From Candidatus Bathyarchaeota archaeon (GTDB lineage Archaea > Thermoproteota > Bathyarchaeia > 40CM-2-53-6 > RBG-13-38-9): a DNA stretch of 64,000 bases. The translations under genes and the position numbers were made by a program. The DNA lies in assembly GCA_026015185.1 (NCBI GenBank), contig JAOZGX010000103.1, positions 2,127 through 66,126 of the forward strand. The letters run 5' to 3'. How positions within the stretch are numbered: position 1 is the stretch's first letter; every line of letters begins with the position of its first letter. The notes below the pieces were generated by a model. It was given only the letters and a program-made list of their open reading frames with translations. It was not told where the DNA came from and made no database searches. This document shows positions 1 to 64,000 of this stretch, in pieces.

Positions 1-896
1 AGTATACACCCTTTCGTTTTTTGGCAATATTCGGCGGAGAACCTATAGGAAGACAGATTAGGGAGATTCCAAAAGCTGATGTGGTAATGGGGACGCCTGG
101 GAGGCTTATTGATCATCTCAAACGAGGTACTTTACACCTTAATAAAACTGAAATTCTGGTGATAGATGAAGCTGATAGAATGCTAGACATGGGTTTCATC
201 GATGATGTACGATTCATCATCAATCATCTACCAAAAAATAGACAGACTTGTATGTTTTCGGCCACCATGCCAGAAGAGGTGACTCGGCTCGCTAAAGCAT
301 CTATGAACAATCCAGTAAGGATCTTTGTTGATGAAGATGAGATCTCAGTTGAAAGTATAGAGCAGCTTTACTGTTTGGTAGAGCGTAGACGTAAGCTCCA
401 AACATTAAACGAGTTAATCCATCAGTTTAGATGGAAAAAAATTCTTATATTTGTTGCGACTCGCAGACAAGCTGACTGGCTAGCAGAAAGACTCAACAGA
501 GTGAGCGCTGCTCAGAAACTTCATGGGGGATTAACTCAGTCTCGAAGAAACTTTGTGATGCGACGGTTTAGAAATTCTGAGAGGAGTATTATAGTAGCTA
601 CGGATCTAGCTGCCAGAGGTATAGACATCACAGACATAGATTGTATCATAAACTATGATATGCCGAAGGAGCCTCTAACATACTTCCATCGAATAGGCAG
701 AACAGGGCGTGCTGGAGGACAAGGGACTTCTATGTCCATCGTATCATACCAGGATAGGTCCATGCTTGCGACTATAAAATCCTTTACAAACATTCAGCTA
801 AAGGAATTAATTAGGAAGCACAACAACAATCAAAGATTTGCTGCATGGATGGAAGGATCTCCAGAACCCGATCCATTTGTTGAAGAGATCTATTGA
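1..896 (+). CDS. DEAD-box ATP-dependent RNA helicase, 3' portion (5' end lies upstream of the window)
   Basis: The frame is open from position 3 with no start in the window. Motifs seen: GTPGRLIDHL (Ib), VIDEADRMLDMGF (II, DEAD), FSATMP (III), helicase-C RGIDI and HRIGRTGRAG (VI). TGA stop at 894-896. Confidence 0.9.
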   Translation, partial: YTPFRFLAIFGGEPIGRQIREIPKADVVMGTPGRLIDHLKRGTLHLNKTEILVIDEADRMLDMGFIDDVRFIINHLPKNRQTCMFSATMPEEVTRLAKASMNNPVRIFVDEDEISVESIEQLYCLVERRRKLQTLNELIHQFRWKKILIFVATRRQADWLAERLNRVSAAQKLHGGLTQSRRNFVMRRFRNSERSIIVATDLAARGIDITDIDCIINYDMPKEPLTYFHRIGRTGRAGGQGTSMSIVSYQDRSMLATIKSFTNIQLKELIRKHNNNQRFAAWMEGSPEPDPFVEEIY

Positions 897-933
897 AGTT
901 TCAAGTTCATTAGAGCGTGCACACATCATAGTC

Positions 934-949
934 GGGTACCTTGGTACCC
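934..949. repeat. Inverted repeat GGGTACC-TT-GGTACCC flanked by CACACA tracts, just 3' of the helicase gene
   Basis: Perfect 7-bp arms read directly. The core GGGTACCTTGG recurs at 16977-16994 and 22320-22333. Confidence 0.5.
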
Positions 950-1006
950 GCACACACTTAATTATAAAAGCGTAACATATTTTTGATGTAAATCAAATTT
1001 TGAAGC

Positions 1007-1414
1007 GTGTATCATATGAAAAACGCCATTCTAGCGGGTGCGATTGCTGGATTCATCGGTGGCATATTAGCCGGTGTAATAACATATGTGGGTCTTTCAA
1101 TGGGAATGGGGGGAATCAAAGTACCATTATTTAACGCTTTTATTGCTACACTCTTGCTTACTCTCATTTTTGGGACTATTTTCGGATTACTATATAAAGA
1201 ACTTTATCGGTCTATTCCAGGAAAAGGAGTTAAGAAAGGATTTCTCTTCGGCCTGATCATTTGGCTAATCAAAGACATTACAGCAGGGGCATTTCTGGTG
1301 TTTGTATCAAGTATGAATATCTACTATCTTGCTGCTGCAACTAATCTAATCGTTGTTGGAAGTTACCAATGGATGCTCTATGGTCTTACACTTGGATACC
1401 TCTACAAGAAATAA
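1007..1414 (+). CDS. Small 4-TM membrane protein, member 1 of a 4-copy paralog family (AGAIAG ... PGKGxxKG ... GxLYKK)
   Basis: Hydrophobic ORF sharing conserved motifs with 29064..29453(-), 57267..57644(+) and 57924..58331(+). TAA stop. Confidence 0.6.
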   Translation: MYHMKNAILAGAIAGFIGGILAGVITYVGLSMGMGGIKVPLFNAFIATLLLTLIFGTIFGLLYKELYRSIPGKGVKKGFLFGLIIWLIKDITAGAFLVFVSSMNIYYLAAATNLIVVGSYQWMLYGLTLGYLYKK

Positions 1415-1441
1415 CTCTCATTAGCGTGCGCTTGGTGAAAG

Positions 1442-1678
1442 GTGATAAATATGGGATTGAAAGAAAAGTTTCAAAGAAAGATAACGATGAAGGTGTACGA
1501 ACGACAATGTATGGTGATAATCACAGTCTTGGCTACACTGCTCTTTATAAATATTTGGCCAAGGTTCAGGAGCGATGTGATGAGTGTCGATTGGTATTGG
1601 TATGTCATATTGATAGTTATATTCTTGATATTAGCGCGCGGTAAAATCTTGGGATCCGAACATGAAAGCGCTCTCTAA
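1442..1678 (+). CDS. Hypothetical small 2-TM membrane protein
   Basis: 78-aa ORF with two hydrophobic segments in an otherwise empty gap. No homology recognised. Competes with the overlapping ORF 1369..1644. Confidence 0.25.
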   Translation: MINMGLKEKFQRKITMKVYERQCMVIITVLATLLFINIWPRFRSDVMSVDWYWYVILIVIFLILARGKILGSEHESAL

Positions 1679-1731
1679 TTGAAGATTCTTCTTGATATAT
1701 AGATTTCCTTGAATGAGCCATAAATATAACT

Positions 1732-2088
1732 TTGAGTCAATATTATGATATGAAAAGCAAAGAGGTCGATACATACATCAATAAGTTTGATGTAGAGAAG
1801 AAAAAAATTCTCAAGAAATTAAGAGCAATCATTCTGAAAACAAGGCCAGACCTGAAAGAAGAGTTTAAAATGGGAGTTCCTTGGTATGGCGGTCTGTTTT
1901 ATCTTGTTGGTCTTAAAGACCATGTTAACATGGGATTTGCATTTGGCGGTTTAGAAAAACATAAAAAAGAGTTAGAAGGAAAGGGCAAATATATGAGACA
2001 TATTAAATTTTTCTCATCTAAAGATATTGATGAGAATAAATTAATCAGAATGATAAAATTAACAAAAAAGTCATATGGTAAATGTTAA
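1732..2088 (+). CDS. DUF1801 (YdhG-like) domain protein
   Basis: About 118 aa with a pattern typical of the family: KLRAIIL...P.L.E..KMGVPWYG....V.L....VN.GF..G. Confidence 0.55.
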   Translation: MSQYYDMKSKEVDTYINKFDVEKKKILKKLRAIILKTRPDLKEEFKMGVPWYGGLFYLVGLKDHVNMGFAFGGLEKHKKELEGKGKYMRHIKFFSSKDIDENKLIRMIKLTKKSYGKC

Positions 2089-2174
2089 AAAAAGGAAGAA
2101 TCAGGGGAATAGAACTTTTTAAACACACACGCCTTACATAGCGTAAAAAGAAAACGCGCGCACTATACTGCCAA

Positions 2175-2624
2175 TTATTGCATCTCATGCCTTGCAGATT
2201 TAATTATAGAATAAAAGTTAAGCACTTGTATAAATACCAAAAAACCAAGCGAACCAATTATAGCTACTGTTGTCATTGGGTCCATCCGCATTCTGAAGAC
2301 GATAAATGACAATGATAAGTACAATAACAGGATAGCAAGCAAATAAAGAAAATCTGCAAGAATGAACTCATAGTAATGTTTTATTCTTCTACAAATCTGA
2401 GAGCAGGTAACGAATAGAACTATACATAAGAATAGCCATGGATGTATTCGCAAGCCTATGGCCGGATCAAGAAAGATCTTAATCTGTACTGGATCAAAAT
2501 TTAGAAGAATACCAAAACAAACTAACGAAAAACCGGCGAGGAACAAGGAATCTCTTCTAAGGTCTTTTGCATCTTCTCTCTCTTCAGGATTAATTTCCAG
2601 TTTCCAGAATTGTTTCGTCGTCAA
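2175..2624 (-). CDS. Hypothetical integral membrane protein
   Basis: 149-aa ORF with 4 predicted TM helices. TAA stop. Confidence 0.45.
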   Translation of the reverse strand: MTTKQFWKLEINPEEREDAKDLRRDSLFLAGFSLVCFGILLNFDPVQIKIFLDPAIGLRIHPWLFLCIVLFVTCSQICRRIKHYYEFILADFLYLLAILLLYLSLSFIVFRMRMDPMTTVAIIGSLGFLVFIQVLNFYSIIKSARHEMQ

Positions 2625-2793
2625 CTCTAGGCACCATATATATGATGGTGGAGTTCATTTTAGTTAAAAGCATTTCCACAACTTGTGCGCTTGAATTCTA
2701 TCCAGAAAAAGTTATTCTGATAGATTATTAATAAATAGTTCTTGGAATTATAAGAAATACCAAATTGTTACACTCTTTTTTGGGCGTGTCCTA

Positions 2794-3825
2794 ATGTCAA
2801 CAGATCCTATGAAGATACTTATTGAGAAAGGGCAGATAGTTAAAGAACCTATGATACGATTTCTTAAAATTGGTACTAGTCCCGAATTCGAGGAAATAAT
2901 GCGTTGGCAGGTGGAATCTGGAGGAAAGCGAATCAGGCCTGCATTAGCTCTATCATTCGCAAAAGCCATCGGAAAACGGGACCCACAGGATCCAACGATT
3001 ATTGTTGCTGCTGCCGGTATTGAATTGATCCATAACATGTCTCTTATTTATGATGATATAATTGATCAAGCCACAACTCGGAGAGGAAAACCGACTACGC
3101 GAGCTGAATTTGGAGATGAAATGGCAATTTTAGCAGGAATTCAGCATCGGGAATGTATCTACCAAGCTGCAAGAGAAACAGGATCGGATTACTTCCCCGA
3201 AGTTTCTAGATTATTTTCTGAAGCAATTTCTGAGGTGGTTGAGGGAGAGCGCTTAGATGTTCTTTTCGAGCAAAAAGATCGTCCTTTCCCATATTTTACA
3301 AAGCACAAATACGATCTAGTGGTCGAAGAAGATTATTTGCAGATGATAAATGCAAAAACAGCTAGCTTAATTAGAGCTGCTTGTGCTGTTGGAGCTCTAG
3401 TCGGAGGAGGAACAGAGAAACAGATTGAGGCCGCTGGAGAGTTTGGTACTGCCATTGGTCATGCTTTTCAAATCATGGATGATTACCTTGATTTATTTGG
3501 TGATAAGAAACTTGGCAAAGAAATCGGTAAAGACATTATTGAACAAAAACTTGGCAATATTGTTATAATCAAAGCACTTCAGAACCTTTCGCATGAGAAG
3601 CAGGAGGTACTCCTTGAGACCATGAGAAGCGACCTTCGTGAGGAAGAACGAGTATCTAAAGTTATGGATTTAATAAATCAAGGGAATGGTAGGTCTCTTA
3701 CAAGAAAAAGTGCACAGGAGTTTATTGACAAAGCTAAAAAAGCTCTCGAAGAGAACTTTCCAGACTCTGATGAGAGGAGAGTACTCGCTAAAATAGCTGA
3801 CTATGTTGTTTCCAGATTGTATTAA
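2794..3825 (+). CDS. Polyprenyl diphosphate synthase (geranylgeranyl diphosphate synthase-like) with a C-terminal extension
   Basis: First aspartate-rich motif LIYDDIIDQATTRRGKPT and second motif FQIMDDYLDLFGD, matching the trans-isoprenyl diphosphate synthase family. Confidence 0.85.
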   Translation: MSTDPMKILIEKGQIVKEPMIRFLKIGTSPEFEEIMRWQVESGGKRIRPALALSFAKAIGKRDPQDPTIIVAAAGIELIHNMSLIYDDIIDQATTRRGKPTTRAEFGDEMAILAGIQHRECIYQAARETGSDYFPEVSRLFSEAISEVVEGERLDVLFEQKDRPFPYFTKHKYDLVVEEDYLQMINAKTASLIRAACAVGALVGGGTEKQIEAAGEFGTAIGHAFQIMDDYLDLFGDKKLGKEIGKDIIEQKLGNIVIIKALQNLSHEKQEVLLETMRSDLREEERVSKVMDLINQGNGRSLTRKSAQEFIDKAKKALEENFPDSDERRVLAKIADYVVSRLY

Positions 3826-3860
3826 TGGCCAGCAGTGTGACATTACCTGTCAACTAAACT

Positions 3861-3872
3861 AACGCGCGCTAT
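3861..3872. repeat. GC-rich palindrome variant AACGCGCGCTAT, 117-128 nt upstream of the 3989 start
   Basis: Member of the recurrent GCGCGC-core motif family. A second GC block (GCGCGAGCACTAGTGCCC) lies at 3921-3945. Confidence 0.4.
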
Positions 3873-3988
3873 AATCACCTAAAAATCATAATATAGCTAG
3901 TTCGATATTATTTATTATAATGCGCGAGCACTAGTGCCCACTTAAAATATATTTCTCGTATGTATGGAATAGAGAGGGGGTATAATAT

Positions 3989-4789
3989 TTGGATAATTTC
4001 TTCATATGTGAGTTGACAACAGAGGAGGTAAAAAAAGCCTTAGAAAAAACAGATGTGGTAATATTACCTTTTGGCTCAACTGAACAACATTCAAGACACC
4101 TTCCTCTGGGAACTGACAGCATCATAACTTATGAGATTACAAAAAGAGTTGCAGAAAAAATAAATAAAGAATTTCCAGTTTTAGTAGCACCACTAGTCTC
4201 AATAGGTAAATCTATAGAACATATGTCTTTTAGTGGTACAATTACCTTTCAGAGAGAAACCCTTGCTAATATCGTTTTGGATATTTCCAGAAGCTTGATT
4301 AAGCATGGCTTTAAAAAAATTGTCTTGATAAATGGCCATGGCGGTAACACACGACTTCTTGGTGATTTACTAAAGGACATTAGATATGAAACTGGTGCCT
4401 TTGTTTCTCTAATAGACTTATGGTCACCTGCTTTATTACACGACGTTCTTAAGAAAATAACTGATATCAAAAAATGCGAAGTTTTCCATGCCGGTTTGTT
4501 GGAGACTTCTTTTATGATGCTATTGCGACCTGATTTGGTGCATGAAGATAAAATCCAGAAGGGGCCTCCTAATAGATTCACTGAAGAAACTGGTTTCAAG
4601 TATCATAAGTTGATCGGAGGTAAATTGGGTGGATTCTCTTGGTTGACAAAGGATGTAACAAAGTCCGGAATTATAGGTGATCCAACAAAAGCAACTAAAG
4701 AAATTGGAGAGACTGTCTTGAATTATGTAGTGGATGAGATGTGTAATATTCTGCGAGAAGTAAAGTCTTTGAAGATTGATTATAAATAA
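3989..4789 (+). CDS. Creatininase-family amidohydrolase (ArfB/creatinine amidohydrolase family)
   Basis: VVILPFGSTEQHSRHLPLGTD is the creatininase-family signature. TTG start inferred. Confidence 0.75.
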   Translation: MDNFFICELTTEEVKKALEKTDVVILPFGSTEQHSRHLPLGTDSIITYEITKRVAEKINKEFPVLVAPLVSIGKSIEHMSFSGTITFQRETLANIVLDISRSLIKHGFKKIVLINGHGGNTRLLGDLLKDIRYETGAFVSLIDLWSPALLHDVLKKITDIKKCEVFHAGLLETSFMMLLRPDLVHEDKIQKGPPNRFTEETGFKYHKLIGGKLGGFSWLTKDVTKSGIIGDPTKATKEIGETVLNYVVDEMCNILREVKSLKIDYK

Positions 4790-4868
4790 CGTACACGCTA
4801 TCTTGAGTGCAGGTGCTTAATGTTATTATACAGAATACCCATTATGAGATAAAATGGAGGTGAATTTC

Positions 4869-5090
4869 ATGCCTTATGTTGAAATATCTATGGGAACAGA
4901 GTCTTTAACCCCTGAGCAAAAAATAAAATTGAACAAAGCTATGAGTGATAGTCTATTGAGAGTCTTTCAGGAGGAAAAAGGAATCAAACCGCCAGTAATT
5001 GTTGTAATACGGGAACACCCGCCTGATAATTGGTTAATTAATGGCGAAACATTAACTGAAGTTAGGAAGAAACGACAAGCTCAGAAATAA
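4869..5090 (+). CDS. 4-oxalocrotonate tautomerase family protein
   Basis: The true start is probably the ATG giving MPYVEI (catalytic Pro1 after Met removal). About 73 aa, the typical 4-OT size. The tracked ORF starts 5 codons earlier. Confidence 0.55.
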   Translation: MPYVEISMGTESLTPEQKIKLNKAMSDSLLRVFQEEKGIKPPVIVVIREHPPDNWLINGETLTEVRKKRQAQK

Positions 5091-5163
5091 TACCTTTCAA
5101 TTAATCTTTTTTTATTATTTTTGATTCTTTCAATGCACTAAGAAATATTAATTAAAGCATTTA

Positions 5164-5775
5164 TTGGTCGATTCTATGCATTCAAAACTTCACAGAAGGG
5201 CTCTTTGGCTTTCATATTTCACATTAGGATACAATATCGTAGAAGGAATCATTTCAATTTTTGCCGGCGCATTAGCGGGAAGTATCGCTTTAGTTGGATT
5301 TGGTCTTGATAGTTTTGTTGAGTCTATTTCAGGTGGAGTCATGATTTGGAGGTTTCATAAACCTGAGAATTTATCAGAAGATGAATTAGAAAGAATTGAG
5401 AAGAAAGCAGCGAAATTTGTGGCCTATTCATTCTTTATTTTAGGGATTTATGTGCTATATGAATCGATTAAAAAACTATATTTTAAAGAAATCCCGAATC
5501 CTAGCCTAATCGGAATAGTAATTGCCATCATCTCAATAATAGCGATGCCTATTCTTTACTATATGAAATATAGAACTGGAAAATCACTGAATAGCAAAAG
5601 TCTGATTGCAGATTCCAAAGAAACTCTTGCATGCGCGTTTCTTTCTGTGGCTTTATTGATTGGTCTAGGACTGAATTATCTATACGGATTCTGGCAGGCA
5701 GATCCTATTGTAGGATTAGTAATTGTTTTATTTCTAATAATTGAGGGGTATGAAACCCTGAAGGAAACAGAATAA
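5164..5775 (+). CDS. Cation-efflux (CDF)-like six-TM membrane protein lacking the cytoplasmic C-domain
   Basis: RRALWLSYFTLGYNIVEGI ... LVGFGLDSFVES (TM2 acidic site) ... IADSKETLACAF (TM5 acidic site) resemble CDF TM motifs. Weak call. Confidence 0.4.
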   Translation: MVDSMHSKLHRRALWLSYFTLGYNIVEGIISIFAGALAGSIALVGFGLDSFVESISGGVMIWRFHKPENLSEDELERIEKKAAKFVAYSFFILGIYVLYESIKKLYFKEIPNPSLIGIVIAIISIIAMPILYYMKYRTGKSLNSKSLIADSKETLACAFLSVALLIGLGLNYLYGFWQADPIVGLVIVLFLIIEGYETLKETE

Positions 5776-5807
5776 AGCGCATACCAAAAATAGGGAATAG
5801 AATGCGT

Positions 5808-5819
5808 TAGCGCGCGCTA
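5808..5819. repeat. Perfect palindrome TAGCGCGCGCTA followed by TTTAAAT
   Basis: Read directly. Identical 12-mer at 34054-34065 and 43065-43076; near-identical at 12977, 14450 and 24475. Confidence 0.6.
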
Positions 5820-5957
5820 TTTAAATTTGGACTCGAATTAGGAACCTAATTTTCGATGTCATCATTTAGCACTTTTAATGTTAGCGTATTAAATTGAAGT
5901 TACTTCGCGATCTATTGTAAATAGATTTTAAAATCAGAAAGAAGAGTAAGATAGTTT

Positions 5958-6989
5958 ATGCTGGAAGATGAATTAAAATCCCTTACAATAAAAGAAGGCG
6001 CTATCCGAGCTGGAATCGCACGCAGGGAAGCTTTTTCCAATTCACCACAATCTGCGGACATGCGGTATGTAGAGCCATGGGCCAATGCTGTAGTTTCATT
6101 TGCCCTGACCCCGGGTACTTGGTGGATCGAGGATTATCTAGGTAAAGTCACCCGAATGGTGCAGAAAGCCAATGTATTCACATACTATCGCAAGACATAT
6201 TTCATCGGGGAAATCATCAAGAAACGGATAGAGGCTGCTGGATACAAGGCTCATAATATTATTCCAAATGCAATATACCGTCCCGATCATACGTTTCATA
6301 AAGAAAATCCAGATCTTGATATAAAACCACCTTTATCTTTGCGGTACATGGCTGTTGGAGCTGGTGTTGGGGCATTTGGTTGGAGCGGAAATGTCTTGGT
6401 ACCAGGAGCTTGGTCTAATATTTATTTAGGGGGAGTGATAACAGATGCTTTGCTTCAACCTGATGATCTTTTAGAAGATAACCTTTGTGATAATTGTCGC
6501 ATTTGCGCCCGCGTTTGCCCAACAGGTTTTATCCACCAAAATGAAGAAACCAGCATGGTTATTGGCGGACGTAAACACATCCATAACAAAAAACTTAGCG
6601 ATTTCCGTTGTCTCATTGGTTGTGGAGGGTATACAGGGATTTCTAAGGACGGTAAGTGGAGTACTTGGTCAACAGGCCGGACTATTCTGCCAGAAGACGA
6701 CTTGCTGCTTCCCGATATCTTTGTAAAATTACGTAAAGACCCGACCAATGTCGATGCCAATCGCAATTTAGCCTTAGAGTCTCGCGGAGTTCTGTCCCGC
6801 TCTTTGGAAGCTATGAAACCGACTTGCGCCACATGTTCCGTTGTGTGCAGCGGACCTTTGAAGTATCGTGAAAGGTTGATGAATCTATTATTCAGCTCTG
6901 GAGTTGTTGAAAAGGATGAACAGGGGAATGAAATTGTGATTAAGCGGGATGAAAAAGGAAGGAAAGTCGTAATTAGACCTGAGGGATAA
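5958..6989 (+). CDS. Fe-S cluster protein with a ferredoxin-type CxxCxxCxxxCP motif (QueG/reductive-dehalogenase-like ferredoxin domain)
   Basis: CDNCRICARVCP, plus a second Cys cluster CATCSVVCSGP and CLIGCGGY. No confident family assignment. Confidence 0.4.
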   Translation: MLEDELKSLTIKEGAIRAGIARREAFSNSPQSADMRYVEPWANAVVSFALTPGTWWIEDYLGKVTRMVQKANVFTYYRKTYFIGEIIKKRIEAAGYKAHNIIPNAIYRPDHTFHKENPDLDIKPPLSLRYMAVGAGVGAFGWSGNVLVPGAWSNIYLGGVITDALLQPDDLLEDNLCDNCRICARVCPTGFIHQNEETSMVIGGRKHIHNKKLSDFRCLIGCGGYTGISKDGKWSTWSTGRTILPEDDLLLPDIFVKLRKDPTNVDANRNLALESRGVLSRSLEAMKPTCATCSVVCSGPLKYRERLMNLLFSSGVVEKDEQGNEIVIKRDEKGRKVVIRPEG

Positions 6990-7014
6990 TCGCGTGCGGT
7001 AGCGTGCATGCTAC

Positions 7015-8958
7015 TTAGTGAGATTCAATATTCTGCAGTTTAGGCAAAGTAAAGGTGAATGTAGCCCCTTTTCCTTTACCTGATGACTCAGCCCATATTT
7101 TGCCACCATGGCCATTTATTAATCCTTTTGTGACACTTAGACCTAGACCTGTACCCTTTATATAACCAGATTTTTTGATGATATCCACAAAAGGCTCGAA
7201 AATTCTATCTATATCTTCATTTTTTATACCAATTCCTGTATCTTTTATCTGAACTTGAATACTTTTCTTCATCTTTTCAACGCTTAATTCTATTTTTCCT
7301 TTTTCGGGAGTGAATTTAGAGGCATTGTTTAGTAGGTTCATTAGAGCTTGGCTTAATCTGATGATATCCCCTTTGACAACTAAATTACCCCTTGGAACCT
7401 TAAAGTTGAATCTTTGTTTTTTTCCCTCAATTAATGGTTTAATTTCATTTACGCAATGCTGAATAACTTCTTGGAAGTCTATTGGTTTAAGGTTTAGTCT
7501 CAGCTTTCCAGATTCAATGCGTCGGATATCTAGCAGTTCGTCGACTAGATTTAAAAGGCGTTCAGTATTTCGCTTTACTATTTCTAATTCTAATACTGCT
7601 TGTTTGGGTAATTTACCTGATTTTCCTTCAATAACTCGGTCTACGAAACCTTTAATGGAAACAAGCGGTGTTCTAAGTTCGTGTGTTGCGTCTGAGATAA
7701 ATTTCTCCATCATTTCCGCACGGTCACGCTTTTCTTTTATCTTTCTAAGCTCATTTTCAGTTTGCTTTTTTTTGGTGATGTCACGAAAAATAGTATGGAC
7801 AGACTGCTCATTTTGGTAACTAATTGGAATTGCTATTATTTCGACATCAATCTCTTTGCCATATACGCTGATAAATCTAATTTCTGAGAGCGGTAAATGA
7901 TCTCCACTTTCCACAAGCATCATCTTTTCTTTTATCATATTTTGATATTCGGGATGAATCATACTTGTTATTGATTTTCCTATGAGTTCTTCAGGATTTA
8001 AATAACCAAGAATTTTTGCTGTAGCAGGATTAGCAAATATTATTCTTCCTTTTCTTAGTACAAAGATCGCATCTGGTGAATATTCAACAAGTCGACGATA
8101 ACGTTCTTCACTTTCCAATAATTCCTTAGAATGCTCGTCAATTAATTGTTCTAAAATTTCTGAATAGCTTTTAAATTCTTTCTCTAAAAGTTCGCGTTCA
8201 GTAATATCCTGTCCTATACTATATAGGAAAGTCTTATTTGATATAATTAAGGGCACAATATTAATCAAAAGCCTTTTAGATCTTCCTTGAATAATATAAT
8301 CCACCTTAATTGTTCGGCGACTAATGAAAGGCAATTGTTTTGATGCCTGAATTTTCATAATATCAGGAGGTAAATCAGCGATTTCACCAATCAAATCTTT
8401 TTTATCGCACTCGAAAAAATCAAGGGCTGCTTTATTGGCATCTATGTAACGTCCGTCTTCATTTATAATCATGATTGGGTTTAGAGCACCCTCGAATAAT
8501 ATTTTTTGTTTATAATCAATTTCAAATAATTCTTCTTCTAATTTCCTGAAATCGCTGATATCTTTTAATTCTATTAAAGCTGCCGACTTACCATTGTACT
8601 CAATTTTCTTCAAATCAATATTTACTATTTTTTCTTTATTATCATCGGAATATATTTTGGCTTCATAAGGTACAACAGGAATTCCAGATATGAGTTTAGA
8701 AAAATTTTCAGTGATAGCTGTCATGCCTTCTTTAGAGAAAAATCCTAATTCAAGAAGATTCAGCCCGATTAACTCTTTAATTTTTAAATTAATTAACTCC
8801 TCAACTTTTTGATTGACTGCTAATATTTTTCCTTCCATGGCTGTAATAAAAGCAGCATCGGTTAATTGGTCAAGAGGGATTTTGAATAGAGGAGTGTCTG
8901 GCACTCTTTTATTCTCTTTTAAGTTAATATCTATGATTTTCTCAATTTTATTACTCAA
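7015..8958 (-). CDS. PAS-domain sensor histidine kinase
   Basis: H-box ATHELRTPLVSIKGF; HATPase N-box LMNLLNNASKF; G-boxes DTGIGI and GTGLGLSVTKGLINGHGGKIW. Multiple PAS-like segments. The C-terminal ~250 aa is about 70% identical to 10951..12720. Confidence 0.85.
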   Translation of the reverse strand: MSNKIEKIIDINLKENKRVPDTPLFKIPLDQLTDAAFITAMEGKILAVNQKVEELINLKIKELIGLNLLELGFFSKEGMTAITENFSKLISGIPVVPYEAKIYSDDNKEKIVNIDLKKIEYNGKSAALIELKDISDFRKLEEELFEIDYKQKILFEGALNPIMIINEDGRYIDANKAALDFFECDKKDLIGEIADLPPDIMKIQASKQLPFISRRTIKVDYIIQGRSKRLLINIVPLIISNKTFLYSIGQDITERELLEKEFKSYSEILEQLIDEHSKELLESEERYRRLVEYSPDAIFVLRKGRIIFANPATAKILGYLNPEELIGKSITSMIHPEYQNMIKEKMMLVESGDHLPLSEIRFISVYGKEIDVEIIAIPISYQNEQSVHTIFRDITKKKQTENELRKIKEKRDRAEMMEKFISDATHELRTPLVSIKGFVDRVIEGKSGKLPKQAVLELEIVKRNTERLLNLVDELLDIRRIESGKLRLNLKPIDFQEVIQHCVNEIKPLIEGKKQRFNFKVPRGNLVVKGDIIRLSQALMNLLNNASKFTPEKGKIELSVEKMKKSIQVQIKDTGIGIKNEDIDRIFEPFVDIIKKSGYIKGTGLGLSVTKGLINGHGGKIWAESSGKGKGATFTFTLPKLQNIESH

Positions 8959-9173
8959 AAATAAATGCTCCAGAAAAAGGCAATAAACTATATAATAATA
9001 TCTAATTTTAGGCTTAAAAAAAATTTCTGGAGAGCGTACTGATTGATTATGCTCTTAAAGAAAATGTTAAGAACCAATTATCAATTATTATATACATAAA
9101 GAAATTTCAATTCATATAATATTCTATTGTGATAATTTTCAAACAAAATATCTTTTGAAATGGCGGAAATATT

Positions 9174-9905
9174 TTGAAAAAATATTCTTCTATGATTTCT
9201 GGCTTAGACGACATTCTCGATGGGGGCTTTCCTAGACCCTCATCAATAGGGATTATTGGAGAGGTTGGATCAGGAAAATCTCTTCTATGTTGGAATCTAA
9301 TGATAAATGCATTAAAACAGGAATACAATGTCTTGTATTATCTGACAGAAGAATCAAAGGAAGAAATGAAAGAAAATATATTACAATACGGATGGGATAT
9401 TGATGATTATGAGAATAAGGGAAATCTAAAAGTAGTTGATATTTTTTCAAAAGGTGTTGACTTAGCCAGAGAATCCCTTATGGAACCTGAGGCGTTAATG
9501 AAGGAATCATTTAATTTCTTCGAAATACTCAAGGAAGGAAGGAATTATTATTTTGGCGCTATTCGAGGAAAGGACCTTGTAGTTTTTTTTGACTCATTAT
9601 CAACAATTTTTTTAGCTATGGAAACGAAGAAAGCATTAGCCTTTCTTCAAAATTTAAAAATGGCAACAAGAGTAGCTCGGTGTGTAGGAATAGCCACCCT
9701 TCATACAAAAGTCCATGATGAGATAATTGAAAATATATGCAAAACTAATGCTGATGGAATAATTCAATTAAGTTCTATAGAAAAAGAAAAAGAACTGGAA
9801 TATTATTTGCGAATATTAAAAATGTCAAGATCTAATTTCTATCAGGGAATAGTTAACTATCGTACTTCAGATAAAGGAGTTGCATTTACGAAAGTTAAGA
9901 TATGA
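9174..9905 (+). CDS. KaiC-like / RecA-superfamily single-domain ATPase
   Basis: SGLDDILDGGFPRPSSIGIIGEVGSGKS (Walker A) in the KaiC/RadA-paralog arrangement. Confidence 0.7.
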   Translation: MKKYSSMISGLDDILDGGFPRPSSIGIIGEVGSGKSLLCWNLMINALKQEYNVLYYLTEESKEEMKENILQYGWDIDDYENKGNLKVVDIFSKGVDLARESLMEPEALMKESFNFFEILKEGRNYYFGAIRGKDLVVFFDSLSTIFLAMETKKALAFLQNLKMATRVARCVGIATLHTKVHDEIIENICKTNADGIIQLSSIEKEKELEYYLRILKMSRSNFYQGIVNYRTSDKGVAFTKVKI

Positions 9906-9984
9906 CCTTAGTGAATCATATATGAATTTTAATAACAATAAATGCTCCTAACGAAATTTGAAAGTACGCACTGAAGGTTAAAAT

Positions 9985-10863
9985 ATGTTAAAAGCTAGCG
10001 GATTTTTTGATCTTACGAGGATAAGATATATTATTTTTCTCAATATCCCTTTGTTGCTATCTGCTTTTATTCTTGCTAAAAATTTTGATTTAAGACTGAT
10101 TCTTTTTATATGCATTTCATACTTCTTTGCTCATTTCTTTGTAAATGCTATAAACGACTTATATGATGTTGAAGAAGATAGAATTAATCGAATAAAATCT
10201 GTTGAAAATCCAATATGTTCTGGAAAAATCTCTAGAAAAGAGGGAAGATATATAACAATTACGTTACCATTTTTTGCTATATTATTTGCTATTCCAACAA
10301 ATCTAATATGGTTGGGTGCAATTATATTCACAATTTTTTTAGGCTGGTCTTATAGCGCACCACCTATTAGAGCTGAGATGAAGCCATGGGGTTTTCTAGT
10401 AAATGAATCTCTTGGAAGCAGTGTTGGATTTGTATGGACTTATTTAGCAGTAAAACCGACTAATTTGAGTTTGCCTTTTTGGGTATTTCCTATTGCCCTT
10501 TTCATATTCTTCAGCCACGCGATAATTATTAGTAAGGATCTTCCCGACATGAAATCAGACCGAGAATATGGCTTTAGGACTTTTGCCTTAGTTTATGGTG
10601 TTAGAACCACTCAAAGATTCATAATTCTGAGTATAATTCTATCATTAATAATCTACTTATACCTCTTAGTGATCGGTATTTTCTCAATTATCAGTTTACC
10701 TTTCGCAATTATCGGTGCGATCTTACCATTGAAGAATATTTCAAAACCTCTTAACCAATTGACAGATCGCCATCTTATTTATCAGAAGGTGATACCTGGA
10801 AGTTTATTCTATTCGATTAGCTTAATATTAGGTTTAGCAGGAAAACTTGTAATTCCATTTTAG
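9985..10863 (+). CDS. UbiA-family integral membrane prenyltransferase
   Basis: NAINDLYDVEEDRIN (NDxxDxxxD) and a second Asp-rich motif KDLPDMKSDREYG. About 8 TM helices. TAG stop. Confidence 0.8.
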   Translation: MLKASGFFDLTRIRYIIFLNIPLLLSAFILAKNFDLRLILFICISYFFAHFFVNAINDLYDVEEDRINRIKSVENPICSGKISRKEGRYITITLPFFAILFAIPTNLIWLGAIIFTIFLGWSYSAPPIRAEMKPWGFLVNESLGSSVGFVWTYLAVKPTNLSLPFWVFPIALFIFFSHAIIISKDLPDMKSDREYGFRTFALVYGVRTTQRFIILSIILSLIIYLYLLVIGIFSIISLPFAIIGAILPLKNISKPLNQLTDRHLIYQKVIPGSLFYSISLILGLAGKLVIPF

Positions 10864-10950
10864 ATAAGTAAAGTCCAAACGTTAAGCATTGTAAAAAGTT
10901 AACTACCGATCTGACGAAAAAAAGCAACGTCCTAAACTTTCTTAATAAGA

Positions 10951-12720
10951 TTAAACAATCTCCAGTTTAGGCAAAGTAAAGGAAAATGTAGCTCCTTTTC
11001 CTTCACCTGATGACTCAGCCCATATTTTGCCACCATGAGCCTCCACGAGTCCCTTGGTGACACTGAGGCCTAAGCCAGTACCTTTAAAATAAATAGATTT
11101 TTCGATATTCACAAAAGGTTCAAAAATCCTCTCAAGATCCTTTTTCCTAATGCCTATGCCCGTATCTTTTATTTGAACTTGAATACTTTTCTTCATAGCT
11201 ACAACATTAAGTACTATTTTTCCACCTTCAGGAGTAAATTTGGAGGCGTTGTCTAACAGATTCATTAGAGCTTGACTGAGTCTGACAATATCCCCTTGGA
11301 TGGATAAGCGACCCTTTGGAACTTTCAAGTTAAATCTTTGTTTTTTTTGTTCAATGAATGGTTGAATTTCCCTTGTGCAATTCTGAATAATTTCTTGTAA
11401 GTCCATAGGCTTAATGTTTAGTTCTAACTTTCCAGATTCCATGCGTCGGACATCTAACAGATCGTTGGTTAAACTAAGAAGGCGATCAGTATTTCGCTTC
11501 ACCACCTCTAGCTCTGAAGCAACTTTCTCAGGTAGTAAGCCTACCTTTCCTGAAATAACACGATCTAAGTAACCTTTGATCGATACAAGAGGCGTTCTAA
11601 GCTCATGGGTAGCAGTAGAAATCAATCGATCCATAATTCGCATGCGTGTTTCCTCCTCTTTGGCTCTTCTCATAGCCTTTTCCGCTCGATTGCGTTCAGT
11701 GATGTCACGCATTATAATAAGTCTGCCACCAAGCCGATCGATAATACCGGTCAGAAAGGACATGCGCAAATCGTAGATACGTTGGTCATCTCCTTTACCA
11801 AACACAACTTCCTTGTTTATCTCGGTTCTATTGGAGAAGTCTTCTGCTAGACCAGACCATTCAATCCATACCTTTTCTATAGGTTGCCCAATGACTTCCG
11901 AAAATCTACGGCCTATCAATTTTTCAGTAGAAGAATTCATTTCCACAATATTGTTCTTCGAGTCCAACAAAATAACCGCATCTCTCATTCTGTTAAATAT
12001 AATCCCATGCGCCATTGGCATAATATCTGTCGCACGTAAAGAAATTAGCCTCCATATTAGTATCGGAGTACATATAGTAACTGCTAACGGTGTTGGGTCG
12101 AAGTAAGGAAAAGCATCTGGATAGAAGTATGTAATCATATTAAATATCCAAGGAATAAGCACCACCAATAGCAAAGGCGTTGCTTGCCGGCGATAGAGGG
12201 GGTTTGATTGAATTATGCCTTGGATAAATACAATGGTACCTACTAGAATTAATATATATGAATACGTCAAAAAGAACCCAAACCATAAACCAGGTTCGAT
12301 AATCAGTAAAAAGAATGGATTAATGGCATTCAATGCAATGGAACTCCAGTATAGGCCATGAAAATCATTAGTGAAAATTATTAACAAGGTAGCGATGGGT
12401 ATTACAATTAAAAGTACTAAGTTACGACGTTTCAACCAATTCTCGCGATGGGTAAGCTGTAACGCAAGGATAAACCACATAATAGGCACCATAACAACGC
12501 CAATGTATTGCGTTTTCCTAAATAGAAGCTTGATCTGAAGGTTATCGCTCCCCACCTCCAGCGTGGACGCTAGTAGCCAAATAGCACCAGCTAGCATTAT
12601 CATTGCCCCCACTCGATAAGGACTCTTAAACTTATTAGGTTGCAAAAGAATGTAGAATGCCGCTACGCTTTGTGTAATAGATAATCCTATTAATAGGATC
12701 ATGTATGATGTAATTTCCAA
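10951..12720 (-). CDS. Membrane-anchored sensor histidine kinase (N-terminal multi-TM sensor, PAS, HisKA, HATPase)
   Basis: About 7 N-terminal TM helices. ATHELRTPLVSIKGY H-box, LMNLLDNASKF, GTGLGLSVTKGLVEAHGGKIW. Paralog of 7015..8958; the shared 3' region is also highly similar at the DNA level. Confidence 0.85.
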   Translation of the reverse strand: MEITSYMILLIGLSITQSVAAFYILLQPNKFKSPYRVGAMIMLAGAIWLLASTLEVGSDNLQIKLLFRKTQYIGVVMVPIMWFILALQLTHRENWLKRRNLVLLIVIPIATLLIIFTNDFHGLYWSSIALNAINPFFLLIIEPGLWFGFFLTYSYILILVGTIVFIQGIIQSNPLYRRQATPLLLVVLIPWIFNMITYFYPDAFPYFDPTPLAVTICTPILIWRLISLRATDIMPMAHGIIFNRMRDAVILLDSKNNIVEMNSSTEKLIGRRFSEVIGQPIEKVWIEWSGLAEDFSNRTEINKEVVFGKGDDQRIYDLRMSFLTGIIDRLGGRLIIMRDITERNRAEKAMRRAKEEETRMRIMDRLISTATHELRTPLVSIKGYLDRVISGKVGLLPEKVASELEVVKRNTDRLLSLTNDLLDVRRMESGKLELNIKPMDLQEIIQNCTREIQPFIEQKKQRFNLKVPKGRLSIQGDIVRLSQALMNLLDNASKFTPEGGKIVLNVVAMKKSIQVQIKDTGIGIRKKDLERIFEPFVNIEKSIYFKGTGLGLSVTKGLVEAHGGKIWAESSGEGKGATFSFTLPKLEIV

Positions 12721-12976
12721 AATTATAGAACGTCCTGCTAAGTTTCATTTGAGTAGAATTGGTTACCTAAACCAACTAACATAATTAGATATAATTAATT
12801 TTTATGTCTAACGCGTTAATACTTGGTTTCTCTTGATATGCTTTGGACAATAGTTTTAGCTCTGCTTTTGGCTTCTGAAGTGCTCTATTTTTTCTCCTCT
12901 AACCTTATCTGTAAATGATTATTAATATCAAAAATCATTATGCGGGCTAATAAGGACATTCTCCCATTAATCAGGA

Positions 12977-12988
12977 GAGCGCGCGCTA
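12977..12988. repeat. GC palindrome variant GAGCGCGCGCTA
   Basis: 11 of 12 positions match the TAGCGCGCGCTA family. Sits between the micro-ORF stop and the HK start. Confidence 0.45.
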
Positions 12989-13037
12989 ATAGTTTTTCAT
13001 TATTAAGATATTAGCAAAGTCTTAGCAAGCACACTTT

Positions 13038-13139
13038 TCAGCAAGTGCAATCGTCGTTTGGTTTACCGCACCCGGAACAAACTGCATTTTCAATTGGCTT
13101 TCCACATTTACAGGGCGTACAACCACATGTTTTACACAT
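13038..13139 (-). CDS. Unannotated 33-codon cysteine-rich (metallothionein-like) micro-ORF: MCKTCGCTPCKCGKPIENAVCSGCGKPNDDCTC
   Basis: Hand-translated from the minus strand. 10 Cys in 33 residues, ATG start and TGA stop. An AT box (TTTAAATAAT) lies about 40 nt upstream on the coding strand. Too short for the ORF track. Confidence 0.35.
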   Translation of the reverse strand: MCKTCGCTPCKCGKPIENAVCSGCGKPNDDCTC

Positions 13140-13257
13140 TTTTATCACTCAATTAACATAGTGAAAATCAATTATTTAAATTTCTCATATGTAATCCTAA
13201 ATAGAGGATGCTTTTCTCCAAAGAGTCCAGTTACAGATCCAATCTTTAAGGAATCAT

Positions 13258-13908
13258 TCATTTTTTGTTAACTTTTTGATATTCCATGTATGAATAAATA
13301 ATTGAATAGACCGCCACTCCCAATACAGGAATAATTATAAAAAAAATTGCATAATCAACAAAAAAAATCCCTAAAAGAGCGATTATTCCCGTGATCTTAA
13401 AGAGTTTACCTCCGATTTTATGTGTTTTATCCCATACTTTTTCATTGCTTAAGGTACAGGGTGTTCTAATCCCTACAAACCAATTTCTTTTTGCATTTTC
13501 AACTAAGATTCCAGTGTAATAGAAGAGGAAGGCTAATGCTGGAATTAAAAACTGTAATAGGTTAAACCTAAATCCTAAATTCCATGCGATAGTTAAAAGA
13601 TGAATGTATGAGAAAAAGACGATCAGCAAAACCATAAACCGATTATAATATCCTCTAAATTTCTCAATATTCACTTTTAGCGGATCTATTTTGGGAATGA
13701 TGATAAAAAGCAATAATAGACTAATGGAAACAAAGGGCATTAAAAAAAGACCCCAGAATTTTGTCATATAGCCGTCAACTTGCCCTAGCTCATTCCAGTG
13801 AGAAGCCATTTTATCAGGCATTTTAGGGTAATAAAAGATCCCTAAAACAAATGAAACTAGAATTAATAGAAGAATTATCGACTCATATTTTCTTAGAGCC
13901 ATCGCCAT
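13258..13908 (-). CDS. SdpI/YhfL-family membrane protein (DUF1648-type)
   Basis: NWFVGIRTPCTLSNEKVWDKTHKIGGKLF is the hallmark SdpI-family motif. 6 TM helices. Confidence 0.6.
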   Translation of the reverse strand: MAMALRKYESIILLLILVSFVLGIFYYPKMPDKMASHWNELGQVDGYMTKFWGLFLMPFVSISLLLLFIIIPKIDPLKVNIEKFRGYYNRFMVLLIVFFSYIHLLTIAWNLGFRFNLLQFLIPALAFLFYYTGILVENAKRNWFVGIRTPCTLSNEKVWDKTHKIGGKLFKITGIIALLGIFFVDYAIFFIIIPVLGVAVYSIIYSYMEYQKVNKK

Positions 13909-13923
13909 CTCACATCAATTCAA

Positions 13924-14322
13924 TCATTCTAGGACTTTTAATCCAGCCTCTTTCAATGAGGATCTTGAATATACAAATATAACTTCCCAAGGTTCGTCAA
14001 AGGCATTGTAGAACCAATGGGCACCACCTTTGGGAACCCAAACAGAATCTCCGGCTTTCACATTGAATCTTTGATCCTCCACTTCGACTAAACCTTTACC
14101 AGAGACTATATAGGCTACTAATTCGGCATTTGGATGGCAATGTTTTTTTTCTGTTGCTCTACCAGCTGCTTTAGGTTCAATACGGGCATATGCAAAAGTT
14201 AACTCTTTAGCCCCCACAGTGCTCCCATCCACTATAATCTGTCTAGTTATTTCACCCATCTCTGGAACAGGCGCGTCCATACGGTCTTCAGGCCTAATTA
14301 AATATCTTTTCTTACCCTCCAT
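13924..14322 (-). CDS. Cupin-domain protein
   Basis: Cupin motifs GDSVWVPKGGAHWFYN and PWEVIFVYS. About 132 aa. Confidence 0.65.
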   Translation of the reverse strand: MEGKKRYLIRPEDRMDAPVPEMGEITRQIIVDGSTVGAKELTFAYARIEPKAAGRATEKKHCHPNAELVAYIVSGKGLVEVEDQRFNVKAGDSVWVPKGGAHWFYNAFDEPWEVIFVYSRSSLKEAGLKVLE

Positions 14323-14449
14323 TTTTCCCCACTCCTGAAAGTAAGCTCGCTCTCAATCTGCTATTCATATAGAATATTAGCGTCCGAGTTCTATAATTAA
14401 GAATTAGTATTAGACCTTCCAGAACATAGTACAGGATCCCGCATATATT

Positions 14450-14461
14450 TAGCGCGCGCAT
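14450..14461. promoter_or_regulatory. GC palindrome variant TAGCGCGCGCAT in the divergent intergenic region between the cupin and aminotransferase genes
   Basis: Member of the recurrent motif family, about 115-130 nt from both divergent starts. Confidence 0.3.
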
Positions 14462-14574
14462 ACCCAACATACGCTAAAGCATTATATGTAACAGCTTTAT
14501 TGTCTTAAGAATAATTTTTTAATGGAATTAAACATTCTAAAAAACGATTCGTGAACGTAAAAGGTGTAGAGTAA

Positions 14575-15768
14575 TTGTCTACAGATGATGTATTTTTCGA
14601 TAGATACGCGAACACAAGCACGGGTATTTCTGATACTGATATCAGAACGCTTCGAGCAATGACTAGACGTTTTAACCTTCATACGAAAGAATTCCATCAA
14701 TATTGGAATGAAACAAAAGAATTGCTGAAGAGAGTATTTCAGACAAAGAATACAATGATTGGCATTACAGGCTCTATTAGAATCGGTTTTGATGCTATCT
14801 TAAGCAATGTAATTGAGCCTGGAGATAAAGTAGTTGCTCTAACCAACGGATATTGGGGCGATTACATTCCAAGAGTGATCAAATCATTTAGAGGCGAGCC
14901 TGTAATCTATCAGGAAGATCCCAGGATTCCATTGGATTTGACCAAAGTCCAAGATATTCTAAGACAAAACAACGACGCAAAAGCAGTTGCAGTCGTACAT
15001 GTTGAGACAGATACAGGAATTGCAAACAATATTTCCAAAATAGGCGAAATTGTAAGAAAAGAATTCGATGCTCTCTATATTGTTGATTGCGCGACTTCTA
15101 TGGGAGGAATGGAAGTTAAGGTTGATGATTGGAAAATAGACTTTTGTTTTTCAGGTTCACATAAATGTCTAACTGCACCCGTTGGTCTGGCTTTTATTTC
15201 AATTAGTGAAAAAGGATGGAATGTCATAGAAAATAGAAAAACTCCGATTTTTGGTCAATATAACGACTTAATTCCTTGGAAAGAACCTTTGAAAATGGAA
15301 TGTGAGCCCCCGATACCGACAATGGTGATACACGCTGTCAGAGCTACTTTAGATTGGATATTATCACTAGATCTAAAAGAGATTTTCAAAATGCATAAAG
15401 TCGCTGCTGAAGCTTTAAGGTGTGGACTTATTGATATGGGTTTACAGGTTTTTCCTGATTGCTCCAGATGTGATGGATGTAATTCGAATAATAGATTCTG
15501 TAGCGATGTCGTAACGACTATACCATACCCTCAGGGAGTTAAATCAGCAGATGTCGAAAGGATTATGGGTGAAAGATACCATCTTTCAGTGACTTCAGTT
15601 CCTTATAGACCAGATTGCATCCAGTTTGGCACTATCAATGAATTGCAGATGTCACCCGATTATATTCTGAAGCTATTAACAACACTAGGATTAACTTTTT
15701 CAGAAATCGGAGTTGACATTAATCTAGAGAAGGGAATAAAAAGAGCAAATAGAATCCTCTTTGAGTAG
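14575..15768 (+). CDS. Class V (AGXT-family) pyridoxal-phosphate aminotransferase
   Basis: FCFSGSHKCLTAPVGLAF matches the SGSQK PLP-lysine motif of alanine/serine-glyoxylate aminotransferases. TAG stop. Confidence 0.8.
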   Translation: MSTDDVFFDRYANTSTGISDTDIRTLRAMTRRFNLHTKEFHQYWNETKELLKRVFQTKNTMIGITGSIRIGFDAILSNVIEPGDKVVALTNGYWGDYIPRVIKSFRGEPVIYQEDPRIPLDLTKVQDILRQNNDAKAVAVVHVETDTGIANNISKIGEIVRKEFDALYIVDCATSMGGMEVKVDDWKIDFCFSGSHKCLTAPVGLAFISISEKGWNVIENRKTPIFGQYNDLIPWKEPLKMECEPPIPTMVIHAVRATLDWILSLDLKEIFKMHKVAAEALRCGLIDMGLQVFPDCSRCDGCNSNNRFCSDVVTTIPYPQGVKSADVERIMGERYHLSVTSVPYRPDCIQFGTINELQMSPDYILKLLTTLGLTFSEIGVDINLEKGIKRANRILFE

Positions 15769-15849
15769 AAGTGTGGACGCATAAATTTTCTGCTAGCGCG
15801 GGTTTTAATTTAAACCCATATTTAGAATCAATGAATAGAAGATTTACAC

Positions 15850-16962
15850 ATGAAGATAAAAAATATTCATGCTTACGAATTGAATTGCGAACTTAAAGAG
15901 CCTCTACGCATTTCTTATAAAAATTTTGTTGATATAAGGAATATTTTGGTTCTCATTGAGACAGATGAAGATTATACGGGAATTGGTGAATCCGTTCCGC
16001 TTAAACCTCAAACAGGAGACACACAAAAAGAAGCATTCGATCTTCTTAAAAAAGCAAATATCATATTGAAAGGCCAAGATCCTTCTGATATTGAAGGCAT
16101 CCATGCCCTCCTGGAAGAAATTTCAAAGAAAGAAGGGATTAATAGCCAAACAGCGAAGGCTGCAATCGACTCTGCATGTTACGATATAGTAGGAAAAGCC
16201 GAAAAGAAACCCATCTACAAGGTTCTCGGTCAAGAACAGTTCAGAAGAGTACCAAATGCTGTTACGGTCTACATAAGTTCTGTGGAAGAGACAGTGAAGA
16301 AGACAAGATATACGATGAAAAAACATTCAAAAAACGGATTGAGTAGGCTGAAACTTAAGCTCTCAGGTGAACCTGGGCTTGATAAAGAAAGAGTGATGGC
16401 TGTGGCTTCAATATTCGATGGGGAACTGATTTTAGATGCGAATCAAGCATATGGAGATGCGAATCTAGCGATAAAAATCTTCAACAGCTTATATGATACT
16501 TTGGGATCCAGAGTAATCTTAATCGAACAACCATCACCAATGGATGACTTTACTAAATTGAAATATATTTCTGATAGATGTGAGATTCCTATCTTTGCGG
16601 ACGAATCTGCAGCCACTTTAGAAGACTTTCAGAAAATAACTGAAGAAAAAGTTGCAAAGGGAATTAATATGAAGTTACAAAGGCTAGGGGGAATATATTG
16701 GGGGAATAAGATGGCCGAATTGACTAAAGATTATGGGATGGACATGTCTGTAGGTTGTTTGCCAGAAAGCGGAGTTGGCATGGCTTATGATACTCATTTT
16801 CTAGCAGGAATTTCTAAAAGTGTTATTGGTTCGGATCTTGATACTGATTTAGAACTTAAAACGGATATAGTTAAAGAACAATCCAAAATCCCTTTTGAGA
16901 ATGGAGCACGTTTCCCTTTGGACAAACCAGGACTTGGAGTAGAGCTAAAAAATCAGTATTAA
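15850..16962 (+). CDS. Enolase-superfamily enzyme (mandelate racemase/muconate lactonizing enzyme / dipeptide epimerase-like)
   Basis: KxK motif RLKLKLSG; metal ligands in LILDANQAYG, ILIEQP and IFADESAATLED. Confidence 0.8.
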   Translation: MKIKNIHAYELNCELKEPLRISYKNFVDIRNILVLIETDEDYTGIGESVPLKPQTGDTQKEAFDLLKKANIILKGQDPSDIEGIHALLEEISKKEGINSQTAKAAIDSACYDIVGKAEKKPIYKVLGQEQFRRVPNAVTVYISSVEETVKKTRYTMKKHSKNGLSRLKLKLSGEPGLDKERVMAVASIFDGELILDANQAYGDANLAIKIFNSLYDTLGSRVILIEQPSPMDDFTKLKYISDRCEIPIFADESAATLEDFQKITEEKVAKGINMKLQRLGGIYWGNKMAELTKDYGMDMSVGCLPESGVGMAYDTHFLAGISKSVIGSDLDTDLELKTDIVKEQSKIPFENGARFPLDKPGLGVELKNQY

Positions 16963-16976
16963 TTTCATTCTAACAA

Positions 16977-16994
16977 GCGCGCACCAAGGTACCC
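16977..16994. repeat. GCGCGCACCAAGGTACCC followed by an ACACACAC tract
   Basis: Reverse complement of GGGTACCTTGGTGCGCGC, matching 22320-22335 and the 934-949 core. Confidence 0.5.
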
Positions 16995-17124
16995 ACACAC
17001 ACAAAAATATAATTCCTAATGGGACTGAGGAAGAAGGAGTAATAAAAAGTAATTAAATTTTAGAACGCACTATTCTGTCTCTATAAGAACTTTCTTATAT
17101 GCATCTTCTACTTTAGCACCCGCT

Positions 17125-18123
17125 TTATAGTTCTATCTCAATCAACAATTTTTCCAAGAGCTCTTTATACCGATTTCTAATAGTTACCTCCGTAACGTTG
17201 GCCACTTCTGCTATCTCTCTCTGCGGCTTTCTTTCATTAGTGAGCACTGTTGCAAGATAAGTAGCTGCAGCTACTATGCCTAGAGGTCCCCGACCGCTGG
17301 TTAGCTTCATTTTCTTGGCAGCCCCAAGTATCTTTATAGCTATAATCTCAGCCGTACCTGAAATTGCTAATTTATTTGAAAGTCTGGAAGCATGACTGCT
17401 ACTTTTCAATAGTGGTACAAAAGAATCCAATTCTTTGATTATGAACCTATAACTTCTCGCTAAATCTTTCCTATTTAAGCTGGAAGCAGTGGCTATCTCC
17501 TCCAACGTTCTTGGGATCCCGCACTTCCTGCATGACAAGTAAATAGTAGCTGCTATTATACTATGGATGGACCTGCCGCGGCTTATTTTCTTCTTAACGG
17601 CTTCCCGGTATATCACGGAAGCCGTTTCCACTATACTCCTTGGGAGATTTAAGGCAGATGAAAGTTTACTAAGCTGCGATAGTGCTACAGCCAAATTTCT
17701 CTCAGTAGCATCGAGAACACGAATTTGTCTCTGCCGCTTTCTGAGAGCATAAAGCTCCAATCTCTGCTTAGAAGATATTTTTCCACCTATTGATCTTTTA
17801 TCTTTCCAATCTATGGTGGTCGACAAACCTTTATCATGAATGGTGTAAGTTATTGGCGCGCCCACGCGTGTTCTTTTAGCTCTTTGTTCGTCGTCAAAAG
17901 CTCTCCACTCTGGTTTAGTGTCTATAATCTTTTCGTCTATTACATAGCCACATTCGATGCAAACAATTTCCGCGATGTCATAATCTCTCATCAAATTCGA
18001 GTTGCCACATTCGGGGCATTTCCTTGGTTTACTCTTTACCGAGATGTGACTTTTAGCACTCTGATCGGTGTGCGCATATATTGTAAGATGTGGTGCTTTA
18101 TCGAACCTTCCCAGAGTGATCAC
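17125..18123 (-). CDS. tfb: Transcription initiation factor IIB (TFB)
   Basis: N-terminal Zn ribbon CPECGNS...CIECGYV, B-finger, two cyclin-fold repeats and the C-terminal HTH (NVTEVTIRNRYKEL). Confidence 0.9.
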   Translation of the reverse strand: MITLGRFDKAPHLTIYAHTDQSAKSHISVKSKPRKCPECGNSNLMRDYDIAEIVCIECGYVIDEKIIDTKPEWRAFDDEQRAKRTRVGAPITYTIHDKGLSTTIDWKDKRSIGGKISSKQRLELYALRKRQRQIRVLDATERNLAVALSQLSKLSSALNLPRSIVETASVIYREAVKKKISRGRSIHSIIAATIYLSCRKCGIPRTLEEIATASSLNRKDLARSYRFIIKELDSFVPLLKSSSHASRLSNKLAISGTAEIIAIKILGAAKKMKLTSGRGPLGIVAAATYLATVLTNERKPQREIAEVANVTEVTIRNRYKELLEKLLIEIEL

Positions 18124-18175
18124 TTCATCCCTTAGATAAGGTATGAAGTCAGGCTATTCCATATTAACATATTGG

Positions 18176-18189
18176 GAGCGCGTGCGCTA
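18176..18189. promoter_or_regulatory. Near-palindrome GAGCGCGTGCGCTA, 53 nt upstream of the tfb start
   Basis: Variant of the GC palindrome family with an extra central T. Its spacing from the start matches the 24475, 34054 and 43065 sites. Confidence 0.3.
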
Positions 18190-18294
18190 AAGCAAAAAAA
18201 ATCTAGTATAATTCTGCAAAAATTTAATTTTATATTATTAGCGTATGCTATCTCGGTAAACTCTTATATTATTTCAATGTACATAAAATGAGGC

Positions 18295-18675
18295 GTGAAA
18301 AGTATGCCTTATTGTAGACAATGCGGAGAGAAAAATCCTCAGGATGCTGCTTTCTGTATAAGTTGCGGAGCAAAGGCCAGAGCTACTTCCACCAAATCTA
18401 CATCCTCAACTGATTCTGCTCCTAAAACACAATTGGATGCACCTAGAAAAAAGAAGCATGCTTCATTAGCCGCCATTCTAAGTTTTCTGATAGGTGGATT
18501 AGGGCATTTCTATCTAGGAGAATGGAAGAGGGGCGCATTGTGGTTTATTGCATTGATAATCATAGCGCTAGTACTTTATTATATATTGAATTCTACTGGC
18601 ACTTTTATTGCATTAATATTTAACGTTATCTGTGGTTTAGACGCTAGAAAAATCGCTGTAAAGAAATATTCTTAA
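18295..18675 (+). CDS. Zinc-ribbon + TM2-domain membrane protein
   Basis: N-terminal CRQCGEKN...CISCGAK zinc ribbon. C-terminal AAILSFLIGGLGHFYLGEWKRG is the TM2-domain signature. Confidence 0.6.
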   Translation: MKSMPYCRQCGEKNPQDAAFCISCGAKARATSTKSTSSTDSAPKTQLDAPRKKKHASLAAILSFLIGGLGHFYLGEWKRGALWFIALIIIALVLYYILNSTGTFIALIFNVICGLDARKIAVKKYS

Positions 18676-18884
18676 ACGCGTGTGCTAGTCAAGATCCGAT
18701 AATAATGATATCGTTCTTCATAACCCACACATTACGATAGACTAAGGAAGCATCGTTATTTCAGATATTATCTATTATTTACCTGACATAGGGTTTATAG
18801 AATACAAGGCAACTGAAAAGCTAACGCATTTACTACCAATTCTTAAAAATGATGAAGAATTAAATTACTACCTCAACAATTAAG

Positions 18885-19094
18885 GTGACAAAAGTGAACA
18901 ATGAATTTAAAACAAAATCTATTTCGCATTTCTGTATGTATTCATTGATTGCGTTACTGATATTTTCGTTCTTATCTGTACCTTACAAACCTGCTAGTGC
19001 TGTGGAAGAATATCTGAATGTAATAGACGTTGAAGCTCCATCAAGTATCGGTTTGGCTGAAAAATTCACTGTAAAGGTTAGATTAGATCATTAG
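18885..19094 (+). CDS. Signal-peptide-bearing N-terminal fragment, in frame with the downstream ORF across a single TAG
   Basis: MTKV...LIALLIFSFLSVPYKPASAVEEY is a Sec-type signal peptide. The ORF ends at TAG 19092-19094 and the next ORF's ATG is one codon later in the same frame. Confidence 0.4.
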   Translation: MTKVNNEFKTKSISHFCMYSLIALLIFSFLSVPYKPASAVEEYLNVIDVEAPSSIGLAEKFTVKVRLDH

Positions 19095-19097
19095 GTC

Positions 19098-20411
19098 ATG
19101 AATGATTTCGATGCTTTTATATCAATAATAGATATTGAAGAGGAACAACTTGCATCAGGAGACGAATCAAAAGGTTCTTGGATTATAATAGAACTTCCAG
19201 AAGGAAGTGATTATACTACAGTAGAAATTGAAGTTGAGGCACCAAATGAACCCAAGATTTGGCATCTATCTGCTGTAGCTCTAGCTTGGATTGTTGATAC
19301 GCAAGAATTCGATGTGTTTGGAGCCTACCCTGATAGAAATTTTGATGTGGAAGTCAAACCTACAAAATATACGCTCACATTAAGTGTAACTCCTTCTGAG
19401 TCAGAGAAGCATATGACAGTCACCGGAGGAGGAGAATACGAAAGTGGGCAAAAAGTTGAATTAAAAACTGCGGAAAAAGTTCCAGGTGCAGAAGGAACTC
19501 AATATATTTTCGAAAAATTCTTGATCAACGGAAAGGAAGAGACTGCAAACCCAACAATCATAACGGTAGACCAAGACTATGATATCGTCATGAAATATAG
19601 TACGCAATACTATCTCACAGTTGAGTCAAGTTACGGTACAACATCTGGTGAAGGGTGGTATGAAGATGGGGATAAATCCTTTGCATCTTTGGATATAGAA
19701 AAGATGAGTTCTGGATTTCCTTATGTCTGGAAATTCAAAAGGTGGAGTGGTGATGCTTCTGGTACAGGGCTAACTTCATCTCCTATTACAATGGACAGAC
19801 CTAAAAAAGCTATTGCAATTTGGGAGCAAGAGTTTGGGTGCTTTATTGCTACAGCTACTTATGGCTCTGAGCTTTCACCTGAAGTAACATTTCTAAGAGG
19901 CTTTAGGGATGACCTAGTTTTAACAACATATGCTGGCAATCAATTTATGCAAGTCTTTAACAAGCTCTATTACTCCTTTAGCCCATCAGTAGCTAGGTTT
20001 GTATACGAGAACAATGATGTTGGAATGGCTATGAAGCTAGCTTTATACCCTCTTTTGGGAATACTCCATGTATCAGCTGTGACCTACTCAATTTTCAGTT
20101 TTACTCCAGAGTTAGCGGTAATCTTGTCTGGCTTTGTCGCTAGTTCATTAATTGGTCTAATTTACTTCACGCCAACCACTTTAGGCCTTACAATGATTAC
20201 GAGAAAATTCAAGGGAACAAAGCTAAATACTGGGCATCTAATGCCTATTGCGATATTGGTCTTTTTGAGTATCTTATCGATTCTCATAGGAGAAATTACA
20301 AGGATCACGATGCTAGTACAGATAGCTACAGCAACTTTTGTACTGTCGATCATCTACCTTACTTCTTTATTTGCGACTATGAAAATAGCCAAACGCACTA
20401 GAATTTTCTAG
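19098..20411 (+). CDS. Cell-surface protein with Ig-like region, CFIATATYGS...LRGFRDD motif and a 4-TM C-terminal anchor (possibly a continuation of 18885..19094)
   Basis: No signal peptide of its own; this would be supplied by the upstream fragment if the TAG is read through or is an error. The CFIATAxYGS motif is typical of archaeal surface-protein anchoring domains. TAG stop. Confidence 0.6.
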   Translation: MNDFDAFISIIDIEEEQLASGDESKGSWIIIELPEGSDYTTVEIEVEAPNEPKIWHLSAVALAWIVDTQEFDVFGAYPDRNFDVEVKPTKYTLTLSVTPSESEKHMTVTGGGEYESGQKVELKTAEKVPGAEGTQYIFEKFLINGKEETANPTIITVDQDYDIVMKYSTQYYLTVESSYGTTSGEGWYEDGDKSFASLDIEKMSSGFPYVWKFKRWSGDASGTGLTSSPITMDRPKKAIAIWEQEFGCFIATATYGSELSPEVTFLRGFRDDLVLTTYAGNQFMQVFNKLYYSFSPSVARFVYENNDVGMAMKLALYPLLGILHVSAVTYSIFSFTPELAVILSGFVASSLIGLIYFTPTTLGLTMITRKFKGTKLNTGHLMPIAILVFLSILSILIGEITRITMLVQIATATFVLSIIYLTSLFATMKIAKRTRIF

Positions 20412-20619
20412 AATTACGGAAGAACACTCAATTAACTTTCCTTTTTTTATTGGTGCGCGCTACACTATACTTCATGGCTTTAGAGATAAATCGGTCAATG
20501 TAATAATCCTTAAATAGCACATCATTTACATGTGGTGTAAACAAAATTAGTATTGCCAGAAATGGTCAAAAATGATTGACGAACTAGCACGCTATTTCAA
20601 ATATATCAATTACTAGGTT

Positions 20620-21990
20620 ATGGTATTTTCTGAATTAAAACTAGAGGAAGTTGAATCGAAAATGTTTTCGCATAAAATTAAGGTTTTACTTATCATTTTC
20701 ACTTTATGCTCTATGATTTCAATCGAAACAGGTTTTAGGACAAGGATATTTGTACAAGCTGAGAATAGTGTGGATAATGGCGACATTGAAAAAGTAAGAA
20801 TAGTGGATAGAGACGCTTTAAAGAAAAAGATCGATGAAAATGAAGATTTTGTTCTATTTGATGCGCGTACCTTAAAGAGTTACGAAAAAGAGCATATAAT
20901 AGGCGCGATATCTCTTCCTGTCAATGAGGCTGAAGTTAGGGTCGGGACCATCATCCCAGATAAGAATAAAGAGATAATTGTTTATTGCAGTAGTAAATAT
21001 TGTCCTGAAAGTTCTCTTTTAGTGGAAATACTTGTTGATTTGGGCTATACAAATGTAGCGCATTATGAGGGGGGAATCGATGATTGGAAAGAGGTAGGAT
21101 ATCCAACAGAGAAAAATGAGCGCGCGCGCTTACCTGTAGATGCTCAACAAGATTACACAATAATCTCTAATGAAATAGATTCGACTGTAGTTTTTGATGG
21201 AAAATGGACTACTGATGAAGAATGGAAAAATGGAACTCCAATATCTATGAGATTTAATCCTACTGCGCAAAATGTTGGCCTCATAAATAACGGTACGGTA
21301 TATTGTCAAATAAAGCGTGATGGTGAGGAATTATTCGTTCTGATCGATGCTGTTTCATCCCCAGATCCTTCTGGGAATTATACATCTGGATGGGATTTCT
21401 ATGGAGTGTGTATCGACTCTAATAATGAAAAGTCTGAATACCCGATGAAAGACGATTTAATTATTTCATTGACTTGGTTACTTCAAAATGGGAGCTACTG
21501 GGTAATGAATGGTTTTGGTAGAGTTACAGAGCCTGGATGGGATGCGGCAAATGCAAGAAAAGATCCTGTATACCTAAAACACTCAATTAGTTCATCACCA
21601 TTGTCTGAGAAACCCCATGTAGTATGCGAATTAGCCATTCCATTAGAAGATATGGGTGATGAAATTGGTTTTGGAGTAGTTGCTATTAATTTTTCAAACA
21701 AAACCATTAATACGTGGCCAGACAATTTTGTGGACGGTTCACCCAAAACTTGGGGAACTGTGATTATTAACAAAACAACCGAAATCATTGAGACACCAAT
21801 TTCTATTCAAACAACTAAACCAGCTCAAAATCAAACTGCACCTCCTCCAACTGAAGAAATCGATAAGAATGGTTCGATGAATATTTGGGAATCTCTCTCT
21901 TCACAAACAATTTTCATATTAATTATTGGTGTTATACTGGTTGTCGCGATTATTTTTATAGCTAGGAAATTACTAAAAAGAAAGAAATGA
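20620..21990 (+). CDS. Secreted, membrane-anchored rhodanese-domain protein with a C-terminal beta-rich domain and a Pro/Thr linker
   Basis: Rhodanese fold FVLFDARTLKSYEKEHIIGAISLP ... IIVYCSSKYC (active-site Cys loop) ... YEGGIDDWKEVGYP. The likely start is M15 (signal peptide MFSHKIKVLLIIFTLCS). C-terminal TM plus KRKK. Confidence 0.7.
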   Translation: MVFSELKLEEVESKMFSHKIKVLLIIFTLCSMISIETGFRTRIFVQAENSVDNGDIEKVRIVDRDALKKKIDENEDFVLFDARTLKSYEKEHIIGAISLPVNEAEVRVGTIIPDKNKEIIVYCSSKYCPESSLLVEILVDLGYTNVAHYEGGIDDWKEVGYPTEKNERARLPVDAQQDYTIISNEIDSTVVFDGKWTTDEEWKNGTPISMRFNPTAQNVGLINNGTVYCQIKRDGEELFVLIDAVSSPDPSGNYTSGWDFYGVCIDSNNEKSEYPMKDDLIISLTWLLQNGSYWVMNGFGRVTEPGWDAANARKDPVYLKHSISSSPLSEKPHVVCELAIPLEDMGDEIGFGVVAINFSNKTINTWPDNFVDGSPKTWGTVIINKTTEIIETPISIQTTKPAQNQTAPPPTEEIDKNGSMNIWESLSSQTIFILIIGVILVVAIIFIARKLLKRKK

Positions 21991-22033
21991 TGCTTTAAGT
22001 TCTCCCCTACTAGTACGCGTGCTTTTAATGTAA

Positions 22034-22273
22034 ATGGAGCTAGCCATCTTGTCGAGAGACGTGTCTTTTCGTAGAGATATTTACTTTGCTTTTTTAGGCG
22101 CTATGCTTGGCTTTATCGTTTTTGTGATATATGATATCTACGTTGACTTTGCAACAATCCTATTTGATCTGACTTTCAAAGGTAGATTTTATGCTAAGGT
22201 GTTTTTATCATCAATCATATTCTTAATCGTAATCTTACTAGCAAGGATATGGATAAGGCGATTTCAGCATTAA
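22034..22273 (+). CDS. Hypothetical small 2-TM membrane protein
   Basis: 79-aa hydrophobic ORF. No homology recognised. Confidence 0.3.
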   Translation: MELAILSRDVSFRRDIYFAFLGAMLGFIVFVIYDIYVDFATILFDLTFKGRFYAKVFLSSIIFLIVILLARIWIRRFQH

Positions 22274-22306
22274 TTGAGTTGCTTTTTTAGCGTGTGCTTT
22301 TTATTT

Positions 22307-22346
22307 TTCGTCGTCGTCGGGTACCTTGGTGCGCGACGACGACGAA
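22307..22346. terminator. Strong hairpin between convergent genes: 13-bp stem TTCGTCGTCGTCG / CGACGACGACGAA with a 14-nt loop GGTACCTTGGTGCG, preceded by a T-run
   Basis: Read directly. The stem is a (TCG)4 tract and the loop carries the recurrent GGGTACCTTGG motif. Sits between the stops of 22034..22273(+) and 22382..24505(-). Confidence 0.4.
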
Positions 22347-22381
22347 ATTCATACATCAATATGATCGCCGTGCTATGAGTT

Positions 22382-24412
22382 CTATACCCCATTCGTAGTA
22401 TTCGTAATAGATTGCATTACCTGGAAAACGCCTTGATCAGATGCTAAGAATTTTCCTCCCTCAGATATCATTTTATCAGAAACATATCCTCTCATCGAAT
22501 AAGAACCGCTGGAAGCTTGATCCGACAATTTAAAGCTGATACGAATAATAATCGGGCCTTCATCATCCTTAACAGTATTTTTAATTACATTCTGGATCAT
22601 TAGTATCTGCAGTGGAACCCCATTATCATCCTCTATTTCGATCCAAATAATTCCGTTTAATTCGTCACCTCCGTTATTTATATCCAGAACCACATTTACA
22701 GTTTCTCCTGGACTGAAAATATTCTTTTTCGAATTATTCACATCTGTAGAATAGATAGTGGCTATGATAATAGCTGGATCTGAGCTTTCGCCTACGACAA
22801 ATGACGTTAGGGCATAGGCGTCTCGAACATCTAAATTACTTGCAGTAATAAAAAGTTGATACGTTCCTGATTTGGAATTATCGCCTAGAGTAAAATTATT
22901 ATAAAAACTTCCATGTATATCGGTTGTTGTAAGGCCTATGTGAGCGACATCACCTGAATGATCTGCTACTTGGATAGAAATTGAGACATTATCTGTTGAA
23001 ATGCCCCAACCATCAACCTTTCCATCAATATGAACAGTTTCTCCTGGATTGTATGCTAGCTTATCTGTGGAGATTTCCACTTGCAATGAAGCCCCAGATA
23101 TAATAAGAACTAGACTTGTAGCACATATAGGTCCACCTTCAGCATTACACTTACCCGTTATTGTTAGATAATATATACCTGGAGTGACAAGGAAACCTGT
23201 ACTTACAAGAAGTGTAAGATCTTGTTCATTATCTTGGCCAATAATTACCGGATTTGTACTGAACTCCGATGTGCAATTTTTTGGTAATCCCCCCACTGAG
23301 AAATTTATTGGATCTTCGCTAAGGCCAGAGGTTGAGATAAATATATTATACTTTACAGAATCGCCAGGGATCACCAATTGTGAATTTGGATTTACCTTAA
23401 AATTGAATTCAACTTCTGTGCTGCTTTTGATCCTTAACGTTACATCAAATTTTCTTACCTCATTCAAATGCTTAGCTGAGATTGTAAGGTTATAAATGCC
23501 ATCAGGTGTGCTTGAATCAGAAATAATTTCCATTTTCGAGTTGAATGGGGGGATTCCTGAAGGATTTTCGAAAATTACTTCAGCATCAATAGGTAATCCA
23601 GAGATATCAATTGGAACCTTGTTATAATATTCACCGATAGAAAGGACTTCCACATCGTAAACAGCTGTTTCGCCTGCATCAATTATCTGGAAGTCTGGAT
23701 TAGCTGATAGTGAAAATTCCTTAGGGAGTTTGGCCTCAGTTCCAACATATACCATATCATAATATGCTGTTTGAATAATCCCGGTGCCATAGACATCCGC
23801 TAAGACAAGACCTACACCAGTTATATCAATATTTTGAGGTGGACCCCAAACTGCTGTATAATCTTCATATAAATTCCTTTCATGAGGCATCCATACTTTT
23901 TCAAGCTCATGAAACACGAAGGAATAGGATAATGAACTATTTATACGCGACCCATAATATTCAGAGATGTAATATCCAATTTTTCCATTACTGAATTTGT
24001 AAAAGATACCAATATAGCTGAAATGTTTTAAGGGAACATTCCAAACGAAAGCAGAAACTGTATCCTCCATAAGAGGAATAACAAAGCCTTTTTCAGTGAA
24101 ATCATAATTATACTTTATAACAGCCGATTGTCCTGGTTTTGTGGTTTGAGCTGAGAAAGATAATGATTTCTTTCCTTCGTAAGAAATATCTGCCTGTGTT
24201 TTGAATTCTATAGTTTCCCATCTCCCCTCATGTTCTAGTTTCCATTCGTCAATTCTACGCTCAAAATTCTCATAAAATAAGCTGGCTTCTCTGTAATCCT
24301 TTCTATCATTGTCTTCTTTGCCCAAAACATGGGGCGTATTTGAAATAGTAACTAAATTCATGCAGACAAGCAACAGAACCAATAATGAGGTAGTAGATAT
24401 CCTGGCCTTCAT
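22382..24412 (-). CDS. Large secreted cell-surface protein with multiple Ig/CARDB-like beta domains
   Basis: The likely true start is MKARISTTSLLVLLLVC (signal peptide) at 24412. The tracked ORF extends upstream through a TTG and the GCGCGCGC palindrome. TAG stop. Confidence 0.65.
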   Translation of the reverse strand: MKARISTTSLLVLLLVCMNLVTISNTPHVLGKEDNDRKDYREASLFYENFERRIDEWKLEHEGRWETIEFKTQADISYEGKKSLSFSAQTTKPGQSAVIKYNYDFTEKGFVIPLMEDTVSAFVWNVPLKHFSYIGIFYKFSNGKIGYYISEYYGSRINSSLSYSFVFHELEKVWMPHERNLYEDYTAVWGPPQNIDITGVGLVLADVYGTGIIQTAYYDMVYVGTEAKLPKEFSLSANPDFQIIDAGETAVYDVEVLSIGEYYNKVPIDISGLPIDAEVIFENPSGIPPFNSKMEIISDSSTPDGIYNLTISAKHLNEVRKFDVTLRIKSSTEVEFNFKVNPNSQLVIPGDSVKYNIFISTSGLSEDPINFSVGGLPKNCTSEFSTNPVIIGQDNEQDLTLLVSTGFLVTPGIYYLTITGKCNAEGGPICATSLVLIISGASLQVEISTDKLAYNPGETVHIDGKVDGWGISTDNVSISIQVADHSGDVAHIGLTTTDIHGSFYNNFTLGDNSKSGTYQLFITASNLDVRDAYALTSFVVGESSDPAIIIATIYSTDVNNSKKNIFSPGETVNVVLDINNGGDELNGIIWIEIEDDNGVPLQILMIQNVIKNTVKDDEGPIIIRISFKLSDQASSGSYSMRGYVSDKMISEGGKFLASDQGVFQVMQSITNTTNGV

Positions 24413-24474
24413 CTTTCTTTCCGAATTTAATATATCTTCCATATTTTTAAATGTTTTTTTGTAGCACATATTTG

Positions 24475-24486
24475 CGCGCGCGCTAC
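24475..24486. promoter_or_regulatory. GC palindrome variant GCGCGCGCGCTA, 63 nt upstream of the probable start of the surface-protein gene
   Basis: Read directly. A TTTAAAAATAT AT-box lies between the motif and the ATG on the coding strand. Confidence 0.35.
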
Positions 24487-24769
24487 TATAGCAAATAATT
24501 AACAATTTAATAAAGAGCCTATAAAAAATCGAGAAAAAAAATATAAATCCCTAAATTTTCTCGTCTATTCTATCTGACATTAATATTAAAGGGGATTCAA
24601 AAGTCTTTGTTAGGAGCATTCTTTTCTGACTTTTGTTTTACGATTGGATGCCAAAAAATTGAAACATGGAGATTAAGAAAGACCTTATCAAAAATGTTTA
24701 TTGGTATTTGGATATTGTTGTTATTTTTTTATTGTGCATATTATTTTTAGCGCATGCTCACATGAATCA

Positions 24770-24994
24770 TTATCTTCTAAGTATCAATTGGAGGATTGCA
24801 ACAACTACAAATGCTATTCCTGCATAAATCAGATTTGAAGTTATAAACCAAACTACTAAAGCAGCGATGATAGGTAAAATAAAGTACAATACTGTCTTTA
24901 GAATTGATACTATAATTAATCCAACTACCAATAATATTATGAAGATGATTATTTCACTGAAGCCTATTGAATTCAAGATAGAAAATTGATACAT
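24770..24994 (-). CDS. Hypothetical small 2-TM membrane protein
   Basis: 74-aa hydrophobic ORF in an 800-bp AT-rich gap. Confidence 0.25.
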   Translation of the reverse strand: MYQFSILNSIGFSEIIIFIILLVVGLIIVSILKTVLYFILPIIAALVVWFITSNLIYAGIAFVVVAILQLILRR

Positions 24995-25314
24995 AGTAAA
25001 AATCCAACCTATTGTATGGAATTGTAATTATGATATTATTTAAAATTTCAACAAGTGTATGTGGTTTCATAAGATCCTTTTTTTGCGGAGCCTCCTATGA
25101 TTGGCACCAATCAAATATCTGAATTATTTATATCGATGCGTACATATTTTCAATTTCTAATAAAATTAGAAAATAATTCCTATTAGATTTAATCAAAAAC
25201 ATGGTGGGAATGGTTAATATTAATCAGAATCATTATAGTAATTACTCGAAGTAGTGAAATTAAGTAAATTTTAAAACAGTTATCTATTGACATATTAGTA
25301 AGGTAATTTGTAAA

Positions 25315-26883
25315 ATGCAATCTAAATCTAGTAGAAAAATAGCTGTGATTCTCGCATCAATTTTGATAATCTCATCATTACATGTCCCTTATGCGTTTTC
25401 GCAAACAAATTTGACTCCTAATAGAACGACATCCCCTACCCGTGTTATGGAAGATGAAACTATAAGGATCACTATTGAACTGGAGGGTGCAGGGGATATA
25501 TCTGCATCACCTGTTGATACAATGATGGTTATAGATAAATCAGCCAGCATGGCTGGCGATAAGATCGCTGATGCCAAGACTGCTGCAAAAGCCCTTCTTA
25601 CACTTACCAATGAATTAGATAGGGCTGGTCTAATATCCTTTGGCAGTAGTATAAAAATCAAATATGAATTGGCAATTATGAACTCGACTAATAAAGAGGA
25701 TTTAGAAGACGAGATCGATGACATCACAACTAGTGGGCAGACTAATATATACGATGCCATAATTGCGACCAATGACCTCCTAAATGATTCTCCTAGGCAA
25801 AATGTTCCAAAGGTACAGATTCTTCTTACAGATGGTGCCCACAATTATCCAACAACGCGTCCAGATAGTGATTTCGAAGATCTAGCTGAAGATACAAGGG
25901 ATCAAGGCATCACAATATTCACAATAGGTCTAGGGGTCGACACCAACGAGGAAAGGCTTGGGATGATAGCAAATATCACAGGAGGAAGGTTCTTCTATGC
26001 TCCTACATCTGACGATCTGCCTGAGATATTCAGAGACATCGCAAGGATGTTGGCTTTGGTCGGTACAGACATCGTGGTAACAGAGAGGATCCCTGACTAC
26101 TTGACCTATAATGAAGACGCATCGAAAGACCCTGATGAAAGAAATGATTTTGTAGCCGTACCATTGGGTGTTTCAGATTCGCGCCCGCTACTTGAGCTCA
26201 AATGGAATGTTGGCAGAATGTGGTTGCGGGACGAGTGGAACGTCACTTATACTGTCAAGGCGGAAGACGCTGTGGATACCAGCGGCATTGTGAGCTTCTC
26301 GCAGATAACATACAAAACTCGCGAGGGGCAGTCAGTCACAATAGACCTCTATCAGGGATTAGTTTTTCACAACATATCATTAACAGACCTGATTATAGAC
26401 CCGACTAATGTGATCCAAGGCGATGTGATAAATATCACTGCTACCGTTGATAGCGAGGGCATGATTCAAGATACTTTTCCCGTTGATATAAGGTACGACA
26501 GTACGTTGTTGAACAGGCAGACCGTAACCTTGAGTCCAGGCGAGTCAAAAAACGTAACCTACTCATGGAATACTACTGGTGTGGAGGTTAGAGAGTATAA
26601 CATTACGGTTACCGCGGATCCAGATGAAAATATATGGGAGCAGGACAGGTCAGATAACACAGATAAAGATGAAGTGCGAATATCTACACAAAGCAACCTG
26701 ATAATCTTTTTGTTAATAGGACTCTTTTTCTTGATAATAGCTGTAGCTGGTGTAATAGGCGGTTACCTGTATGAAACAAAGGGAAGAAGATCCCAACCGG
26801 ACTATAGATGGTACTTTGCTGGATGTAGCTTGCGTGCAATATCAAAACTTGCGAAAAGTTCAAATCTAATCAAAGTTCGATAA
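25315..26883 (+). CDS. Secreted vWA-domain + CARDB-domain protein with a C-terminal TM anchor
   Basis: Signal peptide; MIDAS DKSASMAGDKIADAKTAAK (DxSxS), T and D sites; C-terminal CARDB-like beta domain (ITATVDSEGMIQDTFPVDIRYD...). Paralog of 58791..60338. Confidence 0.8.
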   Translation: MQSKSSRKIAVILASILIISSLHVPYAFSQTNLTPNRTTSPTRVMEDETIRITIELEGAGDISASPVDTMMVIDKSASMAGDKIADAKTAAKALLTLTNELDRAGLISFGSSIKIKYELAIMNSTNKEDLEDEIDDITTSGQTNIYDAIIATNDLLNDSPRQNVPKVQILLTDGAHNYPTTRPDSDFEDLAEDTRDQGITIFTIGLGVDTNEERLGMIANITGGRFFYAPTSDDLPEIFRDIARMLALVGTDIVVTERIPDYLTYNEDASKDPDERNDFVAVPLGVSDSRPLLELKWNVGRMWLRDEWNVTYTVKAEDAVDTSGIVSFSQITYKTREGQSVTIDLYQGLVFHNISLTDLIIDPTNVIQGDVINITATVDSEGMIQDTFPVDIRYDSTLLNRQTVTLSPGESKNVTYSWNTTGVEVREYNITVTADPDENIWEQDRSDNTDKDEVRISTQSNLIIFLLIGLFFLIIAVAGVIGGYLYETKGRRSQPDYRWYFAGCSLRAISKLAKSSNLIKVR

Positions 26884-26906
26884 TGTTAGCAAATGGTGAT
26901 TGAATT

Positions 26907-27284
26907 ATGAGCTATGCATATATTCCCAAACCTCCTAAAAGAGTCCTTTGCCAACCGCCACCTGAAACATATACATGTACACCCTCTCCAAGAGCTGTAA
27001 TGGTTCAAGATCCGCCCGTTCAATACGAATACTTCCCTCCACCAGTGGAGTATGTTGAACCGTCTCCTCCTGATGTTTATTACCAGCCTCCTCCTGAGGA
27101 ATTTGCGGTTGAAAAACCGCCTATAACATATGTCTACCAGCCACCCCCGGAGGAGTATTGCGTACCGCAACCTGCGGAGCACTTTATTGTTCAGCAGCCA
27201 GCATACAGAGTCTGTTATTGCTGTGGAGGAAATCTAGGAGAAACAGAGAGATTTTGCCCTAGCTGTGGAGCAGGACAACAATAA
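26907..27284 (+). CDS. Proline-rich repeat protein (YxQPPPEE repeats) with a C-terminal zinc ribbon
   Basis: Repeats QPPPETY, YYQPPPEEF and YVYQPPPEEY, then CYCCGGNLGETERFCPSCG. Lies directly downstream of the vWA gene. Confidence 0.5.
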   Translation: MSYAYIPKPPKRVLCQPPPETYTCTPSPRAVMVQDPPVQYEYFPPPVEYVEPSPPDVYYQPPPEEFAVEKPPITYVYQPPPEEYCVPQPAEHFIVQQPAYRVCYCCGGNLGETERFCPSCGAGQQ

Positions 27285-27492
27285 CCCATTTTTTTATTCT
27301 CATAAACTGAGAATCTATTTTTTTTCAATTGATATGGCACTCGCTATGGTGATTCTCTATTTAATTAAAATTAGAAAATGATATACATCAATTGGAACAA
27401 GATACACTCGATTTAAAATCTCCTTATTGTTAATGGAAAGTAATATATTTGTTTATTAAGAAATAAAATTCTAGGATTGGTGTATAATAAAA

Positions 27493-27852
27493 ATGAAAGC
27501 AAAAATTGGTGAATGGGCCTTCATTGCTTTTGTAATAATAGCGATCTTAGCTGGTCTTGCGGCAGGCATGGGTGGCGACGTAGCTCTTGGATGGGTCACA
27601 CTATTAATGGTGATTCTTGGTATAATAGTTGGGTTTACAACAATAACAACTAAAGAAGCCTCAACATTTCTTATGGCTGCAATCGCTTTGTTGGTTGCTA
27701 ATGCAGGCGGTGTTTTCCTAACAATCGATCAAGTACTTGCTCCCTTAGGAACCATTATCAATGCAATTTTGAATAATATTGCCGCATTCGTAGCTCCAGC
27801 CGCAATTATTTTAGCAGTCAAGGCAATAGTAGGCATAACCAAAACAAAATAA
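27493..27852 (+). CDS. Hypothetical small 3-4 TM membrane protein
   Basis: 119-aa Ala/Gly/Ile-rich hydrophobic ORF. Confidence 0.4.
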   Translation: MKAKIGEWAFIAFVIIAILAGLAAGMGGDVALGWVTLLMVILGIIVGFTTITTKEASTFLMAAIALLVANAGGVFLTIDQVLAPLGTIINAILNNIAAFVAPAAIILAVKAIVGITKTK

Positions 27853-27971
27853 ATACTTTAAAACCACTTCTTTCTTTTTTCTATTTTTTTTACTAAACAG
27901 CAATAGAATATGCAGTTTTTTCCTGAATAACATGCAATTAAGCAATTTTAAATAATCTTTAAACAATTTTA

Positions 27972-28955
27972 ATGAGATTAATTATGAATTTCGGAAAAAT
28001 ATTTAAAATATTGGAGAAGGAGATTATATGGCTATCTCCAAGGATTATCATACTTGCTTTAGTCAGTATAGGATTGTTTCTTTTTTCTCAATTTGGATAT
28101 ATAACCAATGAACAATATTCAATATTTTTCAAGATTTGGCTTGTAGCATACATCTTATTTGGCGCGGCTCTATTCAATAGGTACATTATTCCTAGTATCC
28201 GTGAATTGTTATTTAAATTGGGCACTCGTTATATAGCCGAGATTAAAGATAGAGTGAAATTAAGACGCGCTACTGATTTCTATTCAAGATTATTTTCATA
28301 TGCGATTTATGTAATTGCCATCCTCGCTTCAATCAATTTATTTTTTAATTTGCAGGTCGTATGGTCGGCTCTTGGTACTACATTCTTCTTAATCATAACC
28401 TTCTTCATAGGATTGTTAACATCTTCAGTTTTGGGAAATCTGATAGCGTATGAGGCCATCCGTCAGACAAATATTATTTCTACACATGATATGATCGAAA
28501 AAAAGGATGAATTTTTTGGAGAGGTTATGGGAATCGGCGCATTTAATACAAGCGTCAAGACTACCAAAGACGAAATAATCAACATACCAAATCTGGATTT
28601 AGTGAGTAATGTTTTTACAAATTATAGTAAAAAGATACCTTTGATTATATATGTACCGATTAGTTTAGGCTATGATATAAAGAAGGATGTTGCTAAGAAA
28701 TTATTAATCGAAGCTGCTAAAAAAACTAAAGGCATTCTAAAAGAACCCAAACCTTTCGTTCTTATTCTGGAATTGGGTAATTATGCAATAACGTATGAAA
28801 TAAATGCATATATTGATCAGCCTCTTGACCTCGTGACTATTAGATCAAACCTTATGGAGAATATAATCGACATTTTTAAAAAGAATAGAGTTGCGATAGT
28901 CAGTCCGGAATATGCTATCCTAAAGATCGCCAGAGGTCGAGAACTAAAGAATTAA
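27972..28955 (+). CDS. MscS-family small-conductance mechanosensitive channel
   Basis: TM region followed by the MscS beta-domain motif GEVMGIGAFNTSVKTTKDEIINIPNLDLVSNVFTNYS. Confidence 0.7.
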   Translation: MRLIMNFGKIFKILEKEIIWLSPRIIILALVSIGLFLFSQFGYITNEQYSIFFKIWLVAYILFGAALFNRYIIPSIRELLFKLGTRYIAEIKDRVKLRRATDFYSRLFSYAIYVIAILASINLFFNLQVVWSALGTTFFLIITFFIGLLTSSVLGNLIAYEAIRQTNIISTHDMIEKKDEFFGEVMGIGAFNTSVKTTKDEIINIPNLDLVSNVFTNYSKKIPLIIYVPISLGYDIKKDVAKKLLIEAAKKTKGILKEPKPFVLILELGNYAITYEINAYIDQPLDLVTIRSNLMENIIDIFKKNRVAIVSPEYAILKIARGRELKN

Positions 28956-29063
28956 AAAAATTCGATGTACACTCTAAAGCCAGCATGCCCTATATTCAAA
29001 TAATTCTAATAGTATTAAAAAAATAAGGGAATTAATGGAATAATCAAACATCATCTTAGCGGA

Positions 29064-29453
29064 TTATTTCTTATATAGAGCCCCTAGGACAGGGCCATAA
29101 ACAAGCCTCACGAAAAATCCAACGATACCCCACATAACCGCCAAAGGAATCATCTGTAGACTCAGAACAAAAAATGAAATCGGATATAATCCCACAAAGA
29201 CTAACCAAATTATGAGACTATAGATAAGACCCTTCATGACACCTTTACCAGGAACTACATTATAGACTTTGGCATATATTGCGCCAAATATAGTGCCCCA
29301 GATTAAATTGAGTGCTATCTGGACTATAATCCAATTTGTCATGCTAGGAGCGGCTCCCCAGAGTCCCATACTGAAGCCTACAAATCCAACAATAAGGCTT
29401 GTTATTCCACCGGCTATTCCTGCAATAGCGCCAGCGCTAGTACCACTTTTCAT
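29064..29453 (-). CDS. Small 4-TM membrane protein, member 2 of the paralog family
   Basis: AGAIAGIAGG ... VPGKGVMKGLIYSLIIW ... GALYKK. Confidence 0.6.
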   Translation of the reverse strand: MKSGTSAGAIAGIAGGITSLIVGFVGFSMGLWGAAPSMTNWIIVQIALNLIWGTIFGAIYAKVYNVVPGKGVMKGLIYSLIIWLVFVGLYPISFFVLSLQMIPLAVMWGIVGFFVRLVYGPVLGALYKK

Positions 29454-29637
29454 AAAAAATTCACCTCCTATTCTAATTACCAGGAATTTGAACGTGCGTA
29501 CTAATAATCAGATATTGTTTATTGTCGTAGTGTAAATAAGAATTTGCATTTACAAATGTGCTAGGGATCTCGTAAGCACGCATGTTGGGATGAATTAACT
29601 CTGACTTTAGGTGAAAAATGTGATGGTTTTAATAAAT

Positions 29638-31089
29638 TTAATGAGGGCGTTTACTCTTTCTACCAACTCTATAAGTCAGAATTATTGCAGCTAAAGCTAT
29701 TATAAGAGCTATAATCGCTATTGTTTCTAGAATTGGAGGGCTCACTTGAGCAGGTATTACTGGTTCTCCCTGTCTCATACGTTCTGCTTCTGCTCTCATT
29801 TTGACCAGATGTTCCCTCATCGGAGCATATCCTTCCCAATGCATGTAATCCGAGCTCTCATGGAAAGCACCTTGGAACATTCGGTTATGCCATTGTTCTA
29901 GCATTAAGTAGAGATCTTGCTCTATAGGGGTAGGAGAGGTATAGAAAGCAAGCATAAATGGATAGTTGTATGGATAAGTCTCTGGCTTCTGGATCACCCC
30001 CTCCTCGTACAGCTCTGCGACTAATCTTACACCTTCTGCAAGCAAATGAATTGACTCCTTAGTTGTAGCTTCATATTGTGTAAACTGTTTATCTATATAC
30101 GACTCTGAGTGGCATCTAGAGCAAATCTGTATTTCTTTCTGCCTCACACTTTGGAATTCTTCATCTGATAATCTAGCTATTCTCAAATCCTTTACAACAT
30201 CAAGAAGAACGCCTGGTTCGCCTTCAGGGGTGAGAACTGCGAGACCTTTTAAAACTTCAGCATTATCTTCTGCCCACTCTGGATCATCTGCTAAAGGCCC
30301 AACACCAGGGCCTAGTAGGCCATAAAAACCATAGGCTGTGATAGAATTATGATCTCCGTTGTCCATATGACATGTGATACAAACTGGGGCTTGATTGGGC
30401 CACTGTTCGTTATAAGGATAATCCCAAGTATAGTTTTCTCCTCTTGTATCATAGATTATGCCATGCTTTGAGCTTATGAACATTTCATAAGTTGGGTGGT
30501 CAAATCCCATGTGACAGGTTCTACATGCCTCTGGTTTTCTAGCCTCAATAACAGAGAATGTATGCCTAGTATGGCAAGAGTCGCATTTTGCTCCAGGCGT
30601 ATCAGCGACACCAGGTGTACTTGGTCCCCAATTTGGAATGTCTCCTGACGCTCCAATTCTATGGCAGTAACCGCAACCCTTCCACTTTATTGTTTCATTT
30701 ATTTGCAGCACATTCTCGGCTACGACCTCCATTGCAAGCCATGCCAGATGATGTTTTCCTTCAACGAATTGCTCAACCCTTTGGGGATGGCATGATTTAC
30801 ATGGCGTTTCAGTTGGCATTACTAAAGCTTCATGATTCTGGCCATGGCAGGTATCACAATAGATTTCGTTTTGAGCATGTTTACTCATATTCCAAGATTG
30901 GACCAATCCAGGCATAGTTGTTACATGACAATTTATGCAATCTTGACCAGTATAATTGCCCTTCATCTGCTGGGCCTGAACTGCAATAATGCTCTCTTCT
31001 GCATTGCTCAAGGTATAGTTACTAAAAAGCAAAGAAGAAGTGGTGAATGAAATTAGAAGCAAAATGAATATGATACTGTTATATCGCAT
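29638..31089 (-). CDS. Octaheme c-type cytochrome (HAO/octaheme-reductase-like), signal peptide and C-terminal TM anchor
   Basis: Eight CxxCH motifs read in the translation: CINCH, CDTCH, CKSCH, CGYCH, CDSCH, CRTCH, CITCH, CSRCH. The likely start is MRYNSIIFILLLISF. C-terminal hydrophobic helix plus RKSKR. Confidence 0.8.
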   Translation of the reverse strand: MRYNSIIFILLLISFTTSSLLFSNYTLSNAEESIIAVQAQQMKGNYTGQDCINCHVTTMPGLVQSWNMSKHAQNEIYCDTCHGQNHEALVMPTETPCKSCHPQRVEQFVEGKHHLAWLAMEVVAENVLQINETIKWKGCGYCHRIGASGDIPNWGPSTPGVADTPGAKCDSCHTRHTFSVIEARKPEACRTCHMGFDHPTYEMFISSKHGIIYDTRGENYTWDYPYNEQWPNQAPVCITCHMDNGDHNSITAYGFYGLLGPGVGPLADDPEWAEDNAEVLKGLAVLTPEGEPGVLLDVVKDLRIARLSDEEFQSVRQKEIQICSRCHSESYIDKQFTQYEATTKESIHLLAEGVRLVAELYEEGVIQKPETYPYNYPFMLAFYTSPTPIEQDLYLMLEQWHNRMFQGAFHESSDYMHWEGYAPMREHLVKMRAEAERMRQGEPVIPAQVSPPILETIAIIALIIALAAIILTYRVGRKSKRPH

Positions 31090-31171
31090 CCTCTTCAATG
31101 GGATTAGCTCCAAATAAAAATAGTCTATCAATACATTCTATGTTTTTTATTTATTTAATAATTTGCATGTA

Positions 31172-32485
31172 TCAATCGAGTCGGAATAGCTTTTTTGCAG
31201 TTTTTAATGTATTAATATCGCTGTACTCCGCCGCTTTCCTCAAATTCATTACAGGATCGTATAGAATTCTCTCTGTTATTACCTGTGTTAAATCTTCAAT
31301 TACTTTTTTTTCCTTGACATCCATTTTTCCAAGCATTTTCAGTGCTTTTTTCAACTCTTTTAGCCTGATCTCTTCCGCTTTACTGCATAAGTTCGTCACA
31401 ATTGGCTCTGCTTCCTCACGTTTTAATATAATCTTGAACAACTTCAAATCATCATCAATCATCGCTTCGGCCTTTTCTGCCTGTTTGAGACGTTTTTTAA
31501 GATTTAACTCTGCAATTTCGCGTAAATCATCGATATCATAAAGCTCTACATTTAGTAATTCACCGATGCTTTCCTCAACATTCCTAGGTTGAGAGATGTC
31601 CATGACGAATATTTTCTTCATTTTCCTTGCATTCAGGGCATCTTGAAAAGCTTCTTTTGTTAGTGTATAATGTGGAGCAGCTGTGGCAACGATTACTGCA
31701 TCAACTTCAACAATAACACTATTTAGATTTATGAATGGAACTGGAATTCCATTCAAAACTTTCGCAAGTTTCTTGCTGGTTTCATAAGTTCTATTTACTA
31801 TGTATATTTTAGTCTGCTTCTTAGAAACCAATGCTTTGGTTAAAAGTCTACCAGTTTTTCCTGCACCAATAATAGCAATCTTCTTTTTATTTAGATTGCC
31901 AAGTTTTGATTCCAATAGTTTAACTGCTGCAGATGCTATTGAAACCGCGCCTTTATTTATTTTTGTTTCAAATCTTACTTTCTTTCCTGTTTTTATTGCT
32001 CGATTAAAAGTTGAATCTAGAATTGATCCTGAAGTATGATATTTCTTGGATTTTTCAAGAGCTGCTTGAATCTGGCCAAGAATCTGGTCTTCGCCAACCA
32101 TCATGGACTCTAAGCCTGAAGCCAGTCTCATAAGATGGGTTAATGCATCAATTTTGAACGATTTCTCTATGAATTTATTGAATTCATTCTTGCTTAATTC
32201 AGCACTCTTTCTCCAGTACTCCTCGATCTTCGTTCCAGTTTTTCTTAAGTTAGATTCTTTTGCAACAGCGTAAATTTCAACTCGGTTACATGTTTGCAAT
32301 ATGATGCATTCTTCAGCACAACTCAATGAAAGTAATTCTTCTTGAACTCCATTTGGATCCTTAAAGGTCACTTTTTCTAAATATACCATTGAAAATTTCT
32401 TATGCGTAAAACGAAGATTGATTAAACTATCAATTCCTTCTTGAGCTTCTACGAATCCATTAGCGTTTGACGATCTTTTAGCCAA
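31172..32485 (-). CDS. hemA: Glutamyl-tRNA reductase
   Basis: Catalytic-Cys signature QTCNRVEIY; NADPH Rossmann IAIIGAGKTGRL; C-terminal dimerisation helix. Confidence 0.9.
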   Translation of the reverse strand: MAKRSSNANGFVEAQEGIDSLINLRFTHKKFSMVYLEKVTFKDPNGVQEELLSLSCAEECIILQTCNRVEIYAVAKESNLRKTGTKIEEYWRKSAELSKNEFNKFIEKSFKIDALTHLMRLASGLESMMVGEDQILGQIQAALEKSKKYHTSGSILDSTFNRAIKTGKKVRFETKINKGAVSIASAAVKLLESKLGNLNKKKIAIIGAGKTGRLLTKALVSKKQTKIYIVNRTYETSKKLAKVLNGIPVPFINLNSVIVEVDAVIVATAAPHYTLTKEAFQDALNARKMKKIFVMDISQPRNVEESIGELLNVELYDIDDLREIAELNLKKRLKQAEKAEAMIDDDLKLFKIILKREEAEPIVTNLCSKAEEIRLKELKKALKMLGKMDVKEKKVIEDLTQVITERILYDPVMNLRKAAEYSDINTLKTAKKLFRLD

Positions 32486-32609
32486 TTATTTTACTCCTTT
32501 GATCAAGTTATTGTGAAGAAATTTTATTTTGATAGATCTTTAGAAAGAATTTCTCAGGAAATTAGTAATAAATACTTGGTGAAATTATTTTAGTTTTGGG
32601 TGTATTTCA

Positions 32610-32819
32610 ATGACTTGTTATTTTAGACATATGAAACCCATCTTCAATAAAATGGGATTAGAGATTACAAATGAAAATAAAAAAGAAATTGATAAAGCCA
32701 TTCACGATATTGTAGGCGTAGAGTACAAGAATTGCTCAGCTACTTGGAGAGAAGTTAAAAAGAGGATTAGTGAGGACGAGGAAAGTTTCACTTTTAAACT
32801 AAAAGAATCTGTTTTATGA
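32610..32819 (+). CDS. Hypothetical 69-aa protein
   Basis: Isolated ORF in the hemA-arsM gap. Charged, non-repetitive. No homology recognised. Confidence 0.3.
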   Translation: MTCYFRHMKPIFNKMGLEITNENKKEIDKAIHDIVGVEYKNCSATWREVKKRISEDEESFTFKLKESVL

Positions 32820-32838
32820 TGTAATTCAAAAGCGTTAA

Positions 32839-33675
32839 CTATCGCTTGGAGCCTCTGACTTTAATGCTGATAACCGACTCAGCGACCTCTTTTATCTTCT
32901 CTGATGCTATATCTTGCTTTTCGATTATTGCTTTGGCAGTTGGATCGTTAGCCATTAACTCAACAGGGAAAAAGGTCTCATCTATAACATCAACTTGTTG
33001 AAAACCAGCTTTCTTTATCATTTGGAGATATTCATCTTTCTTAATCGCACCAGACAGACAACCGATGTATGCTTCAACGCTATTCTTAATCAGATCAGGA
33101 AGTTCTTTTAGCAATACTATGTCAGAGATCATCAGTCTACCTCCAGGTTTGAGCACTCTAAAAGCTTCGTTAAAGACTCTTTGCTTGTCGGGTGAGAGAT
33201 TAATTACACAATTTGAGACTATTATATCAACTGAATTATCAGCAGCAGGCAGATTCTCTATTTCTCCAAGCCTGAACTCAACATTCTTAAAATCGCTTTT
33301 TGTTGCGTTTTCTCTTGCTTTCTCGACCATCTCAGGCGTCATATCTATACCGATAACTTTTCCATTCTCACCAACTTTTTTCGCTGCAAGGAAACAGTCA
33401 AGGCCTGCACCCGAACCAAGATCAAGCACAGTCTCCCCTTCCTTTAAACCAGCAAGTGCTGTTGGATTTCCACAACCAAGACCCAAATTCGCACCTTCAG
33501 GAACAACTTTGAGTTCTTCATCAGTATAACCAATATTCTTGCTGATATTTTGAGCCATATCGGCGCCTCCACAACAAGAATTCATAGGAGCACAGCAAGA
33601 GCTATCCTGTTTAGCTATGTCAGCATAACCTTCTCTAACAACTTTCCTTACTTTCTTTTCTTCCACATTAATCAC
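32839..33675 (-). CDS. arsM: Arsenite S-adenosylmethionine methyltransferase
   Basis: N-terminal vicinal cysteines SSCCAPMNSCCGG, LGLGCGNPTALAGLKEGETVLDLGSGAGLD (SAM motif I), IVSNCVINLSPDK and AYIGCLSGA. This pattern of conserved Cys plus the UbiE-like fold is diagnostic of ArsM/AS3MT. TAG stop. Confidence 0.85.
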   Translation of the reverse strand: MINVEEKKVRKVVREGYADIAKQDSSCCAPMNSCCGGADMAQNISKNIGYTDEELKVVPEGANLGLGCGNPTALAGLKEGETVLDLGSGAGLDCFLAAKKVGENGKVIGIDMTPEMVEKARENATKSDFKNVEFRLGEIENLPAADNSVDIIVSNCVINLSPDKQRVFNEAFRVLKPGGRLMISDIVLLKELPDLIKNSVEAYIGCLSGAIKKDEYLQMIKKAGFQQVDVIDETFFPVELMANDPTAKAIIEKQDIASEKIKEVAESVISIKVRGSKR

Positions 33676-33696
33676 CTTCTAATTTAATCTTCATTA

Positions 33697-33990
33697 TTAT
33701 TTTTCAGCAATCTCTTCCATCATTGGACCTAGTATGCCCTTGACCATTCCTGTAAAATCTTCAACTTTAATCAAAGAAATACATGATACATTCCCATCTT
33801 TCTCCCAGCTTACAACCGCTAATTTATCTCCAGAATGGATTTTTGCCTTTTCTCTTATCTCCTTCGGAAGTACCATTTGACCTCTATCATCTACGCTTAT
33901 TACCGATTCAACCTTGCAACAACTTATTCCTTTTTCAGTTTCTGGACAACAGGATTCTTTTTCGTCGATTTTATCCAATTTAATCATCAT
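33697..33990 (-). CDS. AbrB/SpoVT swapped-hairpin DNA-binding domain protein with an N-terminal CCx8CC motif (candidate metalloid-responsive regulator)
   Basis: ESCCPETEKGISCC then DDRGQMVLPKEIREKAKIHSGDKLAVV (AbrB-domain signature). The CC...CC module resembles the one at the ArsM N-terminus. Confidence 0.6.
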   Translation of the reverse strand: MMIKLDKIDEKESCCPETEKGISCCKVESVISVDDRGQMVLPKEIREKAKIHSGDKLAVVSWEKDGNVSCISLIKVEDFTGMVKGILGPMMEEIAEK

Positions 33991-34053
33991 TGCAATGATG
34001 ATTCAGATTATTTAAATATTTCTGAAAATTCAGAATAAACTGAAAATTAATGC

Positions 34054-34065
34054 TAGCGCGCGCTA
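34054..34065. promoter_or_regulatory. Perfect palindrome TAGCGCGCGCTA, 64 nt upstream of the CC-AbrB gene start
   Basis: Read directly. A TATTTAAAT AT-box lies between the motif and the ATG on the coding strand. Confidence 0.4.
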
Positions 34066-34071
34066 TAATAA

Positions 34072-34617
34072 TTAACTCTCTTTACTAAACACCTTGAGGG
34101 CAGGGCAACCGATCTCTCTCTGTTTGCAGTATTTGCATGCTAAAGAACCTCTTACAAATGCATTACCGCCAAGTGAAAGAATGCTTAAGATTATCAATAG
34201 AGCTAGAATGGTCCAAGAGAAATCTGTAACTAGAAGGATAATACCGAAGGCCATGGGAATAATAAATACCAGAAAGTCCGGCACAAGATCAATCTTTTTT
34301 ATTTCTTTTTCAACAAATTTTTTTGGATTTCCTTTCTTGAAGAATAAAGAGCATAATTTTCCCCTGCCAAATGCGCAGATTTTGTCATAGTAATAACAAT
34401 CTACACAACTTCCTTTGAGTAATCTAATTTCAACCCAGATTATGTAAAGTAAAAATAAAACAACAAAGAGTATTCCAAATCTTGACACAATGTACATTCC
34501 TATTGCATAAATTGATACAGCAAGAAGATTGGATAGAAAAACAATCCATGAGGGCATATTTTCATAACTTATTGACTTGCTCAAGAAATCACCTGCCAAA
34601 CAAAATTTATCGTGCAC
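34072..34617 (-). CDS. Cys-motif integral membrane protein (4 TM; CVDCYYYDKICAFGRGKLC and CKYCKQREIGC)
   Basis: ORF with two CxxC-containing loops. No family recognised. Confidence 0.5.
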   Translation of the reverse strand: MHDKFCLAGDFLSKSISYENMPSWIVFLSNLLAVSIYAIGMYIVSRFGILFVVLFLLYIIWVEIRLLKGSCVDCYYYDKICAFGRGKLCSLFFKKGNPKKFVEKEIKKIDLVPDFLVFIIPMAFGIILLVTDFSWTILALLIILSILSLGGNAFVRGSLACKYCKQREIGCPALKVFSKES

Positions 34618-34627
34618 TACACTTTTA

Positions 34628-35326
34628 CTAGGCTACTGCCAAGTAGTCTTGGAGTTCTTTTTTTTCCTTAACCTCTTGAGGCGCTCCCTCAAACACTATG
34701 TGACCATCCCTCATTATATAGACTCTATCGGCCAATCCAAGCGCCAGGTTCACATTCTGTTCGACTAATAAGATAGACGTTTTCATTCTGATTTTATGGA
34801 AACTGGATACCAAGGATTCCGCAACCATTGGAGCAAGGCCCTGTGTTGGCTCATCTAAGATCAAGAGCTTTTTCTTACCTAAAAGGGCGCGACCTATAGC
34901 AAGCATCTGTTGCTCTCCCCCACTCAGATTCCCAGCTGCAGTGTTGAGATAGTCCCTCATGACTGGGAAGTATTCAAAGACATATTCGTAGGTTTTTGTT
35001 CCTGATCCAGCTGCAGCGAGCATAAGATTCTCTGCAACAGTCAACTTTGGGAAAATACCCCTATACTCAGGTACATAGCCCATTCCGATCTGTGTTCTGA
35101 CATAGACAGGGTCTTTTGAAATTTCACGTCCATCATAAGTTATTATGCCATCGTGCGGAGGAGTTAAGCCCATTATGCTTCTTAGAGTAGTTGTCTTCCC
35201 GACTCCATTACGACCGAGTAGAGTCACGATCTCCCCCTCCTTCACGTTGAGTGAGACATCGAAAAGGATATGGCTATCACCGTAAAATGTATTTATCTTC
35301 TCAACTTCAAGAATGGGTCTTTCCAA
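34628..35326 (-). CDS. livF: Branched-chain amino acid ABC transporter ATP-binding protein (LivF-like)
   Basis: Walker A GRNGVGKTT, signature LSGGEQQML, Walker B LLILDEP. TTG start with an AGGGAG SD 8 nt upstream. Overlaps the livG stop by 20 nt. TAG stop immediately followed by TAA. Confidence 0.85.
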   Translation of the reverse strand: MERPILEVEKINTFYGDSHILFDVSLNVKEGEIVTLLGRNGVGKTTTLRSIMGLTPPHDGIITYDGREISKDPVYVRTQIGMGYVPEYRGIFPKLTVAENLMLAAAGSGTKTYEYVFEYFPVMRDYLNTAAGNLSGGEQQMLAIGRALLGKKKLLILDEPTQGLAPMVAESLVSSFHKIRMKTSILLVEQNVNLALGLADRVYIMRDGHIVFEGAPQEVKEKKELQDYLAVA

Positions 35327-36086
35327 GATATATCTCCCTTACAAGTTTGTTTGCTCTGATCTCCTCAGGAGTTCCATCCGCGATGAGTTTCCCTCTGTGC
35401 ATGACTGCGATTCTTTGTGCCAGGTCCATTACTATATCCATCTTGTGTTCTACAACCACTATGGTCAATGTCTTTGCGAGTTCCCTTATTAAATTCACAG
35501 TGACTTTTGTCTCTGCTGGGCTTGAACCTGCTGTTGGCTCGTCTAAAAGCAGGAGTTCTGGGTCGGTGGCTATAGCCATGCCTATTTCTAGTCTCTTCTT
35601 ATCACCTTGAGGCAGTCCTCCAGCGATATCATCTCTACAATCATAAAGTTCGATTCTAGATAGAAGCTTTTCAGATCTACTAACGGTCTCTTCATCATTC
35701 CATTTATCCAAGTAGAACCATTTATGACCCTTCTTCAGTCTATACTGTGCAGCGATTGCCACATTTTCCATAACTGTGAGTTTAGGGAAGATTTGAATTA
35801 TCTGGTGGGCTTTTGCGATTCCCTTTTTCAATCTTTCATGCGGGGGAACATTGGTTATATCTTCATCTTTGAATAGGATTTTGCCAGAAGTTGGTGAGAC
35901 CGTTCCTACCAAGGCCTTAAACAGCGTGCTCTTCCCTGCTCCATTTGGTCCTATGATTGAGGCTAACTCACCATTGTTGAGAACAAAACTGAAAGAATTA
36001 ACCGCGATCAAGCCACCGAACTTACAAGTGAGATCCTCGATCCTAAGGAGAGCCATATCGATTCCTCTTAAACTGGGCACATGCAA
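35307..36086 (-). CDS. livG: Branched-chain amino acid ABC transporter ATP-binding protein (LivG-like)
   Basis: GPNGAGKST, LPQGDKKRLEIG signature, LLLLDEPTAG. Confidence 0.85.
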   Translation of the reverse strand: MHVPSLRGIDMALLRIEDLTCKFGGLIAVNSFSFVLNNGELASIIGPNGAGKSTLFKALVGTVSPTSGKILFKDEDITNVPPHERLKKGIAKAHQIIQIFPKLTVMENVAIAAQYRLKKGHKWFYLDKWNDEETVSRSEKLLSRIELYDCRDDIAGGLPQGDKKRLEIGMAIATDPELLLLDEPTAGSSPAETKVTVNLIRELAKTLTIVVVEHKMDIVMDLAQRIAVMHRGKLIADGTPEEIRANKLVREIYLGKTHS

Positions 36087-36179
36087 GGTAACCCTATAGA
36101 TGATTAGAGAATTTAACCTTAACTTAATAAATATTTTAAAATTAAGTTTAATCTAATATCTTGATCAAGGTAATTTTCT

Positions 36180-37454
36180 ATGTCAAAAACTAAAAAAGAG
36201 GAAACGATGAGTCGACGCCAATGGATGAAAATCGCAGCAGGTGGTGTAGTCGTTGCAGCCGCAGCTGGACTTGGAGGTTACTATCTAACTTCTAGACCAA
36301 AAGAAGAAGATACTATCCATGTCCTGGTCGCCGCTACGATGACCGGTCCTTATGGGTGGGCAGGTCAACACCAGATCGAAGGGACTGCTATGGCTATTGA
36401 GGAGGTCAATGAAGCGGGGGGCGTTCTTGGAAAAGAGCTTGTGTATACAGCTATCGATGATGAACTTAATCCTAGTGTAGCAACTCGCAGAGTTAACGAT
36501 GCCATCGAGAAATACGATACTAAACTAATAGTTGGTGGAACCTCAGGTGGCGTAAATTTACCAATTAATGAAATATCAAAATCTAAAAAAATCTTCTATT
36601 TCATAGGAAATCAAAGTTCACTAACTATACATAAAGCAAATGTCTTGAGTCCCTATACAGCTTCCCCCATGTGTATGGATGTTAATGCTGTAGCCGTGAA
36701 TATGGATTATATGATTAAGAACTATGGGAAGAAATGGTACATTCTTACTGTTGACTACGTTTGGGGCCATGGCATGCTTGAAAAAGAAGAGGCGTGGCTC
36801 GAAAAGTTCGGTGGAGAACTTGTAGGAAAAGATCTCTTCCCCTTAGGAACACCAGACTTCTCAACTATGCTACAAAAGGTGAAAGCTGCGAAACCAGATG
36901 TTATGGCATGTAACTCAGGTGGAACAGATCAACTCAACTGGATTAAACAGAGCAAGGAATTTGGTATGATGGAGGAGATGGTCATTCACGTGCCTTTAAC
37001 TTCAATGTATACCGCCGTTCCTGCAGGACCAGAGATATACGCTGGACTTATCTGTGGAACAGACTTTTGGTACGAGCTGCCTTCAAACTATCCTGGGTAT
37101 GAGGCTGCCAATAAGTTTAGACAGAAGTACGAAGAGAAATGGAAAGCACCTCCTGACCCCTATGGTTCAAATCCATACGTAGCTGTGTGGGAATGGGCAA
37201 ATGCGGTTAATAAGGCAGGGACACTAGATCCAGATGAAGTCCGTAAAGCCCTTGCAGGCAATGAATTCCAGTACTATAAGTCACAAGAATACTGGAGGGA
37301 ATGTGACCTCCAAGCCGTTCAAGACTGGTTCTTAGTAAAGGGAAAGATGCCAGAGGATGTAAAGAGCGATTACGATCTATTCGATGTAATCGGCTGGGGA
37401 GGTAGGGAAAATCCTGAAAACTATCTCCCCTCATGTGAGGAACTTGGATTCTAA
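36180..37454 (+). CDS. Periplasmic-type substrate-binding protein, LivJ/Leu-Ile-Val-binding family, Tat-like signal
   Basis: MSRRQWMKIAAGGVVVAAAAGLGG (twin-arginine-like signal) then the type-I PBP fold. The likely start is M10. Confidence 0.8.
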   Translation: MSKTKKEETMSRRQWMKIAAGGVVVAAAAGLGGYYLTSRPKEEDTIHVLVAATMTGPYGWAGQHQIEGTAMAIEEVNEAGGVLGKELVYTAIDDELNPSVATRRVNDAIEKYDTKLIVGGTSGGVNLPINEISKSKKIFYFIGNQSSLTIHKANVLSPYTASPMCMDVNAVAVNMDYMIKNYGKKWYILTVDYVWGHGMLEKEEAWLEKFGGELVGKDLFPLGTPDFSTMLQKVKAAKPDVMACNSGGTDQLNWIKQSKEFGMMEEMVIHVPLTSMYTAVPAGPEIYAGLICGTDFWYELPSNYPGYEAANKFRQKYEEKWKAPPDPYGSNPYVAVWEWANAVNKAGTLDPDEVRKALAGNEFQYYKSQEYWRECDLQAVQDWFLVKGKMPEDVKSDYDLFDVIGWGGRENPENYLPSCEELGF

Positions 37455-37487
37455 ACGCTCAATGCGTGATGCCCACATTAACTTCCA

Positions 37488-38510
37488 CTATTTTTTTATC
37501 AATTCTCTTTTGTCAAGTTCTTGTTTGATGATATCCAATACTCCGCGGCCTCTATAGGACCAAATCACAGCAACAACCACTATTCCCAGAAGTATCATCC
37601 AGTTAGAAGTCAATGATGCAAAGGAATCCTTCATGAGGATGTAAAGTGCAGCCCCAAGAAGCGGTCCAAAGAAAAGTTCCCTTCCACCTAGCAGAGTCAT
37701 TAGAAATACATCTCCAGATGCAAGCCAAGTTAGGTTCTCTAGACCAACATAATTAAGATGAAATGCATAGAGTGAGCCTGCAAGACCTGAGAAGAGTCCA
37801 GAAAACATGAAACTTGTAAGTTTATATCTCTGGACATCGTATCCGAGCAACATCATTCTCTGCTCATTCTCCCTTATCCCTTTGAGAACCTGTCCAAAGT
37901 GAGAGTTTGATATCTTTCTGGCAACAAAAATGGATATCAAAACTACCATCATAACGAAATAATACCAAGTAATAGGATTTCTCCATACAGCGCCATCAAT
38001 CCATAGAATTGATGGAGTTGGAATGTTTACAATTCCATCACCCCCTCCAGTCAAACCCCCGGGATTCTGGTAGAGAATAAAATAGAACAACTGCGCAAAC
38101 GCCAAAGTGATGAGTGCAAAGTAATGCCCGGGCCTTTTAAGCCCCAGAATTCCAACGAATAAAGCTGCCAACACAGCCAGAGCAGTTCCTGTGGCAAGCC
38201 CGCCCCAACCAAGCCAAAGTGGAATTATTGTTCTGACCCCATAGGGTCTCATAAGCCATAAAGCACAACCATAGCTTCCTAAGCCCCAGTATGCCGCGTG
38301 ACCAAAGGAACCAATTCCAGTCTGGCCAAGAAGAATATTAAATCCTATAGCAAACAAACCCCATATCAGAATATCGGTCGCTACAAACTTAGAAGATGTT
38401 AAATATGGAAAAACAATCAGTAGCAACAACAGAGTTAACATAGGGTATTTCATGAAATAACCAAGAAAGTCCCTTAGGTTCAACACAATCTCTCCTCTAC
38501 TTTTCTCCAA
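37488..38510 (-). CDS. livM: Branched-chain amino acid ABC transporter permease (LivM-like)
   Basis: About 9-TM permease with Gly-rich motifs. Overlaps the livH end. TAG stop. Confidence 0.8.
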   Translation of the reverse strand: MEKSRGEIVLNLRDFLGYFMKYPMLTLLLLLIVFPYLTSSKFVATDILIWGLFAIGFNILLGQTGIGSFGHAAYWGLGSYGCALWLMRPYGVRTIIPLWLGWGGLATGTALAVLAALFVGILGLKRPGHYFALITLAFAQLFYFILYQNPGGLTGGGDGIVNIPTPSILWIDGAVWRNPITWYYFVMMVVLISIFVARKISNSHFGQVLKGIRENEQRMMLLGYDVQRYKLTSFMFSGLFSGLAGSLYAFHLNYVGLENLTWLASGDVFLMTLLGGRELFFGPLLGAALYILMKDSFASLTSNWMILLGIVVVAVIWSYRGRGVLDIIKQELDKRELIKK

Positions 38511-39360
38511 AAAGACCTGCAGGCATGCCGACCAAAACTGCAGCCATGACTACGTAGATCATGACCTGACTTAACCTAGGCTCAAATAGAACTGGCAAGG
38601 TCATGGCTTGTCCAATAAGAATTCCAGCTACTAGAGCTCCACGGAGGCTTCCCAATCCCCCAACAACGACCACCACGAATCCAAGAATTAAAACCTCAAA
38701 ACCCATCTCAGGGTACACTCCAAGCAGTGGTGCAGTTGCCAAGCCAGCAATACCTGCGATAGCCGTACCCAATGCATAGGTCAGAGTAAATGTTCTGCCT
38801 ATGTTAAAACCCAAGACCTGGACCATTTCTCGATCTTGAATCCCAGCCCTTATCAATGTCCCAGATTTAGTCTTTTTCAGGAACAAAAAAATCCCGCCAG
38901 CAATTGCAAGCGAAAGAACGGTGATAAACAATCGGTATGCAGGATATTCAAATAAGAACAAATTCACTCTAAAATCTAATTCGGGCGGTGGAAAGAAGGG
39001 TTGGCCGTATTTTCCCCATATCATTCGGATAGACTCCAACATTATCAGAAGCAAACCAAAGTTAAGAAGAAGACCGGGTATTGGATCGGCGTATAGACGT
39101 CTAAGAAGCGTGGGCTCCACGATAAGGCCTAAAATTCCGCACAAGAATGCGACAAGGATTAAAGCTATCCAATAGTTACCTCCAGAAGCTATAACTTGGA
39201 ATGCTATGAATGCACCGAGCGCATAGTAGCCTCCATGAGCAAAATTGAGAATGCCCATTAATCCGAAAATCAGGCTTAGCCCCATAGAGATCAGTGCAAG
39301 CGCCAGACCCCAAACTAAACCGTTCATAACAGCAGATATTACTAAGGACAAGTCAACCAA
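38497..39360 (-). CDS. livH: Branched-chain amino acid ABC transporter permease (LivH-like)
   Basis: 8-TM permease, LNFAHGGYYALGAF motif. TAG stop. Confidence 0.8.
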   Translation of the reverse strand: MVDLSLVISAVMNGLVWGLALALISMGLSLIFGLMGILNFAHGGYYALGAFIAFQVIASGGNYWIALILVAFLCGILGLIVEPTLLRRLYADPIPGLLLNFGLLLIMLESIRMIWGKYGQPFFPPPELDFRVNLFLFEYPAYRLFITVLSLAIAGGIFLFLKKTKSGTLIRAGIQDREMVQVLGFNIGRTFTLTYALGTAIAGIAGLATAPLLGVYPEMGFEVLILGFVVVVVGGLGSLRGALVAGILIGQAMTLPVLFEPRLSQVMIYVVMAAVLVGMPAGLFGEK

Positions 39361-39509
39361 TTTTGTTCACAAATTCCCACTCAAGGTAAGAAGTATTTAA
39401 GAGTTAACCGTTTTAGCGTATACTATCAAGAAATTATCTACTTTCTAAAATCAATGAATACGCTTAGTTTAGATGGTATAATCAAAAATTAGCAATAACT
39501 TAGTATGCG

Positions 39510-40190
39510 TTATTTTCTCAACCTTCTTTGGACAGTCTCGCTCTCAAGTTCATTGATAGCATTGGAAGCGATCCAACGGGCGGTCTTAGAATTGATTTGT
39601 CGGATTTCCTTAGCAGCTTTGATAGCTGACTTATTCAGGTTGGGATTCCTTTTCCCAATATTCCTAAGCGCCCAGTTTACAGCCTTTTTTACAAAGTTGC
39701 GATCGTCTGTAGCTCCACTTTTTATTACAGGTAATAACTTGATGAATTTTTCGTCTTCTGCCTCTTTATCATGCCATGCAAGACATGCTATAAGCGCAAA
39801 TGCGGCCCTCTTAACGAATTCCTCTTCACGCTTTGGCCAATCGAGGATTTTCTTCCAAGCTAGAGGAGTTTTTTCAAATAGGTTCATACAAACCTGATCA
39901 CAAACATCCCATGAGTTGATGCCTTTGACCCAGTCCTCCATCTGTCTCTCTGTCAATTTCTGGTGCTCATCGATCATTGCAGCAACGATTCGTGCTTCAA
40001 TTATCCCAGTCTTCCATAATGCAAGTGCAAGCTTGTGATCCTCCCCTGTCTCTTTTGCAATCTTTCGCATTTCGGGGACCGATACTCCCAATCTTTGTTC
40101 AACTGCCATGCCAAATTTGGCCATACCTTTTAGTTGATTAGGTTTAGCCTTGTTCTTCAGTTTGTTTAGTATCTCTTCCACAGAAGTCAT
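39510..40190 (-). CDS. DNA alkylation repair enzyme family (AlkC/AlkD-like HEAT-repeat protein)
   Basis: All-helical protein with HEAT-like repeats, about 226 aa, containing W..D.CDQV. Moderate-confidence family call. Confidence 0.55.
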   Translation of the reverse strand: MTSVEEILNKLKNKAKPNQLKGMAKFGMAVEQRLGVSVPEMRKIAKETGEDHKLALALWKTGIIEARIVAAMIDEHQKLTERQMEDWVKGINSWDVCDQVCMNLFEKTPLAWKKILDWPKREEEFVKRAAFALIACLAWHDKEAEDEKFIKLLPVIKSGATDDRNFVKKAVNWALRNIGKRNPNLNKSAIKAAKEIRQINSKTARWIASNAINELESETVQRRLRK

Positions 40191-40407
40191 ATTTCATTTC
40201 CTCTATCTATTTATGCAGATTTTAAATTCATACTTATTATTTACAGGATTTACAGATTACTTTTCTTTTGAACAGACTTAAAGCGCAGGATTAACTAATC
40301 CGATTTTTCTTTTGTTATCTTCAATACGATAATTATTAGGTAATCCTAATTAGGTAAACCTAATAAGTAACCAAGTATATATAAGATTTTTCATGGGGTA
40401 GGTAAAA

Positions 40408-40833
40408 TTGAAGGAAGAAGCGGTAACCGAGAGTATTGAGAACTATTTGGAAGCTTTGTTGAGGGCTAACGAACAAGGCCAAGATTTAACCCAAATAAAA
40501 TGGATCGCTGAGTATCTTGAAGTAGCTCCTCCTAGCGTAGTAGAAATGTTGCGGAAGATGGAGAAAGAAAATTATGTTGAATATTTACCGAGGAAAGGAG
40601 TTAGACTTACCGGTAAAGGGAAAAAGATTGCAAAAGCGGTTATTCGCAATCATCGCCTTATAGAGGTCATGATGGAGAAAACACTTCATATACCTATAGA
40701 TCACGAAAGCGTTTGTGGAATAGAGCATCATATGTATAGAGATTTCACTAATGCATTATGCACTTTATTAAATCATCCTAGAAAATGCCCACACGGGGAA
40801 TTAATTCCTAAAGGTGAATGCTGTCCTAAATAA
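40408..40833 (+). CDS. DtxR/MntR-family metal-dependent transcriptional regulator with a C-terminal Cys tail
   Basis: wHTH IAEYLEVAPPSVVEMLRKMEKENYVEY and metal-site helix RNHRLIEVMM, plus CPHGELIPKGECCPK. Confidence 0.8.
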   Translation: MKEEAVTESIENYLEALLRANEQGQDLTQIKWIAEYLEVAPPSVVEMLRKMEKENYVEYLPRKGVRLTGKGKKIAKAVIRNHRLIEVMMEKTLHIPIDHESVCGIEHHMYRDFTNALCTLLNHPRKCPHGELIPKGECCPK

Positions 40834-40920
40834 AATAAATCACGGCATTAGTGCGCATTCCTCGTATACACATGAATCTTTATTAAATTCAAAATTTTCT
40901 AGAGTTCTTGGTTAAATAGT

Positions 40921-41898
40921 ATGCCCGGATTACAGAGGGTAATTTTAGGCAATCTGCCCCTGCTCGGTATAAGTTATCAAGGCACAGAGAAAGATAGAGA
41001 GTACAAGAAAAAATTCTCAGACAAAAACGAATTAAAACTTATTTTGCGAGTAGGTTTAAAACATAAAGTAAGAAATTTTTCAGCTTCTTCTTTTGATTTT
41101 AATGAACTCGCTCCTTTGCATCTTGAGGTGGTGAAGGAGCTAGAAAAAGAAGAGAATATAAAAATCCCTTTAATCGCATGCCAGGGGATTCCTATTAAGT
41201 TTCAAGGTCAGAGGATAGATGATTATCGGAGATGGGCTACACATCTAAAATATGAAACGAATGAGTTTGGACAAGAAGTCAAAACTAGATATTTGGAGGA
41301 TCCTATACTAAATTTCCGAACAAATTGGAGAGAAAATCTTAGCTCATCTAAGCCTTATGATAAAAAGGAAATTGAAAACAATCTCAGCATCAATTGGAGA
41401 CAATGGGAAGAAAACCTCCAAAAGTTCTCAGATTACGAAGTAGAATTCATGGAGCCAGGATCCGAAACAGATTTCCTAGCTTTATGCAGAATTGATTTAT
41501 TAGAGGAACTTGTCGATAGGACGCGTGAGTTAGGATATAGAATTCTATTGGGATCACATCATCTAGGATCTACTGCGTATATGATTAAAAGAAAGATAGA
41601 AGGTTACGATGGATTCGTTACTCCGGTGAATAAACTTGGCCTAATGATGTTTCCACTTCAAAGAAAAGCTGAAGAAGCAATTAAAGAAGTTAGAAAAGAT
41701 GGAAAATTAATAATTGCTGTAAAGCCTTTTGCTGGTGGTAGAATAGAACCGAAGGAAGCTCTCGAATACGTTTTTAATAAAATGAAAGTAGACTCTTGCA
41801 TGATTGGTGTTGGCTCGGTGGAAGAAGCAGAATTTGATATTCAAATAGCAGAAAAAATTCTCAAAGCCATCGATCAGATTGGTACAAAGACGCTGTAA
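40921..41898 (+). CDS. Hypothetical protein (C-terminal region vaguely TIM-barrel oxidoreductase-like)
   Basis: 325-aa ORF. No confident domain. LGSHHLGSTAYMI and IIAVKPFAGGRI are weakly aldo-keto-reductase-like. Confidence 0.45.
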   Translation: MPGLQRVILGNLPLLGISYQGTEKDREYKKKFSDKNELKLILRVGLKHKVRNFSASSFDFNELAPLHLEVVKELEKEENIKIPLIACQGIPIKFQGQRIDDYRRWATHLKYETNEFGQEVKTRYLEDPILNFRTNWRENLSSSKPYDKKEIENNLSINWRQWEENLQKFSDYEVEFMEPGSETDFLALCRIDLLEELVDRTRELGYRILLGSHHLGSTAYMIKRKIEGYDGFVTPVNKLGLMMFPLQRKAEEAIKEVRKDGKLIIAVKPFAGGRIEPKEALEYVFNKMKVDSCMIGVGSVEEAEFDIQIAEKILKAIDQIGTKTL

Positions 41899-41959
41899 AG
41901 CTTTGAATTTAAAAAGTAAGTTATCCCAAATAAGCTAACAGTATCAATTTTACATCCTT

Positions 41960-43012
41960 TTAAATTGGTGAGCCGCATGCATCTTCAAACGTCCCTACGC
42001 CGCTCCCTAAATCGCCTAAACTGATTACACTGCTTTCAGTTTTCAGATCAAATTCTTCAGGTATAACGGCATACTCTATGTAAACTTGTGAGCCCCCACC
42101 CTTTATAGTATAAAGTTTCTTAGCATAACTCGCCAAGACGATTTTAACATCTTTGTCATCATCACGTCCTTCAACAATCCATTGCCTTCCACTTTCTATC
42201 TTCTGTATTTTCAGTTTTGGATTGTCAAAATTGATTGTCTTATTATTCTTAAAATCTTGGAAAATTATAGATCTGTGAAAATATCTATTTGAATTTTTTC
42301 CAGCTTTAAGGCAAAAAAACGATATTGAAAATCCCCTCTGGAAAACTACCCTCCCCCAATGAAAATGGCCGAACGTTGTAACCCCAACCACCTTCTGTAT
42401 GTGCGCTGTCCCCCTGAATCTTTTTCCGAGCACAGTACCTTTAGCGTCTAGAAAAATATCCACCCAACCCATACCGAATGGGGGCATAAAAACACCGTAG
42501 GCATCTTTATTCATAATACCATTTAACCCGCCGATATCTAGGTCAATGATGTCACTCACCCTTAATCTATAACTTGGAAAATTGCCATTAAGCATCATTT
42601 TCCGCCCTGAAATAGTCGTAAATATCGTTTTTCTATCAGAATCCACTTTTGTGACAGCGTTCGTATCTCCCAAGTCATGAAGCCTCTCTCCATCATATAT
42701 CCAGCCAGTGGTAACTGCTTGAAACGTGTTTTCTTCTAACCACATGAGCGTCATCTCTTTATCATTGAACATTACATTTCCTCCATGTTTCCTAAATACC
42801 AATAACATAAATTGAATCGGTTTTTCTCCATCTCGACCAGAGAAATGAAGCCACCAATACTCCTTTCCTAGAGGGGGCAACAGTTCAGCATTATACATCA
42901 CTCTATCTAACACCGACGCATCTATGTCTGAGCCGTTTATGGATGAAAGTTTTCTAATGAGAGAATAAGTTCCTCCAATTTTCCACATCGTTTTGTATAA
43001 TTGACGGATCAT
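41960..43012 (-). CDS. Hypothetical protein, no recognised domain
   Basis: 350-aa soluble ORF. GC palindrome 53 nt upstream. Confidence 0.45.
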   Translation of the reverse strand: MIRQLYKTMWKIGGTYSLIRKLSSINGSDIDASVLDRVMYNAELLPPLGKEYWWLHFSGRDGEKPIQFMLLVFRKHGGNVMFNDKEMTLMWLEENTFQAVTTGWIYDGERLHDLGDTNAVTKVDSDRKTIFTTISGRKMMLNGNFPSYRLRVSDIIDLDIGGLNGIMNKDAYGVFMPPFGMGWVDIFLDAKGTVLGKRFRGTAHIQKVVGVTTFGHFHWGRVVFQRGFSISFFCLKAGKNSNRYFHRSIIFQDFKNNKTINFDNPKLKIQKIESGRQWIVEGRDDDKDVKIVLASYAKKLYTIKGGGSQVYIEYAVIPEEFDLKTESSVISLGDLGSGVGTFEDACGSPI

Positions 43013-43064
43013 CAGATTATCACATCGTTGTTTATTTCATCTTTTCAGGTATGGGTAACCAAGC

Positions 43065-43076
43065 TAGCGCGCGCTA
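43065..43076. promoter_or_regulatory. Perfect palindrome TAGCGCGCGCTA, 53 nt upstream of 41960..43012 and adjacent to CTTGGTTACCC
   Basis: Read directly. Confidence 0.4.
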
Positions 43077-43199
43077 TTTATTAGAAATTAAGAATAAAAT
43101 TAAAAGAAGTAAATTCTATCATACAAAGAAGTTATTTGACGAATTAGGTGCTTAAGTTAGTTCATCCTAAATAAGTTAACAGTATCCTTATGAGCTACC

Positions 43200-44048
43200 T
43201 TATTCTTTAAGTATTATAGTTCCTCCAAGCTTGCTAATTTTGGATTCTAACTCTTCTTGAGCTGTTTTGATCTTTTCTTCTAAGAAATCTTTGCTCTTAT
43301 CAAAACATTGCGGATCATTGGGAGTAGTCAAGTGAAATTCAACGATAGAATCAGATTCATCCTGTTTCGGATGTGATTTTATATAAACGTAAGGACTACT
43401 TTTCTTCATAACTTCTTCAATTGCAGGTGCCATTGAACTTTCACCGATGCCTTTTACGAAAAAATTAGATTCTGCAAAATAACGCTTTCCAACTTCTTTT
43501 ACAATTTCGCTTTTTACACTTTCCTCAAATATCGCTTTTAACTCACTTTGGACTCCAGGTAGGCATATAACATTCGTAATTTCCTTTTTCAAAAGCACAC
43601 CGGGCGCAGATCCTACAGGATTCGGTAATGGTATCGAACCTGATGGAAGATTCGCCATTTTTTTTCTTGCAGGTGTGATTGTAGGATCACCTAAACGTTT
43701 TTTTTCATAAAGCTCTTGATATTTATGGGTTATCCATGAAAGTGCAGTTTTGTTGATTCCTAATGGTTTGTCTATGGCTAATGATAAACCCTCAAGAGTC
43801 ATGTCATCGTAAGTGGGACCCAAACCACCTGAGATTATGAGAAATCTAGGAGAACGATTTAGAATCTCCTTTATCACGCTAGAGATCTCTTCAAGAACAT
43901 CTCTAACAACATTAATTCTTGAACATGTTCCTCCCAATAGTGTAATTTGACGTGTAAGCCACTGGCTATTCATATTCAAAATTTTTCCTATTAATAATTC
44001 ATTGCCTATGAACAACAGTTCAAATTTTACATCTTTGTTTGTCGGCAA
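43200..44048 (-). CDS. CinA-like molybdopterin-binding domain protein
   Basis: FIGNELLIGKILNMNSQWL ... ISGGLGPTYDDMT is the CinA/MoCF-binding domain signature. Confidence 0.7.
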   Translation of the reverse strand: MPTNKDVKFELLFIGNELLIGKILNMNSQWLTRQITLLGGTCSRINVVRDVLEEISSVIKEILNRSPRFLIISGGLGPTYDDMTLEGLSLAIDKPLGINKTALSWITHKYQELYEKKRLGDPTITPARKKMANLPSGSIPLPNPVGSAPGVLLKKEITNVICLPGVQSELKAIFEESVKSEIVKEVGKRYFAESNFFVKGIGESSMAPAIEEVMKKSSPYVYIKSHPKQDESDSIVEFHLTTPNDPQCFDKSKDFLEEKIKTAQEELESKISKLGGTIILKE

Positions 44049-44129
44049 TATTTCTCATCTTCAACTGGCTTGAGAGAGAATAATAATCAAAAAGCTATTT
44101 AAATTCAAAGAAAGGCCTTTTTAATTGAT

Positions 44130-44609
44130 ATGTCCTCGGTATCTGAACTGATATCCTACGCTAATGAAATAGCAACGAAAATGGGTTTGCATAAATCTCT
44201 TGATATCGAAGTTGATTCGAGATTTGGCTTTAATTATTATAGTAATACAAAAGAATTTCATAGAATTAGATTAACGGATTTTAATAAATCAGAACTTTTA
44301 CATGAGCTTGGTCATGCTTACATGTCCGAAAAGTTAACCAAACTTTATAGAATCTTTGAAAAAGTAATGAAGGCATTAAACATTCTCGCTGCAAGGTATG
44401 GCGAAGTTGGTGATTTTGTAAGTAATGTGATTTATAGTATTATTTTGTTTTTGTATTTTCTATTTGGAATCTTTATTGCATTTGAAAATAGTTCACCGGC
44501 AATTTTATTACCATTAATGATATTTGGAATAATTTTAATTATCCCTGTTATTGATGAGTTACTAGCTACGTATTTTGGAAATAAATTCAAGGCGCAAAAA
44601 AGAAAATGA
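44130..44609 (+). CDS. HExxH-motif membrane protein (putative small Zn-metallopeptidase-like)
   Basis: SELLHELGHAYM plus C-terminal TM helices. First gene of a 5-gene overlapping + strand run. Confidence 0.4.
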   Translation: MSSVSELISYANEIATKMGLHKSLDIEVDSRFGFNYYSNTKEFHRIRLTDFNKSELLHELGHAYMSEKLTKLYRIFEKVMKALNILAARYGEVGDFVSNVIYSIILFLYFLFGIFIAFENSSPAILLPLMIFGIILIIPVIDELLATYFGNKFKAQKRK

Positions 44610-44923
44610 ATGATTCTTCATGGGTTTTTGCGATTGAAGAAGATAAGTTAATTGAAGATAGCATGCATGTTGCCTTCCCAAAGGGGATACCAATTATCCT
44701 TATAAAAAAAGAAGGCAAGATTTATGCTGTTTCGAATAAATGCGCTCATATGGCTTGTCCACTTTCAGGAGGGACTCTTGTAGATCATACTCTAACGTGC
44801 CCATGTCATGATTGGAAGTATGACATAAGAACAGGCGAATTTCTTCACGCAAAAGAAATAAAAATACCTATCTATCAATGGAAACTAGATAAAGGCAAAA
44901 TATTTGTAAAAATTGAAGGTTGA
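44606..44923 (+). CDS. Rieske [2Fe-2S] domain protein
   Basis: CAHMACPLSGG ... CPCHDWKY (CxH...CxxH). ATGA overlap with the upstream gene. Confidence 0.75.
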   Translation: MNDSSWVFAIEEDKLIEDSMHVAFPKGIPIILIKKEGKIYAVSNKCAHMACPLSGGTLVDHTLTCPCHDWKYDIRTGEFLHAKEIKIPIYQWKLDKGKIFVKIEG

Positions 44924-45176
44924 AAATATGGTAAAAGTAGTTATGTATACTCTAAGTACTTGCCCTTGGTGTAGGAAAACAAAGCAATTCTTTACCGATA
45001 AAAAGATCCCTTTCGACTTCATAGATTACGATTTGGCAGATGAGAAGGAACAAGAGAGGATAAAGAGTGAAATGTCGAAGTACGGCGGCTCAATAGCTTT
45101 TCCATTTGTAATAATTGGAGAAGAGGCTATTGTTGGATATAACCCTGAGAACTATGCAGAGTTATTGGGGTTGTAG
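44913..45176 (+). CDS. Glutaredoxin-like (NrdH/Grx family) protein
   Basis: CPWC active site in a thioredoxin-fold context (VVMYTLSTCPWCRKTKQFF). TAG stop. Confidence 0.75.
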   Translation: MKVENMVKVVMYTLSTCPWCRKTKQFFTDKKIPFDFIDYDLADEKEQERIKSEMSKYGGSIAFPFVIIGEEAIVGYNPENYAELLGL

Positions 45177-45190
45177 AAAGGAAAATAAAG

Positions 45191-45526
45191 ATGAATGTTG
45201 AATCAAGAAAAAAGGCTCTAAGATATCTGTTTCAAAGAGTAATAGATCCTTTGGGCTACAAATTTAGTCCGGATCAGGAGATAGTTGATTTCCTGCTTGA
45301 ACAAGAGGTATCCTTGGAGCAGAAACATGGAATTCCATTCTGCCCTTGTCAGGGCCTAGCAAATAATCGAGAACAAGATATGAAGATAGTATGCCCTTGC
45401 ATTCCGTATCACAGAGAACATTTTGATGCTATGAAACGATGTTGGTGCGGATTATACGTACACAAGGACGTTACTGATCCTGATAAACTTAGACAAATTC
45501 CTGCTAGTGAGTTCGAAAGTGGTTAA
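45191..45526 (+). CDS. Ferredoxin:thioredoxin reductase catalytic-subunit-like protein
   Basis: CPC-x15-CPC-x14-CWC matches the FTR catalytic CPC...CPC...CHC arrangement, with His replaced by Trp. Confidence 0.65.
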   Translation: MNVESRKKALRYLFQRVIDPLGYKFSPDQEIVDFLLEQEVSLEQKHGIPFCPCQGLANNREQDMKIVCPCIPYHREHFDAMKRCWCGLYVHKDVTDPDKLRQIPASEFESG

Positions 45527-45923
45527 AATGTTCACTGAAGTAGCGAAAGTTAGCGAAATATTCCCTGGTGGAATGAAAGCTGTTGCTTCAAATGGGAAAG
45601 AAATTTTGCTATGCAATTTTGAGGGCAAGATATATGCTGTGGAGAAAAGATGCGGTCATATGAACGCCCCATTAAATCTCGGCACCCTTGAAGGATATAT
45701 TATAACTTGCCCAATGCATCATGTTCAGTTTGACATGAATACAGGTGAAGCATTAAGCCTTCCCATCCCTCATTATTTCGGAAAAGAACCGATGCCTGAT
45801 AAAGTTGATGAGTTTTTCAAATATAGAGGAGAGCTGAGCAAGCACATTAAAGTTCGAAATCTTAAGACATACCCTGTCAAAATAGATGGAGACACTATAA
45901 AGATAGATACTAAGACTTGTTAA
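45507..45923 (+). CDS. Rieske [2Fe-2S] domain protein (second copy)
   Basis: CGHMNAPLNLG ... CPMHHVQF. Confidence 0.75.
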   Translation: MSSKVVKMFTEVAKVSEIFPGGMKAVASNGKEILLCNFEGKIYAVEKRCGHMNAPLNLGTLEGYIITCPMHHVQFDMNTGEALSLPIPHYFGKEPMPDKVDEFFKYRGELSKHIKVRNLKTYPVKIDGDTIKIDTKTC

Positions 45924-45930
45924 CTAAAAA

Positions 45931-46341
45931 TCAAGTTCGCTCATTTAGGAATTTTAAAATTTTTTCATGTATTAAATTGCGTATTCTTCTAAAATTCTCT
46001 TTTGATGTCATGTAAGGATCCTTGATATCCCAGACAATTATTTTTTCTTTATTGTTGGATGGTAGGTTCATAAAATCATTCTCAATAGAGCCATCCAGCA
46101 AAATAACCTTATCAGCCCAATTCAGCAAGTCTTGAGTGACTCCTTTTGGCTTATGATTGGTAATATTGATTCCTAATTCACGCATGATCTCTACAGAACC
46201 ATCTATAACATGCGTATATGGTTTTACTCCAGCACTTTTTGCTTCATCATGATTATTGTTCTTTTTTGATTCAAAATTGAATAATCCTTCAGCCATTGGA
46301 CTTCTGCAAGCGTTGCCTATACAAACAAATAATACTTTCAA
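45931..46341 (-). CDS. Low-molecular-weight protein-tyrosine-phosphatase family / ArsC-type arsenate reductase
   Basis: P-loop VLFVCIGNACRS (CX5R) with downstream Cys residues, typical of thioredoxin-coupled ArsC. Confidence 0.7.
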   Translation of the reverse strand: MKVLFVCIGNACRSPMAEGLFNFESKKNNNHDEAKSAGVKPYTHVIDGSVEIMRELGINITNHKPKGVTQDLLNWADKVILLDGSIENDFMNLPSNNKEKIIVWDIKDPYMTSKENFRRIRNLIHEKILKFLNERT

Positions 46342-46384
46342 TATTTCTCACTGATAGAGAAGTTGCTCTTGACTTAATCGTGGG

Positions 46385-47473
46385 TTATTTGAATTTGAAA
46401 GGGACTTTTTGGTATTTATTTTCACAAGGATTTCCTTCAGTACAATAAAAAGTACCTTCATTTAAATCCATGATCATCGAGAAAATGGTCTCAAATCTAT
46501 ATTCGGCTTTTGAAGTCTTGTCCAAATGTCTACATAAGGAGAATGGATAGTCAAAATGATCGCTTGCTGCTTTTCTAATATCTTCATAATCAATCTGGCC
46601 CGATTTTGGCTTTAGTAACCTCTTCAATCTATGCCATCTTGTAATAGAATCAGGGAAGGAAATCTTTCCCAAGTCTTTAATGTTGCATCTTTGAGTCAGA
46701 AAGTTGTTTGAATGCGTTAGAATTCCCTGGTCAGGATATAAGAAATAGACATCGTCAGGAGTAATCTCTAAATCCAAGACCTCTCCTCCTGAATGAGCTA
46801 TCATAAAATTGATTGAGGCAGACCTCTCTGCTTTTAAAACAGCTAATATTGCATCTCTCAATCTTTCCGAATTCATTATCTTACGAGAAATCACAGTTAT
46901 CAAAGGAATGGCGGGCTCAATTTTATCTTCATTTGAGATTAATGCATTTATACACAATCCTAAACCTGCAGAATTAAGACCTTTGTGTCCCACTGTTCCA
47001 GCTTCTAGATGCATAAGTATATCCGGTCCATCCTCTCTTTCGACCATTAAGAATACACATGAATCCTTTAAACCATGCATGAAATCCCAATTCTGGCCCA
47101 ACAAAACATGCCCAGATTTAGTAACCTCAGGGGTGAAGCCATAAGAAGTACAGCCTTCCAAATATTTCTTAGCTATTGAAGTGATCGCAAGCTCATATCT
47201 GGCATTCAATACGAATATGTCTTCGATCTTTCTACCAGCACCCTCAGCAATTCCTTCCATTTCTCTAAAGATCTCTGCATCATATTCTTCTGTTTTTGAA
47301 ATTGAACTCTCTATTTTACCAATAGCTTCCTTCCAATTTAGGCCTAGGAATTCGGCACAGTAATTTCCGTAATATTCGATATTATGGTCTATGGATTTCT
47401 TGGCTTCTGAACCATATTTCAATCCACGATCATATGCATCTCCTTTGACCTTGATCAATGGCGTCCCTAACAT
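46385..47473 (-). CDS. Ntn-hydrolase, peptidase C45 (acyl-CoA:6-APA acyltransferase)-like
   Basis: GCTSYGF nucleophile region and NWDF motif. The true start is probably MLGTPLIKVKGDAYDRGLKYG. The tracked 5' extension overlaps the Sec61-beta gene on the opposite strand. Confidence 0.6.
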   Translation of the reverse strand: MLGTPLIKVKGDAYDRGLKYGSEAKKSIDHNIEYYGNYCAEFLGLNWKEAIGKIESSISKTEEYDAEIFREMEGIAEGAGRKIEDIFVLNARYELAITSIAKKYLEGCTSYGFTPEVTKSGHVLLGQNWDFMHGLKDSCVFLMVEREDGPDILMHLEAGTVGHKGLNSAGLGLCINALISNEDKIEPAIPLITVISRKIMNSERLRDAILAVLKAERSASINFMIAHSGGEVLDLEITPDDVYFLYPDQGILTHSNNFLTQRCNIKDLGKISFPDSITRWHRLKRLLKPKSGQIDYEDIRKAASDHFDYPFSLCRHLDKTSKAEYRFETIFSMIMDLNEGTFYCTEGNPCENKYQKVPFKFK

Positions 47474-47561
47474 GATAATAACCTTCCTAAAATTGATTAA
47501 CGGGAGCTTTATAAAGATGCTACAGGATATGAATAGATCAGATCTAGGAGTGAACCAATAG

Positions 47562-47750
47562 ATGAGTAGTACTCGAAGCCGTAGAGAGAAGAAAAGGCGT
47601 AGAGAAGCCCCTATGCCAGCTGCTAGTGCTGGATTATTGCGCTTCTTTGAAGAGGAAACCGCTGGGATTAAAATCAGACCAGAGGTAGTACTATTTGTAG
47701 GCATATCTATAATTGCTATCAGTATATTTGCTCATTTTTCTTTAGGATAG
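47562..47750 (+). CDS. Preprotein translocase Sec61-beta (archaeal SecG) subunit
   Basis: Basic N-terminus, then PMPAASAGLLRFFEEETAGIKIRPEVVLFVGISIIAISIFAHF, the conserved archaeal Sec61-beta pattern ending in a single TM. Confidence 0.7.
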   Translation: MSSTRSRREKKRRREAPMPAASAGLLRFFEEETAGIKIRPEVVLFVGISIIAISIFAHFSLG

Positions 47751-48764
47751 GAAATCCTCTAATCTTTTCAAAGGCAATGCAGGGATAGGTTTAGCACTTA
47801 TTCCAAGCTTTTTATTCAAATAATTAGTAAATCCGGTTTTAAACCCTGTATAGACATACACGGTTCTAGCCCTTGTTCTATTAACAAATTGAATCAGTTG
47901 TTTGAAGTCAGCATGAGCGCTCAAAGGAAAACCAATCATAGAGTTAAAATACTCCTTAATTACCCATCCTGTGGCAACAGCCTCAGCTTGGTTGTCGAAA
48001 TTCTTTGAATTTTTTGAGGGTAAAGTCACATAAATACATGAGTGATCATTTATCACATCATCAGACTCTACTTCAGATATGTCCATATTTTTGAGATTTA
48101 CTCCCCTTTCAGAATATGCTTCACAAACTCTGGAAATTCTGGGATGAGTTAACACGGTTAAATTAGTATATGTATTGAAGATCTTGATCAATTCCTGAGC
48201 TTTTCCCGAACCATAAACACGAAAAACCGGGATTCTTCCTTCTTTTAGTTTTTCGAGCGACCATTTGATCATATCAGTATATATTGTCTCTCTTTTCGGG
48301 AAGATATATGTGGGTTGGCCATAGGTAGCTTCAATTATTAATATATCGCATTCAACCTCATCCGCTTTCTTAGTTATCAAAGTGTTAACGCAATTTATAT
48401 CGCCAGTATATAATACGCTAGAATCAGGTGATTGCACTCTGTATTGAACAGAGCCTAGCATATGCCCAGCATTAATAGGTGTAATTTCAATATTGTCGAA
48501 GTTGAGTGTCTGATTTAGTTCAACAGGTTTAAAATTATGAACCTCTCTGTTTCTAATATTTTCAAAAATTCTTCTACTATCTTCTGTTGAATATTTAATC
48601 GAAGGTGATGTATAACCGGCTGAATGGTCTGCATGAGAATGAGTTATGAAAATTGTATCATCTTTATTGATAGTAGATTTAGAGACTGGATCAAACAAAA
48701 ATCGATTCTCGCGATTCCTTATTACAATTCCATGATTCCAGCCAACTTCAAGCCCGTTTCTCAC
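47742..48764 (-). CDS. Metallo-beta-lactamase-fold hydrolase
   Basis: FITHSHADHSAG (HxHxDH) and downstream His/Asp ligands. Confidence 0.7.
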   Translation of the reverse strand: MRNGLEVGWNHGIVIRNRENRFLFDPVSKSTINKDDTIFITHSHADHSAGYTSPSIKYSTEDSRRIFENIRNREVHNFKPVELNQTLNFDNIEITPINAGHMLGSVQYRVQSPDSSVLYTGDINCVNTLITKKADEVECDILIIEATYGQPTYIFPKRETIYTDMIKWSLEKLKEGRIPVFRVYGSGKAQELIKIFNTYTNLTVLTHPRISRVCEAYSERGVNLKNMDISEVESDDVINDHSCIYVTLPSKNSKNFDNQAEAVATGWVIKEYFNSMIGFPLSAHADFKQLIQFVNRTRARTVYVYTGFKTGFTNYLNKKLGISAKPIPALPLKRLEDFLS

Positions 48765-48999
48765 CGTAGGAGTTTCTCCAACATATATTCATTTTATGCT
48801 CTATTAGGTATGCGCAATATTTTATAACTTGATACTTGCTATTGTTTTAAAACTTCCCGATAAAATTTGGTTAGAATTAACATTTATTGAAGACCTAAAT
48901 CACTATATTCACATAAATAAAATCTGAACGGGTATTTGTAAAACAAGAATCGACCTAAAATTCTAGGAGCTTCACAAGATGTCGGCGTTTGAGGGTAAT

Positions 49000-49254
49000 A
49001 TGATACGTGTTGGTAAAAAGCCAGTACTGAACTATGTAATGGCATGTGTGACATTGTTTAATTCAGGAAATAATGAAATAATCATAAGGGGAAGGGGCAC
49101 AGCCATCACAAAGGCAGTTGATATTACTGTGATGCTTAGAAGATCTTTTGCTAAGGATTTGATTATTAAATCGATTAAAGTCGGTTCAGAAGATATTAAG
49201 CGCATGCAAGAAGAATTTCCAATATCAACAATAGAAATAGTTCTTACGAAATGA
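49000..49254 (+). CDS. albA: DNA/RNA-binding protein Alba
   Basis: MIRVGKKPVLNYVMACVTLFNSG.NEIIIRGRGTAITKAVDITVMLRR. The likely start is M8 of the tracked ORF. Confidence 0.85.
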   Translation: MIRVGKKPVLNYVMACVTLFNSGNNEIIIRGRGTAITKAVDITVMLRRSFAKDLIIKSIKVGSEDIKRMQEEFPISTIEIVLTK

Positions 49255-49309
49255 TAAGAACAAAGATTTGGTTTTTGTTCTTTGCAGATTTTATTGGAAG
49301 TTAATTTTT

Positions 49310-50662
49310 ATGAAGAACAAACCTAATATTGTGGCTAGGCCTCCAGGTAAAAAAGCTAGAAGTCTACTGGAGAAGGATTACCAAATAATCTCTCCTTCAG
49401 TTAGGAGATTAAATCCATTATTTATAGAATCTGCAAGAGATTGTATGATTAAAGATGTAGATGGTAATGAATACATAGATTTTGATTCGGCCTCTGCAAT
49501 CATGAATGTCGGTCATTGTCATCAAGATATCGTTAGTGCAATAAATCAACAATCTAATAAATTAATTCATTATCCTTGGAGCAATTTTTCTAATGAAATA
49601 ATACTCAAGCTAGGGGAAAAATTGATTGACTTATCTCCAGGGACCTTTAATAAAAGAATTTTCTACTGTTCTAGCAATTCCGAGGCAATAGAAATAGCGA
49701 CCAAACTTCTATTCTGGCATACCAGAAAGCCAATTATTCTCGCTTACTCGAACTCATATCATGGTGAAACATTAGCTGCAACTTCGCTTACATCAGATAA
49801 GGCTGTAAGAAGAAGACATACTCCCAAAACATATTTGGATATAATACATTTACCCTATCCCTATTGTTATCGTTGCCCATTTAAGTTGAATTATCCAGAA
49901 TGCGATTATCTATGTTTGGAATATATTGTAGATAATGTGATAGGGAAGATCGCTCCGATTGAAGAAATAAGCGGATTATTCTTTGAATCCATCCAAGGTG
50001 AAGGAGGAATAATAGTTCCTCCACCAGAATATTTCCAGAAGTTAAAAAGATTATTGGATAAATATGACATCCTTTTGGTTGATGATGAAGCTCAAACTAG
50101 TATGGGAAGAACTGGTAAGTGGTTTGGAATAGAAAATTGGAAAATCACACCGTATATGATTTGTTTTTCTAACGCCTTGGCATCTGGTTTGCCTTTGGCA
50201 GTGACGATTTCAAATGCTGATTTAATGGACTGGGAAAGTGAATCTAATATAAATTTCGTTGGAGGTAATACGATTGCCTGTTCTGTGGCATTGCAAGTTA
50301 TAGAGGTAATAAAAAAGGAGCGTCTTCTTGAAAATTCATTCAATCAAGGAAAATACCTAGTGAAACGGTTGAACGAGATGAAAGAAACTTATGATATAAT
50401 CGGCGATGTTAGAGGTAAAGGGTTGATGATTGGTGTAGAGATAATTAAAGGCTCAGCTAATAAACAGCCCAATGAGGATGAAGCCAAGGATATAATGGAT
50501 AAATGCTTCAGAAGAGGCTTAGTTTTCACTATCTGTGGGCTATCAACTTTGAAAATAACGCCTCCTTTGACAATAAAAAGAGACCTCATCGATGAAGGTT
50601 TATCGATCTTCGAAGGCGTATTAAAGGAAGTTTACAGGGAACGCTACAAAAAAAAGAGCTAA
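49310..50662 (+). CDS. Class III pyridoxal-phosphate aminotransferase
   Basis: LLVDDEAQTSMGRTGKWF matches the DE(V/A)QTGxGRTGK PLP-lysine region. The likely start is MKNKPNIV. Confidence 0.8.
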   Translation: MKNKPNIVARPPGKKARSLLEKDYQIISPSVRRLNPLFIESARDCMIKDVDGNEYIDFDSASAIMNVGHCHQDIVSAINQQSNKLIHYPWSNFSNEIILKLGEKLIDLSPGTFNKRIFYCSSNSEAIEIATKLLFWHTRKPIILAYSNSYHGETLAATSLTSDKAVRRRHTPKTYLDIIHLPYPYCYRCPFKLNYPECDYLCLEYIVDNVIGKIAPIEEISGLFFESIQGEGGIIVPPPEYFQKLKRLLDKYDILLVDDEAQTSMGRTGKWFGIENWKITPYMICFSNALASGLPLAVTISNADLMDWESESNINFVGGNTIACSVALQVIEVIKKERLLENSFNQGKYLVKRLNEMKETYDIIGDVRGKGLMIGVEIIKGSANKQPNEDEAKDIMDKCFRRGLVFTICGLSTLKITPPLTIKRDLIDEGLSIFEGVLKEVYRERYKKKS

Positions 50663-50684
50663 AATAACTTAGCTTAAATTCAAT

Positions 50685-51746
50685 CTATTCGACTTGTTTC
50701 CACATGTTTTTATTCTTGATATCAGCAAGTTTGTAAACTAAATTGAGCTTTGTTTTCACATCTTTTATTGGTCTGCTTTGAATGATTCCTGAATCACACG
50801 TATTTTTGAAGAGTTTTTCTCCCCTATCAGTTCTTGTAAAAACTATGGACCAACCTTGAGGAGCACCGGCACCTCCTACTGAGATATCAGCTAACTCTGC
50901 CGTATAATCTTGACAAGATTTACAACCTTGCCTTGTTAATTTACCCAAATCCTTAATGGGAGAGTCGACCAATTCCTCTCTTTTCTTGTTGAGCGCTTTA
51001 AACCTACCCTTTTTGATCTCCGTTCTTACTACTTCTTTTAGACCTTCGCCAGATTGTTTGCCTATGAATCCACTCAATTTATCATAATAGAAAGCTTTTG
51101 AACAGAAAATACCAAGTGAGAACTCAAGACTTTCAATTATATTGTTGTTCGCGATCTCAGTGGTTTGCATCTTTCTAACCCCTTGAATCTCACAAGGCAA
51201 GCCAGTAAACGCTATTTTTCCTTGTGGAAAGTTCTCAAAAGCCTCTCTCAATTCACTTACGCCCGCACCTATTGAGTATCGTGTTCCGCTGATTCCTGTT
51301 AAATCCACAGGGTCCCATATTGCGTGAGATTTCGGTTTTAAAGGACTGAGTTCATCTGATGAAGATGCAGCAACACAATCTATTACACGTTTTTCCAATG
51401 CGTATTTAAGAATGGAAGTTGCCACACCACCGTCTTGACAACTTCTTAAGATATTTTTATCTTTAGAACGAGCAAAATATGCGCCTTTAAAGATTCCAAG
51501 AGTCTCATTTTCTTCTTTCTCCCTACCAAAGATCTCTTTCTCAATTTCAGGTTTATCATATTTTACTCTTGGACAACTGTAATAACATATCTGGCAGAGA
51601 ACACATCTGCCTTTTATCATAGGTTTCTCAGCATCACTGGGGTATAGTACATTTACAGGACAAGATGCCATACAAGTCCCACAATATGCGCATAAATTGG
51701 TATTGATAACTTTAGTCATTAAAGTTCCAAATACATTCAAACTCAC
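50685..51746 (-). CDS. FrhB/FdhB-family (F420-hydrogenase beta-subunit-like) flavo-Fe-S protein with N-terminal 2x[4Fe-4S]
   Basis: CAYCGTCMASCP and CVLCQICYYSCP ferredoxin motifs, then the FrhB N/C domains. TAG stop. Confidence 0.7.
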   Translation of the reverse strand: MSLNVFGTLMTKVINTNLCAYCGTCMASCPVNVLYPSDAEKPMIKGRCVLCQICYYSCPRVKYDKPEIEKEIFGREKEENETLGIFKGAYFARSKDKNILRSCQDGGVATSILKYALEKRVIDCVAASSSDELSPLKPKSHAIWDPVDLTGISGTRYSIGAGVSELREAFENFPQGKIAFTGLPCEIQGVRKMQTTEIANNNIIESLEFSLGIFCSKAFYYDKLSGFIGKQSGEGLKEVVRTEIKKGRFKALNKKREELVDSPIKDLGKLTRQGCKSCQDYTAELADISVGGAGAPQGWSIVFTRTDRGEKLFKNTCDSGIIQSRPIKDVKTKLNLVYKLADIKNKNMWKQVE

Positions 51747-51910
51747 TGTATCAACACTCTCCGATTATAAGTTCAATATAGTTACTATAATATTACTGGA
51801 ATTTTTTGTAAACATAAAGAAAGATATAGGTATTTAAATAATTAGTCCCTTGAGGATTGTCTTTTTAGGTATAATTCAATGACACCAAAATTCCAGGAAA
51901 AGAATTTATC

Positions 51911-52564
51911 ATGCATATCAAAGAAATCCTTTCCAAGATTAAGGAAATGAATAATGAGTCATGCGACAATACCGCACTGAAAGACATAAGTGAAGACAAA
52001 TCTACTGATCCATTCAGAGTCCTAATCGGAACAATACTATCACAAAGGACCAGAGATGAAAATACTAGGAGAGCAGTTAGGAATTTATTTTCTCATTATA
52101 AAAATGCTGAGGAGTTAGCAAAAGGAAGAATTGATGTTATTGAGAAGTTAATAAAGCCATCTGGTTTCTATCATGTAAAAGCGCGAAGAATAAGGGATGT
52201 TTCGAAAATAATTGTTGAAAAATATCATGGAAAAGTACCAGATGATATAGATTCACTTCTTTCCATGCCTTCAGTTGGTAGAAAGACTGCTAATTGTGTT
52301 TTAGTATATGCTTTTAATAAACCTGCAATCCCCGTGGACACTCATGTACATAGAATATCTAATAGATTGGGAATCGTAGAAACCAGAAAGCCTGAGGAGA
52401 CTGAGGTTGCTCTTCGAGAAAGCATTGACCAAGAATTTTGGTTAGAATTAAACGATTTATTCGTAAAATTCGGTCAGAGAATCTGCACACCAATAAGTCC
52501 CAAATGTAATACCTGCAAATTAGGAAACGCATGCACATATTATTTAGAGAAAATAGAAAGTTGA
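51911..52564 (+). CDS. nth: Endonuclease III (HhH-GPD base-excision glycosylase with [4Fe-4S])
   Basis: Hh[14 protein letters not shown], catalytic D in VDTHV, C-terminal [17 protein letters not shown] (Cx6Cx2Cx5C). Confidence 0.85.
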
Positions 52565-52572
52565 AGTCTACG

Positions 52573-53748
52573 CTATATCTTCTCAATATGCGTTAAGATA
52601 TCAGAAGACAATTCCAACTCTTTATCATTTGGTTTAAGTCTTGCATAAACACCTATGGCTCTAATTCGATTTCCTTTTTCAAGGCTATCTGCAGAACCTG
52701 CCAGCTCTCTCCATAATAGTATTTTACCTTGGCCTGAACCATCATCAATGGTAAATGAAGCTAGCTTTATTTCCTCTCCTTTTTTCGTAATTACTTCTTT
52801 AATGTGAGGGCCTTCGACTATCGTACCTTCTATTGAGACCAATTTTTGTTCTTTAATTTCTCCTATTTTATCTATTTTCAAAGGCAAAATTTCTTGGGGG
52901 CTCAGACTTTTTGGATTTATTGTTACAGAACTTGAACTATTAACTGTTAGGAAAATTCTATCGAACTTTTCTTTTGTAAAAGCTCTTTGAATTAATAGTG
53001 TGTCACCTTCCTTGATCTTGTTAAATAACTTTACTTTATCCTCCCAAAGATACGCTTTCATAATTCCATCTTTATTTCCTAAGAGTATCGTTCCAAAATT
53101 ACTTATTCTATCTGAATTTTCTATTTTCTTTGTAGAACCAATCTTAATGACTTTTGCAAAGACATTTACGCTCTTTTTTTCTGCCCTCATATTAGAAATA
53201 TCTATCAATTCCAGTTTTTCTTCATCATATTTCGGATAATTTTCTTCTGGTACATCGGGAGCGATTATGTAATCTCCTCTATCTCCAACATGAAGTTCTA
53301 CTTCCTTAGAAATTCCCTCTCGTGTATATCCGTGGAGTATTTTTAATAACTTACCCTGCAAATTCTTGTGTTTGGAAATCTGCTCAGCTTTAGAATCCCA
53401 AAATATGCAAAATATTTTACCTGTTTTATCAGTTAAAACCAGTCTGGTAAGCTTTCCTATATTTCCATCACGTTTAGTGAACTCTCTAATAGGCCAGACA
53501 TCCACCACTCTACCTGTTATAGTTACATCGTTTAGGTTTGGAATAAGATCATTGATTTGTAGTTCTTCTAGGCTCCCTTGTTGTTCTATTTCAATATCCA
53601 AGTCCTGGGCGACCAAAAGTGCAGCGCCTTCATCGGAAAGCAAATCCTGGAAGTCATTTTTCTTTTCTTCTACGAGTCCAATAACCTCATTTTCGTTTAA
53701 ATCCTCTTTTTGCGCAAGTATCTTTTCAATGATATTCTTGAATTCCAT
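52573..53748 (-). CDS. Replication protein A (multi-OB-fold ssDNA-binding protein)
   Basis: Repeated OB-fold segments (ITGRVVDVWPIREFTKRDGNIGKLTRLVLTDKTGKIFCIFW...). TAG stop. Confidence 0.7.
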   Translation of the reverse strand: MEFKNIIEKILAQKEDLNENEVIGLVEEKKNDFQDLLSDEGAALLVAQDLDIEIEQQGSLEELQINDLIPNLNDVTITGRVVDVWPIREFTKRDGNIGKLTRLVLTDKTGKIFCIFWDSKAEQISKHKNLQGKLLKILHGYTREGISKEVELHVGDRGDYIIAPDVPEENYPKYDEEKLELIDISNMRAEKKSVNVFAKVIKIGSTKKIENSDRISNFGTILLGNKDGIMKAYLWEDKVKLFNKIKEGDTLLIQRAFTKEKFDRIFLTVNSSSSVTINPKSLSPQEILPLKIDKIGEIKEQKLVSIEGTIVEGPHIKEVITKKGEEIKLASFTIDDGSGQGKILLWRELAGSADSLEKGNRIRAIGVYARLKPNDKELELSSDILTHIEKI

Positions 53749-53769
53749 CTAAGAACAAGACCCTTTGGT

Positions 53770-54828
53770 TCAGAGAATTTTCCAATAATCAGATAAAATT
53801 ATCTTAATTTCTTTTATTCTCTCTTGCATGTTACGATTTATAATCTGTTTAGGTTCAGAGCGTGGATCAGAGAGATCCAATTCTTTCATATCAGCTAAAG
53901 TAGCTATGATAGCAGTTATTATTCTAGGTAAAGCTTCTAAATCATATCCCCCCTCAAGAACTATTGAGATTCTTCCATCACAATAATCATCAGCGACTTT
54001 CATAATACGCTTTGTAAGCTGTATGTAAGTATCAAAAACAAAATTGAGATTAGCCAATGAATCTGCGAAATAAGCATCTTGCCCTGCAGAAATTGCTATG
54101 AAATCTGGTTTGAATTCTTCAGCAATAGGAACAAAAAGTTCTTCAATAGCGTGAATGCAATCTGCACCTGTTGAATTTGGCGGTAATGGAACGTTCACTG
54201 TATACCCTCTGCCTTCTTTTTCACCTATCTCTTCAATGCTTCCTGTTCCTGGGAAAAGTGGCATCTGGTGAGTTGAAAAGTAAAGGACTGAAGGATCGTT
54301 ATAAAAAATATCTTGTGTACCGTTTCCGTGATGTACATCCCAATCAAGGATCATGAATTTCTTTAATCCATATTCACGTTTAATGAATTCAATCATTATT
54401 GCAATATTGTTAAAATAACAGAATCCTCCGCCATAATCTATACCTGCATGATGCCCAGGGGGCCTAGTCAATGCGAATGAATTTTTTAGCCCCTTCTCAG
54501 CTACAACCTTGCCACCAAGAATCGCTCCACCTGCACTCAATTTAGCCAAATTATAAGTCTCGTTCATTACAGGTGTATCTGAAGTTAGAATTCCTGTATA
54601 GTTACTTAGAATCTCAATTTGTTTGATATGGTCTTCAGTATGGACTAAAGCTATATCTTCTTCATTGGCAGTTTCAGGTTTCAAAAGCTCGATCTTGTAT
54701 TTTCTTAAGAGATCAATTTCTCTTAGATATTTCATAGTCTCTTTGAGCCTATCTGGACATTCTGGATGACCCCTTCCAGGATCATGTTTTAAATAATCTT
54801 CATGATAAATTATGCCTGTTCGATTCAA
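53770..54828 (-). CDS. Histone deacetylase-family / acetoin-utilization AcuC-like deacetylase
   Basis: ILDWDVHHGNGTQDIF and catalytic HH in RPPGHHAG. Confidence 0.85.
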   Translation of the reverse strand: MNRTGIIYHEDYLKHDPGRGHPECPDRLKETMKYLREIDLLRKYKIELLKPETANEEDIALVHTEDHIKQIEILSNYTGILTSDTPVMNETYNLAKLSAGGAILGGKVVAEKGLKNSFALTRPPGHHAGIDYGGGFCYFNNIAIMIEFIKREYGLKKFMILDWDVHHGNGTQDIFYNDPSVLYFSTHQMPLFPGTGSIEEIGEKEGRGYTVNVPLPPNSTGADCIHAIEELFVPIAEEFKPDFIAISAGQDAYFADSLANLNFVFDTYIQLTKRIMKVADDYCDGRISIVLEGGYDLEALPRIITAIIATLADMKELDLSDPRSEPKQIINRNMQERIKEIKIILSDYWKIL

Positions 54829-54981
54829 ATCTATGAACTTCCATAATCTGAAGGTAATAATTACAGAACTGTCTTAACTTAAGTCTTAAGGAGTGCGCTA
54901 TTGCATTTTTAAAAGAATAAAAAAAATAATCTCCCAATTACTATATTATTTATTATTAGAGGATTTGTTTGGGGTTTATTA

Positions 54982-56169
54982 ATGTCAGAGATTCTACTCG
55001 GAACTAGTGGCTGGAGTTATGCTGAATGGGAAGAGACGCTTTATACTAGGAAACAAGGCAAACTTACACAATACTCTTCGATATTTCCAACAGCTGAGAT
55101 CAATTCTACATTCTACGCTCTTCCTAAGAACGAAATAGTCTTTGGCTGGACAAGGCACACTCCTTCAAATTTTAGATTCTCTGCTAAGTTGCCCCAGACA
55201 ATCACGCATAAGAAGGCATTAGATTCCTCTAAAGGAATCGAGTCAGATCTAAATCTATTCTTGGAAGTAATGAAGCCTTTGATAGATGCTGGTAAATTGA
55301 TTTGTATATTGGTTCAACTTCCGCCCTTTCTTAAAATCAATATTGATAGGTTAGAATCATTTCTCACACTTATTCCAAAATCATCTCCTGCTTTTGCTGT
55401 TGAATTTAGGCATATGTCTTGGCTTCAGAAAGATGTATTCAAACTCTTGGAAAAGTACTCTGCAGCCTATACAATAGTTGACGAACCGCTTCTTCCGCCC
55501 GATGCTCACATAACATCTGATTTTGCTTACTTTAGGTGGCATGGAAGAGGTAGTAAGCCTTGGTTCAATTATAGGTACTCAGAGGAAGAACTTGAAGAGT
55601 CAGTCAAACGTGTTAATGAAGTAGTTAAGAAGACTGATAGAATCATTGGCTATTTCAATAATCACTTTCATGCTTATGCCCCTGAGAATTGTCTTCAGAT
55701 AATGAAGATGCTGGGGATTGAAACACCTGAGGGCTCCACTGCTTTGGATAGAATAACTTCCAGGCGAAAAGGTAAGCCTTCGACTACATCCAAGACTCTG
55801 GAAGCTTGGATGGGTCCTTTAGGTGATAGGGCAATTGAAAATAGGCTACTCAAATTGACAAGTGCTGATGTTATTGAATCGGCAAAATCTATACCTGACA
55901 AGGACTTTTCTCTTCGGGAGGATAGCAAGAAAAGAATAGCGGCCTATATAGGTGAGACAACTGTTGACATCAACTTTGAACTTCATTCAATTACTCATTA
56001 TTGTCCTTTCTGGTCGAAGTCAAGTCTAAAAAAGAGAATCTGTCCACATATAGCCAAACTTTTATTGAGCATTGAACCAGAAAAGGCAAGAGCTGCGTTA
56101 ATTCAGATAAACTCAACTTTGGACAGATGGAATTTCGAATCCAGACTTTCAGTGGATTTCCCAAAATAA
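54982..56169 (+). CDS. DUF72 (UPF0759) family protein
   Basis: N-terminal ILLGTSGWSYAEWEETLY signature. Confidence 0.7.
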   Translation: MSEILLGTSGWSYAEWEETLYTRKQGKLTQYSSIFPTAEINSTFYALPKNEIVFGWTRHTPSNFRFSAKLPQTITHKKALDSSKGIESDLNLFLEVMKPLIDAGKLICILVQLPPFLKINIDRLESFLTLIPKSSPAFAVEFRHMSWLQKDVFKLLEKYSAAYTIVDEPLLPPDAHITSDFAYFRWHGRGSKPWFNYRYSEEELEESVKRVNEVVKKTDRIIGYFNNHFHAYAPENCLQIMKMLGIETPEGSTALDRITSRRKGKPSTTSKTLEAWMGPLGDRAIENRLLKLTSADVIESAKSIPDKDFSLREDSKKRIAAYIGETTVDINFELHSITHYCPFWSKSSLKKRICPHIAKLLLSIEPEKARAALIQINSTLDRWNFESRLSVDFPK

Positions 56170-56199
56170 TATGCGTAATAAAACAGTGGTAAGTAAAGA

Positions 56200-57150
56200 A
56201 TGAAATTGAATGATTTCTTACCTGAAGAAAAATCAGTAGATTTCAGGATCGGGACAGGTGGGTGGGCATATTTTCAAGTTCCAGGAATGGATTCACTAGC
56301 CGCTTATTCTAAAGCTTTCAACTTTGTTGAAGTAAATTCTACTTTTTACACAATTCCTAGTATTGACGAAGTCACTTCATGGAGAAAAAGGGTAAAATCG
56401 GATTTTAAGTTCTCAGTCAGATGTCATCAAGATCTTACTCATAAACACAATCTTAGACCAATAGCTGAGTCCTATCAAATATTGAATGAAATGTTATTAA
56501 TATGCAAAACACTGGACGCAAATGTTTTACACATACAAACTCCACCAACATACCAAATAACTACTTCCAAGATAGATCCGATCCGCGATTTGCTGAGTTC
56601 TTTCCAATTCAAGGGAATAAGGTTAGCTTGGGAAATAAGGCAAAAGCAGCAGTGGCCATCATATTTAACAAACTTGATGCAGGATTTTAATATAATCCCA
56701 TGTGTTGATCTATCGAAAGAAGAAGAGCCGTTTGCTTCAGATATCCTATATTCAAGACTTTTTGGTAGAGGTTCACATAACATCTACCAGTTTGAGGATG
56801 AAGAGTTAAGGACCATAAACAATAGAGCTTCTGAAGGGGATCAAAAAAAGGTTATCTTATCATTTCATAGCTTGAAGATGTTCAAAGATGCTGCTAGATT
56901 AAAGATTTTCAAGGAAACTGGGAAATTTCCTTCTATTACAAACTCAACAGGTTTGTTCTCACTTAAAGAAATATTAAGTGAAGATGCAAAGTTTCCTTCA
57001 ACAAAAGAAGAACTGATCAAACATCAAGGATGGAAGGTTTTCGATTTAACGTCAAAAGAGAGAATTCATACTCACAAAATTCTAGATAAGCTTCCAGAAA
57101 GGAATTATAGTAACTTAGATGAAGTACTACAAGAACTTCAAAAGTACTGA
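56200..57150 (+). CDS. DUF72 (UPF0759) family protein, tandem paralog
   Basis: FRIGTGGWAYFQVPG ... FNFVEVNSTFY. Confidence 0.7.
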   Translation: MKLNDFLPEEKSVDFRIGTGGWAYFQVPGMDSLAAYSKAFNFVEVNSTFYTIPSIDEVTSWRKRVKSDFKFSVRCHQDLTHKHNLRPIAESYQILNEMLLICKTLDANVLHIQTPPTYQITTSKIDPIRDLLSSFQFKGIRLAWEIRQKQQWPSYLTNLMQDFNIIPCVDLSKEEEPFASDILYSRLFGRGSHNIYQFEDEELRTINNRASEGDQKKVILSFHSLKMFKDAARLKIFKETGKFPSITNSTGLFSLKEILSEDAKFPSTKEELIKHQGWKVFDLTSKERIHTHKILDKLPERNYSNLDEVLQELQKY

Positions 57151-57266
57151 TAAAATTACGCGTTTTCATATTTAATTAGTCTTTTAAACAATCCATTGAA
57201 GATATTATGATTATATATGGACTAACAATCCATATGGTTTGATAAAAAAAGGGAGATAAATTCTGA

Positions 57267-57644
57267 ATGAAAAATAGTATTGTCGCTGGTGCTATAGCTG
57301 GGCTTGTAGGTGCAGTAGTAGCTGTAATATTTGGCATTTTACTTTGTTTCGTAGGATGGTGTCCAATGCCTACTTCGTATTCTAGCATAGTAATGATTAT
57401 TATTTCTTTAATTTTCGGTGCAATATTTGGCAGAATATATGAGATGATTCAGCGCTCTATTCCGGGTAAAGGTTCTATGAAAGGCCTTAACTTCGGTTTA
57501 TTGATATGGCTAATTTGTAATATCGCAGCTGGTGCTTATGTTGGTTTAGTCGTTAATGAAGTATCTACAGCGATTGGCTTAATCTCTTTTGGTTTCTTCA
57601 CATGGATCGTATACGGATACGTGCTCGGAATACTATACAAGTAG
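57267..57644 (+). CDS. Small 4-TM membrane protein, member 3 of the paralog family
   Basis: AGAIAGLVGA ... IPGKGSMKGLNFGLLIWL ... GILYK. TAG stop. Confidence 0.6.
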   Translation: MKNSIVAGAIAGLVGAVVAVIFGILLCFVGWCPMPTSYSSIVMIIISLIFGAIFGRIYEMIQRSIPGKGSMKGLNFGLLIWLICNIAAGAYVGLVVNEVSTAIGLISFGFFTWIVYGYVLGILYK

Positions 57645-57923
57645 TCCATTTATCTTTAAAAATCCCCTTTTTTATTTTTTATCTAGGAATGGACTCCTTA
57701 GCAGTAGATTTTATGGTTATTTGATCTTAACATTAAAGTAGCATAAGCTGGGTTCAGAATCACAAATTCAAATAACACAAGTAAAGATAAAGTGCGGGCA
57801 CTAATTTGTTATGATAATTCTAGGAAATTCTTAATTAAAACTTCATAAATTACCTATTGATTATCATTATTTTTTCAATACTTCACCAATTCCTTGATGA
57901 ATTAAGAAGGGGGTGAGAATTTT

Positions 57924-58331
57924 ATGAAAAGCGGTGTTGCTGCAGGTGCTATTGCGGGTATAATCGCTGGCATAGTGGCAGTTCTTTACTTAGAATTACT
58001 TGTTAATATGGGCCCATTAGCAATGTATTATGTTGCAGATCCAGTTATTTTGATGAAGTGGGCTGCAACTCATATCGGACTTAACGTGTTCTGGGGAGCC
58101 GTAATGGGTGCAGTATTCGCAAAGGTTTATAATGTGGTTCCAAATAAAGGTGCAATGAAAGGGCTTATCTTCAGCCTGATAATGTGGATATTTGTAAACG
58201 TCTATATGGTTACATTTAATACTCTGAGCTTAGGAATGCCTGTTACTATGTCAGGAATTCTTTTAATCTCAGTTGGATTACTTGTGAGAATTGTATATGG
58301 CCCAATACTTGGAGTTCTCTATAAGAAATAG
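57924..58331 (+). CDS. Small 4-TM membrane protein, member 4 of the paralog family
   Basis: AGAIAGIIAG ... VPNKGAMKGLIFSLIMW ... GVLYKK. TAG stop. Confidence 0.6.
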   Translation: MKSGVAAGAIAGIIAGIVAVLYLELLVNMGPLAMYYVADPVILMKWAATHIGLNVFWGAVMGAVFAKVYNVVPNKGAMKGLIFSLIMWIFVNVYMVTFNTLSLGMPVTMSGILLISVGLLVRIVYGPILGVLYKK

Positions 58332-58430
58332 TCCACTCATATAATGGTTGGCTCTTCCATTAATTCCCTTCTTTTTTCTATCACTTTAAGATTTTTTTTA
58401 ATGTTTGCGCGCTTTATTCTTGAAATTATT

Positions 58431-58748
58431 TTATTTCTTTTTTTCGACTTTAATTTTACATTTCGTAGCAATTGCAGCGATCGATCCAAGTGCAGCTAGC
58501 CATGGGGCCAGAATAATACCTACAACACCTGCCGTTACTGGAATTTCAAGAAGGGTTTTTCCCTCTTCATTTTCAACAATTATCTTGCTCACTTTTCCTT
58601 CTTCAATGATCTCTTTTGTTTTCTGTACAAGCTCCTCTGATTTAACCTCGAATTCTTCAATAAACGATTTGCCTAAGTTTGCTCCGCAGTTTGAGCAATA
58701 ATTTGCATCTTCTGGTAATTTTTTATTACATTTTCTACAAGAAACCAT
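58431..58748 (-). CDS. Zinc-ribbon protein with a C-terminal hydrophobic helix
   Basis: CRKCNKK...CSNCGANL, then an acidic linker and a TM segment. In the same frame as the upstream vWA gene, separated by two TAGs. Confidence 0.5.
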   Translation of the reverse strand: MVSCRKCNKKLPEDANYCSNCGANLGKSFIEEFEVKSEELVQKTKEIIEEGKVSKIIVENEEGKTLLEIPVTAGVVGIILAPWLAALGSIAAIATKCKIKVEKKK

Positions 58749-58790
58749 AGGACATCTACCCTTATTCTATAGTAAGAAATGCTTTTTTAT

Positions 58791-60338
58791 CTATCTGAAA
58801 TAGCGTCTGCATCTAGCGCAGTACCATCTTCCGGTTCGGCTGTCGCATATCAAGGACGATCTACATCTCGGACAAGAAGCGTGTGCACTACTAATGACTC
58901 TTCCCCTTCCACGTCTAGAATAGTAGATTCCTCCAACTGCAGATGTAGCTAACATCAAGAAAAATATAACGATAACGAAGAAGATGATCGGACTTAATTC
59001 TCCGGCGCTAACATCTACTTTTGTAGTCGCTATATTATCAGTCCTGTTTTGCTCCCATATATTCTCATTTGGATCTGCAATGACTTTAACATCATATCTC
59101 CCTCCTTGAACATCGGAAGTATTCCATTTATAGCTAACATTCTTAGGCTTATTCGGTTCAAGAATCACGGTTTGACTGTTCAACAATGTATTGTTCGACC
59201 TCATCTCTACCTCGCAAGCATCTTGTAACATACCTTTACTCTCAACAGTAGCTAGAATATTCACTAATTCTCCACGGCTTACCCTATCTGGCTCTGCAAC
59301 TAATCGAGTTACTGCAATATCGTGAAAAACCAATCCAGGTAAGAGATTTATTGTAACTGGAACATCTTCAATCGTAGTATATTTAATTTGAGTCTGGCTT
59401 ATGGCACTACTGGAATCAACAGCTTCGTCAGCTCGGGCTGTATAGGAAACCTCCCAGACTTCATTTATCCAAAGAGTGCCTACATCCCATTTGAGAGTTG
59501 TATTTGAACTCTCATTTATTTCATCTGGAGTTATCGAAGAGTCCTTATTATAGGATAAATAATAGGGAACGGTCTCAGATACCGTAATTCCAATACCGGC
59601 TATCGCTAATCTGCCTGCAATCTCAATAAATATGTCTTGAAGTTCTTCTGATGTCGGTGCAAAGTAATATTGACCGTCAGTAATATCAGCGATCATTCTA
59701 AGCCTATCAGCATCAACATCGCTCCCTAAACCTATTGTATATATAACAATCCCACTATCTCTAGTTTCTTCTGCAAGGGACTCAAACGCCCCATCAGGAA
59801 CCGCTGGATAATTATGACGACCGTCTGTGAGGAATATTTCTACTAACGGGATATCTTCTCTTGCCGAATCAATGAGAAGTTCATTTGTGGTTTTTATGGC
59901 ATCATAGATGTTAGTAGTTCCTGCTGCACTCACTTTGAAAGTGTCTATCTCACTCTTTAAAAAATCCTTATTAGCGGAATTCATGAATTCTAAATCAGAT
60001 TCAATCTTTACATCTCTTGAAAATGTAATCAAACCAACTCTATCGATATCATCGGTAAAATCTAGAAATGCTTTAGCTGCAGTTTTAGCATCAGCTATTT
60101 TACTACCGCTCATGCTACCAGATCTGTCAAGAACCAAAACGACATCTACTTCAGAAAAACCAATATCTCCGACTCCAGAAAGCTCGATAGTAATCCTTAC
60201 CGTTTCCCCCTCTAAAACACGTTGGGGAGAGATTATCTTATTTATTTCTAAGCGTTGAATCCCTTGTGAATTCGCATTAGGGATGTATATGGGTAGGATT
60301 ACCAACAGTATGAAAATTAAAGGAATTATTTTGCGCAA
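58791..60338 (-). CDS. Secreted vWA-domain + CARDB-domain protein with a C-terminal TM and cytoplasmic zinc-ribbon tail
   Basis: MIDAS DRSGSMSGSKIADAKTAAK; CARDB-like ILATVESKGMLQDACEVEMR...; TM; then CPRCRSS...CARCRRYFR. Paralog of 25315..26883. TAG stop. Confidence 0.8.
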   Translation of the reverse strand: MRKIIPLIFILLVILPIYIPNANSQGIQRLEINKIISPQRVLEGETVRITIELSGVGDIGFSEVDVVLVLDRSGSMSGSKIADAKTAAKAFLDFTDDIDRVGLITFSRDVKIESDLEFMNSANKDFLKSEIDTFKVSAAGTTNIYDAIKTTNELLIDSAREDIPLVEIFLTDGRHNYPAVPDGAFESLAEETRDSGIVIYTIGLGSDVDADRLRMIADITDGQYYFAPTSEELQDIFIEIAGRLAIAGIGITVSETVPYYLSYNKDSSITPDEINESSNTTLKWDVGTLWINEVWEVSYTARADEAVDSSSAISQTQIKYTTIEDVPVTINLLPGLVFHDIAVTRLVAEPDRVSRGELVNILATVESKGMLQDACEVEMRSNNTLLNSQTVILEPNKPKNVSYKWNTSDVQGGRYDVKVIADPNENIWEQNRTDNIATTKVDVSAGELSPIIFFVIVIFFLMLATSAVGGIYYSRRGRGRVISSAHASCPRCRSSLICDSRTGRWYCARCRRYFR

Positions 60339-60431
60339 TTACGACCGACCGTTATTATTCTTAATATCTAGCGCCTTTTTATCTATAAAGTGTTTGATCC
60401 TCGTAATTTGATAAGAAACTCTTTAAATTTA

Positions 60432-60836
60432 CTAACTAAAGAATCTACCCATTACATAAGCCCCAAGAAACATCGATGCGATTCCGATAAGGATTGGAAC
60501 ATTCCCTATACCTATACTTGCAACAGCAGAACCAGGACACTGCCCAGAAATACCCCATCCTATCCCAAATATCGTTGCTCCGATAATGGTCCTCTTACTT
60601 AGAATACGCTCTCTCCTTTTGAATTCTCCACCAGTAAATGATTCTTTCATTACTTTTGGAATAAGATTAATGGTAAGCCCTGTTACTAAAGCAGCCCCTC
60701 CAATCACTAATAAAAGGCCAAGATCCTTGAGCTGTAAGAAACTCAAAACGATCTCTGGTTTGGTCATTCCACTCGCTGCCAAACCAAAGCCAAATAATAG
60801 CCCTCCTAGAAATACCAAAGGATGATTGGCTCTCAT
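60432..60836 (-). CDS. YeeE/YedE-family (sulfur-transport DUF395) membrane protein, second half-gene
   Basis: The likely start is MRANHPLVFLGGLLFGFGLA, with an ATGA overlap with the upstream gene. GWGISGQCPGS motif. TAG-TAA tandem stop. Confidence 0.65.
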   Translation of the reverse strand: MRANHPLVFLGGLLFGFGLAASGMTKPEIVLSFLQLKDLGLLLVIGGAALVTGLTINLIPKVMKESFTGGEFKRRERILSKRTIIGATIFGIGWGISGQCPGSAVASIGIGNVPILIGIASMFLGAYVMGRFFS

Positions 60837-61297
60837 GGTGATACACCCAATGCTTGAACAAGTATTGCAGTAAGTATAGCGACTATTATGAAGGTAATTA
60901 CTGCATACAAAGAAGTAGTTGAGAGAGAAGCTAAACCACTTATGCCATGACCAGATGTACATCCCTTTGATAGGCGTGTTCCAAAGCCCACAAGAAATCC
61001 TCCTATAGCCAGTCGCCACCACTGTACAGAAGTCGTAAAGAAACTAGAGAATATTATCGTATAGATGAAAGCACCTATAATAAGCCCTGCTGCCAAGGTA
61101 AGCCGCCAGTCTCTTGAGTTAAGATACCCTTTTTGTTGAAAATAAGGTCTTCTTGAAAAATAAGATATAGTTGTGCTAAAAAAACTGCTTGTAGTAGCAT
61201 GAAGTCCAGTAGTTAAAAAAACAAAACTTACTCCTAAACCTATTATGATTCCACCAATTAGATAAGAAAATATTCCTAATGGAAAAAATTGAAACAT
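60833..61297 (-). CDS. YeeE/YedE-family (sulfur-transport DUF395) membrane protein, first half-gene
   Basis: GFGTRLSKGCTSGHGISG is the family's signature Cys loop. Confidence 0.7.
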   Translation of the reverse strand: MFQFFPLGIFSYLIGGIIIGLGVSFVFLTTGLHATTSSFFSTTISYFSRRPYFQQKGYLNSRDWRLTLAAGLIIGAFIYTIIFSSFFTTSVQWWRLAIGGFLVGFGTRLSKGCTSGHGISGLASLSTTSLYAVITFIIVAILTAILVQALGVSP

Positions 61298-61343
61298 ATT
61301 TCAAAATTGAAGTTTGAGTAATAATAAATCTTTTTGGTTCTTC

Positions 61344-64000
61344 TTAATCCCAAAAAGATCTTGTACGCTGGTATTCCCTCTCTGCTTTCAATATTTCTTT
61401 ATAGAAATCCGAATCTTTTCTAACATACTTTCTTAAAATTCTGGTTGCTACTGTTGGTCCAACGCCTCTGGAAGCTAATACTATTACTGCTTTCTTGCCA
61501 TTATTTTGAACGAGTCCAGCAGATTTCCAAGCTCTATTCCACATCTCCGTCTCCTCTATTTCGAGCTTTTTACCATCCTTCTTCTTTCTAATTACGCTTA
61601 ACAAGTTGTTATTACCCTTATAGGTGACCGAGATAAGCGTTGAACCGCATTTAGGACATTTAATTGACTCCGGGAGTTTGCCAACAATTCTTATTCCTTC
61701 CCAATCTGCGTTGAAAATGCATACTAACCTTACTCTATTAGAAAGTATCCTTTCTTTTATTATTTCTAAAATAGATTTATCACCAGAAATCGGTCTAAGA
61801 ACACTATGAGGCACGATTTTATCCAGAATGGGTAGTGCTAAAGGAGAATAATCAGCTTCTTTAGATTGAGCGAACTCGATTTTTATTTTTCCATCAATTA
61901 TCCTCTTAGCCACACTCTTAGCATTCGCTAAATCCATCTTTTCCAAAAATGATTCTCTAATAGCTTCTTGATTTATTGGAGTATCACTTAATATCCTTGC
62001 GAGTTGTTTTCCTCTACTGATTTTATACTCAACTTCCGACTCAACTACTCCAAATCTTTTGGCCACATGCCAATTTATCCATGCGAAATTTTCTGTTTCT
62101 TGAACTGTCTTGGTTAGGATCTCTTCAAGATCCTTAGGAGTAAGCTTCAACAACTCTTCTCCTACTATTCTCTCATTGATTTTTATTGGACATACCAAAG
62201 CAATTCGGTAAGAATCAATTATTACAGATACGTTTATGCCGTATTTTGCTCCTATAAGCGCCCTTAAGATTGCTCCATAAACTTCATTAACTAGATTTCC
62301 AAGGCAACCATGTATTATAACACAATTCTCGAATCTTTCAATAAGAATCAAATCATCAGATGGTAATGGGTAATGCTTAGCATGATTTTGTATGGTTTCC
62401 TTAACTTTATCCATACTTTGGCTACTCAGTCCCGCTTCTTTGCATAAAGATGAAATTGATTCGCCTTTCTTTATTGATACTGCTAAAGTTTTTCTGAGTT
62501 TCCCCACCTCCTGAGCAACATCATGTTCTACGGGTATTAACTCCCCTTCCCAACTGGGAATTGCGTTAAAACTAGGGTTTGTGGGTTCAACCTCAATTTT
62601 GCGTTCTTCATCGTCAATACTAAGAATCCGCCAAGTACTACCATGCATAATAAATTCCACCCCTGTAGCGCACTTCTTGGCCACAAACGCTTGATCTAGC
62701 GTTCCTATCCTAGTCTTCCTGAAAAAGTCCAAAACATGGTATTTTCTAACATCTGGAATTACTGACAAATTCCCAAAATAGTACTGATAGGTCCTTCGAA
62801 AAGAGAGGGAAACCCAATCATCCCTTTTTCTAAGTATTTTTTCGCTTTCTAATTGATTGATAACTTTTACAAGATCTTCGGGGCTTAAATTCCAATATGG
62901 GTAGGCCCCTTTTACAATCGAGTAGATTTTTTGGATCTTTACTCTCTTAAGATCCATTACTATTCCTACAATTTGATGCGCCAAGACATCAAACGCATTT
63001 TCATGAATCTTCACAGTCTCTATTTTACCTTGTTTTGCACGCTTTATTAGTACAAAAGACTCAAGAACATCATCTGGGAAACAGGTAATCACGCAGCCTT
63101 TTGGAAGACCTGTTACTTGGTGGTTGCTTCTTCCTATTCTTTGAATTAAACGAGTAGTCCCTCTAGGCGACATATATTGTATCACATAATCAACAACGCC
63201 TACATCCACTCCAAGTTCTAAAGAAGAAGTACATATTATTCCCTTTAGTTTACCTGCTTGAAATTCCTCTTCAACCTCTTCTCTTATTTCTCTTGAGAGG
63301 GAACCATGATGAGTCCTTATTGGTAAATCACCTCTTATCGCTCTTATTTGAGATCCTAATGCTTCTGCATGTTCTCGCGTGTTGGTAAATACTAATGTAG
63401 ACGTATTTTTGGAAGCAAGCTCAGCTATCCTTTTCACACGTGCGATAGATGAGGGAGGAATTCCAAAAGATTTTGCGATCTTGGAATCACCATCACTTGG
63501 CAGGGGATATTCTAACTTTATATCAATATCTTTGAATTCTTGTGTTCTCAATACTCTGACTGATTTATCTGAACCTGCCAATAATTTGGCAATCTTGGTT
63601 TCATCGCCAATCGTAGCTGATAATCCTATTCTTTGATATTTATTTCCAATGTTATTTCGAAGTCTTTCTAATGCTAATGAAAGTTGTATGCCTCTTTTAC
63701 TATCCACTAGCTCATGTATTTCGTCAACGATAACCCACTTAACACTTTTAAGATGTTCCTTCATTCTCTTACCAGGAAGTATCGCTTGAATGGTTTCAGG
63801 TGTAGTAATAAGCATGTCCGGTGGTCTTTTTGCTTGTTTTGCTCTAACACTTTGCACGGTATCTCCATGCCTAACTTGAACATCAATTCCAAGCTCTTTG
63901 CCTATTTCAGAAATTCTCCTAAAGATATCTCTATTTAAGGCTCTAAGCGGAGTGATATATAGTATAGAAATGCCGGAAGCCCCTTCACTCTTTTTACTTG
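61344..64000 (-). CDS. lhr: Lhr-type large ATP-dependent helicase (5' end beyond the window edge)
   Basis: Helicase motifs (TPETIQAIL, DEIHE, SATIGD, QRIGRSNH) followed by a long Lhr-specific C-terminal region. The reading frame stays open upstream of the tracked GTG to the window end (…SPLRALNRDIFRRISEIGKELGIDVQVRHGDT…). Confidence 0.85.
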   Translation of the reverse strand, partial: SKKSEGASGISILYITPLRALNRDIFRRISEIGKELGIDVQVRHGDTVQSVRAKQAKRPPDMLITTPETIQAILPGKRMKEHLKSVKWVIVDEIHELVDSKRGIQLSLALERLRNNIGNKYQRIGLSATIGDETKIAKLLAGSDKSVRVLRTQEFKDIDIKLEYPLPSDGDSKIAKSFGIPPSSIARVKRIAELASKNTSTLVFTNTREHAEALGSQIRAIRGDLPIRTHHGSLSREIREEVEEEFQAGKLKGIICTSSLELGVDVGVVDYVIQYMSPRGTTRLIQRIGRSNHQVTGLPKGCVITCFPDDVLESFVLIKRAKQGKIETVKIHENAFDVLAHQIVGIVMDLKRVKIQKIYSIVKGAYPYWNLSPEDLVKVINQLESEKILRKRDDWVSLSFRRTYQYYFGNLSVIPDVRKYHVLDFFRKTRIGTLDQAFVAKKCATGVEFIMHGSTWRILSIDDEERKIEVEPTNPSFNAIPSWEGELIPVEHDVAQEVGKLRKTLAVSIKKGESISSLCKEAGLSSQSMDKVKETIQNHAKHYPLPSDDLILIERFENCVIIHGCLGNLVNEVYGAILRALIGAKYGINVSVIIDSYRIALVCPIKINERIVGEELLKLTPKDLEEILTKTVQETENFAWINWHVAKRFGVVESEVEYKISRGKQLARILSDTPINQEAIRESFLEKMDLANAKSVAKRIIDGKIKIEFAQSKEADYSPLALPILDKIVPHSVLRPISGDKSILEIIKERILSNRVRLVCIFNADWEGIRIVGKLPESIKCPKCGSTLISVTYKGNNNLLSVIRKKKDGKKLEIEETEMWNRAWKSAGLVQNNGKKAVIVLASRGVGPTVATRILRKYVRKDSDFYKEILKAEREYQRTRSFWD

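Follow-up and report, generated by a model that had tools for sequence, protein, structure and literature searches.

Bathyarchaeota harbour a family of short interspersed intergenic repeats whose abundance is very high in some relatives and low in the lineage of the 64,000-nucleotide stretch analysed here (hereafter the window), which contains three low-copy members of the family and a possible half copy (Table 1). As judged by alignments between related contigs, blocks of near-identity end at the core of the repeat or a few bases from it. We consider it probable that these sequences are REP-like dispersed repeats acting as recombination junctions. A REP/MITE-like dispersed element was among the candidates put forward in the preliminary description of this DNA, and this proposal is supported by the presence of the same core with like flanks in other Bathyarchaeota and in many metagenome contigs, where most copies fall between genes and many are grouped.

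The 11-mer GGGTACCTTGG occurs three times without mismatch in the window, at 934-944 (+), 16984-16994 (-) and 22319-22329 (+). Its supposed non-randomness is confirmed by 100 dinucleotide-preserving shuffles, which gave a mean of 0.01 occurrences and in no case (0/100) reached three. The strings originally quoted are correct at all three sites; the start of copy 3, given as 22320, is to be corrected to 22319. Copies 2 and 3 have the 17-mer GGGTACCTTGGTGCGCG in common, and copy 1 is the palindromic variant, whose core is indeed an inverted repeat, namely a perfect 7-bp palindrome around TT. Likewise, copy 3 occupies, as described, the 16-nt loop of a hairpin with a perfect 13-bp inverted repeat as its stem (22306-22318 / 22335-22347). 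The proximity to stop codons also holds, all three copies being intergenic and 15-47 nt past a stop: 38 nt past that of a DEAD helicase (896) for copy 1, 15 nt past that of an enolase-superfamily gene (16962) for copy 2, and, for copy 3, 45 nt past that of the ORF 22034-22273 and 47 nt from that of the convergent gene 22382-24505. The possible half copy lies 40 nt past the stop of the ORF 19098-20411. Copy 2 is bordered (16977-17003) by GCGCGC on one side, where a GC at 16977-16978 extends the right flank, and by ACACACACA on the other. The CACACA and GCGCGC flanks noticed earlier turned out to be parts of the left and right arm architecture of the repeat. A further site at 43065 (GGGTAACCAAGCTAGCGCGCGC, 43053-43074), which had been linked to the motif, resembles it only loosely and is missed by a profile built from the relatives. 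The run GCGTGTGC in the gap of copy 3 is a member of a separate, more abundant motif family of the TAGCGCGCGCTA type.

Table 1. Repeat members and associated features in the window, and labelled Bathyarchaeota loci carrying the core.
Feature	Position or locus	Strand	Remarks
Copy 1, core GGGTACCTTGGTACCC	934..949	+	2 mismatches to the family core; family profile HMM marginal, E=0.078
Copy 1 with alternating purine-pyrimidine flanks	915..957		GCGTGCACACAT (915-926), CGCACACAC (949-957)
Copy 2, exact 16-nt core GGGTACCTTGGTGCGC (+ strand: GCGCACCAAGGTACCC)	16979..16994	-	family profile HMM E=7.5e-6
Copy 2, left flank T5 + (GT)4 (+ strand: ACACACACAAAAA)	16995..17007	-	fits the family T-run + (GT)n + core
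Copy 3, exact 16-nt core GGGTACCTTGGTGCGC	22319..22334	+	family profile HMM E=1.4e-5
Copy 3 with flanks TTTCGTCGTCGTC / GACGACGACGAAA	22306..22347	+	(GTC)n / (GAC)n type, complementary, 13-14 bp hairpin
Possible half copy TGGTGCGCGC	20451..20460	+	equals the right half of copies 2 and 3; profile E=3.1, not significant
Alternating purine-pyrimidine run GCGTGTGC	22290..22297		separate, in the same gap as copy 3; TAGCGCGCGCTA-type motif
Labelled Bathyarchaeota MAG loci with the core	L031/L115, L111/L112, L056		five contigs, three MAGs

The 11-mer sits within a 16-nt bipartite core, GGGT-N4-TGGTGCG(C/G), and it is not the 11-mer as such but GGGT-N4-TGGTGCG that is conserved, ACCT being merely the commonest N4. 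The spacer is most often ACCT, CTCT or AGGC, and the copies fall into discrete N4 subfamilies. Eleven core positions are invariant around this fixed-length variable spacer in lineages ranging from 33% to 53% GC. The left arm of the core consists of a T-run plus either (GT)n or (GTC)n, and its right arm of (AC)n or (GAC)n plus an A-run, leading to a unit of ~35-45 nt with arms that show dyad symmetry in composition; in 30-56% of copies a T-run lies next to the left arm. The types of arm on the two sides combine freely, the 46 typed copies being distributed as GT/AC (25), GT/GAC (10), GTC/AC (10) and GTC/GAC (1), the last being the rare combination found in copy 3. Only the ACCT class has a self-complementary core, an imperfect palindrome, and most N4 classes are not palindromic. 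Copies flanked by (GT)n read ...TGTGGGT and contain GTGG, which is absent from the (GTC)n-flanked copies, including copy 3 of the window, and from copy 1. The copies grade through a series of decay. We found no defined terminal inverted repeat and no target-site duplication in the unit, and no direct repeats beside the three window copies.

Bathyarchaeia are abundant, uncultured sediment archaea known from metagenomes only. Scanning 185,579 species genomes with the 16-mer listed at least 120 matches, and among the matches listed the AT-rich ones with a fitting context came only from contigs of labelled Bathyarchaeota MAGs (Table 1); several 8-kb loci of such MAGs carry extra copies at 1-3 mismatches. 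Of 120 loci from the scan of metagenomes, 50 had the core without mismatch, preceded by (GT)n/(GTC)n and followed by (AC)n/(GAC)n. With at most one mismatch allowed at the 11 fixed positions, we counted 173 copies in 57 loci, window included (~55 metagenome contigs), and 72% of these copies lie outside ORFs of at least 90 aa, compared with only 24% of the bases. The elements are extragenic and clustered, often as pairs or arrays within 150 nt, and occur in both direct and inverted orientation; a family profile built without the window finds its copies 2 and 3 at E ~1e-5. L262 (18.8 kb), fetched via a protein and provided with JGI gene calls, is the sole relative locus not chosen by the motif scan, and it contains ~8 elements (~0.4 per kb), seven of them intergenic and one inside a doubtful 55-aa gene call, with none within a 9-kb co-directional gene stretch that includes an ABC transporter. 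Copy number, whose estimates are biased in the other related loci because these were chosen for containing the motif, reaches ~1 per 1-2 kb in the contigs of ~50% GC compared with 3 in the 64-kb window, and the core count is 0 in 15 kb of L264 and 0 in 6.8 kb of L001, the closest relatives. The only taxonomic hint for the ~50% GC contigs is an MtmB gene. A viral origin was rejected, as the 17 IMG/VR matches were all located in unrelated GC-rich contexts. In the literature searched, the 16-mer appears in no paper and the 11-mer only in cloning primers.

The comparison of related contigs indicates where homology breaks. L197 and L217 share a 3.3-kb stretch at 99.8% identity that runs up to ...GGGTAGCTTGGTGCG, beyond which they are unrelated, and in L224 the left flank of L172 meets the right flank of L171 at a single element. 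Four of five internal HSP ends (at least 92% identity) lie 10 nt or less from a core, for a core density of ~1 per kb, these breakpoints being drawn from metagenome assemblies in which some may be chimeric joins at repeats. In the window, homology to L001 (91% nucleotide identity) ends at the enolase stop codon at 16962 and restarts at 18236. Because of this gap, copy 2 and the TFIIB gene can be placed in a strain-variable segment, and in L001 the segment holding copy 2 is replaced by other genes. Homology to L264 begins at 20462, beside the half copy. Among the relatives compared, we found no empty site that would reveal an insertion polymorphism; in the vicinity of copies 2 and 3, L001/L002 and L264/L265 are not collinear with the window, which leaves no readable insertion boundary there.

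The neighbours of the elements are ordinary genes lying in both orientations, and the loci scanned revealed neither a transposase nor an integrase or reverse transcriptase beside the elements; there is also no integrase among the window genes scanned (21 to 32485 and 41960-44048). A transposon with its own gene was discarded after inspection of the element-flanked 143-aa ORFs of L056 and L111, one of which is a NUDIX protein and the other has no family match. The 183-aa ORF of L112 is likewise unassigned.

The location of the window copies could suggest a transcript 3'-end element that serves, at gene ends, as a terminator, as a hairpin stabilising the RNA or as a processing site. Consistent with such a role, all three copies closely follow stop codons, element density is highest in convergent gaps (2.09 per kb, compared with 1.44 in tandem and 0.87 in divergent gaps), the left arm is often beside T-runs, and the hairpin of copy 3 is very stable (-41.3 kcal/mol, z = -4.9). 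However, divergent gaps also hold elements, and in tandem gaps 18 elements are nearer the 3' end versus 20 nearer the next start. An early orientation rule, in which 9/10 elements were downstream of a co-oriented gene, was lost with more data, the short form being unbiased with respect to the neighbouring gene (36 vs 33). The folding of the window copies, checked by comparison with shuffles, is strong for copy 3 only and no better than shuffles for copy 2 (no stable fold, z +0.5 and +0.7); copy 1 forms a 7-bp hairpin (region z = -2.1). Over the family, the complementarity of a copy's own flanks (6.18 of 12) is not above that of re-paired flanks (6.42 ± 0.13), and on this control and the folding of copy 2 we rejected the hairpin as a selected feature. 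Hairpin formation is no family property, and the hairpin of copy 3 is incidental to its own arm combination. Moreover, the T-run is on the 5' side of the potential stem, with the A-run on its 3' side, instead of the reverse, and no terminator-like site of the bacterial type (hairpin and U-tract) was predicted at 934, 16984 or 22319. The suggestion of a conserved terminator or RNA-processing hairpin is therefore not upheld: the element is no classical terminator, the three sites of the window should not be annotated as terminators, and we regard a 3'-end function as improbable, even with the strand bias of the long form described below.

This long form extends the core by GC(R)YC-NN-RATTTGAACC, and its other strand resembles the end of a tRNA from the T-loop to CCA: the reverse complement reads GGTTCAAAT-YNNGR-YGCC-CGCACCA (T-loop, 3' strand of the T-stem, 3' strand of the acceptor, discriminator A and CCA) and continues with N4-ACCC and a simple-repeat tail of (AC)n. 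The tRNA-like strand of this form runs in the direction of the gene upstream in a ratio of 17:3. L193 contains an orphan segment with a genuine T-arm and CTCCCGC-A-CCA followed by (AC)n, an isolated match to the T-arm only. The family could accordingly derive from a tRNA 3' end and have spread via an RNA intermediate in the manner of SINEs or retro-pseudogenes, or its TGG... strand could be a complement of the tRNA 3' end resembling a primer-binding site. We judge such an origin to be a long shot, given that the near-invariant C61 position is T in most long-form units, the 5' strand of the T-stem is present in none, the 5' boundary is fixed at GGTTCAAAT without random 5' truncation, and no reverse transcriptase was seen among the element neighbours. 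ARAGORN detected 0 tRNA genes in the window and in every related locus, and the Rfam covariance models gave no match in the window, in six loci (E up to 1) or in a long-form array (E up to 10), negatives on which a tRNA gene, a split tRNA and a known RNA family were rejected. Selection on a protein-binding site, another candidate of the preliminary description, could also maintain the copies: the core would be recognised by a conserved host DNA-binding protein (architectural, insulator or roadblock) between transcription units, with recombination as a side effect. The exact conservation of the 11 positions around a fixed spacer over such a range of GC content could equally reflect a host function, and the dyad symmetry of the arms, the presence of elements in every gap type and the distribution in L262, with about one element between most separated genes and none in the ABC-transporter stretch, all fit a bound protein. 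On the other hand, copy number differs hugely among related lineages, which is unusual for an essential host site, the many decayed copies and discrete N4 subfamilies resemble birth-and-death dynamics, and no protein emerged as a candidate, making this explanation unlikely in our opinion.

Interspersed repeats of the REP type are familiar from bacteria but, to our knowledge, barely described in archaea. RAYTs are IS200/IS605-like Y1 transposases whose gene lies between two REPs in inverted orientation. They mobilise bacterial REP sequences and the clusters that these form, known as BIMEs (Nunvar et al. 2010, PMC2817692; REPINs, PMC3116915), and a REP is an imperfect, GC-rich palindrome that can fold into a stem-loop and has a GT(A/G)G head at its 5' end (PMC2817692). 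Like REPs and BIMEs, the family is short, intergenic, high-copy (though with only 3 copies in the window), clustered in direct and inverted orientation and commoner at gene 3' ends, and it has subfamilies, decayed copies and an association with rearrangements. Partial likenesses, confined to some of the copies, are the TGTGGG start of the (GT)n-flanked copies, which contains a GT(A/G)G-like head, and the palindromes, imperfect in the ACCT subfamily and perfect in copy 1. In contrast, the present element is archaeal, its centre is conserved and bipartite with a variable 4-nt spacer rather than a GC-rich stem, its arms are microsatellite-like and not complementary in cis, and most of its N4 classes are not palindromic. 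No RAYT was found among the small element-flanked ORFs, which are NUDIX or unassigned. MITEs and Correia-type elements are similarly non-coding, dispersed, intergenic and strongly variable in copy number between related genomes; compared with MITEs, the present unit is much shorter and has no defined terminal inverted repeats, target-site duplication or parent insertion sequence. Integron attC sites are also short and imperfectly symmetric, their small conserved boxes being combined with a variable central part, and they follow ORFs at the boundaries of exchangeable blocks, as the homology of the relatives breaks at the element. However, an integron integrase is missing here from the genes scanned, there is neither a cassette array running in one direction nor any GTTRRRY/RYYYAAC box, the core sequence is unlike the attC boxes (R''/L''/L'/R'), and the elements are scattered over ordinary chromosomal genes in both orientations. 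The tRNA-derived SINEs and retro-pseudogenes of eukaryotes share a tRNA-like segment ending in CCA, a simple-sequence tail and many copies, whereas the present long form covers only positions ~52-76, without cloverleaf or internal promoter boxes, and has a fixed 5' boundary in a prokaryote with no known reverse transcriptase. The cyanobacterial HIP1 (GCGATCGC) is a highly iterated short palindrome spread through genes as well. Both HIP1 and the TAGCGCGCGCTA motif are short GC-rich palindromes strongly over-represented in an AT-rich genome, but the latter is almost wholly intergenic, 0-41 nt past stop codons.

Under the REP-like reading that we prefer, the element would multiply by copy-and-paste, because the repeated chance origin of a 16-mer is impossible, and would persist wherever insertion is tolerated, which would account for the bias to gene 3' ends and convergent gaps. 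It may then serve as a substrate for recombination, either homologous or site-specific at the core, reshuffling the flanking gene blocks. A more speculative scheme, on which we would place little confidence, sees GGGT-N4-TGGTGCG as the point of crossover in a cassette exchange that spans the chromosome in Bathyarchaeia: a putative recombinase or a mechanism involving the tRNA 3' end would cut and rejoin it, N4 would act as a compatibility spacer, core-bounded gene blocks would be swapped between strains, and alternating GC runs (TAGCGCGCGCTA) might have a related role in AT-rich lineages such as that of the window.

A repeat with an exact 11-position core across such a range of GC content would be a marker of genome plasticity, and the family probably causes contigs of Bathyarchaeia MAGs to break or to be joined wrongly. 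Its core would offer a way to identify the enzyme recognising it and, if it proves to be a crossover site, could possibly define a new recombination system.

The 11-mer GGGTACCTTGG has exactly three matches in the window (GC ~36%) against 0.01 expected from shuffled sequences, which bears out the claim of the preliminary description that its triplicate occurrence is non-random; the strings and flanks quoted there were right, save that the third site was off by one base. Each of the three sites falls between genes and close to a stop codon, as had been noticed; the distances are 15-47 nt. A two-mismatch search for GGGTACCTTGG revealed no convincing extra sites in the window. Copies 2 and 3 (see table) share the 17-mer GGGTACCTTGGTGCGCG, and a possible half copy is present beside the three copies. 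The window is archaeal: it has a TFIIB gene, and one of its proteins matches at 100% identity a protein of an NCBI MAG labelled Candidatus Bathyarchaeota archaeon.

A search for GGGTACCTTGGTRCSC covered one genome of each prokaryotic species. Among the 120 matches listed, those in GC-rich bacteria have unrelated contexts, and at least five come from three labelled Bathyarchaeota MAGs (L031/L115, L111/L112 and L056). The exact 16-mer GGGTACCTTGGTGCGC, with simple-repeat flanks like those of the window, was found in all five Bathyarchaeota MAG matches, and additional copies differing by 1-3 mismatches occur in these 5-8 kb loci (three within 1.2 kb in L056). A 16-mer scan of JGI metagenome contigs matched at least 120 loci, and in about half of the 120 listed the core lies between a left arm of (GT)n, (GTC)n or (GGT)n and a right arm of (AC)n, (GAC)n, C-runs or (ACC)n; among these matches the contigs are mostly of ~50% GC, a few being AT-rich. 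Judged from near-matches in related loci, only GGGT....TGGTGCG is fixed, the N4 classes being ACCT, CTCT, AGGC, CTCG, CCCT, CAGC and others, so the 11-mer covers the left two-thirds of a bipartite core, in its most frequent form. Outside the simple repeats, the consensus adds a short run of T before the left arm and a run of A after the right arm. A profile built from relatives only recovered copies 2 and 3 at E ~1e-5, copy 1 being marginal. This recurrence of the core with like flanks in Bathyarchaeota MAGs and metagenome contigs favours the REP/MITE-like dispersed element, one of the candidates put forward initially.

Counting as a copy any match with at most one mismatch over the 11 fixed positions, we found 173 copies in 56 related loci and the window. 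Outside ORFs of at least 90 aa, which make up 76% of the bases, lie 72% of these copies, and their density per kb falls from convergent (2.09) through tandem (1.44) to divergent (0.87) gaps. About a quarter (47/173) extend further to the right, through GC(R)YC-NN-RATTTGAACC and then (GTC)n; these long-form copies often stand in arrays with a period of 50-68 nt and show an orientation bias of 17:3 relative to neighbouring genes, while the short form has no such preference. The related locus L262 (18.8 kb), fetched via a protein and independently of the motif, contains about eight elements, of which, by JGI gene calls, seven are intergenic and one lies in a doubtful 55-aa call; a 9-kb co-directional gene stretch of L262 including an ABC transporter contains none. 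The lineage of the window is element-poor: the 64 kb contain the three copies and the half copy, and no copy occurs in 15 kb of the close relative L264 or in another, L001.

A terminator or RNA-processing structure had also been proposed. On either strand copy 3 folds into a highly stable hairpin (z ~-4.9); copy 1 forms a modest one, and copy 2 folds no better than shuffles. Arm types assort freely across 122 short-form copies, the rarest combination being the complementary (GTC)n/(GAC)n of copy 3, and the complementarity of an element's own arms (6.18/12) shows no excess over that of arms re-paired between elements (6.42 ± 0.13/12). The terminator scan found nothing at the three window sites and no excess of terminator-like sites in the region, and Rfam gave no match in the window or the related loci examined. 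Because of these folding, arm, terminator and Rfam tests, the terminator reading is not supported and a hairpin terminator is rejected as a common property of the elements. A 3'-end RNA element is a less likely explanation than a repeat family; in tandem gaps the upstream stop is no nearer to the elements than the downstream start.

The reverse complement of the long form is GGTTCAAAT-YNNGR-YGCC-CGCACCA, then N4-ACCC-(AC)n, which by eye resembles a tRNA T-loop, the 3' strands of T-stem and acceptor stem, the discriminator A and CCA. This likeness is confined to the sequence: the long form has no 5' partner strand, the near-invariant tRNA C61 position is T in most long-form units, ARAGORN reported no tRNA in any related locus, and covariance models run on one long-form array gave no match even at E up to 10. 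The related locus L193 carries an orphan tRNA 3' portion with a true T-arm (GTGGGTTCGAATCCCAC) and no detectable 5' half, which reads ...CTCCCGC-A-CCA (acceptor strand, A, CCA), then AAACTAGC(AC)n, and may hint at the origin of the element. A tRNA origin, suggested by likeness of sequence, is a lead and not a result, and a tRNA-derived, RNA-mediated element is again less likely than the REP-like family.

Homology breakpoints, the evidence for which comes entirely from metagenome assemblies, coincide with the elements: four of five internal alignment ends (identity >=92%) are no more than 10 nt away from a core, at a core density of ~1/kb. The related loci L197 and L217 share 3.3 kb at 99.8% identity, through GGGTAGCTTGGTGCG, and are unrelated beyond, one going on as long form and the other as short form. 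L224 joins the left flank of L172 to the right flank of L171 at one element, and a 460-nt block common to L171 and L224 is bordered by a core on each side in both loci. Recombination at the core would give rise to freely assorted arm types, as observed. Between the window and L001 (91% identical), homology stops at the enolase stop codon and restarts beyond the TFIIB paralogue, so that copy 2 and this gene lie in a segment replaced in L001; L001 and L002 have two or three small unassigned ORFs there. Homology with L264 starts two bases past the half copy. L171 also carries a Cas1 gene, and two cores fused head-to-head edge its 460-nt block. A junction in L001, which joins distant window matches through GAAGGAATCATT microhomology, is either an 8-kb strain difference or a chimeric contig.

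A second, far more abundant intergenic motif is a TA-flanked, GC-rich alternating purine-pyrimidine run of 8-12 nt, whose consensus is the 12-bp palindrome TAGCGCGCGCTA, with variants by transitions. At up to two mismatches, TAGCGCGCGCTA has 11 matches in the window against 0.49 expected, and ~18/25 runs lie 0-41 nt after a stop codon. The run is enriched in L001, L264 and L056, and not in contigs of ~50% GC. Three of ~8 breakpoints between the window and the ~91% identical L001/L264 are within 15 nt of a GC run, these relatives have a GC run at the same three junctions, and GC runs may mark the limits of exchangeable gene blocks.

Other repeats in the window comprise D1/D2, the 3' ends of two histidine-kinase genes (PAS/HisKA/HATPase in one, 7TM-HisKA in the other) with 78-81% DNA identity over ~470 nt, and the inverted repeats I1-I3 and I6 (40-126 nt, 70-75% identity), which connect 25-29 kb and 58-59 kb and probably reflect paralogues encoded on opposite strands. 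A multi-haem c-type cytochrome ORF (PF13447, MtrC/MtrF-like) adjoins a glutamyl-tRNA reductase gene.

Positions of the elements and of other features in the window and related loci
Feature	Locus	Position	Detail
Copy 1	window	934-949 (+)	11-mer at 934
Copy 2	window	16979-16994 (-)	11-mer at 16984
Copy 3	window	22319-22334 (+)	11-mer at 22319
Half copy	window	20451-20460	TGGTGCGCGC
Strain-variable segment	window	16963-18235	homology with L001 stops 16962, restarts 18236
TFIIB paralogue	window	17125-18123 (-)	
Start of L264 homology	window	20462	
GC runs (examples)	window	1424-1431, 3862-3869, 5810-5817, 12979-12986, 14452-14463, 18178-18187, 18676-18685, 20453-20460, 22013-22022, 24473-24483, 34056-34063, 43067-43074	
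Breakpoint/GC run pairs	window	16962/16977, 18236/18241, 20462/20453	
Histidine-kinase genes	window	7015-8958 and 10951-12720 (-)	D1/D2
Cytochrome ORF	window	29638-31131 (-)	
Glutamyl-tRNA reductase gene	window	31172-32485	
Inverted-repeat pairs	window	26543-26749 / 58940-59149; 28998-29123 / 58272-58397	
I5	window	40315-40384	AT-rich palindromic stretch, repeated CCTAATTAGG / AACCTAAT units, divergent intergenic gap
Microhomology junction	L001	242-261	joins window 5002-5263 and 13248-13914 matches
Cas1 gene	L171	8987-10252	
Head-to-head cores	L171	11640-11680	GCGCACCAAATGACCTACCTTGGTGCGC
Orphan tRNA 3' portion	L193	1572-1660	

The evidence best supports a lineage-restricted family of interspersed repeats, whose nearest kind is the bacterial REP/BIME. 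Such a family would multiply and decay, would be tolerated chiefly away from promoters and would serve as a junction for recombination. From REPs (PMC2817692) it is set apart by its bipartite, conserved centre with a variable 4-nt spacer, by its microsatellite-like arms, non-complementary in cis, by its tRNA-end-like module and by its archaeal host. The main rival, also among the initial candidates, is that the core is a binding site for a host protein. No mobilising enzyme was found in the parts of the window and of the related loci examined. The interspersed repeat family is apparently undescribed and unusual: the 16-mer had no match in the literature searched, and a topic search returned nothing on such repeats in Bathyarchaeota. 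The three copies alone are unremarkable, and their value is to have led to this family, which may mark the sites at which gene blocks are exchanged.

Follow-up and report, generated by a model that had tools for sequence, protein, structure and literature searches.

Short TA(GC)nTA palindromes as probable marks of DNA breakage and rejoining in an uncultivated archaeon

MUSE1, the 11-bp 'mitochondrial ultra-short element' of Podospora anserina, is attributed, as far as the cited accounts extend, to a proposed and unproven mechanism in which a reverse transcriptase adds sequence at a free 3'-OH (PMC1864894; PMC2670323; PMC7218506). Yeast mitochondrial DNA carries mobile GC clusters, for example GC42 (PMC4478555). 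These elements of fungal mitochondria are the closest known parallels of a palindromic motif that recurs in the 64,000-nucleotide stretch of archaeal DNA analysed here (the window). Tc1/mariner/IS630 transposons leave excision footprints with TA on both outer sides of a short palindrome formed by the two element ends; their length varies by a few nucleotides and they are found only where an element once sat. Bacterial REP/BIME sequences are short GC-rich palindromes that occur between genes in hundreds of copies, frequently just downstream of stop codons and in convergent gaps; they are hot spots for insertion and rearrangement and are associated with RAYT transposases. The REPs, at 20-40 nt, combine a stable stem with a conserved GTAG head, show conservation within a species and occur linked to a RAYT gene. 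The attC sites of integrons measure 57-141 nt, have defined core sites and need IntI, and their cassettes are mostly co-oriented by attI.

A preliminary description of the window reported a perfect 12-bp palindrome at 5808, 34054 and 43065, together with variants. The exact palindrome TAGCGCGCGCTA does match at these three places, with no match in shuffled sequences and 0 expected, and all the listed variants were found to within 1 nt. The sequence GCGCGCGC has nine overlapping matches at seven places (0.05 expected) and the 12-mer with up to two mismatches has 11 (0.49 expected), which bears out the claim that the copies are far above chance; CGCGCG occurs 12 times against 1.0 expected. The statement that most copies are followed by TAT(A/T)(A/T) is true of 4 of 11 (3860, 5808, 34054 and 43065) and was not upheld. 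Copies beyond those first listed are found at 1632, 1422, 16975 and 58405, and decayed ones, recognised solely through the sequences of relatives, at 15794, 18675, 20585, 22014, 24748, 25084 and 25138. The window holds about 20 copies in all, counting full, variant and decayed forms (Table 1). The core is best written TA(GC)nTA with n = 3-7, a fixed 12-mer being the poorer description, and beyond 12-14 nt the copies share no further sequence likeness when compared with each other.

Table 1. Copies of the motif in the window, their setting and the corresponding state in related sequences.
Copy	Position	Strand	Setting	Related sequences
variant TAGCGTGCGCTT	1422..1433	.	7 nt past stop of gene 1007-1414 (small membrane-protein family)	L016 homology stops just before the copy
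variant TAGCGCGCGGTA	1632..1643	.	DUF1801 gene 106 nt downstream	
variant AACGCGCGCACT	2153..2164	.	convergent gap; edge of block with gene 2175-2624	L016 block begins at 2160, with AGAGCGCTG there and CGCGCGCT at its other end
variant TAACGCGCGCTA	3860..3871	.	34 nt past polyprenyl synthase stop	no counterpart downstream of the orthologous gene in L001, L006, L007
perfect 12-mer	5808..5819	.	32 nt past stop of cation-efflux gene	
copy GAGCGCGCGCTA	12977..12988	.	between two blocks	the blocks are placed at different sites in L016
copy TAGCGCGCGCAT	14450..14461	.	divergent gap, adjoins cupin segment	L017 has a DUF2807 gene in place of the cupin segment
decayed TAGCGCGGGTTT	15794..15805	.	25 nt past stop	L017 ortholog is TAGCGTGCGCTT
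short AAGCGCGCAC	16975..16984	.	12 nt past stop, convergent gap; left edge of TFB segment	L017/L018 homology stops at 16962; L017 has its own copy there
14-mer variant GAGCGCGTGCGCTA	18176..18189	.	right side of TFB segment	in L017/L018, TAGCGCGCGC directly adjoins the point where homology resumes (window 18236)
decayed AACGCGTGTGCTA	18675..18687	.	directly after stop of 18304-18675	L017 has AACGCGCGCGCTA
copy TGGTGCGCGCTA	20451..20462	.	left joint of 4.3-kb rhodanese and surface-protein segment	L019 block stops at 20460; L060 block begins at 20462
decayed 10-mer TAGCACGCTA	20585..20594	.	~26 nt upstream of rhodanese start	L060 has TAGCGCGCTA
in-CDS copy GAGCGCGCGCGCTT	21118..21131	+	encodes E-RAR-L where two gene modules are fused	
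probable decayed copy TACGCGTGCTTT	22014..22025	.	23 nt past rhodanese stop	L060 counterpart is (GC)5TA, 18 nt past its stop
copy TTGCGCGCGCGCTA	24472..24485	.	59 nt upstream of surface-protein start	within segment missing from L019
half-site TAGCGCATGC	24748..24757	.	directly adjoins right joint of 4.3-kb segment	
degenerate stretch TGCGGAGCCTCC	25084..25095	.		L019 ortholog is (GC)7
decayed GCGTACAT	25138..25145	.		L019 ortholog is GCGCGCTT
perfect 12-mer	34054..34065	.	6 nt past one stop, 63 nt upstream of CC-AbrB; within 1.3-kb stretch	a single motif stands in place of the stretch in L016
perfect 12-mer	43065..43076	.	adjoins outer edge of conserved 53-nt promoter and leader block, gene 41960-43012	
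short TTGCGCGCTT	58405..58414	.	convergent gap, after paralogue of small membrane-protein family	

New copies of the motif arise at joints. The window was compared with six related metagenomic contig sets, and the motif was found exactly at homology breakpoints. BLAST blocks may tend to end at a hypervariable tract, although the key joints were checked base by base. All the sequences are metagenome assemblies, and the joints agree across independent ones (L009, L010 and the window; L017 and L018; L020 and L021; L060 and L061). Wherever the direction of change can be inferred, the motif is the only novel sequence at the joint. L019 has TAGCGTGCGCTA in place of 635 bp, including gene 29064-29453, that are present in the window and in the outgroup L016. 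In L016, a piece of arsM (residues 247-274) and a frameshifted stump of the membrane protein 34072-34617 (residues 4-120) meet at TAGCGCGCGCTA; this joint replaces the 1.3-kb arsM/CC-AbrB segment and adjoins truncated gene remnants, and GCGC is absent from both of its endpoints in the window. Likewise, the cupin gene of L016 is reduced to residues 100-132 and is cut exactly at GCGCGCGCTA. The copy within a coding sequence encodes Arg-Ala-Arg (RAR), which links a P0160-like rhodanese module in frame to the mature part of a P0153-like protein.

Later breakpoints coincide with copies already present. In the window the rhodanese cassette begins at the edge of 20451-20462; in L060 it occupies a different locus and begins at GCACGCA. 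The tfb gene and its motif form a strain-variable segment, flanked in the window by 16975 and 18176, where L017/L018 instead have two small genes and, bracketing them, three copies. A second lineage (GC 46%) repeats the pattern of motif at rearranged joints: the order of blocks A and B is swapped between L011 and L020/L021, with copies bounding each block, and L011 and L020 have two independent left joints 6 nt apart with a motif at each, L015 having none. Block A carries an identical TA(GC)4 in L011, L020 and L021 against differing outer flanks, and a motif that travels with the mobile block, or is cut at its edge, fits better here than pure de novo filler. When each copy was placed randomly within its own intergenic region and in-gene cases were left out, 7 of the 21 informative intergenic copies lay within 5 nt of the end of a homology block against 2.96 expected, so that the breakpoint association is moderately significant in this conservative test (P = 0.013). 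Several copies lie inside collinear blocks (43065 compared with L013; 15794 and 18675 compared with L017), and therefore not every copy is a recent joint.

Such rearrangements could also be produced by a site-specific recombinase with the 12-bp palindrome as its crossover site, gene cassettes being excised and reinserted as in integrons, and in either orientation because the site is palindromic. Over the first 25 kb of the window almost all genes or gene pairs do have copies on both sides, empty sites have one copy and filled sites two (L019 against 20451 and 24748 of the window; 4592 and 6159 of L060), a copy stands at every boundary of the permuted blocks A and B, and a variable n would follow from (GC)n recombining in different registers. 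This explanation is nevertheless rather unlikely. The joints of inferable direction arose where the ancestral state had no motif, namely in the interiors of arsM, the membrane protein and the cupin gene and at the fusion joint, and in the window and L016, where the 635-bp segment is present, neither of its edges has a copy. The paired joints of L011 and L020 are independent, no recombinase gene was seen in the examined sequence, and half-sites of 6 bp are, to our knowledge, far below the length of any recombinase site.

With respect to genes, 10 of 18 intergenic copies lie no more than 40 nt downstream of a stop codon, as is also seen in L011; three are in convergent gaps (2153, 16975 and 58405) and three in divergent gaps. 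An alternating (GC)4-7 tract is, moreover, a classic Z-DNA-prone sequence, and block A has the same copy in two genomic contexts. These observations would suit a functional boundary element (a terminator, an insulator, a Z-DNA tract or a chromatin-protein site) that is part of the regulatory unit of a gene and moves with it. Such a role is nonetheless quite unlikely, as RNA hairpins at the copies are weak, at -2.5 to -5 kcal/mol, and shuffled sequences form hairpins at least as good, no consistent T-tract follows the copies, orthologous gene ends in relatives have none, copies also stand against pseudogene stumps and within a coding sequence, and their decay outpaces that of the flanks.

The copies are free of sequence constraint. 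Between orthologous copies and their surroundings, 9 of 45 motif columns differ against 18 of 382 flank columns (Fisher p = 8e-4), a divergence about 5-fold faster in the copies, and the changes are CpG transitions or gains and losses of GC units. The 43065 site is a 12-mer with (GC)4 in the window and a 14-mer with (GC)5 in L013, a strain about 96% identical; the unit number differs likewise in L019, with (GC)7, and in L016, with AGAGCGCTG against ACGCGCGCAC of the window. Copy density is about 0.2-0.7 per kb in the lineage of the window and about 0.4 per kb in L011. No copies were found in L014, L015, L006 or L007, and L001 has plain CGCGCG runs only, none with TA flanks. The differences in unit number between close strains would be expected of a (GC)n microsatellite grown from AGCGCT-like seeds by replication slippage and unconnected to rearrangement, but this origin is very improbable: slippage cannot put a full 10-12 nt tract where a deletion or fusion brought together two partners that both lacked GCGC, and it leaves the T/A flanks, the breakpoint association and the lineage restriction unexplained.

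The copies had been described as lying typically 50-65 nt upstream of start codons, which is true of 4 of 18 intergenic sites (52, 52, 59 and 63 nt). Four copies at 52-63 nt exceed a rough expectation of about 0.5, and the motif may have a promoter-proximal role. Selection on tolerated joint positions is the better explanation of the spacing at these four genes. The 43065 motif touches the outer edge of a promoter and leader block of 53 nt, and relatives without the motif conserve this block. The main reading of the preliminary description, a dimeric transcription-factor operator with a regulon of tfb, the surface protein, CC-AbrB/arsM and an unknown gene, draws on the palindromic sequence, the four start-codon distances and the strong intergenic over-representation, but is hardly tenable and already contradicted by the comparative data, since the half-site spacing shifts in 2-nt steps (n = 3-7), one copy per 2-5 kb is too dense for a specific regulon, copies occur in convergent gaps, in a coding sequence and against pseudogene stumps, their divergence is accelerated, tfb and its motif are together strain-variable, and the orthologous conserved promoter of the 43065 gene lacks the motif in L011, L014 and L015, one of which is motif-rich elsewhere.

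The data support the other reading in that description, a short dispersed palindromic element, and allow it to be made more precise: the copies lie where rearranged DNA is joined. TA(GC)nTA (n = 3-7) is probably a lineage-restricted, ultrashort palindromic joint element that marks DNA breakage and rejoining, and the marked places are likely to be the edges of gene-sized segments that were deleted, inserted, relocated or fused in this uncultivated archaeon. We infer that the tract is the scar or terminal sequence of a breakage-and-rejoining activity. Most economically, both sides of a break would terminate in one short self-complementary sequence, ...TA(GC)n; the two could anneal, because (GC)n self-pairs in any register, and then be sealed, which would yield a palindrome flanked by T/A in which the number of GC units varies. 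A mobile segment or transposon-like cleavage may have left these ends, or a polymerase or reverse transcriptase may have added them, as proposed for Podospora MUSE1. Joints would survive solely just outside a promoter and just past a stop codon, and both the -52 to -63 start spacing and the 0-40 nt stop spacing would then result from selection on the surviving joints. The ~190 kb examined yielded no enzyme, no parent transposon and no longer element whose ends match, and the cassette genes are without transposase or integrase domains.

Among known systems, the motif resembles operators of dimeric transcription factors in being a short perfect intergenic palindrome that is sometimes upstream of genes, but its spacing is unfixed, it is not conserved at orthologous promoters, it is too dense and it occurs in non-promoter contexts too. 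As with integron cassettes, gene-sized units lie between imperfect palindromes and vary in order and content with the strain; unlike attC, the site is 12-14 nt, the genes run in both directions and no integrase was seen. REP/BIME sequences are likewise short GC-rich palindromes near stop codons and in convergent gaps at spots of rearrangement, whereas their stable stem, GTAG head, within-species conservation and RAYT link were not seen here. The outer TA, the short palindrome and the length variation of a few nucleotides recall footprints of TA-targeting transposons (Tc1/mariner/IS630); unlike these, the events of inferable direction are 0.6-1.3 kb deletions or gene fusions rather than simple empty sites, the flank sometimes supplies the outer TA or the TA is missing, and no parent element with GCGC... 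termini was found in the ~190 kb.

The GC clusters of yeast are 30-50 nt long with stable hairpins and conserved stems and insert cleanly with an AG target duplication, whereas the copies here are 10-14 nt with no stable hairpin and no duplication seen, new ones accompanying deletions or joins (PMC4478555). Both are GC-rich palindromes in very AT-rich intergenic DNA that are sporadic between strains, both show rapid substitution, merger and shuffling with recombination preferred at the clusters, and both have occasional in-frame copies in coding sequence, var1 in the case of yeast (PMC4478555). MUSE1, as far as the cited accounts describe it, belongs to a fungal mitochondrial genome, while the present motif, with its variable (GC)n core, lies in an archaeal chromosome and was seen with no intron-encoded reverse transcriptase or endonuclease. 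Within the same limits of those accounts, the two are alike in being ultrashort (about 11-14 bp), in having many dispersed copies in AT-rich non-coding DNA, in being optional between close relatives and in lying repeatedly and exactly at recombination junctions.

The perfect palindrome TAGCGCGCGCTA occurs exactly at 5808, 34054 and 43065, as the preliminary description claimed, and dinucleotide-preserving shuffles gave 0 matches to it against the 3 of the window. The excess of the GC palindrome over chance that was proposed there is borne out by the pattern counts set against shuffle expectation (table below), and every variant listed there is found in the window. Copies at 1422, 1632, 16975 and 58405 had been overlooked, as had further decayed copies that are visible only through comparison with relatives. 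In all, about 20 copies are dispersed through AT-rich non-coding DNA over 64 kb (window GC 36%, CpG observed/expected 0.71). The structure common to all copies is T-A-(GC)n-T-A with n = 3-7; its TA flanks are frequent, not universal, and are supplied in places by the flanking DNA. When copies and flanks were tabulated, no similarity between copies was found outside 12-14 nt, so that a longer element (MITE, REP) around the core was rejected, and an apparent strand asymmetry (GCGCTA kept on the + strand) was lost once all copies had been included. The GC-palindrome observation is real and highly non-random.

The copies are located at joints of rearranged DNA, i.e., the points where segments have been deleted, inserted, moved or fused between strains. 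Their presence or absence differs between the window and the related contigs L013, L016, L017, L019 and L060. For example, 635 bp of the window (28958-29592, including gene 29064-29453) are replaced by GAAA-TAGCGTGCGCTA-AATAAC in L019, where the motif is the sole new sequence. The same segment is present in the more distant L016; hence, its lack in L019 is a derived deletion. Likewise, TAGCGCGCGCTA in L016 connects window 32937 to window 34258, and GCGC is found at neither of these window endpoints. By tblastn, one side of this joint holds only arsM residues 247-274 and the other a frameshifted membrane-protein stump (residues 4-120), each up to the motif, and CC-AbrB is missing there. The cupin of L016 is cut to residues 100-132 and terminates precisely at GCGCGCGCTA, beyond which come about 320 nt of unrelated DNA and then a second, perfect copy. 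In L017, GCACGCGCGC stands in place of 13 nt of the window near 18800. Among the orthologous comparisons there is no clean insertion polymorphism; new copies come with deletions or replacements. Compared with window 32839-39360, in L016 the arsM/CC-AbrB pair and the adjoining ABC-transporter cluster are absent, and a YtfJ-family gene directly follows GlutR, an order shared by L019, whose contig ends about 300 nt later.

The copy within the coding sequence of the 'rhodanese' gene is a gene-fusion joint. The N-terminal part of the fusion is a rhodanese module like that of the homologous protein P0160, with the last residues ...GYPTEKNE; the Arg-Ala-Arg linker at the joint is encoded by CGC GCG CGC; and the C-terminal part is the mature portion (LPVxAQQDYTII...) of an otherwise stand-alone protein family. 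The stand-alone proteins are secreted or membrane proteins, and the same MAG holds a paralogue, NWF08_02760. The C-terminal transmembrane tail of the mosaic protein is P0153-like in the window and P0160-like in L060, which implies a second swap near 21858. The 4.3-kb rhodanese and surface-protein segment (20461-24757) is missing from L019. The motif marks the left joint of this segment in the window and L019 alike, and the half-site TAGCGCATGC marks its right joint. In L060 and L061 the rhodanese gene is found at another locus, and the homology of L060 to the window begins precisely at the edge of 20451-20462, where L060 reads GCACGCA.

Similarly, the segment with the TFB (TFIIB-like) gene is flanked by the copies at 16975 and 18176. 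In L017 and L018 it is replaced by two small, unknown genes flanked by three copies, one of which directly adjoins the restart of homology; hence, this paralogue of a general transcription factor is accessory. A small membrane protein of about 125-135 aa, with no Pfam match for any of its four window paralogues, has additional members in L016 and L017. Three of the four paralogues are edged by the motif or a variable joint (1422, the 635-bp polymorphism and 58405).

Pattern counts, orthologous copies, relatives compared and coordinates of features in the window
Feature	Position or contig	Observation	Compared with
GCGCGCGC	window	9 overlapping matches at 7 places	0.05 expected
12-mer with <=2 mismatches	window	11 observed	0.49 expected
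CGCGCG	window	12 observed	1.0 expected
Orthologous copy	L017	CGCGCGCGCTA	window CGCGTGTGCTA
Orthologous copy	L019	GCGCGCTT	window GCGTACAT
Orthologous copy	L060	TAGCGCGCTA	window TAGCACGCTA
Orthologous copy	L060	GCGCACACGC	window (GC)5
Orthologous copy	L019	(GC)7	window TGCGGAGCCTCC
Copy density	window lineage	about 0.2-0.7 per kb	
Copy density	L011	about 0.4 per kb	
Copy density	L001, L006, L007, L014, L015	essentially none	
DNA identity	L008	95%	window
DNA identity	L013	92-96%	window
DNA identity	L017, L018	about 90%	window
DNA identity	L019	87-96%	window
DNA identity	L060, L061	about 92%	window
DNA identity	L016	82-89%	window
Small membrane-protein paralogues	1007-1414, 29064-29453, 57267-57644, 57924-58331		
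TFB gene	17125-18123		
Mosaic 'rhodanese' gene	20620-21990		
arsM/CC-AbrB and ABC-transporter cluster	32839-39360		
Insertion point of YtfJ segment	32856		
53-nt stretch upstream of 41960-43012	43013-43064		L011 9948-10000

The joints do not depend on a single assembly. Logan runs SRR32197407 and SRR32197408 contain the window's strain, and across the 34054 site their contigs L009 and L010 match the window without a difference. Identical joints recur in independent assemblies (window/L009/L010; L017/L018; L020/L021; L060/L061), and a palindrome of 12-14 nt is shorter than any assembler k-mer; hence, an assembly artefact is unlikely and was rejected. The 21 informative copies include 7 with a homology-block end within 5 nt, where 2.96 are expected when each copy is repositioned at random inside its own intergenic region (P = 0.013), in a test that omits the strongest cases (copies in or next to genes) and that relies on BLAST alignments, which may tend to end at a hypervariable tract. 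The main weight is therefore placed on the joints inspected base by base. With regard to the sources, L016 (NCBI GCA_975903375.1, CDLKMD010000004.1; 38.8 kb) is filed under [Eubacterium] cellulosolvens; by its DNA identity to the window it is clearly of this archaeal lineage, and it is probably a contamination of a bacterial assembly. The named relatives of the window's RPA-like protein are mostly Bathyarchaeia. The window's polyprenyl synthase has a single GTDB match (77% amino-acid identity), labelled Heimdallarchaeota, and the MAG is labelled Bathyarchaeota; hence, the taxon label is not firm.

The joint pattern is repeated in a second lineage (GC 44-48%). The copy at 9766 of L011 is the exact start of 93.6% homology to L015; an independent joint of L020, with TAGCGCGCGCGCTA, lies 6 nt inward of it, and L015 has no copy at that position. 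A further copy, TAGCGCGCGC, opens block A in L011, L020 and L021, whose outer flanks differ, and blocks A and B are in swapped order in L011 versus L020. At the polyprenyl synthase locus, L001, L006 and L007 (65-80% amino-acid identity, GC 42-48%) have no motif and therefore give no footprinting information. Within the window, strong copies are confined to 1-43 kb, the part rearranged between strains, as judged from relatives that cover the window to about 50 kb. The stretch 39.9-50.2 kb is collinear in L008 and L013 and holds a single copy, that at 43065.

Once formed, the copies change rapidly. Six orthologous intergenic copies were compared: five are altered in sequence or replaced, and in the remaining one the core is perfect with one GC unit different. 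Changes affect 9 of 45 motif columns versus 18 of 382 flank columns (Fisher p = 8e-4), and nearly all of those in the motif are CpG transitions or GC-unit changes. Decay at 18675, 20585, 21118 and 25138 is C>T or G>A at CpG almost throughout, and CpG is depleted genome-wide (observed/expected 0.71). Such decay and depletion would fit methylation of cytosine within GCGC or CGCG. Judged by its sequence, the alternating GC tract of 8-14 bp also qualifies as potential Z-DNA.

Joints are where new copies form, later breakpoints fall on copies already present, and copies decay after formation. From these observations we infer a process that breaks and rejoins DNA, with the tract as its scar or terminal sequence. 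Each side of a break would terminate in self-complementary ...TA(GC)n, and two (GC)n ends could anneal in any register, a scheme in keeping with copies that are palindromic, have T/A on the outside, vary in n and share no longer sequence. Such an end may be a product of transposon-like cleavage, in the manner of Tc1/mariner/IS630 footprints; alternatively, a polymerase or reverse transcriptase might add it, the proposal made for the fungal mitochondrial element MUSE1 (PMC2670323). A recombinase or cassette model for the copies is a serious rival, since block A keeps an identical copy in two contexts, which suggests cutting at the outer edge or travel with mobile blocks. No enzyme or parent element was found in the window and fetched loci. 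No mobile-element enzymes lie in or next to the variable segments, where Pfam gave small membrane or unknown proteins only, and about 190 kb from five or more strains showed no parent element whose termini match. It is conceivable, if rather doubtful, that the copies record an unrecognised DNA breakage-and-rejoining system, working either through self-complementary TA(GC)n tails, added to or left on broken ends so that any two of them could anneal and heal, or through a recombinase/transposase on the 12-bp palindrome. If true, such a system would shuffle, delete and fuse gene-sized segments chromosome-wide and leave TA(GC)nTA as its signature.

The regulon of a dimeric transcription factor, put forward in the preliminary description, requires a different distribution from the one observed. 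A position 50-65 nt before a start codon, said to be typical, holds for 4 of the 18 intergenic copies (52-63 nt) and fails for the rest, and TAT(A/T)(A/T), said to follow most copies, follows 4 of 11 only. Ten of the 18 intergenic copies lie within 40 nt downstream of a stop codon, convergent and divergent gaps hold three intergenic copies each, one copy is inside a coding sequence, and some L016 copies adjoin pseudogene stumps. The copy at 43065 adjoins a 53-nt stretch upstream of gene 41960-43012. L011, L014 and L015 (71-78% protein identity) conserve this putative promoter/leader, yet the motif is absent from it in all three, though L011 holds about 8-12 copies elsewhere in 21 kb; the conservation at orthologous promoters that an operator would show is not observed. 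At the same site L013, about 96% identical to the window, has TAGCGCGCGCGCTA, one GC unit longer than the window 12-mer, and the half-site spacing is not fixed (n = 3 to 7). Variable spacing, orthologs without the site, accelerated divergence and sites outside promoters speak against a transcription-factor operator, and the regulon reading is rejected as unsupported. The alternative offered beside it, a short dispersed palindromic element, gains support and is narrowed to an ultrashort element associated with joints. The simplest reading of the 52-63 nt spacing is a filter of selection under which joints survive near a promoter only just beyond its outer edge, the case exemplified by the conserved 53-nt block at 43065; the spacing after stop codons is likewise most simply read as joints tolerated only just beyond the stop. 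The 53-nt stretch itself is kept in six genomes (window, L011, L013, L014, L015 and L020) with unrelated flanks farther out, includes the mini-ORF ATGAAATAA, and precedes a gene with a 350-aa product. It is probably a conserved promoter and leader, because no covarying RNA structure was found in it.

An RNA hairpin, terminator or 3'-stabiliser was rejected, as five folded copies gave -2.5 to -5 kcal/mol, no better than shuffles; folding and flank inspection revealed no stable stem-loop with U-tract as in intrinsic terminators, and no Rfam families or tRNAs were found in the window or near copies. A viral link is dismissed, as the TA-flanked (GC)4-5 tracts of the IMG/VR viral contigs L024 (1621-1668, 2953-3000) and L059 (10268), of 35-37% GC, sit in a 48-nt repeat with which paralogous viral genes begin (reverse strand MADTTISDLARA...) and which has no relation to the motif of the archaeon. 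In IMG/VR as a whole, 38 contigs, most of them GC-rich, hold the 14-mer, each a single time.

In the literature searched, the exact 12-mer appears in no paper, and nothing relevant was found on archaeal promoter palindromes or on Asgard transcription starts and terminators. As far as we know, fungal mitochondria are the only setting from which ultrashort junction elements have been described, and an archaeal chromosomal case, if correct, would broaden the phenomenon. The 12-bp sequence would then be a readable footprint of genome rearrangement in an uncultivated archaeal lineage, each copy flagging a past deletion, insertion, translocation or gene fusion, and would give direct access to the plasticity of the genome and to how fused genes originated. 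The responsible enzyme could be found by phylogenetic profiling of motif density against gene presence across genomes. There is also a caution for motif-based regulon prediction, as over-representation and promoter-proximal spacing can stem from selection on tolerated joints.

The motif fails the defining features of REP/RAYT, integron attC, intrinsic terminators and transcription-factor operators. REP sequences are imperfect palindromes of 20-40 nt with a stable stem and a GTAG head, which the motif matches neither in length nor in folding, and no IS200/IS605-like (RAYT) gene is among the annotated genes of the window and loci. Integron attC sites are 57-141 nt long, with R and L core sites, IntI and co-oriented cassettes, whereas the motif is 12-14 nt with genes on both strands around it, and no integrase gene was found in the window or fetched loci. 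A Tc1/mariner/IS630 footprint is a TA-flanked palindrome at an otherwise intact empty site. The motif events with inferable direction lose 0.6-1.3 kb. The closest parallels are two fungal mitochondrial elements, the GC clusters of yeast and MUSE1. Yeast GC clusters are sporadic between strains, fast-evolving and recombinogenic (PMC4478555), but their hairpin is stable, 30-50 nt long and conserved in its stem, and they insert cleanly with a short target-site duplication, whereas the motif folds weakly, its core mutates fastest, and no such insertion was seen. MUSE1 is described as an 11-bp element with >100 copies, often at recombination junctions (PMC1864894; PMC7218506). The motif resembles it in its size of about 10-15 bp, its many dispersed copies in AT-rich non-coding DNA, its optional presence between close relatives, and its position exactly at recombination or deletion junctions (inspected joints; randomisation P = 0.013). 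A gene for an element-encoded reverse transcriptase or endonuclease, the proposed driver of mobility in elements of the MUSE1 type, was found neither in the window nor in the fetched loci. Unlike the fungal mitochondrial elements, the motif is chromosomal and archaeal, has a (GC)n core of 10-14 nt without a stable hairpin, and appears with deletions and joins, not by clean insertion. The breakage-and-rejoining system considered here, if true, would place a counterpart of integron-like cassette shuffling, or of the ultrashort invasive elements of mitochondria, on an archaeal chromosome.

Follow-up and report, generated by a model that had tools for sequence, protein, structure and literature searches.

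In archaea, read-through of stop codons has been demonstrated for Sec and Pyl alone, Pyl being an active-site residue of methylamine methyltransferases (PMC8211752), and PylRS is encoded by some Bathyarchaeota genomes (PMC9630628). We analysed a window of 64 kb (the whole stretch of DNA under study) from a metagenome-assembled genome (MAG) of Candidatus Bathyarchaeota archaeon, in which a gene for a predicted surface protein is divided by an in-frame TAG codon. The locus resembles Pyl genes of the mtmB/mtbB/mttB type in being an archaeal gene with a single in-frame TAG, in a phylum of which some members encode PylRS. Unlike in those genes, its TAG is unconserved among homologues and its product is no methyltransferase; TAG serves as an ordinary terminator, and no Pyl genes or tRNA were found in the window.

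With ordinary young nonsense pseudogenes, the locus shares a single substitution to a stop codon, an otherwise intact remainder, full-length homologues, and an automatic annotation as two 'hypothetical proteins'. It shows no substantive difference from such pseudogenes, the loss of the protein being predicted here from the sequence. The split is most probably an ordinary, young gene inactivation and not a signal of recoding. The encoded protein was also compared with the proteins of NCBIfam family NF041770 (CFI-box-CTERM), which it matches in scoring above the family cut-off, in the C-terminal position of the domain, in the hydrophobic helices that follow it, and in the beta-rich ectodomain that precedes it. 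It differs from them in that an amber codon interrupts the gene, with the signal peptide and two strands on one side and everything else on the other. As judged from these features, the gene is a CFI-box-CTERM member by descent that is broken as written.

Layout of the interrupted locus

To describe the locus, we placed all features on the forward (+) strand in window coordinates. GTG 18885, TAG 19092–19094, GTC, ATG 19098 and the terminal TAG 20409–20411 share one frame [(19098 − 18885) mod 3 = 0]. The upstream open reading frame (ORF; 18885/18894..19094) ends at TAG 19092–19094, and the downstream ORF of 437 aa (19098..20411) opens one codon (GTC) later and closes with the gene's normal stop, TAG 20409..20411, as read from the sequence. 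The initial annotation had described two same-frame ORFs separated by this TAG and one codon, and the coordinates bear this out. It had also begun the upstream ORF at position 18885; the TAG end stands, but GTG 18894 is the likelier start than the mechanical ORF start GTG 18885, because a Shine-Dalgarno (SD)-like AAGGTGA (18882..18888), read from the sequence, lies 5 nt upstream of GTG 18894 and because GTG 18894 is the GenBank start of NWF08_08415. Elsewhere in the window, GGTG/GGAGG-type motifs lie 10–15 nt before many ORF starts. In GenBank, the 66-aa product from 18894 is MCW4033392.1 (NWF08_08415; exact match) and the 437-aa product is MCW4033393.1 (NWF08_08420), each listed as a 'hypothetical protein' of the Candidatus Bathyarchaeota archaeon MAG.

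The whole window, which has a G+C content of 36.8%, is 85% coding and contains 60 ORFs of at least 100 aa, was scanned for all stop codons with at least 60 open codons on both sides. The results showed that the stop at 19092–19094 is the sole one in the window that lies between two long open stretches without being an antisense shadow of an opposite-strand gene, and the same scan found no other split gene in the 64 kb.

Homologues and structural model

Two homologues cover the gene at full length. P0002 (502 aa) is 50% identical to the fused query over 91% of its length, and P0004 (497 aa) is 36% identical; each has its own signal peptide, each is a single called gene on its contig, and each has a sense codon at the stop column. 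Residues 41–69 of the upstream ORF align with residues 36–64 of P0002 (55% identity, E 2e-9) in an alignment that stops exactly at the TAG and is carried on by the downstream ORF, so that both pieces are colinear with the intact homologues. Synteny of P0002 with the zinc-ribbon gene upstream in the window was considered and was not seen; the P0002 contig is just 1.7 kb long.

We made an AlphaFold2 model of full-length P0002 as a stand-in for the 50%-identical window protein (mean pLDDT 80.9). The model comprises a leader helix (residues 11–27), a beta-sandwich (38–151), further beta domains and C-terminal helices; residues 154–308 are all-beta, with pLDDT mostly 85–95. The stop of the window maps to Tyr65 of P0002, at the end of strand E55–66 and within the sandwich. 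Strands E38–45 and E55–66 precede the stop position, and E73–81, E103–114, E120–132 and E144–151 complete the domain. According to the model, two strands of the first Ig-like domain would therefore be encoded before the stop and the remaining strands after it.

A Foldseek search with this first domain returned the CARDB domain of PF1109 (2kl6, 3idu) at a TM of 0.53–0.61 (normalised to the target) and the NBR1 FW domain. Pfam CARDB matches are also present in the related proteins P0003 and P0005, whereas the window sequence has no Pfam CARDB match, and its similarity to the CARDB/Ig-like ectodomains is at the level of fold, taken from the model of a 50%-identical homologue.

Because full-length homologues align colinearly across the stop, and because the stop falls inside the first beta-sandwich, the two ORFs are best read as pieces of one ancestral gene. 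The initial annotation had arrived at a single gene interrupted by a stop, and this reading is upheld by the full length of P0002 and P0004, by the colinear alignments, and by a close relative with an open frame and CAG at the site (see below). It had also named a comparison of orthologues beforehand, with orthologues that are themselves two genes, or downstream parts with their own signal peptide, as the findings that would speak against it. The relatives proved to be single genes with a sense codon at this position, and among them neither a split orthologue nor a second signal peptide on the downstream part was found.

Domain architecture of the encoded protein

The probable start, GTG 18894, opens a predicted Sec-type signal peptide (18894..19001) with its hydrophobic segment at residues 12–34. 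The leader consists of a Lys-rich n-region, the hydrophobic core CMYSLIALLIFSFLSV, and a c-region PYKPASA with Ala at −3/−1, after which cleavage is predicted from the −3/−1 rule. As previously proposed, the downstream ORF has no signal peptide of its own; the leader sits in the upstream ORF alone and is severed from the rest by TAG 19092. The mature residues that precede the stop number about 30 (residues 40–69), not about 25 as first estimated. From the alignment to P0002, this stretch (VEEYLNVIDVEAPSSIGLAEKFTVKVRLDH; 19002..19091) would form the first two beta-strands of the N-terminal Ig-like (CARDB-like) domain. The start of the downstream ORF, from ATG 19098, would supply the remaining strands of the interrupted domain (19098..19382), as placed by the P0002 model. 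Two further beta-rich ectodomain modules follow (19383..19838), which resemble a divergent InlB B-repeat according to the P0002 model and a sub-threshold Pfam match (PF18998 Flg_new_2, residues 211–244, E 2.5e-4, under the gathering score).

The CFI-box-CTERM domain core, GCFIATATYGSELSPEVTFLRGFRDD...YYSFSP, occupies 19839..20054. The downstream ORF scored 70.3 bits against NF041770 (cut-off 40, E 8.8e-20), with residues 248–319 matching positions 1–68 of the 69-position profile. The CFIATATYGS...FRDD stretch, which had been recognised as an anchoring motif from the sequence, is thus that of the NCBIfam CFI-box-CTERM domain. In full, the motif reads GCFIATATYGSELSPEV.FLRGFRD...YYSFSP and is followed by hydrophobic helices to the C-terminus. 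Across an alignment of 33 homologues its columns hardly vary, and it occurs once in the window. In a profile search, no Pfam model matched the module, and no paper on the module or its motif was found in the library searched.

The hydrophobic C-terminal tail (20022..20408) was delimited by a Kyte-Doolittle scan and by the P0002 model. Its hydrophobic segments, which come after the motif, reach residue 499 of 508, a layout common to the 33 homologues and the P0002 model. The scan revealed a weaker helix at about 20022–20090 and strong segments at 20106–20174, 20223–20294 and 20304–20381, and the P0002 model has four long helices (370–396, 401–434, 442–465 and 468–497). A tail of four transmembrane segments had been suggested; four helices are supported by the model, but only three of the segments are strongly hydrophobic. 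Behind the first strong hydrophobic segment, and again at the C-terminus, lie basic residues, an arrangement that, by the positive-inside rule, would fit a topology with the ectodomain outside, for which the leader is needed. The CFI-box-CTERM module is accordingly described here as a predicted multi-helix membrane anchor.

A search of 5.8 billion proteins returned 661 matches at E ≤ 0.001, many of them from Bathyarchaeota/Bathyarchaeia. Most of these matches share the C-terminal module alone, behind very different ectodomains that include CARDB, PKD, Big_3_5, cytochrome c and beta-helix types. The CFI-box-CTERM anchor is a more interesting question than the split, and the split is uninformative about the anchor.

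Origin of the amber codon

The 90%-identity cluster of the 437-aa protein contains two JGI metagenome proteins. The nearest relative, L001, lies on a contig of JGI 3300041074 and aligns with the window along 1329 nt at 95.2% nucleotide identity. L001 reads TTA GAT CAT CAG TCC TTG GAT (LDHQSLD) where the window reads TTA GAT CAT TAG GTC ATG AAT (LDH*VMN), and its frame is open across the site up to the contig edge. The in-frame amber codon at 19092..19094, which we take as the lesion, differs from the CAG (Gln) of L001 by a single C>T transition at 19092, and ATG 19098 of the window corresponds to TTG (Leu) in L001. The contig of L001 starts just 9 nt before the site, and assemblies are at their least reliable near contig ends; five differences between the two sequences fall close together, within the 12 nt that start with the stop codon. 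Among the more distant homologues, the stop column holds Tyr (TAT), Gly (GGT) or Leu and adjoins a loop of variable length, and no special residue is needed there.

Further searches were performed for relatives that span the site. A related-locus search that took the N-terminal 251 aa as query yielded no relatives from the metagenome or genome contig collections, and a scan for exact 20-mers in the same collections gave only chance matches in unrelated bacteria (L003–L005). Neither the protein search nor the 90% cluster contained an intact allele at more than 90% identity.

From these data, we propose that one gene of a Bathyarchaeota archaeon spans 18894..20411 and encodes a secreted, membrane-anchored surface protein, which would consist of a Sec signal peptide, an Ig-like (CARDB-like) domain, two beta-repeat modules and a CFI-box-CTERM multi-helix anchor. 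A lineage-specific C>T transition at 19092 would have changed Gln CAG to amber TAG inside the first Ig-like domain. Translation would end at this TAG and leave a useless product of about 66 aa. A product from ATG 19098, if made, would lack the signal peptide and two strands, so that its ectodomain would be kept from the cell surface, and the gene would be a pseudogene, in the form of a young null allele that is either fixed or polymorphic in its population. We consider a young lineage-specific nonsense allele, predicted to be null, to be the highly probable state of this gene. Among the options that the initial annotation had listed for the stop, a recent nonsense mutation is the one that the evidence selects.

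Alternative explanations

It was considered whether the TAG could be an error of sequencing, assembly or consensus, or a minor variant in the MAG, with the gene intact in the organism. Consensus sequences of MAGs can hold minority alleles, the lesion is a single base, and the remaining gene looks fully functional, all of which would suit such an explanation. However, a separate assembly contains the same codon: the Logan contig SRR32197408_3788858 (L008; 934 nt) equals window positions 18255–19188 at 934/934 identity, TAG-GTC-ATG included, and the Logan assembly of SRR32197408 also has a recorded 52-aa product that runs from an internal Met to this stop. Logan contigs need k-mers seen more than once, which would also speak against an artefact, and with its 85% coding density, 60 long ORFs and no other split gene the window gives no sign of an error-prone assembly. 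Because this second assembly from raw SRR32197408 reads has the same TAG, an artefact of MAG assembly or polishing is unlikely; if SRR32197408 is the same library as that of the MAG, the agreement excludes errors of assembly but leaves room for a systematic error in the reads. The sequencing error that had been listed as an option is made unlikely by the identical second assembly, and we regard an intact gene behind an erroneous or minority TAG as highly improbable. Decoding of the amber codon, by Pyl, a suppressor tRNA or near-cognate read-through, programmed or regulated or neither, would yield the full-length protein from the gene as written, and it draws on the PylRS of some Bathyarchaeota genomes (PMC9630628) and on a frame that is perfectly kept on both sides of the lone TAG. 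Against this, the TAG is not conserved in orthologues, which have Gln (CAG, in the 95%-identical relative), Tyr, Leu or Gly in the column. Depletion of TAG as an ordinary terminator is seen in several Pyl-using lineages, and no such depletion is seen in the window, where the 60 ORFs of at least 100 aa end in TAA (33), TAG (14, this gene counted) or TGA (13). TAG had been thought to end about 16 other genes; the count is lower, and it agrees with the earlier view that genome-wide Pyl recoding is unlikely. No other in-frame TAG was found in a real gene of the window, no pyl genes were seen within its 64 kb, and no tRNA gene or Rfam family was found in it. The 130 nt around and after the stop folded no better than shuffled sequences (z = −0.86), which reveals no stable RNA structure at or after the stop. 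The site also lies in a variable loop of an Ig-like domain, in contrast to the methyltransferase active sites that hold Pyl (PMC8211752). With an unconserved column, TAG in use as a normal stop and no structure after it, the programmed amber read-through that had been raised loses its footing, and amber decoding in any form appears extremely improbable.

Ribosomes might instead end at TAG 19092 and resume at ATG 19098 to make a 437-aa membrane protein, leaving two functional genes. The ATG is one codon (3 nt) past the stop, which would allow termination-reinitiation, the downstream ORF is free of further lesions, and it is annotated as a separate protein in GenBank. A comparison of the downstream ORF with L001 by the Nei-Gojobori method gave a dN of 0.029, a dS of 0.119 and a dN/dS of 0.24, which indicates purifying selection since the divergence from L001; this ratio is close to that of the neighbouring VWA/CARDB surface protein (0.215) and above that of the MscS-like channel (0.075), both against L001. 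A downstream gene that still functions would show such a ratio, but the same value is equally expected with a stop much younger than the split from L001. Several observations argue against a restart. The ATG is TTG (Leu) in L001, where the frame is open, and is thus an ordinary internal codon; no SD-like motif stands at the usual spacing, as the AGGT before the ATG ends 1 nt from it, compared to 10–15 nt elsewhere; two strands of the first beta-sandwich, as seen in the model, would be missing from the product, as would the signal peptide found in every full-length homologue; and no homologue is split. ATG 19098 as a newly selected restart codon was also considered and rejected, since the Leu/Met difference is conservative, lies in a variable loop and has no well-placed SD-like motif. 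A restart that maintains two genes is, in our estimate, very unlikely. No second stop or frameshift was found in the gene, and its SD-like motif, start codon and signal peptide are all intact. Because of this intact leader, the lack of a second lesion and the dN/dS of 0.24, the break appears young. A lesion much younger than the split from L001 is favoured over a downstream ORF still under selection, because the product from 19098 would lack a signal peptide, two strands and a well-spaced SD motif, and would have a topology that depends on the leader.

Phase variation, another of the options first listed, was examined in the repeat content of the site and rejected, as no repeat or invertible element is present there and the lesion is a substitution. 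Tandem repeats were absent from 18700–19400, and the repeats in 18300–20700 were short and at chance level alone, with no meaningful inverted repeat at the site.

Annotation and genomic context

The main value of these results lies in annotation. NWF08_08415 (66 aa) and NWF08_08420 (437 aa) should be joined into a single gene record that notes the internal stop, and the 437-aa entry is unfit as a full-length representative of its family, since both the signal peptide and two strands of its first domain are missing from it. The locus would also provide a clean, dated CAG-to-TAG example of the loss of a surface-protein gene in an uncultured Bathyarchaeota lineage, and the split has no bearing on the genetic code of these archaea.

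Identity to L001 along the region ranges from 87% to 97.5%, and immediately after the gene the window has a 4.3-kb block of surface-protein genes that L001 lacks. Because of this extra block and the uneven identity, the region is judged to vary between strains. The amber allele might be a selected 'off' variant of the surface protein within a strain-variable island of surface-protein genes, which we consider unlikely. Such an island would fit the extra block, the uneven identity and the contigs of other metagenomes, which end at or within the N-terminal domain of this gene. If the allele were such a variant, loss of the protein from the surface could, for instance, deprive a virus of its receptor, and low-level near-cognate read-through or reversion of TAG to CAG would bring the protein back.

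The neighbouring genes are ordinary chromosomal ones and encode TFB, a zinc-ribbon/TM2 protein, an enolase-superfamily enzyme, histidine kinases, VWA/CARDB proteins, an MscS-like channel, a multi-haem cytochrome and glutamyl-tRNA reductase.

A deletion or insertion difference beside the split surface-protein gene

Sequence comparison between the window and L001 and L002, two related JGI metagenome contigs, revealed a 4.3-kb block directly downstream of the split CFI-box-CTERM gene (18894-20411). The block (20460-24757) is missing in both contigs, where the equivalent of window 20460 joins directly to 24758, and similar T-run motifs lie at its two edges in the window (left, TTTTTTTATTGGTGC; right, TTTTTTTATTGTGC). 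Within it, 20620-21990 encodes a secreted protein that combines a rhodanese domain with a C-terminal TM, 22034-22273 a membrane protein of 79 aa and 22382-24505, on the minus strand, an MG2-domain surface protein of 707 aa. In family searches, the Rhodanese match was confined to residues 65-158 of the 20620-21990 product, and the 250 residues from this domain to the C-terminal TM had no family match in Pfam or NCBIfam. The ATG at 20620 is a mechanical start upstream of the likely true leader, MFSHKIKVLLIIFTLCSMISIE, beginning at the 15th codon of the ORF.

Mosaic identity to the nearest relative

Between window 19083-30658 and L001 1-6190, identity was mosaic: 94.6% in the split gene, 87.0% in the VWA/CARDB gene region, 97.5% in the MscS-like channel gene and 87.3% in the multi-haem cytochrome gene. 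This mosaic suggests recombination or uneven divergence across the surface and secreted protein genes. Within the split gene, both dN (0.058) and dS (0.153) relative to L001 were maximal in the N-terminal Ig-like domain. L001 and L002, which are independent contigs of the related lineage, both start within this domain, with position 1 corresponding to window 19083 in L001, only 9 nt upstream of the stop position, and to about 19345 in L002; a Logan contig from the window's own strain (SRR32197408) ends at 19188. Assembly may be fragmented at the N-terminal Ig-like domain through strain variation.

Paralogous VWA proteins and a multi-haem cytochrome

The genes at 25315-26883 and, on the minus strand, at 58791-60338 encode paralogues that combine VWA with CARDB and are each about 520 aa long. 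They are separated by 32 kb and cross-match each other via L001 at about 62% nucleotide identity. A multi-haem c-type cytochrome of 497 aa (29638-31131, minus strand) matched Pfam Multi-haem_cyto at 100.9 bits, together with MtrC/MtrF-like domains, and in this Bathyarchaeota MAG its gene is adjoined by the haem-synthesis gene for glutamyl-tRNA reductase (31172-32485, minus strand). Multi-haem cytochrome domains are also present in P0109, a protein-search homologue sharing the CFI-box module of the split gene.

Follow-up and report, generated by a model that had tools for sequence, protein, structure and literature searches.

Paralogous MIDAS surface proteins with unrelated zinc-ribbon neighbours in a Bathyarchaeia genome

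Analysing 64,000 nucleotides of contig JAOZGX010000103.1 from a Candidatus Bathyarchaeota archaeon (hereafter the window), we conclude that this DNA holds two paralogues, vWA1 and vWA2, of a Bathyarchaeia-restricted family, probably of type-I MIDAS surface proteins. Duplication was probably confined to the vWA gene, with later loss of the ribbon on the vWA1 branch; the small ribbon genes rib1 and rib2 are unrelated genes, probably placed downstream independently and recently, with no conserved functional module. An earlier note, made from the letters of the sequence, had described two paralogous loci forming a duplicated module. The paralogy holds for the vWA genes, whose products share 46% identity across their full length (E = 5e-157), but not for the small genes, which are not homologous, and the duplicated module falls with them. 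The four open reading frames (ORFs) that the note had listed are all present. The features are as follows.

25315..26883, + strand: vWA1, ORF of 522 aa, predicted type-I membrane surface protein
25510..26046, + strand: vWA domain of vWA1 (aa 66-244; Pfam stretch 70-240)
26386..26661, + strand: CARDB of vWA1 (aa 358-449; PF07705)
26698..26769, + strand: predicted TM helix of vWA1 (aa 462-485, LIIFLLIGLFFLIIAVAGVIGGYL, then basic KGRR)
26803..26826, + strand: ribbon remnant of vWA1 (YRWYFAGC; family alignment columns 501-545)
26907..27284, + strand: rib1, ORF of a 125-aa YQPP-repeat protein
27213..27266, + strand: C-terminal ribbon of rib1 (CxxC-x10-CxxC)
58431..58748, - strand: rib2, ORF of 105 aa
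58440..58670, - strand: DUF4342 of rib2 (PF14242; Pfam 95.4 bits, cut-off 25)
58674..58739, - strand: N-terminal Zn_Ribbon_1 of rib2 (Pfam 31.3 bits, cut-off 25)
58749..58790, - strand: vWA2-rib2 spacer, 42 nt, 14 codons in frame with one TAG, non-coding
58791..60338, - strand: vWA2, ORF of a 515-aa paralogue of vWA1 with an intact, predicted cytoplasmic Cys4 ribbon tail
58809..58874, - strand: tail zinc ribbon of vWA2 (CPRC-x14-WYCARC; regex match)
58920..58991, - strand: predicted TM helix of vWA2 (AF2: residues 450-473)
59025..59297, - strand: CARDB of vWA2
59628..60146, - strand: vWA domain of vWA2

Both large proteins contain a vWA domain well above the Pfam cut-off of 23.8 bits (PF00092; 88.8 bits in vWA1 and 102.6 bits in vWA2), followed by a CARDB domain (44.4 and 38.0 bits, respectively; cut-off 22.7). 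The MIDAS motif is complete (D74-x-S76-x-S78, T143 and D173 in vWA1 numbering), and the family alignment shows these positions to be invariant or conserved at 90% or more. Read by eye, the N-termini resemble Sec signal peptides (...YAFSQ and ...NANSQ). An AF2 model of vWA2 (mean pLDDT 81.7) gives the order beta 29-56, vWA 65-243, beta 246-338, CARDB 341-444, TM 450-473 and ribbon strands 497-514, with the CARDB region all-beta, and the TM segment of vWA1 aligns with this predicted helix. Together, Pfam, the family alignment, the model and the N-termini bear out the signal peptide, full MIDAS, CARDB and TM anchor that had been claimed for both proteins. The predicted order in vWA1 is thus a signal peptide, a split beta-sandwich with the inserted vWA/MIDAS domain, CARDB, TM helix and a degenerate cytoplasmic ribbon tail. 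Because of the signal-peptide-like N-terminus, the CARDB domain, and the C-terminal TM segment with its basic residues and Cys4 tail, we place the vWA ectodomain outside the cell and the ribbon inside, a topology predicted from sequence features. Comparison with orthologues indicates purifying selection on vWA1, as on vWA2, rib1 and rib2. NCBIfam yields vWA-domain matches below threshold and no family name for the proteins. A role in a defence system was considered and dropped, as PADLOC HMMs gave 0 matches at E <= 0.01 for any of the four proteins.

Structure comparison with Foldseek returned as best PDB matches the Catenulispora protein 4fx5, ArnB (8s05, 5a8j) and the pilus-tip adhesins SpaC, PitA and Mfa5. 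Like the window proteins, these adhesins carry a MIDAS-bearing vWA domain within Ig-like or beta-sandwich domains on a stalk (E 1e-17 to 7e-16), and metal-dependent ligand binding is likely, by analogy, to be common to both groups. They differ in how they are held at the surface: SpaC, PitA and Mfa5 are polymerised or anchored by sortases or type V pilus assembly, whereas the window proteins would be held by the C-terminal TM helix and zinc-ribbon tail. No sorting signal or pilin motif is visible in the window vWA proteins, whose C-terminus consists of the TM segment, a basic stretch and the Cys4 ribbon. The combination of an ecto-vWA domain, a TM helix and a cytoplasmic ribbon recurs in P0015, which has a signal/anchor segment, vWA, a TM helix and a C-terminal ribbon; this ribbon, however, is of the PF13240 type instead of the WYC type described below, and P0015 has no CARDB. 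Membrane vWA proteins of the BatA/BatB type also match the window proteins in vWA-domain fold and HMM, but the scores for NCBIfam BatA and related families lie far below their cut-offs and there is no bat operon here. This domain reading supports the note's suggestion of surface adhesion or metal-dependent ligand capture, and the locus reads as an ordinary adhesin/receptor family at the cell surface.

Records of the full-length family all come from Bathyarchaeota/Bathyarchaeia: 5.8e9 proteins include 12 members, full-length or fragmentary, and a single genome carries as many as three paralogues; the literature searched contained no description of a vWA-CARDB-ribbon family in Bathyarchaeota. 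Most members keep a tail of the consensus CxxC-x11-13-RWYCxxCxRY. In the alignment, the CPRC...CARC ribbon that had been noted as intact in vWA2, and as a remnant (RWYFAGC) in vWA1, can both be seen: a deletion of about 14 residues removed the first CxxC knuckle of vWA1, and its second knuckle lacks one Cys. This degenerate state is common to all orthologues of the vWA1 clade, and the ribbon was lost or half-lost independently in that clade, in L013/P0012 and in L024/L026/L014. The tail ribbon of vWA2 matches no Pfam family at its gathering score. It belongs to a portable archaeal type, CxxC-x11-13-(R/K)WYCxxCxxY (WYC type), for which a profile search recovered 278 cluster representatives at E <= 1e-3. 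Ten proteins from the 150 listed (278 representatives in all) were scanned with Pfam, and these bear unrelated domains or tandem ribbon arrays. The WYC ribbon also follows the TM anchors of LTD/Ig, PQQ-propeller, beta-helix and Ig ectodomains, and tandem arrays occur in soluble proteins, among them a Ser/Thr kinase and a vWA protein without a predicted TM segment. What the family does conserve is the vWA protein's own tail ribbon, a portable archaeal module of predicted cytoplasmic location.

The two small genes are of quite different kinds. Rib2, in which the note had recognised a zinc ribbon (Zn_Ribbon_1, above the Pfam cut-off), belongs to a large family, conserved in Bathyarchaeia, that combines Zn_Ribbon_1 with DUF4342. 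It has 343 homologues, of which the 120 listed share 55-95% identity at nearly constant length, and these are free-standing 105-aa proteins with the same start Met; the sole distinction of rib2 among them is its position beside vWA2 in this lineage. Its AF2 model (pLDDT 72) combines the ribbon with a beta-alpha-beta-beta-alpha-beta fold, for which the structure searches returned no solved relative and nothing significant, and DUF4342 is not mentioned in the literature searched. In rib1, a lineage-specific protein, YQPP repeats precede a terminal ribbon; the Pro-rich repeats and closing CxxC...CxxC reported earlier are both evident, as three (V/L)(Y/C)QPPPE(E/T)(F/Y) repeats and a C-terminal CYCC-x10-CPSC. 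It scores above the cut-off of no Pfam family (the best being DZR, 14.3 bits against 27.3) and belongs to neither PF13240 nor DZR by that measure. The CxxC-x10-CxxC is conserved in four orthologues, among which substitutions fall mostly on the third codon position of the + frame (for example 7/6/28 by position), with 23 synonymous and 11 non-synonymous codon changes. An antisense ORF of 98 aa, called on the minus strand by JGI, was considered in place of rib1 and rejected; its changes are mostly non-synonymous. The third-position bias and synonymous excess, together with the non-synonymous pattern of the antisense ORF, show the + strand gene to be real. In L006, L007 and L008 the public annotation calls the antisense ORF where rib1 stands.

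A small CxxC...CxxC gene lies downstream of each vWA gene on its strand, after gaps of 23 and 42 nt. A Shine-Dalgarno-like GGTGAT lies upstream of the rib1 start, 23 nt past the vWA1 stop. Given this co-orientation, the short gaps and the motif, expression of vWA and small genes as operons is plausible, and with it some functional coupling. The small genes themselves, however, are unrelated: the best BLASTP match between rib1 and rib2 reaches 19.6 bits and covers only the CxxC motif (11-20 residues), and their architectures are opposite, with the ribbon C-terminal after Pro-rich repeats in rib1 and N-terminal before DUF4342 in rib2. A larger segmental duplication was also rejected, since the flanking membrane proteins are unrelated and the neighbouring Pfam content differs. 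In a neighbour-joining tree the vWA1 and vWA2 clades are sisters, and L023 branches at the base of the latter. Rib1 was found only beside vWA1 orthologues of 85-93% identity and rib2 only beside vWA2 orthologues of 92-93% identity; rib2 is already absent beside L023, which is 63% identical to vWA2. No ribbon gene adjoins the vWA homologues of L002, L003, L004, L009, L020, L005, L024, L025, L026, L013 and L014, several of which have a convergent gene 36-190 nt downstream. The pairing is thus absent from about ten deeper vWA lineages, and also from four sampled small-gene homologues: three other genome contexts of rib2 homologues, in none of which is there a vWA neighbour, and the distant rib1 homologue P0142, likewise without one. 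In GCA_975964235.1 the rib2 family and a vWA homologue are both present, on different contigs. The note had taken the pairing in both paralogues as conservation of a functional module, and had named vWA homologues lacking a ribbon gene as the observation that would speak against it. Such homologues are what the neighbourhoods contain, the partners are non-homologous and the pairing is limited to near-identical relatives. As the small genes are mutually unrelated and not kept together with vWA in other genomes, the comparison indicates that there is no duplicated two-gene module and that the small genes are unrelated neighbours.

Two other readings would change what these proteins are, and both are very improbable. 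Since vWA2 and rib2 share a frame, 14 codons apart, and TAG serves as both the stop and an internal codon, they might be one gene in which the TAGs undergo read-through or recoding (to pyrrolysine, for instance), giving a vWA-CARDB-TM protein with a double-ribbon and DUF4342 cytoplasmic tail. The common frame had been noticed before and stands; the 16 codons with two TAGs described with it do not, the spacer having 14 codons and one TAG, and the other TAG being the vWA2 stop. Yet the vWA2 orthologue in L022 terminates in TAA at the same position, and the 42-nt spacer has gathered several non-conservative changes between flanking codons that are almost unchanged. Every family member with an intact ribbon stops within a few residues of it whatever its stop codon, or bears an unrelated Pro-rich extension; 12 of 44 long ORFs in the window end in TAG, a common stop here, and the rib2 homologues, as described above, stand free. 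With a TAA in the close relative and a spacer that evolves like non-coding DNA, the shared frame is coincidental, and we rejected a read-through or Pyl fusion in view of the L022 TAA, the divergent spacer and the consistent C-terminal end in the family; of all the readings considered, we regard it as the most remote. Scarcely more credible is that the vWA proteins are cytoplasmic regulators like ArnB, with the adjacent zinc-ribbon proteins acting as ArnA, ribbon on beta-sandwich. ArnB and ArnE of the Sulfolobus archaellum regulatory network and 4fx5 do share with the window proteins a MIDAS-bearing vWA domain inserted in a beta-sandwich, a split seen both in the secondary-structure order and in the matches to 8s05 and 5a8j. 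They are the top PDB matches (E 8e-20 to 9e-13 over ~320 columns; ArnB chains reach E 3e-18 over 319 aligned columns), and the zinc ribbon of the separately encoded neighbour ArnA binds the vWA/beta-sandwich protein ArnB (PMC12852372). ArnB, however, is cytoplasmic, with a phosphorylatable C-terminal helical bundle (ArnB_C) and a partner with ZnF and FHA domains, whereas the window proteins have a signal peptide-like segment, CARDB, a TM anchor with basic residues and their own Cys4 tail, which put the vWA domain outside. Neither vWA1 nor vWA2 matches ArnB_C, in whose place stand CARDB, the TM helix and the ribbon, and Pfam finds no FHA domain in rib1 or rib2.

A convergent functional pairing, in which ribbon proteins of different origins (rib1, rib2 and a membrane protein of L010/L023) were recruited to the tail or TM region of vWA proteins, for example as adaptors, is unlikely but deserves more weight. 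Beyond the tight same-strand gaps and the motif before rib1, the ~70 window ORFs include only three small ribbon genes that stand alone, and two of these directly follow the vWA paralogues. Further ribbon ORFs adjoin homologues elsewhere: a third, unrelated gene for a ZnR/B-box-like membrane protein in L010 and L023, and a 56-aa ribbon ORF in L012. The rib1 ribbon could replace that of vWA1 in trans, as vWA1 is without a cis ribbon and its partner has distant homologues (P0142-P0144) that carry the repeats and no ribbon. ArnA-ArnB is a precedent for a zinc finger of one protein that binds another protein with vWA and beta-sandwich (PMC12852372). The excess of ribbon neighbours is nominally significant against a small-ORF background of 4.6% (P = 0.008-0.04, from crude ORF sets and a pattern chosen post hoc), but not against all ORFs, 10.7% of which have CxxC..CxxC (P = 0.18-0.36, with the same reservations), and the background estimate includes the very genes under test. 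The partners, moreover, are non-homologous, about ten vWA lineages lack a ribbon neighbour, rib2 homologues are widespread and elsewhere show no linkage to vWA, and an ArnA-like contact with the beta-sandwich would be topologically impossible if the ectodomain lies outside the cell. Slightly less likely again, in our judgement, is a broader version in which the WYC ribbon serves archaeal surface proteins generally as a docking module in the cytoplasm and links TM-anchored ectodomains (vWA-CARDB, LTD/Ig, PQQ propeller, beta-helix) to soluble tandem-ribbon proteins, including Ser/Thr kinases. The small ribbon genes beside the vWA paralogues would then be lineage-specific adaptors of this network, with rib1 possibly replacing the lost vWA1 ribbon in trans. 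If true, this would amount to an undescribed transmembrane adhesion-to-signalling network.

Under the preferred reading, an ordinary duplication of the vWA gene alone, each vWA protein would be exported via its Sec signal peptide. Outside the cell, the MIDAS-complete vWA domain, inserted in a split beta-sandwich, would be carried on a CARDB stalk followed by one TM helix; inside, there would be a short tail, ancestrally with a Cys4 zinc ribbon (CxxC-x12-RWYCxxCRRY). From vWA/MIDAS biology we would expect an acidic side chain of an extracellular ligand to complete the coordination of a MIDAS-bound divalent cation. Candidate ligands are proteins or peptides, other cells and surfaces, and the result may be adhesion or ligand capture, while the ribbon may serve as a generic docking module tying the anchor to cytoplasmic partners. 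The vWA1 branch would have lost its ribbon after the duplication, and rib1 and rib2 would have arrived downstream independently and recently, possibly to be co-transcribed with the vWA genes.

A duplicated vWA and ribbon module, if true, would have pointed to a novel surface system of two components. What the evidence shows instead is the ordinary duplication of one gene beside unrelated neighbours, although the vWA proteins and small ribbon proteins may be loosely linked in function. The analysis defines a small family of adhesin-like MIDAS receptors specific to one lineage and corrects the public annotation, in which, besides the antisense calls at rib1, three JGI calls (P0002-P0004) miss the signal peptide. 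The more useful by-product is the tail ribbon itself, a widespread portable archaeal type common to kinases, vWA proteins and a variety of ectodomains. Among sediment archaea the Bathyarchaeia are abundant but uncultured, and surface proteins of theirs may mediate attachment to particles, partner cells or detrital polymers.

The two loci go back to an ordinary duplication of the gene for an uncharacterised vWA-CARDB surface protein, and their two small neighbours are unrelated. An earlier note, which had proposed a duplicated two-gene module of a vWA-CARDB protein and a zinc-ribbon partner, was largely right in its description of the sequence, but not in its module interpretation. The window belongs to a Candidatus Bathyarchaeota MAG, and the 522-aa vWA1 is identical to an NCBI protein entered under that name. 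The four open reading frames, whose coordinates we verified, lie in a window of 37% G+C in which TAG, TAA and TGA are all used as stops:

25315..26883 (+), vWA1, vWA-CARDB membrane protein, 522 aa
26907..27284 (+), rib1, Pro-rich protein with three QPPPE(E/T) repeats, then a C-terminal CYCC-x10-CPSC
58791..60338 (-), vWA2, paralogous vWA-CARDB membrane protein, 515 aa
58431..58748 (-), rib2, N-terminal Zn_Ribbon_1 followed by DUF4342 (95 bits, Pfam)

The two vWA proteins are paralogous, as proposed, with 46% identity end to end (E = 5e-157). In both, the VWA and CARDB domains pass their Pfam thresholds, and the complete MIDAS (DxSxS, T, D) is conserved in the family alignment. Signal peptides, judged by eye from the sequence and not with a predictor, show a Sec-like n/h/c layout at the N-termini of vWA1 (ending AFSQ) and vWA2 (ending ANSQ). 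An AlphaFold model of vWA2 (11-sequence family alignment as input; mean pLDDT 81.7) gives the following order of elements, membrane anchor included:

aa 29-56, two beta strands
aa 65-243, vWA alpha/beta domain
aa 246-338, further beta strands
aa 341-444, CARDB domain, all-beta
aa 450-473, TM helix
aa 497-514, three short strands at the Cys4 motif

In both proteins basic residues follow the TM anchor, then the tail. This layout, with a signal peptide, a CARDB domain, an anchor with its basic residues and a Cys4 tail, predicts that the vWA domain lies outside the cell. By established MIDAS biology, the coordination of a bound divalent cation would be completed by an acidic side chain of the ligand, a mechanism that suggests proteins working in adhesion or as receptors for ligand capture, dependent on the metal. 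Top-ranking PDB folds for the vWA2 model are 4fx5, ArnB/ArnE (8s05, 5a8j) and the pilus-tip adhesins SpaC/PitA/Mfa5, followed by integrin and other vWA domains. In ArnB, a vWA domain topologically splits an eight-stranded beta-sandwich (PMC12852372). The order of elements is the same in the vWA2 model, but the signal peptide, CARDB domain, TM anchor with basic residues and Cys4 tail belong to the window proteins and not to ArnB.

The full-length family is small, with records only from Bathyarchaeota/Bathyarchaeia and at most three paralogues per MAG; vWA1 and vWA2 are under purifying selection. Public calls of three vWA1 orthologues (P0002, P0003 and P0004, at L006 1735.., L007 1965.. and L008 1554..; L handles denote loci with homologues in other genomes or metagenomes) comprise 478-480 aa and begin at an internal Met, without the signal peptide; the true ORFs are 522-524 aa long, and their extended N-terminus matches vWA1. 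Another local surface protein, secreted and of 707 aa, is encoded upstream of vWA1 in divergent orientation (22382..24505 (-)); its N-terminus resembles a signal anchor, and it carries repeated beta domains together with an alpha-2-macroglobulin-like MG2 domain.

The small genes do not share this paralogy. The similarity between rib1 and rib2 is confined to a generic CxxC..CxxC (19.6 bits), their architectures are opposite (Pro-rich repeats before a C-terminal ribbon; N-terminal ribbon before DUF4342), and the genes flanking the two loci are unrelated. A neighbour-joining tree of the family pairs the vWA1 and vWA2 clades as sisters and puts L023 at the base of the vWA2 clade. We surveyed the neighbourhoods of 22 further family loci (GTDB genomes, JGI metagenomes) and of eight loci obtained by exact look-up. 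Among these, rib1 homologues accompany only vWA1 orthologues with 85-93% identity (L006-L008, L016-L018), and rib2 homologues accompany only vWA2 orthologues with 92-93% identity (L021, L022); the latter two share their entire local synteny and so represent the same species-level lineage. At L023, 63% identical to vWA2, rib2 is absent. In about ten further lineages, no small ribbon gene adjoins vWA (L002/L009/L004, L003, L020, L005, L024, L025, L026/L027, L013, L014); in L003 and L005 a convergent gene starts 76 and 36 nt downstream, too close for a ribbon gene to fit in between. Conversely, three sampled contexts of rib2 homologues contain unrelated genes and no vWA neighbour; the one locus examined among the distant rib1 homologues likewise has no vWA gene. 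GCA_975964235.1 carries both families on separate contigs, vWA on contig 18 (L003) and DUF4342 on contig 6 (L031). The pairing, whose conservation across both paralogues the earlier note took to suggest a functional module, is thus limited to near relatives. Homologues of the vWA gene with no adjacent ribbon gene, the very observation that the note had named as refuting its reading, do occur, which argues against a module.

The main rival to ordinary duplication is a loose, convergent association of small ribbon genes with the vWA family. A Zn_Ribbon_1/B-box-like multi-TM gene precedes vWA in L023, one follows it in L010, and a 56-aa ribbon ORF adjoins it in L012. With ribbon genes in four or five of 28 neighbour slots, P = 0.008-0.04 against small ORFs (≤250 aa, 4.6% with CxxC..CxxC), but P = 0.18-0.36 against all ORFs (10.7%), both backgrounds coming from a crude ORF set of the same loci. 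As the outcome depends on the background, we retain this rival beside the preferred reading of a duplication with unrelated neighbours. Co-transcription of the vWA genes with their small neighbours is plausible, since the genes are closely spaced on the same strand and a GGTGAT motif resembling a Shine-Dalgarno sequence precedes rib1.

The L023 and L010 genes are of a third kind (L023 4131..4862 (+); L010 3170..3403 (+)), combining Zn_Ribbon_1 with a B-box-like Cys motif (PPGMCYYHP) and several TM helices, and adjoin vWA homologues of two different clades. An in-frame TGA breaks the L023 copy; a second paralogue lies ~2.5 kb away (L023 2037..2399 (-)). Besides rib1 and rib2, the only small stand-alone ribbon gene in the window (18295..18675 (+)) combines an N-terminal Zn_Ribbon_1 with a TM2/DUF6677-like membrane segment and adjoins a TFB-like gene (17125..18123).

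The reported common frame of vWA2 and rib2 holds, as do its two TAGs (the vWA2 stop and one internal), but the gap is 42 nt, or 14 codons, and not 16. The vWA2 orthologue in L022 stops at TAA, and the spacer carries several non-conservative differences among three loci otherwise 92-96% identical. Family members with an intact ribbon end within a few residues of it or run into an unrelated Pro-rich extension, and rib2 homologues are free-standing proteins with the same Met start. Judged from these comparisons, the common frame is a one-in-three coincidence.

Both strands are open at 26907..27284. Substitutions among four rib1 orthologues concentrate at third positions of the + frame (window versus L006: 7/6/28 by codon position; 23 synonymous versus 11 non-synonymous codons), and by this pattern rib1 is therefore a genuine + strand gene under purifying selection. 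The antisense ORF, with differences at first positions and 2 synonymous versus 25 non-synonymous, was ruled out as a real gene. JGI minus-strand calls of 89-92 aa (L006 3346..3624, L007 3576..3854, L008 3174..3443) are antisense to the true gene there, a 125-aa rib1 orthologue on the + strand. A Pfam search with rib1 gave no family above threshold, and its distant homologues are three YQPP-repeat proteins without a ribbon.

Also under purifying selection, rib2 belongs to a large, highly conserved family in Bathyarchaeia (343 matches; the 120 listed ~105 aa, 55-95% identical). Its AlphaFold model (pLDDT 72) has a ribbon followed by a beta-alpha-beta-beta-alpha-beta unit; sequence and fold searches gave no significant solved relative, and a literature search found no paper mentioning DUF4342. 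Convergent with rib2 are tandem paralogous genes for small multi-TM proteins (57267..57644 (+), 57924..58331 (+)), with weak DUF6789 matches below gathering score; the same pair occurs in L021.

The vWA2 tail ends, as the earlier note described, in an intact Cys4 ribbon, here called WYC-type (CxxC-x11-13-RWYCxxCxxY):

58809..58874 (-), WYC-type tail ribbon CPRC-x14-WYCARC, C-terminus of vWA2

Only the degenerate RWYFAGC is left in vWA1, because ~14 residues including the first CxxC were deleted. The ribbon is labile within the family: the vWA1 clade and L013/P0012 have lost it, and L024, L026 and L014 have lost half. In one clade (L005/L011, L012, L025) the tail runs on past the ribbon for 30-60 residues rich in Pro, Arg and Lys (such as ...YYDTRVQRKTPPPRPKGK...), which shows the predicted cytoplasmic end to be evolutionarily plastic.

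No Pfam family matches the vWA2 tail ribbon above gathering score, and the ribbon proteins scanned mostly match various ribbon families below threshold. Searching 1.84e9 cluster representatives with a 39-position profile of the tail found 278 proteins at E ≤ 1e-3. About half of the best 150 (P0145-P0294) are soluble, with 2-10 tandem copies of CxxC-x11-13-(R/K/Q)(W/F/Y)YCxxCxxY; among them are the Ser/Thr kinase P0225, with four copies, and P0231, a vWA protein with three copies and no predicted TM segments. At least 16 of the same 150 end in one or two copies placed directly after a TM segment, behind unrelated ectodomains: LTD with Big_3_5 (P0262), a PQQ propeller (P0248), a beta-helix (P0202) and an Ig-like domain (P0276). 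The most interesting by-product of the analysis, the WYC-type ribbon is a widespread ribbon type that recurs in archaea as a cytoplasmic tail or array module, and it may be a portable cytoplasmic docking module for putative partners.
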